Source: Myxococcales bacterium (GTDB lineage Bacteria; Myxococcota_A; UBA9042). From it: a stretch of 41,390 nucleotides of DNA. The DNA is taken from assembly GCA_037441385.1 (NCBI GenBank), contig JBBISH010000050.1, forward strand, positions 1-41,390, given 5' to 3'. Positions within the stretch are counted from its first letter, which is position 1. Each line of letters opens with the position of its first letter. Below, in pieces: positions 1-41,390 of this stretch. Below the pieces are notes generated by a model. That model ran no database searches and had not been told where the DNA came from. It was given only the letters and a program-made list of their open reading frames with translations. The translations under genes were made by a program, and so were the position numbers.

Positions 1-155
1 GGGTGCTCGGCCACATGGCGACCATCGTGCGCAACCGCTGCCGGACCAAGGGCGGCGACGAGACGTTTGACCTGGATACGCTGCCCAATCCGCTGCAGCG
101 GCGGGCGCTGGAACTGGTGGAGGGGATGCTGGTGTCACACGACGGCGATCGCTGA
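1..155 (+). CDS. IS1634-family transposase, C-terminal fragment (runs off window start)
   Basis: Frame from base 3 reads VLGHMATIVRNRCRTKGGDETFDLDTLPNPLQRRALELVEGMLVSHDGDR*, matching the IS1634-family C-terminal pattern (L..L.T..RN...F...T.P.PLQRRA.EL). Not in the ORF track. Confidence 0.7.
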   Translation, partial: VLGHMATIVRNRCRTKGGDETFDLDTLPNPLQRRALELVEGMLVSHDGDR

Positions 156-219
156 AATCCAGACATCGTATTGTTATTACATGGAAATGCGTGATCTCGA
201 AGCTGGAAGATCAGTCTAG
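1..219 (+). mobile_element. Right end of an IS1634-like insertion sequence
   Basis: Transposase stop at 153-155, an AT-richer tail, then GGAAGATCAGTCTAG (205-219), which resembles IS1634-type right ends finishing in CTAG. The left end is outside the window. Confidence 0.55.
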
Positions 220-1067
220 GGCACGGCCATGCACCCGCCGACGCACTCGACGCCGGTGCAGGGCACCGTGCACTGGTTTTGGCAGCCCGGGATGCCGCAC
301 GGGTAGCAACACACGAGCTCGGGATCGCACGGCGGCGAGCCATCCTGGCCGCACACTGCGCCCACTTGGCCGTACACAACGTCGCTAGCGTCCGTTGGCG
401 CGTCAACGCCGCCGGCGTCCGCCTCGCCCGTATCCGGGGAGGCACTGCTCGCGCCGGCATCCGTCATGCAGGGGAGCGAGCAGGGTCCGCCGCAGCCCAC
501 GGAATTGCACTGATTGCCTGAGTAGAACCACCCAATGCTGCAAGTCCATTTCCCGCCCTGGCAAAGGATGTCGCCGAGCTGGTCGCCACTGCAGCAACAG
601 TCGCCAGGTGGCCCACCGGCGCAGATGATGGCGTCGCCCGCGGAGTCGCCATCGATGTCACTGACCGTGTCGGTGCTGGCGTCCATGGTCGCGTCCCCGT
701 TGCTTTCGTCGATCGAGTCGCCGCTGCCCGAGCCGGCATCCATTGGGCAGGGCAGCGAGCAGGGGCCGCCGCACGGCAGTCCGTTGCATTGCTCGCCCAT
801 ATAGAAACTGCCCACGCTGCAGGTCCACTGCCCTGCGGTGCACAGGATCTGTCCGGCGACGTCGCCCGTGCAGCAGCAATCGCCGGGTGGCTTGGCGGCA
901 CACGCGCCGATGTCGGTGCTGGCGCCGCCACTGGTGGAGTCGGTGTCGCCAGGCGTAGCGTCGCTGCCGGTATCGCCGGGAGGGCTACCGCTGACCGAGC
1001 CGCTGGGCGTGGTGCACGCAGACGCGGCGAGCGCCAAGGCCATGAACAGCGCGCCAATCCTCGCCAT
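216..1067 (-). CDS. Cys-rich lipoprotein with a duplicated PPGDCCC module
   Basis: Lipobox-like signal (ALALAASAC), D/A/G/S/T-rich linkers, two ~55-aa repeats (CxxxPPGDCCCxGD...CGGPCSLPC) and a C-terminal CCYPCGIPGC module. Confidence 0.85.
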   Translation of the reverse strand: MARIGALFMALALAASACTTPSGSVSGSPPGDTGSDATPGDTDSTSGGASTDIGACAAKPPGDCCCTGDVAGQILCTAGQWTCSVGSFYMGEQCNGLPCGGPCSLPCPMDAGSGSGDSIDESNGDATMDASTDTVSDIDGDSAGDAIICAGGPPGDCCCSGDQLGDILCQGGKWTCSIGWFYSGNQCNSVGCGGPCSLPCMTDAGASSASPDTGEADAGGVDAPTDASDVVYGQVGAVCGQDGSPPCDPELVCCYPCGIPGCQNQCTVPCTGVECVGGCMAVP

Positions 1068-1261
1068 GTGGCCCTCGCATGTGCCGCTGAATGGGCGACC
1101 GAAGCAGCCTACGCCCGGCGCCCCGGGCGGGTCAAATCAGCGACGAGCGGCAGTCAGCAAGCGAGAACCCCGGATCCAGAAGATGCCCCCCCTCCTTTCA
1201 GAAGTTGCGGCCCCACGGCGGCAAGTCCGTGCCGCAAGGCGAGGCACCCCACACCCACTCA

Positions 1262-1393
1262 TACGGAATCGGTCCGAATCGGCTTGAAGGACTTCGGCAA
1301 TTCTTCGGGCTCGAACCGGGGCCCCGTCTGATTCTCGCCACTTACAGAACGGACTGGAGCAACCGTACAGGCGCAAATCAGGTGGGGTCCGTA
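1262..1393. mobile_element. 132-bp MITE-like repeat, family A, copy 1
   Basis: Reverse complement aligns with 5702-5833. Terminal inverted repeat TACGGA/TCCGTA, flanked by TCA on both sides (1259-1261, 1394-1396). Confidence 0.85.
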
Positions 1394-1564
1394 TCACGTG
1401 CAGCGGCGCGTACTTGTGCAAACGCGGCCCGTGCATCTTTGCGGGCCCATGGGGTGCGCACCGAAGACGCGGCACACCGAGCCACCTTGCTGCGCTTGCT
1501 CGCCGCTTGGCAGGTCACCGTGTTGGCCGTAGCCGGGCGTACACACATCCAAGCGGTGGCGCCG

Positions 1565-2947
1565 CTATTCGCAGGCCTTGATCTCGACGCAGACACCGCC
1601 GGCGCAATCGAGATTGGGCATGCAGTCCCACGCATGGTCGCAGGCCTCACCAACCTTGGCGAGCGACGTGCAGTTCTGGTTGGTGCACTTGGCCGTCGGG
1701 TCGCATTTGTTCTCGATGCACGGTTGACCAGCGGGTGGCGGCGCGACGCACACTTTGGTGGTCGGGTCGCACACCCACGGATCGACGCAAGTGAACCACG
1801 TCGCCGGGCTGCCAGGTTGAGGTGGCTCGCACGCCTGGCCCTTGGTGGGCAGGAGCGCACACTTACCGGCGGTGCACGCAGCGTCCACCCCGCCACACTG
1901 TTCGTTGGCGGTGCACTCGCCGCCGATCGCCACGACGGGCAGGCACACGTACTTGGTGAACTTGAGGCCGCACACGAGGCCGACCTGGCACTCGCCGGGT
2001 CCAAAGGGGCTGCTGCTGCAGGCCTGGTTGGCTGTGCCTGGGTACCCGCAGCTGTGCCCGGAGTACGCAGATTTGTTCGTTTTGCAGACCAGCCCGGCCG
2101 CACACCACTTTGGGGTCATGCAGTCGGAGCCGGAGTCGCCCCCCGTGGCGCATACTTTCAGGTCTGGCCGGCAGAAAAGGCCTGGGCCGCATTGCTCGTC
2201 GCCGAGGCACGCGTCGTCCGCAACGCCCGACAAGACCTGGCCACATTCGCCTTCCATGCACAACAACTGGTCGTCGCAATCGCTTGAATACGTGCAGGCG
2301 CTCCCTTCCTTGCCCAAGGGTGCGCACTTGCCACAACCGGTGCCGGGCTTGGCGCAGCGGCGTGATGTGCAGTACAGGGCGCTATCACATTCCTTGCCAT
2401 CGGGCAGGCTGCCGGTGAAGGTGGCCATGCACGCCGTCGGGTCCTTGTTGGGCTTGAAGTTCGCGCACGATGTGGCGATCGCCTGCACGCACGCGTACGC
2501 CTGCCCGGCGTCGTAGGAGGCCTTGCCAGACTGGACTGCGGCGACCGCCGTCGCATAGTGGCTGCTCGGACTCATTTGGGCCAACTGCAGCGTCGCCTTG
2601 CACGAGGCAGGATCGGCAAACAGCCTGATGCCCTCTGCCGCACACTTCTCGAGCGCCGAGCACCGGGCGGATACCATGGCGTCGAGGAACTGCGACATCG
2701 GCAAACTGCCAGTAGTCGCATCGCTGCTGCCGTCCGCGTTGGCCGGACTTGCGTCGCCCACGTTGCTGTCGGCGCCCTTGCCTGCATCGGGCGAGGGCAC
2801 GTCGCTGCCCATGCCGTCGGCACCCTTGCCAGCGTCGGCGCCGACGGCGTCGCCCGCTGCTGCACCGGTACTTGCGGCGTTGCCCCCGGAACAGGCCATG
2901 AGGCCCACGCCAACGGCAGTGAGCAGCGCCAGAGTCTTCCTTGGCAT
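1565..2947 (-). CDS. Cys-rich lipoprotein with Dickkopf-like/EB-like short Cys repeats
   Basis: Lipobox (GVGLMAC), low-complexity linker, helical Cys-containing domain, then tandem G..C.....C...L.C..G.C repeats typical of myxobacterial lipoproteins. Confidence 0.85.
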   Translation of the reverse strand: MPRKTLALLTAVGVGLMACSGGNAASTGAAAGDAVGADAGKGADGMGSDVPSPDAGKGADSNVGDASPANADGSSDATTGSLPMSQFLDAMVSARCSALEKCAAEGIRLFADPASCKATLQLAQMSPSSHYATAVAAVQSGKASYDAGQAYACVQAIATSCANFKPNKDPTACMATFTGSLPDGKECDSALYCTSRRCAKPGTGCGKCAPLGKEGSACTYSSDCDDQLLCMEGECGQVLSGVADDACLGDEQCGPGLFCRPDLKVCATGGDSGSDCMTPKWCAAGLVCKTNKSAYSGHSCGYPGTANQACSSSPFGPGECQVGLVCGLKFTKYVCLPVVAIGGECTANEQCGGVDAACTAGKCALLPTKGQACEPPQPGSPATWFTCVDPWVCDPTTKVCVAPPPAGQPCIENKCDPTAKCTNQNCTSLAKVGEACDHAWDCMPNLDCAGGVCVEIKACE

Positions 2948-3064
2948 TGAGCCACCTCATCTTGCAGGTACGCACGAGGCCCGCCAACCCGATACCACCC
3001 GGTACCGACGGCCGCAGCGCCTCCATCGCACGCGCCAAACCGGACCTTCCGGCCTCGGGCCCTG

Positions 3065-3094
3065 AGCCTACGCCCGCGAATGACCCCCCGTCAA
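3065..3094 (-). promoter_or_regulatory. Putative sigma70-type promoter
   Basis: Minus strand TTGACG-N18-TAGGCT, about 120 bp upstream of the 2947 start codon, inside the non-coding tail of the IS91 remnant. Confidence 0.35.
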
Positions 3095-3279
3095 CGCCAA
3101 TTTTCCCCTGAATTTCCAGCCAAAACGCCGGAACAGCCAAAGCTCCGCCGCGCAGCCCGTCGCTGACTGCCGCGGTCGCCGAAACCCCATCGGGTTTGCG
3201 CCATCCCCACTTCGGCCAAGTCCACCGGAGTCGCCCGATGCCTTCGGCAACGCGGGGCCCGTTGTATTCGGCGCCGGCT

Positions 3280-3600
3280 CCCTTGCTGGTCCTGCCCGGT
3301 CACGTCGACGTCCGCGGGAAGCAGCTCGCCCGGCGGCCCGCGCAGTGCTGGGTTTCTTGGCGCAAGACCGGTCGGGTCTCCTTGAGGCTGGGTCTCCTTG
3401 AGCACGACATCCGTAGGTACCCCAGGTGCCGCAGAGGCTGCCCCCGCGAAAGCGGCGGATCTTCTTGATCACCTCGGCCTGCGTGATCACCGCAATTAAC
3501 CGGCGTTTGCCCCCGCAGGGGCACGTCAAAACGTCGACGCTGGAGCTGAGGCGGCGCGCGTCGCTCCAACTAAGTCTTCGAGACTTCTCGGTTTCCGCCG
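3280..3600 (-). pseudogene. IS91-family (Y2/rolling-circle) transposase C-terminal remnant
   Basis: Minus strand reads RLSWSDARRLSSSVDVLTCPCGGKRRLIAVITQAEVIKKI, then after frameshifts LRHLG/VPT...RGPP. This matches the IS91-like C-terminus (W..LL.RVF..DVL.CP.CGG...LIA.I.....I.KIL.HLG.....RGPP). Boundaries approximate. Confidence 0.75.
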
Positions 3601-3778
3601 AATTACCCTCGCGAGTTCCTCGGCCTCTGTCAGCCCTGGCGCGTCGTCAGCCCTGTCTGAGGCCGACAGCCGCTTGCTGCGACACGCACCTGTCCGCCGT
3701 CGACGTGAGCGGGCCTTTCGTGCGGAGCAACGACACCGTTGGGAAGTGGATCAGCCTACATGCCGGCAATATGCCAAG

Positions 3779-5578
3779 CTAATTCGCAAATTTCCACACA
3801 CTGAGCTGACCATCCGACCTGGACACGAACAACCGCCCGTGCGCAACGGCCAGCCACCCGCCCCCATCAAGCGTGACGTCGGCCTCGTGCGTGGTCAGAT
3901 TCACGGCATAAGTGTGGTTCCCGCTGGTCACGTAGACGCGATTCGCGGTCACGACGGGCTGGCGTTTGAGCTCCGTATCGCCAATGAAATTCCACAGCAG
4001 GTTGCCGTCTTGTGAATTTAGCGCGTGCAATTGTCCTGCGTTCAGGGCATAGACGACCTTACCCGCCACGGCGGGAAAGTCGTTGTACATGGCTGACTTG
4101 GTTCACAGGATCGCGCCGGTGCTTGGCGAAAAGGCGTACAGGTTGGGCACCGCCACCACATAGCCCTGGGTCGCGTCGAAAACGGGAGCATTCTCCATCA
4201 TGTAGCCGCTAAACTGCGACGCCACCCCGGTCTCCCACAGCACTTTGCCGGTCTTGGGGTCGTGCGAACGCACATGGCCAGCAACAAAGGTGAAGATGTT
4301 GCCGCCAAATAGGGCTGGACTCCACGCGGACCAGGGTTCAAGGCCCGTGTAGAACAACTGCTGGTCCTGGCTGATAGAAAACGCATACATGCCGCCCGAG
4401 TTGCCGCCGTTGGTGTAGACCGTGTCGCCGACCACCAGCGGCGCCCAGTACTTGTCCCACTGTGCCGACATTGGGAATGCATGGAGGACCTTGCCCGTCG
4501 CGGCGCCGAGTACCCAGAGAAAGGTGCCAGGCGAGTTGTTGTTTTGCCCCACGAATACCTTGCCGCCCACGGCGGTCGGTTGCCCCACGGACGCAACTTG
4601 GCGAAAATCGTGCTGCCAGAGCAGTTGCCCAGTCGCTACATCGTAGGCCCGCAGAGTCTTGCCGTCGCTGGGCGAGATCGGGGTGACAAACAGCCGAGGA
4701 CCATCGATTGCGACCGGGTGATGCTGCCATGTACCCAACTTCACAGACCAATCGGCGGTCATCGGCAAATTGTCGGCCTCGGCCAGGGCGGCTCCGCTGT
4801 GTTGGTTGTCGGCACCCAGCGTGATCCACCCTCCAACTGCGGGGATGCTGCCGCCGGTGCCGCCGCACACGCCGGCCGAGCAGACTTGCCACTTGGTGCA
4901 CGATTTGTCGCAGGCACCGCAATGCGTTGCATCGGAAGCCAGATTCACGGCAGGCACGTCGTCGGTCTTGCCGTTGCAGTCGTTGTCAACTCCGTCGCAC
5001 ACCTCGGCCACAGGGCTTGCGGCCACACAGGCGCTCCAACCGGTGGCTCCGCAGGTGCGCGTGCCCGCACAGCCACCTTGGGCGATACAGGGCTTTGATG
5101 CGCCGATTGCCGCTGCGGTGCAGGTGCATGAGCCCGAATTCGGCACACAGTGCAGGTCTGTCTCCGTCGTCAGGCAGGTCGATCCAGCTGCGCAACTGCT
5201 GGCGCCCTGGGCATCGAGTTTGCAGGGAACGAGGCAAAATGGCCCCTCGCCGTCGACCTTGCCGCATGTGCCTCCCGCACAGTTCGCATCCACGGCGCAT
5301 GCTTGGCATTGCAGTGCACCATCCGGCAGGCACTCGGCTGGTCCGCCCGCCTTGGCCGTGAAACAAGCGAATCCCGCTGGGCACAGGCCGGCGCATGGGG
5401 TCGAGGCATCCTCCGACAGAGCGGCGTCGGCCGTTTCAACCGCCTCGGCATCTGGCGCTGGCGCGCTCGCAGTGGCTGCGTCGGCGGTGTCGAAGCCCGC
5501 CTCGATGTCCGCGACCTCTGCAGCCGTTGCAGCGTCGTGAACCACCGCCCCGGTCAGCGACTTCGTCCAGCGTTTCAA
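3779..5578 (-). pseudogene. Cys-rich protein with MopE-like metal-binding motif and PQQ-like beta-propeller, interrupted by an in-frame TGA
   Basis: ORFs 4103-5851 and 3779-4090 are in the same frame: ...STGAIL*TKSAMYNDFPAV..., with the stop where the other propeller repeats have W (TGQLLW, TGKVLW, DGNLLW). Contains EVCDGVDNDCNGKTDD and DATHCGAC motifs. Start uncertain (TTG at 5578 assumed); the called start at 5851 runs through MITE copy 2. Confidence 0.75.
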
Positions 5579-5701
5579 CTCCTCGACGGCCAAGCCCGAG
5601 CGGTTCTTATTCGCTACTATCACCGGCGACTCTGCGGCCACCAAGGCCATAGCCTGCCTGACGCTGGCCAACGCCATGGACGCCCCAGGCTTTGCCCCTA
5701 A

Positions 5702-5833
5702 TACGAACCCCGTCTGATTCACGCCTGTACGGCTTCTCTGACCCGGTATGCAACCGGCGAGAATCAGGCGGGGACCCCGGTTCGAGCCCGAAGAATTGCC
5801 CGAGTTTTCGATCCGATTCGGACGGAACTGGTA
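5702..5833. mobile_element. 132-bp MITE-like repeat, family A, copy 2
   Basis: Same length as copy 1, opposite orientation, flanked by TAA on both sides (5699-5701, 5834-5836). Internal hairpin CCCCGTCTGATTC...GAATCAGGCGGGG. Confidence 0.85.
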
Positions 5834-6016
5834 TAACCTGTGCGATCCCACTGGTTTGGCCGCGACGCTGCAGGGCCAGGCGGACGCTGTCGTGCAGCGA
5901 GTGGTGCAGTTGGGGCTGTAGCATGGACGGACTGAGAATGCTGGAATTGCTGGGAGTTGCCATCCGGCCGACTTAGGCTATGTGGCAAGTAGCAATACCT
6001 GACACCAACGCCACCT

Positions 6017-6195
6017 CCTGCCTTACCGGATAGCTACTAGCACCCTAGTTCTATTGGAAACCTGTGCGAACCGCGGCACTTAGCCCTCACCCCGCCGCCT
6101 GCGCCGGCCGCCCCCAGGGCGGGAGAGGGTGGACGGCAACGCCGGCCGGGTGAGGGGGCCGAACCGTGACCGCTGTCGGCATCCGGTAAGGCAGG
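6017..6195. mobile_element. MITE-like repeat, family B, copy 1 (179 bp)
   Basis: Perfect 15-bp terminal inverted repeat CCTGCCTTACCGGAT/ATCCGGTAAGGCAGG. First ~65 bp align with 28412 onward. Interior has a REP-like CCCTCACCC...GGGTGAGGG palindrome. No target duplication visible. Confidence 0.8.
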
Positions 6196-6243
6196 ACCAG
6201 AACATCCCAGAACTGAACGAGTGTACAGTACTTGGTCAGGTCT

Positions 6244-8724
6244 CTAGGGCGCGAACTCGACCGCCCCGATCTCGCATCCACTGCCCACCGGTCGGGCTTT
6301 GCCACACAGGTCCACCGCGCCAGCCGCTGCGCACACTCCCGTATCTGCACCGTCGAGCAGCGGCGAACCGGAGGCGGGCACGAACGCGAACAGGCCGTTG
6401 CACCAAGCCAGATCGCCGGCCCCGAGTGGTCCCTTCAGGGTCGCGTTGCACGAGCCGTCCTCCACCAGGTTGCTGACGGTGCCGAGCAAGGCCGAGGCAG
6501 CGCAGTCTCCGCCGCCGCTCGCGCTGCCCCCGACCACCGAGTTGCGCAGGTCGAGCGAACCGGTCGCCAGAATGCCGCTGACGTTCGGCGAGATGTTGCC
6601 GTAGAACGTGCTGTGGACGATGGTGACCTTGCCGGGTGCAGCGAGGCCGCCGCCGTTGGCGCTGGCGCTGTTGCTGGTGAATGCGGTGCTGGTGATGGCT
6701 GCCTTGCCCTGGACGTACATGCCCCCGCCGGTCGCCGCGGCGTTTCCTACGAACGCTGAGCGCGCGACTGTCGCGACACAACTCACCGAACAAACGATGC
6801 CAGCGCCGGACCCTGCGGTTGCGTTATTCGCAAACAGGCTGCGGGTGACTTCAAGGCTGGCGTCGGCGAAGACCGCGCCGCCCGCGTTGTCGGCGAAGGC
6901 ACAGTCGCTGAGCTTCGCCCCGGCCGCGGCATACACGCCGGCTCCCACGGTAGCTTGACAATTGCGTACTTGCACGCCCTGCATCGTCAAGGTGCCGGAT
7001 TCTTGCCAGACCCCGCCGCCTTGGGCGCCACCACTGCCGGCTTGCACGATCACGTTGGTCAGCGACAAGTTGGCCTGCGCGTGGAAAATCCGGGATTTGC
7101 CACCGCCGTCGATGGTGACGGCTGACCCTGGCGCGACAATGGCGACCGGGGCCGTGATGGTGGGCAGGGCCGAGGCCAGCGTGATGGTGCCCTCGACGTC
7201 GAGCCCGATACCGCCGCCCCCCTTGGCTAGGGCGGCGCCGATGGCTTCGCGGAGCGAACAGTGCTTGGCGTCGCAGGTGCCGTCGTCGCTGTCGTCCGGG
7301 GCGGTCACGGCGAAATCGCAAACCTTGCCCCCGGCCTTGCAGGTGCCGTCCACGCACAGGTCGCCCACCGTGCATGCGTTGCCGTCGTCGCAGCCGATGA
7401 CCGTCGGCGCGTGCACGCAGCCTGCGTTCTTGCCGCAGCTATCGGCGGTACAGGCGTTGCCGTCGTCGCAGTTGGGCTTGCTGGCACACGGGTCGGTGCA
7501 ATTGGGCCAAGTGCCTTGGCCGGGCGCACATGCACTGCAGTTCGCGCCCGCAAAGCCCGCGTCGCAGTCGCAGCCACCGGTCGCGGTTTGGCAAATGCCC
7601 TTGCCGCTGCACGCGTTGGCCTTGCCGGCGCAAAGGTCGGGCTGGCAGTTCGGGTAGCCGGCGAAGCCCACGTCGCACTGGTTGCAGCCGGCGCCGGTGT
7701 AGCCCACTTTGCAGGTGCACGCGCCGGTGGTGGCGTTGCAGGTGCCGTTGCCGGCGCAGGGATCGGGGTCGCAGGGATCCTTTTCGCAGCCGCCGCTGAC
7801 GCAGGTCTCGCCGGCCGCACAGGTGCCGCACTGGCCGCCGCAGCCGTCTTCGCCGCACAGTTTGCCGTCGCAGCTCGGCACGCAGCCGCAGTTGTTGACG
7901 AAATCGGCGCAGCAGGTGCCCGCCGCGGTGCAGGTGTTGCTGCAGCCGCAGCCGCTTGGCGCCTTGCCGCCGCAGTGGCCCAGGCACGAGCTTACTTCTG
8001 CGATTTCCGCGCACTGGCCAAATGTGCAGGTTTCGCCCTCGTTGCATGCGCCGCACGAACCGCCGCAACCATCCGGACCGCAACCCTTGCCCGTGCACTT
8101 GGGCGTGCAGGTGGCGACGCACTGGCCGTCCTGGCAGAACGGTGCGCCGGGGCTCAGGCATTGCCCGCAGGCGCTGCCGCAGCCATCCGGGCCGCAGGTC
8201 TTGCCTGAGCAGGCCGGCACACACTCGGCGCAGGTGCCGTCCGCCCCGCACTTGCCGCTGCCACAGTGGGCAACGGGCAGGGCGGCGTTTGCGCAGTCCG
8301 GGTCAAGGATGCCACACGCGCAGTCACACAATTCGCCATCGCCGAAGGCGCTAGGTGCGCACACCCAGCCGGCCGGGGCTCCGGCGGGCACGCATGCGCC
8401 TTCTGGCGAGCATTTCTGGCCTTTGGGGCAGCCGGCCCCGCAGCCGACGCCCACCGAGTCGCCGGCCGCAGCATCGGTCGGGCCGGTCCCGTCCAGGCCG
8501 CCATTGGCGTCGAATGCCGTGCCTCCATCGACCAGCACGCACACGCCCTTTTCCGCCACGGTGCCGGCCCCGCATTGCAGAGCTGAAGCGGTGGCGACGC
8601 ACTTGCCGTCTTTGGCCACGGTGCCCGCGCCACAGGTGGGGCCGCTTTCACTGCACGCCATCAAGAGGACTACGATCGCCAGCCAACCGCGCCGGGTCAT
8701 TTCAGCTCGCATGGGCCCTCTCAT
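6244..8724 (-). CDS. Cys-rich lipoprotein with EGF-like repeats, CSLREA domain and right-handed beta-helix (polymorphic membrane protein-like) C-terminus
   Basis: Lipobox (VLLMAC), 3 CGxDGCG repeats, somatomedin-B-like module, EGF/laminin-EGF repeats (CxCxxGYxGxxC), DDGTCDAKHCSLREAI, FxxNxAxxGGG repeats and C-terminal SPLLDG...CEIGAVE. Start overlaps the upstream stop (ATGA). Confidence 0.9.
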   Translation of the reverse strand: MRGPMRAEMTRRGWLAIVVLLMACSESGPTCGAGTVAKDGKCVATASALQCGAGTVAEKGVCVLVDGGTAFDANGGLDGTGPTDAAAGDSVGVGCGAGCPKGQKCSPEGACVPAGAPAGWVCAPSAFGDGELCDCACGILDPDCANAALPVAHCGSGKCGADGTCAECVPACSGKTCGPDGCGSACGQCLSPGAPFCQDGQCVATCTPKCTGKGCGPDGCGGSCGACNEGETCTFGQCAEIAEVSSCLGHCGGKAPSGCGCSNTCTAAGTCCADFVNNCGCVPSCDGKLCGEDGCGGQCGTCAAGETCVSGGCEKDPCDPDPCAGNGTCNATTGACTCKVGYTGAGCNQCDVGFAGYPNCQPDLCAGKANACSGKGICQTATGGCDCDAGFAGANCSACAPGQGTWPNCTDPCASKPNCDDGNACTADSCGKNAGCVHAPTVIGCDDGNACTVGDLCVDGTCKAGGKVCDFAVTAPDDSDDGTCDAKHCSLREAIGAALAKGGGGIGLDVEGTITLASALPTITAPVAIVAPGSAVTIDGGGKSRIFHAQANLSLTNVIVQAGSGGAQGGGVWQESGTLTMQGVQVRNCQATVGAGVYAAAGAKLSDCAFADNAGGAVFADASLEVTRSLFANNATAGSGAGIVCSVSCVATVARSAFVGNAAATGGGMYVQGKAAITSTAFTSNSASANGGGLAAPGKVTIVHSTFYGNISPNVSGILATGSLDLRNSVVGGSASGGGDCAASALLGTVSNLVEDGSCNATLKGPLGAGDLAWCNGLFAFVPASGSPLLDGADTGVCAAAGAVDLCGKARPVGSGCEIGAVEFAP

Positions 8725-10874
8725 TTCGGCACGCAGACAGCGACGGTGGGGTCATCGGCGGGGTCGCTGGTGCCGGCGCCGTGTAGCGCTGCCTTGCCAC
8801 AGGTCCAGCCGCTGGGACAGTCGGCGTCGCCGCCGGGACAGTACGAGGTGCATTGGCCGCCGGGCAGGCACTGCTGGCCGGTCGGGCAGACACCGCACTT
8901 GGCCCCGATGGCCACTTTGGGCACCTGCGCGCACACAAAGCGCGGGCCCAAGTTCGCGGCGTCCACCAACGCGATGCAGGTTTCGTTGGTGCCTTTGCAG
9001 TCGCTTTGGGCCTTGCACGGCGTGGTCGAGCCGGCAATGAGCGTGCAGACGGGCGCAAAGCCGGCGACGGCCGCAATGCCGCTTGGCACAGGCATGCCGA
9101 CGCAAGTCTGGTTGACCGCGCATTCGGCGTCGGCGGCGCAGTATTGCCGACACTTGCCGTCCAAGCACAGGCCGGTGGCGCACTGGGCGCCGAACTGGCA
9201 GGGCGACCCTGGCACGGCACCAGGCCACGGCGCGCTGCAGGTGCCCAAGAACTTGCCGCCGCCCGCGAAGTAGGCGCCGGTGCACCACGCATTCTTGCAC
9301 GCGGCGTCGCTGGCGCAGAATTGGACATCGCACAGGCCCGCGGGGGTGCACGCGGTCGTCGCCTTCGGGCAGCCGAGCACGGTGGCTTTGGCCGTCTTGC
9401 AGTCCGGGTCCTGCGCGCCGCAGCCGCAATCGCAGCCCAGTTGGTCGCCGTACAGCGTCATGTCGCACTTCCAGGCCTTGGGGACGCATTTGCCAGTCCA
9501 GGCGCAGGTTTCGGTGCCGGTGCAGGTGCCGCATACGCCGCCGCATCCGTCGTCGCCGCAGGTCTTGCTGGTGCACTGGGGCTTGCAGGTGGCCGTGCAC
9601 TTGCCGTCGCTGCCGCAGTACGGCGACGCGCCCGCACAGGTGCCGCAGGACCCGCCGCAGCCGTCGGAGCCGCAGGTTTTGCCGGCGCAGTTGGGGGTGC
9701 AGGTGCACTTGGCGCCGAAGTCGGCGCAGCAGTTGCCCAATTGGGCGCATTTTTCGGTGCAGGAACAGCCGCTCTCTGCCTTGCTGCCGCAGTGGCCTTG
9801 GCACGAGTAGGGGCTGGGCCCGCTGGAAATGCACTGACCGCTGCCGCACACCTGATCGGCGGGGCAGGTGCCGCACGCGCCGCCGCAGCCGTCGCTGCCA
9901 CAGGTCGCCGTCTTGCAGGCCAATGGCTGGGCGCCGCATTTGTCCACGCAGGCGCCCCCGTCGCACGCCTTGCCGTCGGCGCACAGCCCGCACAGGCCGC
10001 CGCAGCCGTCAGCGCCGCAGGTCTTTCCGGTGCAGTCGGGAACGCAGGCCTGGCAAGCGCCGGCCGCGCACTTGTCGCCGGCGTTGCATCCGTACAGCGG
10101 CAGGCTGGCGTACTGACAGTCCGGATCGGGCACGCCGCAGTCACAATCGCAGGCATCCAGCGCGGCGTAGGCGTTTTTGGGGCAGGTCCAACCGGCGGGC
10201 ACCTTGCTCGTGCACTGGCCTTGGGCGTCACAGACCTCTAGGTCCGCGCAACCAGAGAGCGGCAGGCCCTTGTCCGCGCAGTCCGGGTCCGGTACACCGC
10301 AGCCGCAGTCGCAACTGTCGCCGGCGGCATACCATGCGGGTTTGCACGTCCAGCCTGTGGGAACGCAGTGGCCTTCGGTGCAGGTGGTGCCACTGGCGCA
10401 GGTGCCGCACTCGCCGCCGCAGCCGTCGTCGCCGCAGGTCAGTCCGAGGCAGGCTGGAACGCACGTGGCGCCGCACTTGCCGACGAGCGTGTCGCAGAAC
10501 GGCTTGGCCGGGTCCTTGCATGTGCCACAGGTGCCGCCGCAGCCGTCGTCGCCGCAGTCCTTGCCGACGCACACGGGGATGCAGGCTGGGGGCGAGGCAT
10601 CGGCGGCGGCGTCGACCGCGGTGTCGGCAGCTGCGTCCGACGTATCCGCGGCGTCGGCGGCGGTGTCAGCGCTGGCATCGCCGGTCGCGTCTTGGGCAGG
10701 GGCTAGGCATGCGCCATCGGCCTGGACCGTGCCGGGGCCGCAGGTCACGGCGTCGGCGGACGGCACGCACTTGCCGGCCTTTTCGACCGTGCCGGCCCCG
10801 CACGACAGGGGGGCTCCGCCGCAAGCGGGGCACCAAGAGGCTACGATGGCCAGGAAGGCAAGGCGCTGGATCAT
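8721..10874 (-). CDS. Cys-rich secreted protein/lipoprotein, paralogous to the N-terminal half of 6244-8724
   Basis: Signal peptide ending in PAC, shared CGAGTVxKxGKCV repeat, 6 CGxDGCGG repeats, 3 WxC...CDCxCGxxDPDC modules and a somatomedin-B-like module. ATGA overlaps at both ends. Confidence 0.9.
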   Translation of the reverse strand: MIQRLAFLAIVASWCPACGGAPLSCGAGTVEKAGKCVPSADAVTCGPGTVQADGACLAPAQDATGDASADTAADAADTSDAAADTAVDAAADASPPACIPVCVGKDCGDDGCGGTCGTCKDPAKPFCDTLVGKCGATCVPACLGLTCGDDGCGGECGTCASGTTCTEGHCVPTGWTCKPAWYAAGDSCDCGCGVPDPDCADKGLPLSGCADLEVCDAQGQCTSKVPAGWTCPKNAYAALDACDCDCGVPDPDCQYASLPLYGCNAGDKCAAGACQACVPDCTGKTCGADGCGGLCGLCADGKACDGGACVDKCGAQPLACKTATCGSDGCGGACGTCPADQVCGSGQCISSGPSPYSCQGHCGSKAESGCSCTEKCAQLGNCCADFGAKCTCTPNCAGKTCGSDGCGGSCGTCAGASPYCGSDGKCTATCKPQCTSKTCGDDGCGGVCGTCTGTETCAWTGKCVPKAWKCDMTLYGDQLGCDCGCGAQDPDCKTAKATVLGCPKATTACTPAGLCDVQFCASDAACKNAWCTGAYFAGGGKFLGTCSAPWPGAVPGSPCQFGAQCATGLCLDGKCRQYCAADAECAVNQTCVGMPVPSGIAAVAGFAPVCTLIAGSTTPCKAQSDCKGTNETCIALVDAANLGPRFVCAQVPKVAIGAKCGVCPTGQQCLPGGQCTSYCPGGDADCPSGWTCGKAALHGAGTSDPADDPTVAVCVPK

Positions 10875-12814
10875 TTGTCGCCGCCTTTGTGGCCGGCCGC
10901 GCTGCCAGAACCGACCAGACGGAACGGTGGCGCCACGCGCCCCGGCTCCAAGTAGTTCTTGAGTGACTCGCGCACCTTGGCCGATGGCTCCTGGTCCAGG
11001 GCCTGTTTGAGCACGTCGTCCAGGGCCGGGGCGTCCAGCGCCCAGGCAGCGATGGTGTTCGCCGCGCCCATCCGCACGAATTCATTGCGGTCGGTCAGCA
11101 GCGCCTTCTGCACCAGCGGCAGCAAAAGGGCCGGGCCGAGAAAGCGCGCGGCTTGCAACAGGTTGTCGCGCACATGGATGGAATCGTCCGTTTTCATCGC
11201 CTTTTGCATGGCCGGCAGCACCGCGACCGGGTCCTGGAAGCGCAGCGCCAGCGCCGCGACCACCCGCACCCGTTCGTGTGGCGACTGGAGGGCCTGCAGT
11301 AGCGGGTCCAGAGCCTCCGGCGCTCCGGTGTTGCCCAACGCCGCCACCCAGTTCGCAAGGTCCTGAATTGCTGGTGGCTGGCCGTGAGCCGGGGGCGCCA
11401 GCAACTCCTTGGTGTGCTCGGCCATCTCTGCCACGCCGGTCGATTTGGCTGGACCGTCCTGGTGCGCCAGCGCGGCGCCGAGCGTCATGGCGGCCATACC
11501 AGCAAAGGCCAGGTCTCCGGTGGCAAAGGCCATTTTGCGCAGCGAATCGGTGAACGCCGTGTCGGGACTGGGCACGAACACCGCGCCTTGCAGCGCGCGC
11601 TCGCGCAGCGGGTCTGGGAGGTCGCGGTCTGCCGCCAGTCCGACCAGCGCCTGGCGGGCCGCGGACGTATCTGCGCGCACTAGGGCCTCGATCAGCGTGC
11701 GCTCCACGGCCTCTTGCGCCACGCCGCCACGCAGCTGCTGCACGATTTGCGGCACGAGCGCAGGCTCCTGGGCCAGCTTGTCCGCCAAGTCATTGGCAAC
11801 CTTGGCGCGGTCGGCAACATTCTTGGCGGTGCCCGCCCGGGCAGCGGCGGCCAACAACTCGTCATAGCTTGCATCGATGCGGCGCGCCGAACTGCCCGCG
11901 GCCGCCGACGCGTCGAACGCCAGGAACCGCTTTGGATCCAGGCCACGCGCGAAGGTCGCGCTGGTCGTACCCTGGCGCTGCAGCGCCACCGTGGTCTCGT
12001 GGCGAATGCGGTCGGCCTTGCCGGGCACCCCCAGATCCATTTCGCCTTTTTGGGTTACCTGCACCGACTGCAATTGACCGTCGTGCCAGCGAAACGTCGC
12101 CGTCGACGTCAGGCGATACCCCGGCTGTCGCGGCGCCCCCGGCCGGTCGTCGTCGGTCGTGGCCTGGAACGTCTTTTCCACGCTGCCGTCTTGCCGCCGG
12201 GTATAGCTCGCCTGGTAGGCGCCATTGACGTCGGTCTCTTGTGCCTGCCAGATCGTCGCCGCCGGGTCGGCCGGGCGCGCGAACTGGATGGCCCGGACAA
12301 TGGTCGCCAACAGCCCGCGAGCCCCAAGGCGAACGCCAGGCTGGAAGCGCACTTGCTGGACCCGCCCGTCGGCCGCTTGCTCGGTCAGCCAGGTCGTCTG
12401 GACGTCCAGACCTGCCGTGGCAGAGAAGTCGGTCAGGCTGCGGCCGGCCTCGTCGAGGTCCAGCTGCGCCTGGGTGATCCGCGCGGCCGCTATGCCGTGG
12501 GCGTCGGCGGCGGTTGCCTCCAGCGTCGCTTTGAGCGCCACGGTGCCGACCTTGCGGGCCTGTCCGTCCGGCACGTCCAGCGTCAGCCCATACTGCAGCT
12601 CGTAGCGGGCCGCCTCGGCGCCGGCCACGACCATGGCGGATGCGGGCACAGGTGCAGGCGCGGCCTGGGCCTTTGGCTGGGCAGTGGGCGGCGCAGGTCG
12701 CACCACCAGCGTGTGCGGCGGAGCGGGCTGAACCGGCCACAACGTCACGGCCGCCACCACCGCCAGCAAAGTGAGCGCCACCACGGCCAGGAACCATCGG
12801 ATGCGGGTCGTCAT
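10871..12814 (-). CDS. Vitellogenin/MTP N-terminal-like (large lipid transfer protein-like) protein with HEAT-like alpha-solenoid
   Basis: N-terminal hydrophobic anchor, Pro/Ala linker, beta-rich domain with GRVQQVRF...RGLLATIVRAIQF...ETDVNGAYQASY, then helical repeats with LIEALVRADT, AAMTLG, AALGNTG, RVRVVAALALR. RBS AGGGGG precedes the ATG. The gene call is solid; the family call is by motif order. Confidence 0.7.
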   Translation of the reverse strand: MTTRIRWFLAVVALTLLAVVAAVTLWPVQPAPPHTLVVRPAPPTAQPKAQAAPAPVPASAMVVAGAEAARYELQYGLTLDVPDGQARKVGTVALKATLEATAADAHGIAAARITQAQLDLDEAGRSLTDFSATAGLDVQTTWLTEQAADGRVQQVRFQPGVRLGARGLLATIVRAIQFARPADPAATIWQAQETDVNGAYQASYTRRQDGSVEKTFQATTDDDRPGAPRQPGYRLTSTATFRWHDGQLQSVQVTQKGEMDLGVPGKADRIRHETTVALQRQGTTSATFARGLDPKRFLAFDASAAAGSSARRIDASYDELLAAAARAGTAKNVADRAKVANDLADKLAQEPALVPQIVQQLRGGVAQEAVERTLIEALVRADTSAARQALVGLAADRDLPDPLRERALQGAVFVPSPDTAFTDSLRKMAFATGDLAFAGMAAMTLGAALAHQDGPAKSTGVAEMAEHTKELLAPPAHGQPPAIQDLANWVAALGNTGAPEALDPLLQALQSPHERVRVVAALALRFQDPVAVLPAMQKAMKTDDSIHVRDNLLQAARFLGPALLLPLVQKALLTDRNEFVRMGAANTIAAWALDAPALDDVLKQALDQEPSAKVRESLKNYLEPGRVAPPFRLVGSGSAAGHKGGDK

Positions 12815-12826
12815 GGTCGTCGCCCC

Positions 12827-15800
12827 CTATTGGTTGACCGTGAAGTGTTGGAAGTCAATCTTCTTGGTGAACAGGTCCGACTCCTCTAGGTTCCAGGTGA
12901 GCTCCCAGCCGTCGAACGAGAAGATCTTCAGCTTCTTGGAGATCTTGGCCGGCCCCACGCCCGCCACTGCCTTGGCCGTCAGGTCCAACTTGAGAATCGT
13001 CAGCACCATGTCGACCGTGCGGGTGAACTTGACGATGAACAGGTTCTGCACGGTGCTGCTTGGCGTTACCGTTTCATCGACTGCGGCGGCGATCGTCAGG
13101 CCCCACTTCACCGGGAACGCCAGTTCGACGATGGTAATCGCTGCCTCGACCGCCACATACAGCTTGGCCAGCCCTTCCGAAGCGCCCGCCGTGCCGGTGA
13201 CGGTCAGGTTGACGCCAATCTTGGGTGTGACCTCGTAGGCCGGCTCCTGCGTGTCCTTGTCTACCGCGACGCCAAGCGCCAGGCACGCGTCGATAGTGAC
13301 CGCGGCCTCCATCTTGACCGGCACCGGGCCGATGAAGTTGTACGCCGTGTAGCACAACGGGCCCTTTTCGGTGTACTTCTGGATGTTGCTGCCCTGATAT
13401 AGGTTGGGTTTGCAGCCACCGGGCGACGGGTAGCACTTCTCCTTGGCCGGGATCTTGAGCTTCTTCTTGACGAGGTCGAGCGGATTGAAGCCGTCCGTGC
13501 CGCCTGGGCCACAGGTTCCGCCGGGCGGTGGCGTGTATTCGCCGTCTTTCCAGCTTGCGCCGGGGCAGCCGACGCCCGGTTCCAACTTGCCGGGCAGCGC
13601 CATGCCCATCAGCAGGACCTGGCCCAGGAACGAGGTCTTCTCTTCGTCCATGGTGCCGAACATGGTGCTCTGGATGCCGAAAATCTCCTGGGTGGCGCCA
13701 AAGAACTCTAGGTCGTGCACATTCTTGACGGCGATCGAGTAGCTGCGCTTTTGCTTGTCGGTCAGCTTGGCCTTGGGGTCGTCCACCTTCTTGACTTGCG
13801 CGGTGGTGACGTTGCGCTGCACCAGCCGCACCGGGCTGATGTCGCCTTCCTCGCTGTTCTGCTGGTCCTTCTTGTCGCCCGCCGAGGTGTCGTCCAGGCG
13901 GCCGTAGCCCTCTTCGCAGACGTGGGTGTCGCGGGCGCAGAAGCCGCTCTGGCAGAACTGGTCGGCCAGCTTGATGTCCACGCCCTCGGGTGGGCAGGGT
14001 GTGCCGTCTGGGTACTGGTTGGGCGCGCAAACCTGATAGTTGAGCTCGGGATCGAAGAACGGCGACGTCATGGGGTCTGACTTGCCACCCGCCTTGTACT
14101 GCGGGGTGAAGCAGGCCTGGAAACCGAAGAATCCCCAGGTCTTGATCCACTCAAGGTAGCTATCTTGGTCAAAGACCATCTCGATGAGTTTGGGCCCCAT
14201 GCCCTTGGCGATCATGTCGGCGACGTCTTTGGGCTTGACGATGTAGTTCAAGGGCTTGTTGAGCACCAGCATGGCCAGTGCCCCAACGTCGAGGTTGTCG
14301 CCCATGTATTCGATGCCGGGCTGGCCGAGCAGGCGGTTTGCCACCCCGGTATGGACCATGCTCTTGCACAGTTGCGGCGACATCAGCCGCCAGCGCTTGA
14401 CCCACATTGGCTTGCCCGAATACTGCGTTGGGTCGCAGTCGCCGCACACCGCCACGTCTGTGCCGCCCACACCCGCACCCTTGAGCAGCTTGGTCTGGCG
14501 GTGGATCGCTGCGCAGTCCGGCGCCGCACCGCCTGCGCACCGGCCCCGCTGGCCGTCGTTGGACGACGCGGTCGCGACGGGCGGACAGGTGGCGCCGGTG
14601 CTAGCCTCGGGGCCCTTGTTGGTGGGTATGTAGCTCATGTCGAACTTCTTGTCGCAGGTCAGCGGTTGCTTGTTGAGCCCGTTCCAGGTTGGGCACTTGC
14701 CGCCACTACACGCGGGGCTCCAGTTCACGTCCACTTGGTAGATGGGCTCCGTGGTCTTGACGCACTTGCCGGTCACCTTGCACTGCAGGTCGTCCATGCA
14801 GACTTCGCCGGCTTGCGCCGTTGGGGTCCAGATGCATGCGCCGGTGTCGGGTTCTATTTCGGGCGGCGCGAAGTACGCCTTGCAGTCCTTGGAGCAGGTG
14901 GTGTGCTTGGTGTCTGGGAAAGCGGCGGCGGCGACCACGCAGGTGCGGCCCAGCACCCCGCACACCTTCTCGCACTCTGGCGTGATGACCTTGGCGGCAC
15001 AGCGCCCGCTTTGGTTGCTGCAGAAGTCCGTCTCGCACTGGGCGTCCACGGCACACGGCGCAAAGAACGGCAGGCGCTGAACGCAGGTGGCGCCCAGTTC
15101 GGCGGCCGCTTCCACGTGTTTGCCGTCGCAGGCTGCGCACACCGGCGTCGCGCCGCCCTTGCCGGGGCTGCACACACGGCCGGCCGCGCCGCAGCCGACG
15201 GTGGCGCAGTCCTGGTCGCACAGGCGGGTCAGCTCCAGGTCAGCCAGCGCACGGCTGTACAGGCGAACGCTTGAGAACGACACCGACTTGCCAGCCGGCG
15301 CACTCATGCGGAAAGTGGCGTTGCTGGCCGTCTGGCCGGCGGATGCGGCGCTGGTCTGCGTGGCGGCCACCTTGACCTTGGCCGGCGGCATTTGCAGTTT
15401 GCCGGCGGCCGCCAGGTTGCTGGTACCGAACGCCACGCGGGGCGCTGTGCCGTCGTAGGCCAGTGCGACCGCCAACTCGAAGGACTGACTGGACGAGCTG
15501 AGCGTGGCCCCGCGGGTCTCGGACGACCAGTTGACGGTCTTGCCCTCTGTGGTGCGCCCGGCAAAGTCTACCCGGCACGCGATGGCGCTGCCGGTGCGCG
15601 AACACGCCAGCGAGGCGGAGAAACTCGTGCTGGCGGTGCCATCGTCCAGCCGCACCAGCGGCAGGTTGGCCGGCGTGCTGGCCGTGAGCTGCACGCGCCC
15701 CGACCAACTGAAGGCGCGCACACCGCTTGGATCGAGCGCCCGGAAGCGGCCGCGCGCCGGCACCGACACTTGCGCCAGGTTGCCGTTGTCCAGCGTCAGC

Positions 15801-18800
15801 GGCCCATTGGCGTCCGCGCCGGTCCACGCGCTGCCATCCGCCTTGCGCGCCCGCGGCCGATCGAGATCCGCCGCGCCGCCGTTGTGGTGGAAGTTCGCGT
15901 AGTCGCGCAGCCGCAGTTCGCCAGAGGCATTGTAGCGCTGGCCGTCCAGCCACACTTGCGGGCCCAAGCCGCGCCACGCGTCCAGTTCGGTGTCGCCGAG
16001 CGCCCGGCCGAACAGCGCCGCCCAGCCAAGGTCCACGCCGCCGCCCGCCTCGAAGGTGCGCGCCTGCTGCATGTTGGCTCCAACAAACAGGGGCGTGGCG
16101 GTGGCCAGCGAGTGGACGCCGACGCGGTAACCGTCCACATACACTGCCTGACTGGCGCCGGATTGGACCAGGGCCACGAATGCCCATTCGTCTGCGGCCA
16201 GCCCGTGCTCGCACGCCGGCGCGGCCGGTACCTGCGTCGCGCCGGTGAATGCGGTCACCGCGCGATTTTGGCAGCCACTGCCGATGGCGATGGTTGCCTG
16301 AGGCGACTTGTCCAGCAGCAGGCGCATCAGCGGCTTGCCGGCCGTCAGCGTCCCCGTACGCACCCAACCGGCGAACGTGAAGTCGGTCAGGGGCGCCAAA
16401 TCGGCGTCTGCGACGCTCGGCGCGTAGGTGGCGCCCGCGCTCAGCCCCAGCGCCTGCCAGCTTGCCTGCAGCGGCAGCGTGTCGTTGGGCCCGGTCAGAT
16501 TGGCGGCCACTACCGGCTGCGTCACCGCCTTGCCCGCGGTCATCCCGATGTTGCCGGCCACGACGCGCGCCGGGTCCATCACCGGCCACACCCGCAGCAG
16601 GCCCTCTTGACGCTTGGCGATGAGCGCACCGATCTCGTCGTCGGACAGCGCGCGGTCATACACGAAGACATCATCCAGGTGGGCCACCGCCGCCAACCGG
16701 CCACCGGCCACGTGACTGTGGTTGGGGGGCACACCAAGCAGCGGGCCGGCGCCCAGCACGACTTCGTTGAACACCGGCTGGTAGGCCAGCGTGTCCGTCG
16801 CTTGGGCAATACCGTCCAGGTACAGCCGGCGGATACCGGGACCGCGGTCCGGCGGGTACGGGTGGTAGGTAACGGCGACGTGGTGCCACACATCGCGGTC
16901 AATCGGTGCTTGCGAACGCAACGTGCTGTTGTCTGGGCCCACCAGTGGCGGCGTACCCATTTGCAGGCGCAGGCGGCCACCGGCATCGCTTGGTTCCACG
17001 ACCACTGCGCCCGCGTCGCCGGGTGCGTCGTAGTCACACCCCGCGCGCACCACCAGCCTGGACGACACACCGGTCTGGTCTTTGCACGGGTCCCCAGTGA
17101 TGGGCAGCAGGTCGAGTTCGCACTCCGACTTGTTCAGGCATGCGGCTTCCACGAGCTTCTGGGCGTCAACCGCCTGGCAACGGTAGTCCGGCAGCACCTG
17201 GGCGTACTTGCCGCAGGTGCCATTGGGGGTCGGACTGCCGGCGGTCGAGCCGTAATAGGCGCGAATCCAACGTACGGTGGATTTGGGCTGCGCACTCGGC
17301 CAGGGGTTCGGGCAGGTCAGCTTGACCTTGGAATCGCCGGTGCGCGACCAGTTGCAGGTGACCAGATCGGTCGCCGCCGCCTTGAGCGACAGCAGCGGAT
17401 TGGCGACATCCGGCGCGTCCTTGGGCACCTTGAACCACGCGCCGACCGACCAGCCACCGCGGTTCGGTCCGCCCTCGAAGGGGCGACGCGGCAGGACCTG
17501 GTCCAGCAGAACGCGTTGGGTCGCGAACGACGGGACGCCCCCCTTGTCGAAGCCAAAGCCGCCGCCCTGGCTGCCGGCTACTTCGGCCACGACGCCGTCG
17601 GGTTTGAGTAGGCCCGTCACCAAGGTAGAGGTCGGAGGACCTGCGCTCACATTCGGCCGTGGGGTGTAGGCGACCAACCCCTCTAGGGGGTAGGGCTGCC
17701 CTGACGGCAGCACTTGATCGACGCCGCTGACCAGGTTCACCAGCGTCTGGAACGCGGTGCCCGGCGCAATTTGGCCCTGTGCGTACGGCGCCGGCCACGG
17801 CGGCAAGAAGCTGCCGGGCACGGCACAGCTTCCGCAATCGGCGACGCACGTGCTGCACGTCTCGCCCAGCGCCGCTTCGCAGGTCTTGTTGCCGCAGGCG
17901 TTCGGCTTGGGCTTGGCAGACTGGCACCACGCCGCGTAGTTGCTGCAGCAATCGCCGCGCTTTTCGCAGCCCGTGTCGCATTGGCACGGCCAGAACGAGT
18001 TGGGCGCTTCGCCGCACAGCCCACTGCAGCTGCCCTGGCTGCCGCCGAGCATTGGCTTTTCGCACTGGCCCGTGCCGTAGTTGCAGACGGTGCCGGTGCT
18101 GGGCTTGCAGCCGCCGCACAGTTGGCCGCACTTGTTGGTTTCGCAGGGCTTCTTGCCGGTGCAGGAGCCGCAGTCCTTGCAGATTTGCTCCGGGAGCGGC
18201 GCCAACACGGTCTTGCCGAGCTTGCCGCAGTTGATCTCGTAGGTGACGCTGTCGCGGCCACAGTCAGGGGTAGTGCCGCCACAAGTCGCGACCTGCAAGC
18301 CCATGCCGCCCTTGTAGTATTGCCGCATGGCGGGCGTGCTGGCGATGCAGCAACCTTCGAGCGGCGTGGACCATTTGACCAGTTGCGGATCCGGCAGGCA
18401 CTTGGCGTCGGCCCCGCAGATGGCGCCGCCCACGCAGGTGCCGCACTTGCCGCCGCAGCCGTCGTCGCCGCACTGTTTGCCGGCGCACTGGGGCACGCAC
18501 TTGGGCGTGGTGCCGAACGCGGCCTTGGGGTACTTGCCGGTCGGGTCCGCACCGCCCCCGGTGCCGCACGAGTAGGCGCCGATGCCGGCGTTCCAGCCGC
18601 AGAAGGCCTCGCTGGTGCAGTCCTGGGTGACGATTTTGCCGTTGGTGCAGTATTGCAGGGTCTCGCCGCTGCAGGCGCCCTGCCAGGGCGTGTTCTCGCA
18701 CGTGGGCTTGGGCGGGATGAGTTCGCACTTGGTGCCCACACACTGTTGGCCAGTGGGGCAGGCTTGGCAGTTGCCGCCGCAGCCGTCGTCGCCGCAGCCC

Positions 18801-21800
18801 TTGAAGCTTGGGCAGTACGGGGTGCAGCACTGGCCTTGGGGGTCGCACTTGTCCCCGGCGCTGCAGGCGCCACACGAGCCGCCGCAGCCGTCGCTACCGC
18901 ACTTCTTGTTCTTGCAGTCGGGGATGCACGGGCAGTCGATGGGCGTGCCACCGGGGTCCTTGCCCGTGCCGGTGCAAGAGTACTCGCCGGTGCCGGCGTT
19001 CCAGCCGCAGCCGCTCGTGCACACCTGCGCCGCGACGTTGGCCTTGGATTTCGGCCCGGCCTTCTGGCAGATGCGCAGGGTGTCGCCCTGGCAGCAACCG
19101 CGCAGCGGGACGCCGCCGCACCCTTCGGTGGAGATGCACAGCCCCGAGGCGTCGTCGCAGATGCCGCCGGCCGGGCAGGCGCACTGACCGCCGCAGCCGT
19201 CGTCGCCGCAGGTCTTGCCGTTGCACTGGGGTGTGCAGGTCTGTGCAGCGCCCTTGCAGTACTTCGGCTTGCCCGCAGGGCCGGCCGCGCCGCTGCTGCC
19301 GCAGCCGTAGCCGCCGTAGGACTGCCAGCCGCAGAAGCCCTTGCTGGCCTTGCAGTCCAACGTTTGCACCACCATCGATTTGCCGTCGGCGGACTCGCCG
19401 CACCATTTGAGGGTCTGGCCGTCGCAGCACGAGGTCTGGATGTCGCCGCACTTGTTTTCGGGCGGTGGCTTGCACAGGTCTACCGGGTTCTTGTATTGCT
19501 TTTGGCAAATCATGCCTTGCGGGCACTTGCACTCGTTGCCGCAGTTGTCGGTGGCTTCCGAGTACCAGGTCGAGGTGTGCTTGCAGAAGAAGTTGGTCTT
19601 GGCGACACCCTTGTCGGTCCAGCTGAAGCTGCAGGTCTTGGGGTCGGGTACGCACGGCGGGCCGCACTTGTGGTCCTTGCAGACTTGGCCGGGGGCACAG
19701 GTGCCGCAAGTGCTGCCGCAGCCGTCTTCGCCGCACTCGGCCCCGACGCAGTTGGGTTGGCACAGGCCGGCCGGGCACTCGAGCGGCACGCCGACGCTGG
19801 CCGGGGCTTCGGTGGCCTTGTCGCTGCAGAAGTAGCTGTCGGTGGTCCATCCGCACGTCATCGGTGGCTTGAACTTGCCGCAATCGACCTTGTCCTGGCC
19901 GCCAAAGGCGCAGCGAATGGCGATGTTGCCTTGGCAGCAGTTGACCTCTGGAATGCCAGCGCAGGCGCCGGTTCCGCATTTGCCCGAGGCAAAATTGCAG
20001 GTCTCTGCGCCCGAGCAGGTGCCGCAACTGCCGCCGCACCCGTCGCTGCCACAAGTCTTGCCGGTGCAGTCCGGGACGCAGGTGGGCGTGCCGGGCGGCT
20101 GGCGCGGATACTTGCCGCTTGGGTCGACGAGGCCTGGCTTGTCGACGCAACCGTACTTGCCGGCGGCCGCGTCCCAGCCGCACCACAGCTCTTGCTTGCC
20201 GCAGTCCTTCTTGGTCGGGCCGGTCGCCGTACACGTCGTCAGGACTTCGCCTTTGCAGGTGCCGGCGGCGGGCGTCTTGGGGCACTTGTCAGAGACGCAC
20301 AGGCCGGCGGCGCACAGTTCGCCCACCTTGCAGGTGCCGCACGTGCCTTTGCAGCCGTCGCTGCCGCACTCCTTGTTGGTGCAGCTGCTCTCGCAGGCGT
20401 TCGGGTCCTTGCACTTGCCGTCGGCCGTACACACCCAGCCGGTCTGGCAGGTGCCGCACACCCCTCCACAGCCGTCGTTGCCGCAGGTCTTGCCGGTGCA
20501 CTGCGGCGTGCAGCAACCCGAGATCAGTGGGTTGCATTTCTGGCCGGCCGGGCAGGTGCCGCACAGGCCGCCGCAGCCGTCGGCGCCGCAGGTCTTGCCG
20601 TCGCACTTGGGGACGCATTGGCACAGGCCCTTGCTGTCGCAGGCTGTGCCGGTGCCGCAAGTGCCGCAGGAGCCGCCGCAGCTGTCGTCGCCGCACTGCT
20701 TGCCGCTGCACTGCGGTTTGCAGACGTCTTTGCAGGTGCCGTGGGCGGTGCAGAACTGATCGGCCCCGCACTTGCCACAGGTGCCGCCGCAACTGTCGGG
20801 GCCGCAGGCCTTGCCTGAGCATTGGGGCGCGCAGACGCACTGGTCGCCTTGGCACATGGTGAGCGGGCCGCAGGAGCCGCACGACCCGCCGCAGCCGTCG
20901 GCGCCGCACGCCTTGCCCGCGCAGGCCGGGACGCATTGGCAGGTGCCGGCGTCGGTACAGACCTCGTTGGACTTGCAGCCGCCGCACACGCCGCCGCAGC
21001 CATCGTCGCCGCAGGTTTTGCCCGCGCAGTCGGGGGTGCAGGCGCCGCCGCAGGCCTTGGGATAGCTCAGGCCGGCCGCGGGCTTGCCCTTGGTGTTGCA
21101 GCCGAAGGTGCCGGTGCTGGCGTTCCAGCCGCAGGTGCCGCTGGTGCACGTTTTTTCGACCAAGATGCCGGTGCCGCCGCAGACCTTGAGCGCCGCACCG
21201 CTGCAGCACCCGGTGGGCGAGACCGCGCCGCACGCCTCGCTGCAGGTGACGACAAAGCCGAAGCTGTCGCCGACCGCAGCCGAAATGGCGGTGATGCCCT
21301 TCCAGTAGCCGACCGTGGACGGCGGGAAGTTGCTGGGGTTGCCCCAGGCGACGGCAAGCCCGTCGGTCTTGATCACCAGGCTGAAGCGCTCGCCTGCCGC
21401 CACCGCGACCACGTCTTTGAGGCCTGCCGGCACGGCGATCTGGCCAAGGGTAGAGGCGCCCCAAGCCGCGACGGTGCCGTCGGGTTTGCGGGCCACCACG
21501 TGGTCCAAACCGACGGCCACCTGAGTGGCCACAAGCCCGGCCGGCACGGCCTTCATCTTTGCATTGCCGCCAAAGACCTGCACGCTGCCGTCCTTGGCGA
21601 TGACCGCGGTGTGCTTGCCGCCCGCGGCGATGGCGGCGATGTTCGACAGGCCGCTGACCTGGCTGACGTTGCCGCCGTCGTCCCGGCCCCAGGCGACGAC
21701 CTTGCCGGACGAGGTGAGCGCGACCGAATGGAACTCGCCCGCCGCCACGGCGACCACGTTGGCCAGACCAGCGGGCACGGTGGCCTGCTTCCAGGTGTTC

Positions 21801-24382
21801 GCGCCCCAGGCCTCGACCATGCCATCTTTGCGGGCGACCAGCGCGTGGTGGTGGCCGGCGGCGAGCACGGCGACGTTCTTGCGCGTCTTGGCGCCTTCGA
21901 CGAGCAGGTCGTCCAGACCCCAGCCGACCACGGTGCCGTCGTACTTGAGCGCAAGGCCGCTCCAAATGGACGCGCCGACGGCCTTGACGGACGTGAGCCC
22001 TTCGGGAATCGCAAACTTGTTCGGATTGGTGGTGCCCACGCTCTTGACCGTGCCGCAGGTGCTGGAGTCTACGGAGCATTCACCCGAGCCGTTGCAGGTC
22101 TCGCCGGCCTTGCAGGTGCCGCAGGAGCCGCCGCAGCCGTTGTCGCCGCACGTCTTGCCGGTGCAGCTGGGGACGCAGACGAACTCGCATTGCCCTTTGG
22201 CGGTACAGGTTTTGCCGCCCGTACACAGGCCGCATAGACCGCCGCAGCCGTCTGCGCCGCATGCCTTGCCGGTGCAATCCGGCGTACACGGCTCGGCGCA
22301 TTTGCCCTGGACGGTGCAGGTCTTGCCCGGTCCGCAGGCGCCGCAGGTGCCGCCGCAGCCGTCGGGGCCGCAGACCTTGCCCAGGCAGTCGGTCTTGCAG
22401 GTGCTGGCGCACTTGCCGTTGCCGGAGCACACCGATCCCGCGTCGCAGGTGCCGCAGGTGCCGCCGCAACCGTCCGCGCCGCACACCTTGCCGTTGCAGT
22501 CTGGCTTGCAGGCGGTGGAGCAGTTGCTGCACTGCGCGCATTCCTGGTCGCACAGGGCGTCCCACGAGACGTTGCAGCAGTACGGGTCGAACGCGCAGAT
22601 GCAGTTGCCGCACGGGCCGTTGGCGCTGCCGCACTTGGGGTCGGGTGCGCACGAGCCTGCGGTGCACAGCTTGCCGCCGGGACACACGCCGCACTGGCCG
22701 CCGCAGCCGTCGGGACCGCAGGTCTTGCCGGTGCAGTTGGGCGTGCAGACGCCGCCACAAAGAACCGCGCATGCCGGGTTGGCGCACTCGTTCTGGCACA
22801 CCTTGGTCCAGTTGGTGTTGCAGGCGGGGACGGTGGCCTTGATGCAGTTCTCGCATGCCGCATTGGTGTTGTTGCACTTGTTGGACCAGCAGGTGCTGTT
22901 GGGCAGGCAGACTTCGTCGCTTTGGCAGGTGCCGCAGGTGCCGCCGCAGCCGTCGTCGCCGCAGGTCTTGCCGGTGCAGTTGGGCTTGCAGGTCAACGCT
23001 GGGCAGGTATTGGCGAATTGACTGCCAAACGGCGCTCCGGTCCCGGCGGTGTCGCAGCCGAAGATGCCGGTGCTCGCGTTCCAGCCACAGGTGCCGGCCT
23101 TGCAGGCGGTCCCGGTGACGACGCCGCCGTCGCAAGCCTTGAGCGTGTCGCCCGCGCAGCAGCCGGTCGGACCGACAGACGCGCAGTTGCTGGCACAAGT
23201 GACAAACAGGGCCCCACTTTGTTCGTCCCAGGCGCTTGCCAGGCCCGTGACGCCGGTCAGCGCCGCGATCGCAGGAATGAGCGGGTGGCTGCCGTACTGG
23301 GCCTCTGCGGTCACGGTGCCGTCGGCGAGCAAGGCCATTGCGACCGAAGCGTTGCCGCCAACTGCCACGGCCGTGGTGACGTTGGACAACAAGGGCTGGA
23401 CCTTGCCGTTGCCCCAGGCCACGACCGTGCCGTTGTCCTGCAAGGCCAACCACCTTCCGGCACCGAAGCCCAACGCCTTGGCCTTCAATCCGGGAGGCGG
23501 ATCGTTCGCGTCCATGGGAGTGCTGCCAAACACGACCACGCTGCCGTCGGTCTTGATGCCAGCAAGGTTGCCGGCGAGCCCGTAGATGGCCGCAAAACCG
23601 GTCTGGCCGTTGATGGCCGTGACTTGGCCCCAGGAATTGTCGCCCCAGGCCACGAGGCTGCCGTCGTCCTTGAGTGCCAACAAGGTGCCGAAACCGTTGG
23701 CAAGCGCCTTGACGTTGGCGAGCCCCGCGGGCACCGCGCATAGGTTGTAGGTCGGCTTGCCCGGCCCCCCGCCGAAGGTGCATTGGCCATAGACGCCGAC
23801 GGTGCCATCCGCCTTGAGGACCAGCACCACGGCTTCCCCCGCCGCGAAGGCCTTGATTCCCGTCAGCGCAGCCGTTGGTTTGAACATGGTGTCGAGGGCG
23901 ACGCTGGAGGGCCAGCCGACCAAGGTGCCGTCGTATCTGAGGGCCATCGCGTGGCTTGCAAAAACTTGAATTTCCTTGACGTTGTTCAGACCCGCGGGCA
24001 CTTCCAGTACCGGTTGGAAGTCCGACGTCCCGACGGTTGTGATCTTGCCGCACTCAAAGGCGACGGCCGGCGCAATCCAACCCAGCAGCGCTGCGCACAG
24101 CACGCCGGACGCCAGCGCGAGCCGGCGCCACAAGATCCTATGGAATCCGCTTGGACCGACCTGAAAAGTCGAGCAGTTCTTCGAGGCCAAAGCGGAGTCC
24201 CCGCCTGATTGGCGCCGGTTGCAGCGCGGGTCCAAGAGGCGGTGCAGGCGTGAGTCAGCTGGACTTGGTAATACCTGTGGATTTTGCACGGCTTGCCTGT
24301 CCCGGCCCGCGGGCGCGGGCACCGCGAGAAGTAGAGCGGTGGCCCCTCTGGCGCCGGTCCAGAGGCGTAACCTCAGCGGCAT
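12827..24382 (-). CDS. Giant (~3,800 aa) secreted Cys-rich multidomain protein: 2 RCC1-like propellers, Cys repeats, somatomedin-B-like, 3 LamG, nested SUEL lectin, C-terminal beta-sheet domain
   Basis: Uninterrupted 11.5-kb ORF. Signal-like segment LWRRLALASGVLCAALLGWIAPAVA, so the true start may be nearer 24190. RCC1/BLIP-II repeats (IAAGxxHxxALxxDGTVxAWG) at ~23200-24050 and ~21240-22060. About 19 CGxDGCGG repeats. LamG motifs (WHHVAVTY, LYLDG, DDVFVYDRALS) at ~15220-17700. Confidence 0.93.
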   Translation of the reverse strand: MPLRLRLWTGARGATALLLAVPAPAGRDRQAVQNPQVLPSPADSRLHRLLDPRCNRRQSGGDSALASKNCSTFQVGPSGFHRILWRRLALASGVLCAALLGWIAPAVAFECGKITTVGTSDFQPVLEVPAGLNNVKEIQVFASHAMALRYDGTLVGWPSSVALDTMFKPTAALTGIKAFAAGEAVVLVLKADGTVGVYGQCTFGGGPGKPTYNLCAVPAGLANVKALANGFGTLLALKDDGSLVAWGDNSWGQVTAINGQTGFAAIYGLAGNLAGIKTDGSVVVFGSTPMDANDPPPGLKAKALGFGAGRWLALQDNGTVVAWGNGKVQPLLSNVTTAVAVGGNASVAMALLADGTVTAEAQYGSHPLIPAIAALTGVTGLASAWDEQSGALFVTCASNCASVGPTGCCAGDTLKACDGGVVTGTACKAGTCGWNASTGIFGCDTAGTGAPFGSQFANTCPALTCKPNCTGKTCGDDGCGGTCGTCQSDEVCLPNSTCWSNKCNNTNAACENCIKATVPACNTNWTKVCQNECANPACAVLCGGVCTPNCTGKTCGPDGCGGQCGVCPGGKLCTAGSCAPDPKCGSANGPCGNCICAFDPYCCNVSWDALCDQECAQCSNCSTACKPDCNGKVCGADGCGGTCGTCDAGSVCSGNGKCASTCKTDCLGKVCGPDGCGGTCGACGPGKTCTVQGKCAEPCTPDCTGKACGADGCGGLCGLCTGGKTCTAKGQCEFVCVPSCTGKTCGDNGCGGSCGTCKAGETCNGSGECSVDSSTCGTVKSVGTTNPNKFAIPEGLTSVKAVGASIWSGLALKYDGTVVGWGLDDLLVEGAKTRKNVAVLAAGHHHALVARKDGMVEAWGANTWKQATVPAGLANVVAVAAGEFHSVALTSSGKVVAWGRDDGGNVSQVSGLSNIAAIAAGGKHTAVIAKDGSVQVFGGNAKMKAVPAGLVATQVAVGLDHVVARKPDGTVAAWGASTLGQIAVPAGLKDVVAVAAGERFSLVIKTDGLAVAWGNPSNFPPSTVGYWKGITAISAAVGDSFGFVVTCSEACGAVSPTGCCSGAALKVCGGTGILVEKTCTSGTCGWNASTGTFGCNTKGKPAAGLSYPKACGGACTPDCAGKTCGDDGCGGVCGGCKSNEVCTDAGTCQCVPACAGKACGADGCGGSCGSCGPLTMCQGDQCVCAPQCSGKACGPDSCGGTCGKCGADQFCTAHGTCKDVCKPQCSGKQCGDDSCGGSCGTCGTGTACDSKGLCQCVPKCDGKTCGADGCGGLCGTCPAGQKCNPLISGCCTPQCTGKTCGNDGCGGVCGTCQTGWVCTADGKCKDPNACESSCTNKECGSDGCKGTCGTCKVGELCAAGLCVSDKCPKTPAAGTCKGEVLTTCTATGPTKKDCGKQELWCGWDAAAGKYGCVDKPGLVDPSGKYPRQPPGTPTCVPDCTGKTCGSDGCGGSCGTCSGAETCNFASGKCGTGACAGIPEVNCCQGNIAIRCAFGGQDKVDCGKFKPPMTCGWTTDSYFCSDKATEAPASVGVPLECPAGLCQPNCVGAECGEDGCGSTCGTCAPGQVCKDHKCGPPCVPDPKTCSFSWTDKGVAKTNFFCKHTSTWYSEATDNCGNECKCPQGMICQKQYKNPVDLCKPPPENKCGDIQTSCCDGQTLKWCGESADGKSMVVQTLDCKASKGFCGWQSYGGYGCGSSGAAGPAGKPKYCKGAAQTCTPQCNGKTCGDDGCGGQCACPAGGICDDASGLCISTEGCGGVPLRGCCQGDTLRICQKAGPKSKANVAAQVCTSGCGWNAGTGEYSCTGTGKDPGGTPIDCPCIPDCKNKKCGSDGCGGSCGACSAGDKCDPQGQCCTPYCPSFKGCGDDGCGGNCQACPTGQQCVGTKCELIPPKPTCENTPWQGACSGETLQYCTNGKIVTQDCTSEAFCGWNAGIGAYSCGTGGGADPTGKYPKAAFGTTPKCVPQCAGKQCGDDGCGGKCGTCVGGAICGADAKCLPDPQLVKWSTPLEGCCIASTPAMRQYYKGGMGLQVATCGGTTPDCGRDSVTYEINCGKLGKTVLAPLPEQICKDCGSCTGKKPCETNKCGQLCGGCKPSTGTVCNYGTGQCEKPMLGGSQGSCSGLCGEAPNSFWPCQCDTGCEKRGDCCSNYAAWCQSAKPKPNACGNKTCEAALGETCSTCVADCGSCAVPGSFLPPWPAPYAQGQIAPGTAFQTLVNLVSGVDQVLPSGQPYPLEGLVAYTPRPNVSAGPPTSTLVTGLLKPDGVVAEVAGSQGGGFGFDKGGVPSFATQRVLLDQVLPRRPFEGGPNRGGWSVGAWFKVPKDAPDVANPLLSLKAAATDLVTCNWSRTGDSKVKLTCPNPWPSAQPKSTVRWIRAYYGSTAGSPTPNGTCGKYAQVLPDYRCQAVDAQKLVEAACLNKSECELDLLPITGDPCKDQTGVSSRLVVRAGCDYDAPGDAGAVVVEPSDAGGRLRLQMGTPPLVGPDNSTLRSQAPIDRDVWHHVAVTYHPYPPDRGPGIRRLYLDGIAQATDTLAYQPVFNEVVLGAGPLLGVPPNHSHVAGGRLAAVAHLDDVFVYDRALSDDEIGALIAKRQEGLLRVWPVMDPARVVAGNIGMTAGKAVTQPVVAANLTGPNDTLPLQASWQALGLSAGATYAPSVADADLAPLTDFTFAGWVRTGTLTAGKPLMRLLLDKSPQATIAIGSGCQNRAVTAFTGATQVPAAPACEHGLAADEWAFVALVQSGASQAVYVDGYRVGVHSLATATPLFVGANMQQARTFEAGGGVDLGWAALFGRALGDTELDAWRGLGPQVWLDGQRYNASGELRLRDYANFHHNGGAADLDRPRARKADGSAWTGADANGPLTLDNGNLAQVSVPARGRFRALDPSGVRAFSWSGRVQLTASTPANLPLVRLDDGTASTSFSASLACSRTGSAIACRVDFAGRTTEGKTVNWSSETRGATLSSSSQSFELAVALAYDGTAPRVAFGTSNLAAAGKLQMPPAKVKVAATQTSAASAGQTASNATFRMSAPAGKSVSFSSVRLYSRALADLELTRLCDQDCATVGCGAAGRVCSPGKGGATPVCAACDGKHVEAAAELGATCVQRLPFFAPCAVDAQCETDFCSNQSGRCAAKVITPECEKVCGVLGRTCVVAAAAFPDTKHTTCSKDCKAYFAPPEIEPDTGACIWTPTAQAGEVCMDDLQCKVTGKCVKTTEPIYQVDVNWSPACSGGKCPTWNGLNKQPLTCDKKFDMSYIPTNKGPEASTGATCPPVATASSNDGQRGRCAGGAAPDCAAIHRQTKLLKGAGVGGTDVAVCGDCDPTQYSGKPMWVKRWRLMSPQLCKSMVHTGVANRLLGQPGIEYMGDNLDVGALAMLVLNKPLNYIVKPKDVADMIAKGMGPKLIEMVFDQDSYLEWIKTWGFFGFQACFTPQYKAGGKSDPMTSPFFDPELNYQVCAPNQYPDGTPCPPEGVDIKLADQFCQSGFCARDTHVCEEGYGRLDDTSAGDKKDQQNSEEGDISPVRLVQRNVTTAQVKKVDDPKAKLTDKQKRSYSIAVKNVHDLEFFGATQEIFGIQSTMFGTMDEEKTSFLGQVLLMGMALPGKLEPGVGCPGASWKDGEYTPPPGGTCGPGGTDGFNPLDLVKKKLKIPAKEKCYPSPGGCKPNLYQGSNIQKYTEKGPLCYTAYNFIGPVPVKMEAAVTIDACLALGVAVDKDTQEPAYEVTPKIGVNLTVTGTAGASEGLAKLYVAVEAAITIVELAFPVKWGLTIAAAVDETVTPSSTVQNLFIVKFTRTVDMVLTILKLDLTAKAVAGVGPAKISKKLKIFSFDGWELTWNLEESDLFTKKIDFQHFTVNQ

Positions 24383-24605
24383 ACTAGGGTCGCGCGGCGA
24401 TGGCCGTCAACTGACAAGAACCCGTGCGGCTGCCGTCGTGGGCCGCCCAGGTGCGGTGGGAGCAGGCGTGGTCAGCGTGTTCGACCTTCGCTATCCCCAT
24501 CCCTACGAATTGGAGGTGGCCTTGCGTTTTGACGCGGACGCTGTTGCAGTCGACGGCTGGTTTCCCGACGCACACCGCAAGGGCTGGCAGCATCAGAGGC
24601 AAGTC

Positions 24606-25043
24606 ATGAATTCGCAAGAACAAGCGTGGCACGCCATCGAGGCGATGGTCCACCGCGAAACCCAGGCTTGGGATCGCCAAGACGCCGTGGCGCTGGTCGA
24701 TCTCTTTCACCCCGACATGGTCTGGCCCTGGCCGCCGACCGACCACGACCACGACCCCGCGACCTGGGTCTTTGTCATGGGCCGGTTCGACCGCGAGCGT
24801 TGGACACGCGGTTGGCAGCACCTTTTTGCCACGCACGACCTGGTGCACAACCGCCGCGAAATTCGCAGCATCGTCGTGACCGCCGAGGCCGATGGCGGCT
24901 ACGCCGTGGTCGACGTCGACACTTTGTGGCGAGACCGCCAGGGCCGCGACAACCACTGGCGCGGGCGGGCGTGCAAAGGGTACACGCGCATGCCCGACGG
25001 GCAGTGGAAGCTCATCCTGCACACGGGCCTCTTGGCCTACTGA
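24606..25043 (+). CDS. SnoaL-like / NTF2-fold protein
   Basis: MNSQEQAWHAIEAMVHRETQAWDRQDAVALVDLFHPDMVW...YAVVDVDTLW...GQWKLILHTG. This is an NTF2-like pattern; start taken at ATG 24606 within the called 24219 ORF. Confidence 0.85.
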   Translation: MNSQEQAWHAIEAMVHRETQAWDRQDAVALVDLFHPDMVWPWPPTDHDHDPATWVFVMGRFDRERWTRGWQHLFATHDLVHNRREIRSIVVTAEADGGYAVVDVDTLWRDRQGRDNHWRGRACKGYTRMPDGQWKLILHTGLLAY

Positions 25044-25316
25044 AGGTGCCGCGCAAAGCTGATCGTGGGTTTGGGCGCGAGCTGAGAGGTGTGGCGGCGC
25101 CCGCGCCGGGGCCTCGCGCGCGGCACTCAGGCCGAGTCACAGCCCTGTCATCATTGATGAATCGAGGGACGCGCTGGTTTGACGAGACTCGGGGCGCGGG
25201 GTAGTCTCGCCCACCGAAAGGAAGTTGCGACGCCCTCCCGGCGCGGTCGCACGCCGGCCAAGGGCACCGCAATGACCGCGCCGCGGCTCTGGCAACGGCC
25301 GCGCGACGGTACCGCT

Positions 25317-25362
25317 CGACCGTTCTCCGCGACCGTTCTGCGCGACCGTTCTGCGCGACCGT
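25317..25362. repeat. 13-bp tandem repeat (CGACCGTTCT[C/G]CG) x3.5
   Basis: Units at 25317, 25330 and 25343, plus a partial unit at 25356. Confidence 0.85.
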
Positions 25363-25458
25363 GCCGGATCGCCGCGCAGGCTGAGCACGTCCCTACCCGC
25401 CGGCCACCGCCCGGTCCGGAGCCGCCATGAAGCCACCCCGCACCCCAACCATCCGCCC

Positions 25459-26480
25459 TACAACTACGTAGGCAAAGATGGCGAGACCGGCTTCAACACG
25501 CCAACCGATGCCTCGACGACGGACCCCGAGATCCGCGCCCTGGACACCGTGTCGCTCGTCGAGTGGTGCACGAGTCAGGGCTGGCCGCCAGAGGTCGGCG
25601 CGTTTTGGGATCCGTACTGCAAATCGGCGCTTCGCGGCCCGGCTTCACAGGTGTCGGCCTGGGCGGCGATCCCGTTCCTGGGCGCCGAGTTTCAGCCTAC
25701 CTTGACGCTGCCCGGCGGCAACGCGTGGTTGCCGTTGGCGTTTGCCGGCAAGGTGGGGCTCGACAAAATCAAGACGGGCAAGACCGTAGTGCGGGTCGAG
25801 CAGAAGGGCGACGTGGTCCTGGTTGGCGTGGTGCCCACTTCGGAGTGGGCGGCGGCCGTCAACACCGTTGAAACGCTGCAGGCAAAGAGCGTGATTTTTG
25901 CGGTGCCGCACTATTTCGCGCGCCATGTGGTCAGCGGTCTGCCGGCCGATGTCGTGGCGAGCAAGTCGGCCTTTGGCTAAACCCGTACATCGTCGCCAAC
26001 TTGCACTACAGCAAACTACCCAAGGTGCCCGGTGGCTACGACAACTGGTTGCATGGCAACGGGTTTAGCCAGGTGACCGACTTCATCGTTGCCGACTGGG
26101 CCGGGCAAGCCGACCCCAAGACCCTGGCCGAGGGCCGGCCCGGCACCTTGACCTGCTACTGCCCGATTGCCGAGACGGGCGGCAGGTTCCTCTTGTACTT
26201 CTACGACTTCGACTTCTGGGAGCAGCGCATTCTGGCCGACATGGAAAAGGCGCTGCCCGATGTCCACGCCAACCTCACCGGGATCGACTTGTATCGCTGG
26301 GGTCACGCGATGATCCAGGCCCGGCCGGGGTTTGCGTTTGGCGATGCTCGCGAAAAGGCCCAAGAGCCGCTGGGTCGCATCGCGTTCGCGGCGTCGGACA
26401 TCGACGGCATCCCTGCCTTTGAAAACGCCTACGGTGTGGCCCTTCGTGCGGCCGAATACGTCAAGACGAGGATTGGCTAG
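25459..26480 (+). pseudogene. FAD-dependent oxidoreductase (amine oxidase-like), 5'-truncated and frameshifted
   Basis: Frame reads GKDGETGFNTP...LTLPGGNAWL...VIFAVPHY. A 1-nt loss at ~25980 (GGC TA- AAC CCG TAC, i.e. G-Y-N-P-Y-I-V-A-N) joins it to ...RWGHAMIQARPG...RIAFAASDIDG. No N-terminal GxGxxG Rossmann motif seen upstream. Confidence 0.8.
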
Positions 26481-26774
26481 AGCGCGTATCGGTCTAGACT
26501 TTCTCCGCGCATGCAAGCCGTCGCGCAGCGCCTCTTCCTCGCCCGATTCAACCTGGGGATAATCCTGGACGCCGCGCGCCGGTTCAGGCTGCGGAACTGG
26601 ATCCCGGCTGCGTTGGTGGCGCCCGGCGGCCCTCGGCCGCTTGGGCGGATGTTCATCGGCGGCGTCCTGCGGCGACATGATGGTGGGCGGTGTCGGCGCG
26701 GCATGGCGCACGGGCGACGGCCGCCATGGTGCCTGCCTGGCCGGCGGCATCCGACTTCTTTGCTGGGGCGAGCG

Positions 26775-27371
26775 ATGATCAAACCATTGAATCGAATAAC
26801 CTTTCTTGCCGTGCAGGTCGCGCTCCTCGTCACCGCTAGCTGCGCGCCCCTCTATGGCATGATGGGCTATCCGCCCAATCCGATGCGGGCGACGCCGCCG
26901 GTCGGTGTTCCAGCTTCCGCCATGCCGGCGGGTGCAATCGTGCCGGCCGCCAGCCTGACCGACGACGCGGGCCGAACATTCTTGCTCGGCGACCGGTTGG
27001 GGAGTGGGCCGTGGGTCTTGGTCTTCTACCGCGGCCACTGGTGTCCGTTTTGCCGCGCCCAGCTCAGCGATCTGCAGGCCCAGCTGAGCGAATTCGCCAA
27101 GGCCGGCGTTGGGATCGCCGCCATTTCGGGCGAGGACCGCGAAGACAGCGCGCCGCTTCGGCAAAGACTTGGGCTGACCTTGGAGCTGTGGACGGATCGC
27201 GACCTTGCGCTGACGCGGGCGATGGGCATCGCCGATGCCGAGAACGGCGTGCCGTGGCCGGCCGTGTACGTGGTCGACAAGGGCGGAACCGTGCGCTGGC
27301 GCTGGGTTGCCGAGACATACAAGAAGCGGCCGACGGCGCGCGAGGTCCTGGCCCAGGTTCCCCACGGTTAG
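26775..27371 (+). CDS. Peroxiredoxin-like (AhpC/TSA/redoxin) lipoprotein
   Basis: Signal peptide with LLVTASC lipobox, VLVFYRGHWCPFC redox motif, PAVYVVDKGGTVRW. Start taken at ATG 26775. Confidence 0.88.
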   Translation: MIKPLNRITFLAVQVALLVTASCAPLYGMMGYPPNPMRATPPVGVPASAMPAGAIVPAASLTDDAGRTFLLGDRLGSGPWVLVFYRGHWCPFCRAQLSDLQAQLSEFAKAGVGIAAISGEDREDSAPLRQRLGLTLELWTDRDLALTRAMGIADAENGVPWPAVYVVDKGGTVRWRWVAETYKKRPTAREVLAQVPHG

Positions 27372-27444
27372 CCGGCAAGGAGTGGCGCGGCCCGTGGCCA
27401 TTGGCGACCATCCCGAGCTACCATAGGTCGCGGGCGCTTGGAGG

Positions 27445-28167
27445 ATGCTTTTCATGCCTGACAAAGTGACGCCGATGCTGCTGCTCATGGCCGACATCAG
27501 CGGCTATACCCAGTACTTGGTCCGCAATGCCAACGAGTTGGCGCATGCGCAGCTGATGCTCACCAGTCTGCTCGAAGCGGTACTGCAGCGCGCCAAGTTG
27601 CCGTTGCAAGTCAGCAAGATCGAAGGCGACGCCGTGTTCATGTACGCCCTGGCAGGCGACGCGGCGCAATGGTCGGTCGACCGCTTGGTCATCCGCAGTC
27701 GGCTCGCGGAGTTTCAGCGGCTCTTTCGCCAGCGACTGCAGCTGCTGCAGGACCATCACACGTGCCAATGCGGAGCTTGTCGCCACCTCAGCAGCCTGAC
27801 TATCAAGTTCATCGTCCATTTTGGCCAGGCACTCCAGCACCGCGTTGGCCGGCATCGCGAGCTGGCTGGGCCAGATGTGATCCTAGTGCATCGACTGCTC
27901 AAAAACTCCGTTCCTGTCCGAAGTTATGTGCTCGCCACTGCGGCTGCCGACCGCGAACTGCAGCTGTCGCAGCTGGCGCCGGTTCGCGCAATCACCGAAG
28001 CGATCGACGAATTTGGCGACGTTGCACTGGTGTGGCTGCCCGAACTGCCGCATTCGCCCGAGCCGCCGGCGCGTGGCCTGCGCGGGTGGATCGCGGCCAA
28101 ACTCGCGGCAGCGTGGGCGATGTTCCTGGTCCCGCGGCGGGTTTTCCGGGCGCTGCCGTTCGAGTAG
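27445..28167 (+). CDS. DUF2652 family protein (class III nucleotide-cyclase-like fold)
   Basis: ADISGYT, KIEGDAVF, CQCGAC, KFIVHFG and GPDVILVHRLLKNSV motifs; GGAGG upstream. Confidence 0.88.
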   Translation: MLFMPDKVTPMLLLMADISGYTQYLVRNANELAHAQLMLTSLLEAVLQRAKLPLQVSKIEGDAVFMYALAGDAAQWSVDRLVIRSRLAEFQRLFRQRLQLLQDHHTCQCGACRHLSSLTIKFIVHFGQALQHRVGRHRELAGPDVILVHRLLKNSVPVRSYVLATAAADRELQLSQLAPVRAITEAIDEFGDVALVWLPELPHSPEPPARGLRGWIAAKLAAAWAMFLVPRRVFRALPFE

Positions 28168-28207
28168 TCGCTGCCTGCGCCCAAGACCGCGCGGTCGACG
28201 GCGCCCC

Positions 28208-28291
28208 GGCACCGCGGGCACGAGCCACGGCACCGCCGGCACGAGCCAGAGCGTGTCTGGCGCGAGCCAGGGCGTGTCTGGCGCGAGGGTG
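28208..28291. repeat. Degenerate 21-bp tandem repeat x4
   Basis: GGCACCGCGGGCACGAGCCAC / GGCACCGCCGGCACGAGCCAG / AGCGTGTCTGGCGCGAGCCAG / GGCGTGTCTGGCGCGAGGGTG. Confidence 0.75.
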
Positions 28292-28326
28292 GGCAAGGGC
28301 GGCCACGAGCTGGAAATCATCCGGAA

Positions 28327-28755
28327 TAGGCACCGCACCTGATTCGCGCCTGTACGGCATTTCCGGCCCGTTCTGCAACGGGCGAGAATCAGGCGGGGAC
28401 CCCGGTTCGGGCCTGCCTTACCGGATGGCTACTAGTGCCGTAAATGCAGTGGAAACCTGTGAGATCCTTGGCACTTGTCCATCACCCCGCCGCCTTCGGC
28501 GTCTGCCCCGCTCTCCCGGCGCCGCTGGCGCCACTCGCTCGCTTCGCTCACCGCGGGGACCCTTCCTCTCCCAACGCTTTGGGCGAGGGGCAATGCAATT
28601 TCCCTTTACTTCTCGCCAACTTCAGTGGGAGATGGGTCGGCCGCAGGCCAGGGGTGAGGGCTATCGGCGCTGCGTCAGAGTAGGCAAGCGGTAAGGCAGG
28701 GGTTCGGGCCCGAAGAATTGCCCGAGTTTTCGATCCGATTTGGACGGAACTGGCA
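28327..28755. mobile_element. MITE family A, copy 3, interrupted by family B
   Basis: Removing 28412-28708 (insert plus one copy of the duplication) restores exactly 132 bp collinear with 5702-5833. Flanks are GAA/TAA. Confidence 0.85.
28412..28700. mobile_element. MITE family B, copy 2 (289 bp) with 8-bp target duplication
   Basis: Inverted repeats CCTGCCTTACCGGATGGCTACT / AGTAGGCAAGCGGTAAGGCAGG (19/22). GGTTCGGG is duplicated at 28404-28411 and 28701-28708. Confidence 0.9.
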
Positions 28756-28900
28756 TAACGGCCAGTGGTTGCAGGGCAGGGCCCGCGGGCTTCTGCAGGC
28801 CAGCCCGGCGTTGGATCGGCGAGTTGGCTGCTCCCGGCGAGGAGTGCTACTCTGGCATGGATCGTAGCGGTCAGCTATGCGCACCGCGGGCAAGGCGACC

Positions 28901-30832
<1,932 letters not shown>

Positions 30833-30934
30833 CGCACGCTTACGCAAAAGTGTCGGTCGCCTGCTGGCCACGTCCGGGGTGCAAATCAGTTTCTTTGTGG
30901 CTCGCGCCTTGGCCGGGCGTCGCATCCGCTGCGA

Positions 30935-31915
30935 CTACAGCGTGCGCACGCAGCTGAACCATTGGGCCGAATTGCCGTGGATGGCGCGTACCTCGCCGCG
31001 GGGGAAATCGACCGCCCAGCCAAACAGCCCCGGCGCCCCGCCCACTGGCCGCACCGTCCAGTACACCTGCGGCAGCAGGAAGAACACCAGCGCATCCACC
31101 ATGGGCGGGCCCTGCGAGCGGTCGACCAGCGACGAGAGTTCGCGCACCGTGGGCAGCCGCCAGCCGCCGGGCGGCGTGTCGTGCTTGGCGCACCAGCCCA
31201 GCGAAAACAAGAACGGGTAGGTATTGACGGTAATGGGCCGCAGCCACACCAGATTCAGCAGTTGGTCGGTGGCGTTTTCGGCGTCTTTGGCCAAGAACCG
31301 CGGCGTTGGCCCGTGCGGCGGAGCGCCATCGCGGCGCACACAGCGCGCGCCATGCAGTGCGGTCAACGGCTCGCGTTCGGTCTGCCCAAAGGCGAATTCG
31401 ACGATCCAGCCCTGCGAACCTGCAGTCGACAAGGTCCAGTCGCGGCGGCCGCGGGCACTGACCTCGAGAATGGCCACCGGACCGGGCGGCGCAGCGGCAT
31501 AGTCGACCAGGGTCTGCAGTTCGGCGGCAGTGGGCAGGCGCCAGTCCGCGTGGCCCGCAAGCCGCAGTTGGTCGCAATATTCCTGGGATTTCTGCGCATT
31601 GCGCAAGACCGCGTCGGGCCCCGACTGCCAATCCAAGCCCGTAGCCGCGTCGTGCAAAGTGCCGTCGCCCATGGCGGCCACTTGCGTCGGCGAGTCGGGA
31701 AGTGGCCCCCACACCGGCAGGTCTGGAGCGCAGACTTGCCGCTTTGTGCCGTCGTCGTCCAGGGTTACGCTGTACCACGGCCCCGGCGGACATGGGGTGG
31801 CCGGCGCTGCGCCGTCGGTCGACACGGCGTCGACGTTGGCCACGTTGGCCGGCACCGCGGCCGGGTCCGAACAGGCGGCCAGCACAAGGAACGTTAGCAA
31901 GATCGGCGGCTTCAC
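30935..31915 (-). CDS. Lipoprotein with two DUF1566 (Lcl C-terminal) domains
   Basis: GTG start at 31915 (GTGA overlap with the upstream stop), LVLAAC lipobox. DAATGLDWQ...YC...GHADWRLPTAAELQTL and a second WRLPTVREL copy ending SCVR. Confidence 0.88.
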   Translation of the reverse strand: MKPPILLTFLVLAACSDPAAVPANVANVDAVSTDGAAPATPCPPGPWYSVTLDDDGTKRQVCAPDLPVWGPLPDSPTQVAAMGDGTLHDAATGLDWQSGPDAVLRNAQKSQEYCDQLRLAGHADWRLPTAAELQTLVDYAAAPPGPVAILEVSARGRRDWTLSTAGSQGWIVEFAFGQTEREPLTALHGARCVRRDGAPPHGPTPRFLAKDAENATDQLLNLVWLRPITVNTYPFLFSLGWCAKHDTPPGGWRLPTVRELSSLVDRSQGPPMVDALVFFLLPQVYWTVRPVGGAPGLFGWAVDFPRGEVRAIHGNSAQWFSCVRTL

Positions 31916-33108
31916 TGGATGCACCGTACACGCTGGGCGGTGGGTGGCCCGTCCAGACCGCGGAGTTCGCCCTGCTTGAAGTCGGCCCGCCACAGCATCA
32001 CCTGCGGCACCACGGGCGACGCGGAGATCAGGCTCCAGCCTTGGCTGCCGTCGTCGACCAGCGGCGGCGCGAGCGCCGGTTCGTGGCGACTTACGTCTTG
32101 AAGGTCAATGAGTTCGCGAATCGTGGGAAGACGCCAGGGGCGATCGCCAGCGCCGTGGGCCAGCCCGACGCACCAAACGAGCGCGGCCACGTCGTCCATC
32201 GCCGCACTGGGCGCTGTCTGCCAAATCGTGCCATAACGCCGATCCAGCACCGCCTTGCCACCAGGCAGCTCGGCCCACTCGGTCACGCCCTCGCGCAGGC
32301 CCAAGTTGGTGGGCGCCCCGCGCACGCAGCGGGTCGTGCAGACCATCGCGCCGGGCTGCTGTGACACGGGCCACAAGACGCTGTGCGCGTCGACAAAGTT
32401 GACCATCCAGCGCCCGTTGCCGTCAGCGCCCGCGGTGGCTGTCCAAACACACATGTGGTCCGGATCGGTTGACCGATGTGGCGCCCAGCTCATCGGTCCT
32501 TCCAGGTCAAAGTCGACCAGGCTCAACGCCTCGGTGCGCGTTGGCAGCCGCCAGTCGGCGTGGCCGCCGATCGTCGCGGTGGCACAGAATAGCGGGCTGG
32601 CAAAATAGCCGTCGGCCGGGGCGATGGCCTTGCTCCACTCCAAGCCCGTGCTGGTGTCGAGGATGGTCTCCGCGGTTTCGACATAGGCGTCGATGCGGTG
32701 ACCCATCGGCTGTGCTGGCCAAGTGCGGAATTGTGCTACGCAAACCGGGCCGCCGCCGCTGCTGCCGCGAGCGATGCAGCGGTACCCAGGTGGGCAGTCG
32801 GCGGGTGCGTCGGGTTGGCTGCACGGCCCGGCCAAGTGGCGATTGGGGCCCGCGCAGTCGGCCGGGCACGACTCGACCCACTCGCGGCCCGTGCACACGC
32901 CGTCGCCGCAGCCGAGCCCAGGGCGCGTGTCGGCCGCGGCGTCAGCCGAAGCGTCGGCTGGCCAGGCAAAGTCGGCGGCGGTCGGCAATGGGCGGCACGC
33001 CAGCGCGAACAGGAGGCATATGCCCGGTGAAAAGTGGGCGCGCTTGGTTGGCCGCCGTGCAAGGCAAGACGGGCGGCAGGTCGGGCGCAAGTCAGACACG
33101 CTGCTCAT
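31912..33108 (-). CDS. Secreted protein/lipoprotein with Cys module and two DUF1566 domains
   Basis: LLFALAC, CGDGVC...CPADC, DTSTGLEW...GGHADWRLPTRTE...RCVR, second WRLPTIREL...VRCI. Start uncertain. Confidence 0.85.
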   Translation of the reverse strand: MSSVSDLRPTCRPSCLARRPTKRAHFSPGICLLFALACRPLPTAADFAWPADASADAAADTRPGLGCGDGVCTGREWVESCPADCAGPNRHLAGPCSQPDAPADCPPGYRCIARGSSGGGPVCVAQFRTWPAQPMGHRIDAYVETAETILDTSTGLEWSKAIAPADGYFASPLFCATATIGGHADWRLPTRTEALSLVDFDLEGPMSWAPHRSTDPDHMCVWTATAGADGNGRWMVNFVDAHSVLWPVSQQPGAMVCTTRCVRGAPTNLGLREGVTEWAELPGGKAVLDRRYGTIWQTAPSAAMDDVAALVWCVGLAHGAGDRPWRLPTIRELIDLQDVSRHEPALAPPLVDDGSQGWSLISASPVVPQVMLWRADFKQGELRGLDGPPTAQRVRCIQ

Positions 33109-33309
33109 GATTCTGCATGCGCGGGCACGAGCCGCGGGTCAAGGTCCGGCCAGTGGGCGGAGGTCCAAGCAGGCTACCGCGGGGCTTGGGTCGCGTCAAC
33201 GGCGCCCTTCGACCGGTTGCTGTCCGCTGAAAGTTCAAGCATAACGCCGCAGCAATGCGTGAAAAATACGCCTGCGCCCTTCTGCCGCGCGGCGGCCGGG
33301 CGCAAGCGC

Positions 33310-37367
<4,058 letters not shown>

Positions 37368-37966
37368 CGTCGCTCCTTGTCCTCGGCCACCGGGAGATTC
37401 AAAGGGGAATGGACGGCCCCCGCCGGCACCGGGACGCCCCATGTTCCGCAGGCCGGTCGTCGCCGGGATCATAGGGCACGCCATCGCTCCTGCCAACGGC
37501 GCTCGGGTTGCGATCGGCCGGCCAGGTCACGGGCTCGCGATGGGCAGCTCTCAGAAAACGTGGCATTTGTTGGGCCGCCTTCCTGGAGTCTGGCAACTGT
37601 GCCCAGCCCAAGTAGGAGTCCGCAGAGACCGCTCATGCTGACCGCGTACGCGTAGATCCTATGAACACCCGGCCACCGCGGCCGAGGGAAAAGGCCAGCA
37701 GCCTCAGACGACACTCGGGGGCCTGGCCGCCGATCCCCTGCGGCCTGCGCGGCCCGCGCCAAAGGGCCATCGGCCCTCTGGACACCCTCGGGGGATCCCC
37801 TTTCGGGCCCTGGCGCCATGGTCCGGCGGTCGCTTGATTTGCCGGAGGTGATCGGGCCACGCTCGGTCCGGCGCGCGGGATTGTAGCCCGCGTTGTCGCC
37901 TTTACGGTTCAGCACCAAGGAGTTCGCAATCACTCTTGGCCTCGACAATGCCGCCTACGGCGGCGG

Positions 37967-38272
37967 GCGACCACATCCGCTTCCGATTCTACGCGCACGA
38001 ACCGGGCTCTGTACATCGCTTTCGATATGGGTCGCGACAGCTGGCAGTTCGCAGCAGGCGACGGCGGTAAGACCCGGCGTGAACTCAAGATTTTGCGCAC
38101 CGACCTGGCTCAGGGCAAGCGCGACATCATCGCCGAAATCGCCAAGGCCAAGGTGCATTTCGGCCTGCCCGACGATGCCCCGATCCACGCTGTCTACGAA
38201 GCGGGTCGCGACGGCTTCTGGTTTGCACGCTGGCTGGGCAGCATCGGCGTCCAGTGCATGGTTATCGACCCG
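37967..38272 (+). pseudogene. IS110-family transposase N-terminal (DEDD) fragment
   Basis: LYIAFDMGRDSW...YEAGRDGFWFARWL...GVQCMVIDP, truncated next to the recombinase element. No in-frame start codon upstream of the first motif. Confidence 0.85.
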
Positions 38273-38286
38273 TTGATCCGTTCATA

Positions 38287-40563
38287 CTACGACTCCTTGA
38301 TTTCAGCGTTGACAATTTGGTCAAACAGCCCCGGCTGTGATGTGTAACTAGGCTCCGTGACATTGATTCTCCAGACCTCGCTCTTGCCCACCAGAGTGCG
38401 AACGCCCTCGATCTTGCCTGTCTTGACCCAATTGGCAGCCAGTGACTTGCTGATGCCCAGCCGCCGGGCAGCGACCTGCAGACTGACCCAGTGTGCGGGC
38501 GCAGTGCCGCTCCTGAGGCGTTTGCGCACCGCGGCAGTCAAGTAGATGCGCCATGGCGCGGCGGGTGCAGCCTGCTCGGCGGCACGAATTCCGTCGCGGA
38601 TCCATGCCAGGACCGTGTTGGCGTGCACACCCAGCTCGCGGGCGGCCTCGTCGGCGGTGAACGGGCCGTCGATTCGGGTGCCGGGCTTGGGCCCTGGTGC
38701 CGCTGGAATGTGGTAGCGGCCCCGCATCGAAATCACACTGGATTTGGTGAAGGCCAGGCCCCTGCCGCTGCGTCGCCCCTGCCGGTTGAGGATCCGGGCA
38801 ATCTGGGTATCGTCGAAATCCGTCGCCAGCTTGCGCACCAGCGCGATGATGTCTTCGTCGGTGGCGTTGCCTTGTCCCGCGGCGAAGTGTTGCACCTTTT
38901 GGTCGGTCACCGCGCCGCCATGCCAGACGATCCGCACGTAGTGCCACTCTGGGTCGGTGCGCAGCTGGACCTCTTGAATCAGCGCCCGCAGAAGGCGCTT
39001 TTTGTCGCGCAGCGTCGTGGTTGGTGCGCTCCAGACCTGCCGCAGGTCGCCGCCCAGGGCTTGGGCCGCGGCCAATTCCGCCGCATTGAGCGTACGCTGG
39101 CCAGCCTGTTCGGCGGCCGCCTTGGCGCGAATCGCGGCCACGTCTTCTAAGCGAGCGTTCCAGCGACGCTCCAACTCCCGAACAACGACGCGGTTTTCGG
39201 GCTCCACGGCCATGTACTGGCGCTCGGCGCGCTCGGCCTCGTACTGCGCCTTCTCAAGCTGAAGCGACCAGACCCGTTGAGTAGCCTCGAATTCTTGGCG
39301 AAGCTGCTCACCCGCAAGGGCTGCCGCTTCCGCGCCGGCCTGGTCGGCCACCGCCAGCGCTGCCTCGACCACCAGCGCTTCAATCCGCTTGCCGCCAAGT
39401 ACTTGGCACTCAGGGCCCGGTTCTTGCCTAAGCTTGGGCAGCGAGCAGCGATACTGCAGTGTGCGCGTCGCTCGCTCTCCGCCGTAGCTCACGTACATGT
39501 GCCTGCTGCAATGGCCACACAGCACGATGCCTTGCAGCAAGCCGTGCCCTTCGCGCGGCGCGCCGGCATGGCCTTGGTCCACAGTTCCGACGTTCATCGC
39601 TTGGTTCGCTCGCAGGCGCTCTTGGTTGCGCACATACCGATCCAGGGTGATATAGGCCGGATGATGGTCGCGAATCAAGACGGGCCACTGCGCCATCGCG
39701 CGCTGCCGCTTGAGTTTGACCTCGACCCGCTGGGTCTCGGGGTCCAGTTGGCGCACCGTGCGGGCCCGGCCAAACGCGAAGACGCCCGCATAGATGGGAT
39801 GGATCAGCGTCGAGTAGATCAGCCGATTGCTGACCGTCGTCCACACCACCTCATGACCGCGGTGACGGATCCGTCGAACCGGAAACGGCAAGCCCGCATC
39901 GCACCACCACAAGAAGACTTGGCGGGCGCTGCCAAGTTCGTCGAACTTCTCAAAAACCTGACGCAATGCCGCCTGTACCGCCTCGTCGGCGGTCATCACC
40001 CACTTGCCGTCCAGGTCGACATCGTAGCCGGCCGGCGGGACCGTGAACTCCTCGCCGCGCCGCGCCTTATTCCAACGCGCCTCGACCATCCGGTGCACCA
40101 AGCCGTCGCGCTCCATCTCGCTGACTTGCCCCCGGATTCCCAAGACCATGCGATCGGCGCTCGCCGCCGGGTCGTAGACGCCTTGCTCGTCGGCAATCAG
40201 CGTACCCGTCCAGCGACACAGATACACCAAGTGACTCCAGTCGGCGTCGTTGCGGGCCAGGCGCGACACCTCCAGGCTGAGCACCAGTCCGACCTCGGAC
40301 CGCGCTACTGCGCTGACCAGCTTGGAAAAGCCCGGACGCGCCTGCGCCACTGCCCCGCTCTTGCCCTGATCTTCATCGATGACCGTCACGGCCGCGGGAC
40401 TCCAGCCCATCCGCACGGCTTCTTCGGCGAACGCGTACTGCCGACGCTGACTTTCGAGATTATTGCGTACCTGCTGCAGCGAGGACTGCCGCACGTAGAC
40501 CAGGGCGGACCGTGCAAGATGCTCCGCGGTGATCTTAGACTGCTGAGAGAGCATTGGATTCAT
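38287..40563 (-). CDS. Large serine recombinase (resolvase + recombinase + Zn ribbon + C-terminal HTHs)
   Basis: VYVRQSSLQQV (catalytic Ser), DEDQGKSG, EVSRLAR, HPIYAG, LLQGIVLCGHC...YRC, coiled coil, DTQIARILNRQG and terminal HTH motifs. Confidence 0.95.
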   Translation of the reverse strand: MNPMLSQQSKITAEHLARSALVYVRQSSLQQVRNNLESQRRQYAFAEEAVRMGWSPAAVTVIDEDQGKSGAVAQARPGFSKLVSAVARSEVGLVLSLEVSRLARNDADWSHLVYLCRWTGTLIADEQGVYDPAASADRMVLGIRGQVSEMERDGLVHRMVEARWNKARRGEEFTVPPAGYDVDLDGKWVMTADEAVQAALRQVFEKFDELGSARQVFLWWCDAGLPFPVRRIRHRGHEVVWTTVSNRLIYSTLIHPIYAGVFAFGRARTVRQLDPETQRVEVKLKRQRAMAQWPVLIRDHHPAYITLDRYVRNQERLRANQAMNVGTVDQGHAGAPREGHGLLQGIVLCGHCSRHMYVSYGGERATRTLQYRCSLPKLRQEPGPECQVLGGKRIEALVVEAALAVADQAGAEAAALAGEQLRQEFEATQRVWSLQLEKAQYEAERAERQYMAVEPENRVVVRELERRWNARLEDVAAIRAKAAAEQAGQRTLNAAELAAAQALGGDLRQVWSAPTTTLRDKKRLLRALIQEVQLRTDPEWHYVRIVWHGGAVTDQKVQHFAAGQGNATDEDIIALVRKLATDFDDTQIARILNRQGRRSGRGLAFTKSSVISMRGRYHIPAAPGPKPGTRIDGPFTADEAARELGVHANTVLAWIRDGIRAAEQAAPAAPWRIYLTAAVRKRLRSGTAPAHWVSLQVAARRLGISKSLAANWVKTGKIEGVRTLVGKSEVWRINVTEPSYTSQPGLFDQIVNAEIKES

Positions 40564-40784
40564 GATGGTTCTCCTGATGTCGAGGGGCTCGCTGCTTCAT
40601 TCGGTTTGGCCGCGGGCCCAGGCATGGCAGCCTGTTCGGCCTTGTCGGCCTTCTGCGCCGCCGCGGCGATGAGCCTAGCCAACAAGGTCAAGGCTTCCTG
40701 CCGGTTTAGCTTGGGCAATTGCCGCCACAGCGCTGCCGCTGCGACGCGTTCGCCGTTGAAATCCAAAGAGACTTGTCGGTTCAT
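40560..40784 (-). CDS. Small accessory protein of the recombinase element
   Basis: 74 aa, QVSLDF...LWRQLP...EALTLLARLI. Its stop overlaps the recombinase start (ATGA), and AGGAG lies upstream of the recombinase ATG. Confidence 0.7.
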   Translation of the reverse strand: MNRQVSLDFNGERVAAAALWRQLPKLNRQEALTLLARLIAAAAQKADKAEQAAMPGPAAKPNEAASPSTSGEPS

Positions 40785-40838
40785 TACGGGACCTAGCCAA
40801 GGTGGAGGCCCCGATCACCGCATGCCCGGCCACGCCGC

Positions 40839-41105
40839 TCAAGACCGCCCTCTCATGCGGCTAACCAGTTCCGTCGCAGCCAGCAGCGAGCCCAAGGTAA
40901 AGTACCGGTCGGCGCAACGCTCGGCCGCTGGCCCGTCCAGGTCGGTCCACGACCGCGGGATGCGCATCCAGGTCCCGTCTGTGCAATCGACGACGACGTT
41001 GTTGCGGCCAACGCTGCGCAGCCGAAGTACCTGACCCTGCAGTGGATGGTGCGGGCGGGTGACCTGGACTTCGCCCTGCAAAAGCTGTGTGTGGTACTTA
41101 GTGTG
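40839..41105 (-). CDS. Y4bD/Y4pK (DUF5372)-like protein, lacking its own ATG
   Basis: VQVTRPHHPLQGQ...DGTWMRIPRSWTDL...FTLGSLLAATELV matches the family pattern. Inside the element only a TTG without an obvious RBS lies upstream of the first motif. Confidence 0.7.
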   Translation of the reverse strand, partial: HTKYHTQLLQGEVQVTRPHHPLQGQVLRLRSVGRNNVVVDCTDGTWMRIPRSWTDLDGPAAERCADRYFTLGSLLAATELVSRMRGRS

Positions 41106-41107
41106 TC

Positions 41108-41346
41108 GTGCAGCATCCCGCCGCGAACTGACCACAAGCGAGGAAAGCCTTGACGGCTTTGTGCAGGTAATTCGGGAGCTTGCCGCCCGTCTGCTCGCGG
41201 ATGTCGGCCGGGACCTCTGGCCAGCCCTGGCGAACGGCGCGGTGCAGGGCACCTTCTTCGGGTTGGCGGCGCTCGTAGGTACACGACGGCCGAAGCGGCT
41301 GGGCCTCGGGGACAGTTGGCGTAGCGATGGCAGAAAGCGCACGCAT
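41108..41346 (-). pseudogene. IS91-family transposase N-terminal (Zn-binding region) fragment
   Basis: YERRQPEEGALHRAV...LPNYLHKAVKAFLACGQFAAG matches IS91-like Y.RR.PE...L...V...LP..V..EF..YL.CG....GF. It is cut off at the recombinase element. Confidence 0.8.
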
Positions 41347-41390
41347 CGATAGGGTGATCGACGCGAGCACGCACTTTGCCGCGGTGGTCG

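Follow-up and report, generated by a model that had tools for sequence, protein, structure and literature searches.

The DNA analysed here (the window, 41,390 nt at its full length) carries an operon of four minus-strand open reading frames of 3851, 647, 717 and 826 aa, which we refer to as the giant (P0001), P0002, P0003 and P0004 (Table 1). Gene order, strand, positions and junctions were found as the initial annotation had given them, with a 12-nt gap after the giant gene followed by two ATGA overlaps; both overlaps read ...AAATGA..., and stop and start overlap by 4 nt. As GC3 is 0.82–0.87 in all four frames, within a window of ~68% GC, the four fit real genes. Long plus-strand frames opposite the giant gene (e.g., 17714-20818) were considered and set aside as shadow ORFs of a high-GC gene. 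Scans of the window returned no tRNA and no Rfam family, and its 6 terminator-like sites were fewer than in shuffled sequence (mean 14.6). No conserved context was found among the genes outside the four-gene cassette.

Table 1. Positions of the genes and features of the cassette in the window.
Feature	Position	Strand	Extent	Basis or remark
Giant gene, P0001	12827..24382	-	3851 aa (longest ORF)	TTG start at 24133 gives 3768 aa
Probable Sec signal peptide of giant	24059..24133	-		MWRRLALASGVLCAALLGWIAPAVA, then FE; read from sequence, start agrees with P0155
RCC1-like beta-propeller 1 of giant	23402..24022	-	residues ~121-327	WD40_RLD E 1.2e-12, RCC1_2 E 5.7e-10
Cys-rich repeat block 1 of giant	22043..23185	-		CxxC-GK-CG-DGCGG-CG-C type units; motif, no Pfam family
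RCC1-like beta-propeller 2 of giant	21437..22024	-	residues ~787-982	RCC1_2 E 1.2e-35 (6 stretches), WD40_RLD E 2.8e-28
Cys-rich repeat block 2 of giant	17798..21247	-		Somatomedin_B at its end; motif and Pfam
Somatomedin_B domain of giant	17918-18031	-	residues 2118-2155	E 5.8e-10
Two ConA-like lectin (Laminin_G_3) domains of giant	16049..17284	-		Pfam
Conserved C-terminal module of giant	12830..15685	-	residues 2900-3851 (~950 aa)	Sequence comparison
Terminal beta-rich region of giant	12854..13828	-	residues 3519-3843	Model: 4 medium and 7 long strands predicted
Giant-P0002 spacer	12815..12826	-	12 nt	RBS-like G-run, GGGGGCGACGACC-type; giant TAG stop to P0002 ATG
P0002 gene	10871..12814	-	647 aa	LLTP N-terminal module homolog (very probable); no Cys
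P0002 N-terminal hydrophobic helix	12743..12808	-	residues 3-24 (~20 residues)	Model and sequence
P0002 beta-barrel	11960..12616	-	residues 67-285	Model and Foldseek; 11 strands, 3 helices
P0002 alpha-solenoid	10949..11866	-	residues 317-622	Model and Foldseek; 18 helices; last third also HEAT_2
P0003 gene	8721..10874	-	717 aa	Lipoprotein-like, 15% Cys; start overlaps P0002 stop (ATGA)
P0004 gene	6244..8724	-	826 aa	Cys-rich, probable lipoprotein (LLMAC lipobox); start overlaps P0003 stop (ATGA)

For the giant, the true start is probably the TTG at 24133 rather than the ATG at 24382, since a 3768-aa database copy of the protein (P0155) begins there with a classical signal peptide (MWRRLALAS...AVA, then FE). 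The upstream ATG is overlapped by a promoter-like -35/-10 pair at 24410-24381. Pfam matches bore out the lectin (Laminin_G_3) and RCC1 domains that had been proposed for the giant, the first Laminin_G_3 domain holding a SUEL-lectin-like insert (a sub-threshold match), and the strict Cys-rich motif occurs in 14 copies across the whole protein. Pfam and NCBIfam domain searches found no recognisable anchor of its own. Cysteines number 320 in the giant, 0 in P0002, 110 in P0003 and 87 in P0004. The last two counts, together with lipoboxes read by eye, support the description of P0003 and P0004 as Cys-rich lipoprotein-like partners: P0004 has LLMAC, P0003 appears to have a non-canonical box (VASWC/PAC), and their homologs carry LLAGC, PTGC and ASAC, with the LLAGC type in P0003 homologs. 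P0004 also contains EGF_2, Dicty_CTDC and CSLREA domains, a POMP-repeat region and a choice-of-anchor Q end. The proposal that all four products carry export signals held overall, with the caveat that the hydrophobic helix of P0002 has no evident cleavage site and could serve to anchor the protein in a membrane instead of being cleaved off as a signal.

P0002 is very probably a genuine, if distant, homolog of the N-terminal module found in the large lipid transfer proteins (LLTPs) of animals, that is, a beta-barrel followed by a double-layer alpha-solenoid. In its AF2 (AlphaFold) model (mean pLDDT 78), the hydrophobic helix leads through a Pro/Ala-rich, low-confidence linker (~40 aa, up to residue ~65) into the barrel, which includes two short helices (122-127, 134-138) and one of 13 residues (163-175), and the chain ends ~25 residues past the last helix of the solenoid. 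When P0002 was compared with the PDB using Foldseek, ranks 1–11 were all LLTPs (MTP, lipovitellin, vitellogenin, apoB), aligned over ~620 columns. The best of these were MTP (6i7s, E 5.9e-16) and lipovitellin (1lsh, E 4e-15, TMq 0.50), with honey bee vitellogenin and apoB-100 also within the top 11, and HEAT/alphaRep proteins ranked below all LLTPs. The barrel aligned with its counterparts in MTP, lipovitellin and apoB, one of them an isolated apoB barrel (9bd8_A, E 4.5e-8). In addition, a sequence profile of 72 P0002 relatives reached the human MTP large subunit at E 6.6e-7, and did so collinearly (135-547 against MTP 105-524). P0002 itself scored 21.0 bits against Pfam Vitellogenin_N (PF01347), below the cut-off of 24 and over just 43 residues, and 52.5 bits against HEAT_2 (cut-off 27.7; residues 489-555 and a second stretch). 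A phmmer search of P0002 against the PDB found designed HEAT proteins only, and an NCBIfam search gave only a weak NblB match.

Among the 72 relatives, Vitellogenin_N matched 39 at E<=0.01 (best 3.1e-11), covering the helical part (profile positions ~300-590), and exceeded its curated cut-off in 5/17 sampled relatives. HEAT_2 matched all 72, a hydrophobic N-terminal run was present in 68, and the median Cys count was 1; the closest relative is labelled "HEAT repeat protein" in one source. Across the family, 159 representatives score <1e-30, and full-length members amount to ~114 representatives at 50% identity. None of these 114 has lipid-binding sheets in cis or matches the C-terminal module of the giant, and their longest C-terminal extension is 160 aa. 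The model, the Foldseek matches, the family profile, Vitellogenin_N and the 114 members thus agree with the initial annotation that the 647-aa protein is an LLTP-type barrel and solenoid only. Fused forms were sought in searches that give weak negatives: longer proteins searched with P0002 residues 60-480 yielded none, four long relatives of the giant's module had no HEAT or Vitellogenin_N domain, and the module profile matched nothing among 153 other proteins.

Related loci were located with a 5-sequence alignment that reaches closer relatives only, which gave 9 loci. The giant's module lies beside the P0002 homolog in every locus with upstream sequence (7/7), separated by a spacer of 6–15 nt and then ATG, and the proposed co-occurrence of the two halves across genomes was thereby confirmed. 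The partner giant ORFs at these 7 loci range from 1723 to >3328 aa, and their last ~870–950 aa match P0001 residues 2900-3851 (E 4e-82 to 4e-178); their N-terminal parts vary, the C-terminal module is constant, and it is the sole part of the giant common to all related giants. A P0003-like gene directly follows the P0002 homolog in 8/9 loci and a P0004-like gene follows in 6/6 loci that are long enough; locus L006 has no P0003-like gene and keeps the giant's C-terminal module, the P0002 homolog and the P0004-like gene. In two MAGs the cassette has been duplicated as a unit, and pairwise identities of the giant module and of the P0002 homologs co-vary (r 0.94). The arrangement is more than chance, since independent genomes show the same order of genes with similarly tight junctions, and the locus is one copy of a conserved cassette of Myxococcota-type genomes. 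The constant core of this cassette consists of the C-terminal module of the giant, itself a secreted, disulfide-rich RCC1/lectin protein, and of P0002; behind it come one or two Cys-rich lipoproteins. We consider a functional link between P0002 and the C-terminal module of the giant quite likely. Any operon would be expected to show such adjacency and co-divergence, whether or not its products touch.

The C-terminal module was compared with known families by sequence and by structure. Its alignment matched no Pfam family at E<=1 save for scattered single-member chance hits, none of its members matched a Pfam LLTP sheet family at the same threshold, and its profile returned nothing relevant from PDB sequences. 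The model of the giant's C-terminus is weak (mean pLDDT 58.9; 276 residues <50); it predicts a run of shorter strands ahead of the long ones and a short helix at the very end, with strands of 17–33 residues in the terminal beta-rich region. The MTP C-terminal domain is described, in part of the text of PMC6717300, as a C-sheet and an A-sheet of six strands each, those of the A-sheet being twice as long, plus a terminal helix. The predicted strand layout of the giant would resemble this domain, and its terminal beta-rich region may be considered a candidate, as yet unproven, to stand in for the LLTP C and A sheets. The gene order, sheets and then barrel, differs from that of a simply split LLTP gene. 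The initial annotation had assigned long amphipathic strands to this end of the giant: long strands are indeed predicted, but amphipathicity was significant in 3/11 strands and not significant in 8/11, and there was no sequence match to LLTP sheets. The structural match to MTP and lipovitellin was marginal, as Foldseek with the C-terminal model returned nothing at E<=1e-3. MTP chains took ranks 2–3 (E 5e-3, TM 0.07–0.08, Foldseek probability 0.91 and 0.89) and lipovitellin was also among the marginal matches. The list around the MTP chains contains pore-forming hairpin proteins as well as a phage tail fibre, company expected of loosely packed long hairpins. Overall, we regard the earlier interpretation as partly supported.

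A mechanism can be proposed on this basis. P0002 would be translated immediately after the giant, and the two products may bind each other, with the P0002 barrel and solenoid holding the beta-rich end of the giant in the way that those of MTP clamp its A and C sheets. Together they would form an LLTP-like unit of two chains, its hydrophobic pocket lying at the foot of a long adhesive arm; such a unit could bind lipid or pass it on, either at the cell envelope or at a surface with which the cell is in contact. Taken whole, this chain (homology, linkage, P0002-giant binding, a lipid pocket, lipid handling) is put forward tentatively, and we give it somewhat less than an even chance; lipid capture at prey surfaces is conjecture. 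A more ambitious version, which we consider unlikely, has P0002 clamp the giant's C-terminal sheets into a lipid pocket at the base of a lectin/RCC1 arm of micrometre scale, where lipid would be taken up or delivered when the cell touches prey or kin. In that version the vitellogenin/apoB/MTP superfamily would have its prokaryotic root in this family, or an ancient transfer would connect the two, and the family's solenoid would derive from PBS-lyase-type HEAT repeats.

P0002 could instead be a docking or anchoring adaptor without lipid function, which tethers the giant to the envelope through its helix and linker or chaperones its assembly, with no lipid pocket. LLTP N-terminal modules are protein-binding platforms in animals: the MTP barrel and helices bind apoB and PDI (PMC6717300, in part), and the apoB barrel binds the LDL-receptor propeller (according to the title of PDB 9bd8). 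The long hydrophobic helix, a feature shared with nearly all of the 72 relatives, and the low-confidence linker would suit such a tether, as would a giant that has no recognisable anchor and no LLTP sheet signal by sequence in Pfam or the PDB. However, the adaptor reading leaves unexplained why 114 representatives keep the whole barrel-plus-solenoid with which LLTPs clamp their sheets, and the end of the giant, in its marginal matches to MTP and lipovitellin, leans the other way; we consider this reading possible but doubtful. It is also conceivable, if rather improbable, that P0002 and the giant share an operon without touching, their co-occurrence reflecting a shared pathway in which P0002 works alone or with P0003 and P0004 (for example in handling envelope lipids or lipoproteins, or in the maturation of disulfide-rich cargo). 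The lipoproteins are about as faithfully linked as the giant, given the frequencies of P0003-like and P0004-like genes at the related loci. Against this, L006 drops its P0003-like gene yet keeps the other three, the junction from giant to P0002 is the tightest and most conserved, and the sole invariant portion of the giants is the one that adjoins P0002.

We also considered whether the giant's terminal beta-region inserts into a membrane, as an outer-membrane anchor barrel or a pore-forming hairpin array, with P0002 as a periplasmic or targeting factor. Long hairpins are predicted, some strands alternate hydrophobic and polar residues, and Foldseek gave weak matches to gasdermin, MAC/perforin, pleurotolysin, alpha-hemolysin, OmpC and TamAB (E 0.02–0.25). 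These membrane-protein matches are all non-significant, however, and mostly of Foldseek probability <=0.15, and they come from a C-terminal model of low confidence. Outer-membrane barrel strands are typically ~10–14 residues long, and outer-membrane beta-signals typically end in an aromatic residue. The predicted strands are far longer, and the conserved C-terminus of the giants ends ...T(A/V)NQ, with no terminal aromatic residue. Membrane insertion seems very unlikely to us.

To our knowledge, LLTPs are generally regarded as animal-only. The group (vitellogenin, apoB, MTP, apolipophorin) is treated as an animal superfamily in part of the text of PMC6717300, and a search of full-text literature, with subscription journals and supplements outside its scope, found no paper whose title or abstract start concerned a bacterial LLTP homolog. 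The cassette is a new bacterial form of the known LLTP superfamily, with putative binding and lipid roles. A bacterial barrel-plus-solenoid family offers an outgroup for the origin of animal lipoprotein carriers. As the sheets are always missing and the same giant module is always adjacent, the LLTP N-terminal module's own role, and what it clamps, become directly testable in bacteria. If the two-chain lipid pocket exists, bacteria would have a novel type of surface device for handling lipid; if it does not, proteins labelled only "HEAT repeat protein" still gain a function-relevant annotation.

Of known systems, the MTP large subunit (PDB 6i7s, 8eoj) shares with P0002 a barrel around a helix and then a double-layer solenoid of ~17–18 helices; it is the best structural match of P0002 and the only LLTP reached by the sequence profile. 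MTP is also a two-chain protein, with PDI (PMC6717300, in part). Unlike MTP, P0002 ends after the solenoid, without A or C sheets, is exported or membrane-anchored in a bacterium, and is encoded beside a giant adhesin-like protein; and Pfam and NCBIfam domain searches of the cassette found no PDI-type partner. A barrel disulfide is common to MTP (Cys174-Cys194), lipovitellin and apoB (PMC6717300, in part), whereas P0002 lacks it because it has no Cys. Lipovitellin/vitellogenin (PDB 1lsh, 9ens, 9enr) gave the top TM-score among the LLTP matches of P0002 (that of 1lsh). Unlike these proteins, the bacterial system is not a single-chain lipoprotein, and neither P0002 nor the giant matches a Pfam LLTP sheet family or another vitellogenin C-terminal domain. 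In apoB-100, the beta-alpha1 region (PDB 9bd1, 9e9r, 9bd8) aligns with the P0002 barrel and solenoid over ~620–635 columns (E 2e-11 to 2e-7), whereas the sequence signal against the P0002 family profile is negligible (E 0.62); in apoB, unlike P0002, the chain itself continues as very long amphipathic belts. PBS-lyase-type HEAT proteins (HEAT_2; alphaRep) resemble P0002 at residues ~489-620, which score strongly as HEAT_2 and are the sole part recognised by plain sequence search against the PDB. The name "HEAT repeat protein" leaves out the barrel and the solenoid's first two thirds, and because these are present, the architecture of P0002 is that of an LLTP.

P0002, the 647-aa protein, is well supported as a homolog of the N-terminal module of large lipid transfer proteins (LLTPs), given its Foldseek ranking, a profile match to MTP and Vitellogenin_N matches in its relatives. 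Taken singly, its sequence gave HEAT_2 and a sub-threshold Vitellogenin_N match in Pfam (21 bits, cut-off 24, 43 residues), and a plain sequence search of PDB returned designed HEAT proteins only. The AlphaFold model (five-sequence alignment, mean pLDDT 78) has 11 strands and three helices in residues 67–285 and 18 helices in residues 317–622. Against PDB, Foldseek ranks 1–11 are exclusively LLTPs, including MTP (6i7s, E = 5.9e-16), lipovitellin (1lsh, E = 4e-15, TMq 0.50), honey bee vitellogenin and apoB-100 (with its isolated barrel); the alignments, at ~620 columns, cover both domains, and HEAT and importin-type proteins appear from rank 12 on. Four close relatives were found by word-indexed search and 159 representatives below 1e-30 by exhaustive profile search; among the best 150 profile matches, ~125 are single-stretch matches of ~600–700 aa and 25 are multi-repeat HEAT proteins (counted by eye). 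A profile of 72 relatives matches the MTP large subunit collinearly (E = 6.6e-7; profile 135–547, MTP 105–524). Vitellogenin_N is matched at E ≤ 0.01 by 39/72 relatives and exceeds the curated cut-off in 5/17 sampled, with matches at profile positions ~300–590, the helical part. Some relatives already carry the PF01347 tag in databases, and the closest one is named 'HEAT repeat protein' by one source. Among 114 full-length family members, none has a sheet domain in cis (largest C-terminal extension, 160 aa), and the initial description of P0002 as barrel plus solenoid only is borne out. The LLTP N-terminal module thus has a bacterial branch; for bacterial LLTP homologs, the parts of the literature reached by full-text search gave only animal LLTPs or unrelated subjects.

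The four minus-strand ORFs were recovered as initially annotated, with a 12-bp gap and two ATGA overlaps: between the giant's TAG stop and the P0002 ATG lie 12 nt that include a G-run, and the P0002/P0003 and P0003/P0004 junctions both read AAATGA (4-nt stop/start overlap). GC3 of the four is 0.82–0.87, at a window GC of ~63–71%. Parts of the giant gene (window 12000–15000 and 17000–21000) have a strongly negative AT skew, down to −0.21, presumably from biased amino-acid and codon use. For the giant, TTG 24133 is a likelier start than ATG 24382, considering that the database copy (3768 aa) has the N-terminus MWRRLALAS...APAVA/FE and that a promoter-like −35/−10 hexamer pair at 24410–24381 overlaps the ATG; the TTG lies 83 codons downstream, immediately ahead of a classical signal peptide. 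At its N-terminus, P0002 has a 20-residue hydrophobic helix and then a low-confidence Pro/Ala-rich stretch to residue ~65. Among the two Cys-rich lipoprotein-like proteins, P0004 has a lipobox, and that of P0003 is non-canonical, with clear lipoboxes in its homologs. Cysteines number 320 in the giant, 0 in P0002, 110 in P0003 and 87 in P0004.

Features of the four-gene cassette and of the giant protein P0001, with domain order from domain scans and motif counts
Feature	Position	Strand	Basis
P0001 (giant)	12827–24382	minus	ORF, 3851 aa
P0002	10871–12814	minus	ORF, 647 aa
P0003	8721–10874	minus	ORF, 717 aa
P0004	6244–8724	minus	ORF, 826 aa
Giant signal peptide	N-terminal, first element	minus	domain scans/motif counts
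RCC1-like propeller 1	giant residues ~121–327	minus	domain scan
Cys-rich repeats	giant, between the two RCC1-like propellers	minus	motif counts
RCC1-like propeller 2	giant residues ~787–982	minus	domain scan
Second Cys-rich repeat block	giant, ~1150 residues, Somatomedin_B at its end	minus	motif counts and domain scan
Somatomedin_B	giant residues 2118–2155 (window 17918–18031)	minus	E = 5.8e-10
SUEL-lectin-like stretch	giant residues 2367–2449 (within window 16751–17284)	minus	sub-threshold, 22.9 bits, cut-off 31.4
Two Laminin_G_3 domains	giant residues ~2469–2544 and ~2657–2778	minus	domain scans
C-terminal module	giant residues 2900–3851	minus	without Pfam family

The lectin/RCC1 arms proposed for the giant are real, as the scans find both propellers and both Laminin_G_3 domains. 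The SUEL-like stretch, of galactose/rhamnose-binding lectin type, immediately precedes the region matched in the first Laminin_G_3. Somatomedin_B is normally a eukaryotic extracellular module; by eye, a similar Cys pattern occurs in P0003 (~residues 358–392) and P0004 (~residues 247–281). Just downstream of the cassette, a Cys-rich minus-strand protein (1565–2947; Dickkopf_N, E = 3e-9, EB and DUF7107 hints) is a further eukaryote-like extracellular module. Divergent from the cassette, a plus-strand gene (26511–27371) encodes an AhpC/TSA-Redoxin family protein with a ~140-aa N-terminal extension, for which a thiol-disulfide role serving the many nearby disulfides is conceivable; the gene is not conserved in related loci, where the giant gene takes up the upstream flank. 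The remaining observations are on the minus strand. PQQ_2 (BamB-like propeller) is matched by each of two adjacent ORFs, at 3779–4090 and 4103–5851, of which the larger also has a MopE metal-binding motif; the pair may be one gene broken by a stop, frameshift or sequencing error. Two tandem proteins (30935–33108) have two Lcl_C domains each. At 33310–37496, a 1123-aa protein (adenylate/guanylate cyclase fragment, AAA_16, TPR) overlaps by ~250 nt with an ORF upstream that holds another cyclase fragment; the two could be parts of one longer gene that has a frameshift or a misplaced start. A large serine recombinase near the window end (38287–40563; Resolvase, Recombinase, zinc ribbon, HTH_17) may mark a mobile-element border, and a tRNA scan found none in the window.

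A pattern scan with one genome per species gave nine related loci, seven of them labelled Myxococcales, Myxococcota or Deltaproteobacteria MAGs. The other two, L002 and L003, belong to one MAG labelled 'uncultured Enterobacteriaceae'; with a GC of 64–67% and a cassette of myxobacterial type, this label looks wrong. When neighborhoods were surveyed as initially suggested, the giant's C-terminus and a P0002 homolog co-occurred, adjacent in all seven loci with upstream sequence: the giant ORF stops 6–15 nt before the homolog (12 nt in 4/7, with TAG, RBS-like spacer and ATG). These giants span 1723 to >3328 aa (lower bounds in four, where the 10-kb flank ends inside the ORF), and in each the last ~870–950 residues match P0001 residues 2900–3851 (E = 4e-82 to 4e-178), with only repeat-level matches upstream. 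The C-terminal module is kept even in the shortest (L006, 1723 aa), whose locus (1604–13087) is a minimal cassette of module, P0002 homolog and P0004-like gene. A P0003-like gene follows directly in 8/9 loci, with no room for one in L006, and a P0004-like gene comes next in 6/6 loci extending far enough (partial in L001; longer in L002, L003 and L006); no further conserved genes were found in these loci. Two MAGs hold two diverged cassettes each, indicating duplication as a whole unit. By pairwise identity, P0002 homologs and giant C-termini form the same groups (L002, L003, L006; L004, L005, L007; the window; L001), and their identities correlate (r = 0.94). This shows co-inheritance rather than contact, since shared ancestry alone yields such a correlation. 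A firm result is that the bacterial LLTP N-module is locked, genomically, to one module ending giant disulfide-rich secreted proteins.

Modeling of that module (8 sequences) was weak, with a mean pLDDT of 58.9 and no residue ≥90. The model predicts a beta-sandwich, small Cys-rich units, a six-helix bundle, four strands of 9–15 residues, a low-confidence loop of ~100 residues, seven strands of 11–33 residues and a four-residue terminal helix. Of the amphipathic beta-strands initially placed here, long strands do appear in this model, but conservation-weighted hydrophobic alternation is significant in only 3/11, and Foldseek gave no match at E ≤ 1e-3. Among its weaker matches, MTP chains come at ranks 2 and 3 (probability 0.91 and 0.89, E = 5e-3 and 7e-3, TM 0.07–0.08, ~348 columns), lipovitellin at rank 8 and a second MTP entry at rank 24, interspersed with pore-state hairpin proteins as well as a phage tail fibre; the tool cautions that models of low confidence yield matches without meaning. 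None of the sequence methods used linked the module to LLTP sheet domains, and limited searches found no protein fusing it to a P0002-type part.

Physical pairing of P0002 with the module is the most likely reason for the genomic lock, considering that theirs is the tightest cassette junction, that nothing in the giants except the module is invariant and that the P0002 family never has sheets of its own. The barrel-plus-solenoid clamp and the module could then form an LLTP-like pocket, which would be the most economical use of the clamp. Nearly as plausible is a lipid-free docking or anchoring role for P0002, whose helix and linker are anchor-like; in animals, the N-modules of LLTPs are protein-binding. 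The gene order places the candidate sheets ahead of the barrel, which argues against a simple split of an LLTP gene; if the pairing model is right, the assembly would consist of two chains that evolved separately.

For the MTP C-terminal domain, PMC6717300 describes two six-strand sheets, C and A, with the A-sheet strands of double length, plus a terminal helix; the giant's module resembles this at the pattern level only (shorter strands, longer strands and terminal helix in the weak model). The same source gives a barrel disulfide common to MTP, lipovitellin and apoB, which is missing in P0002 because it has no cysteine. P0002 also differs from the animal proteins, which carry their sheet domain in cis, in having no such domain.
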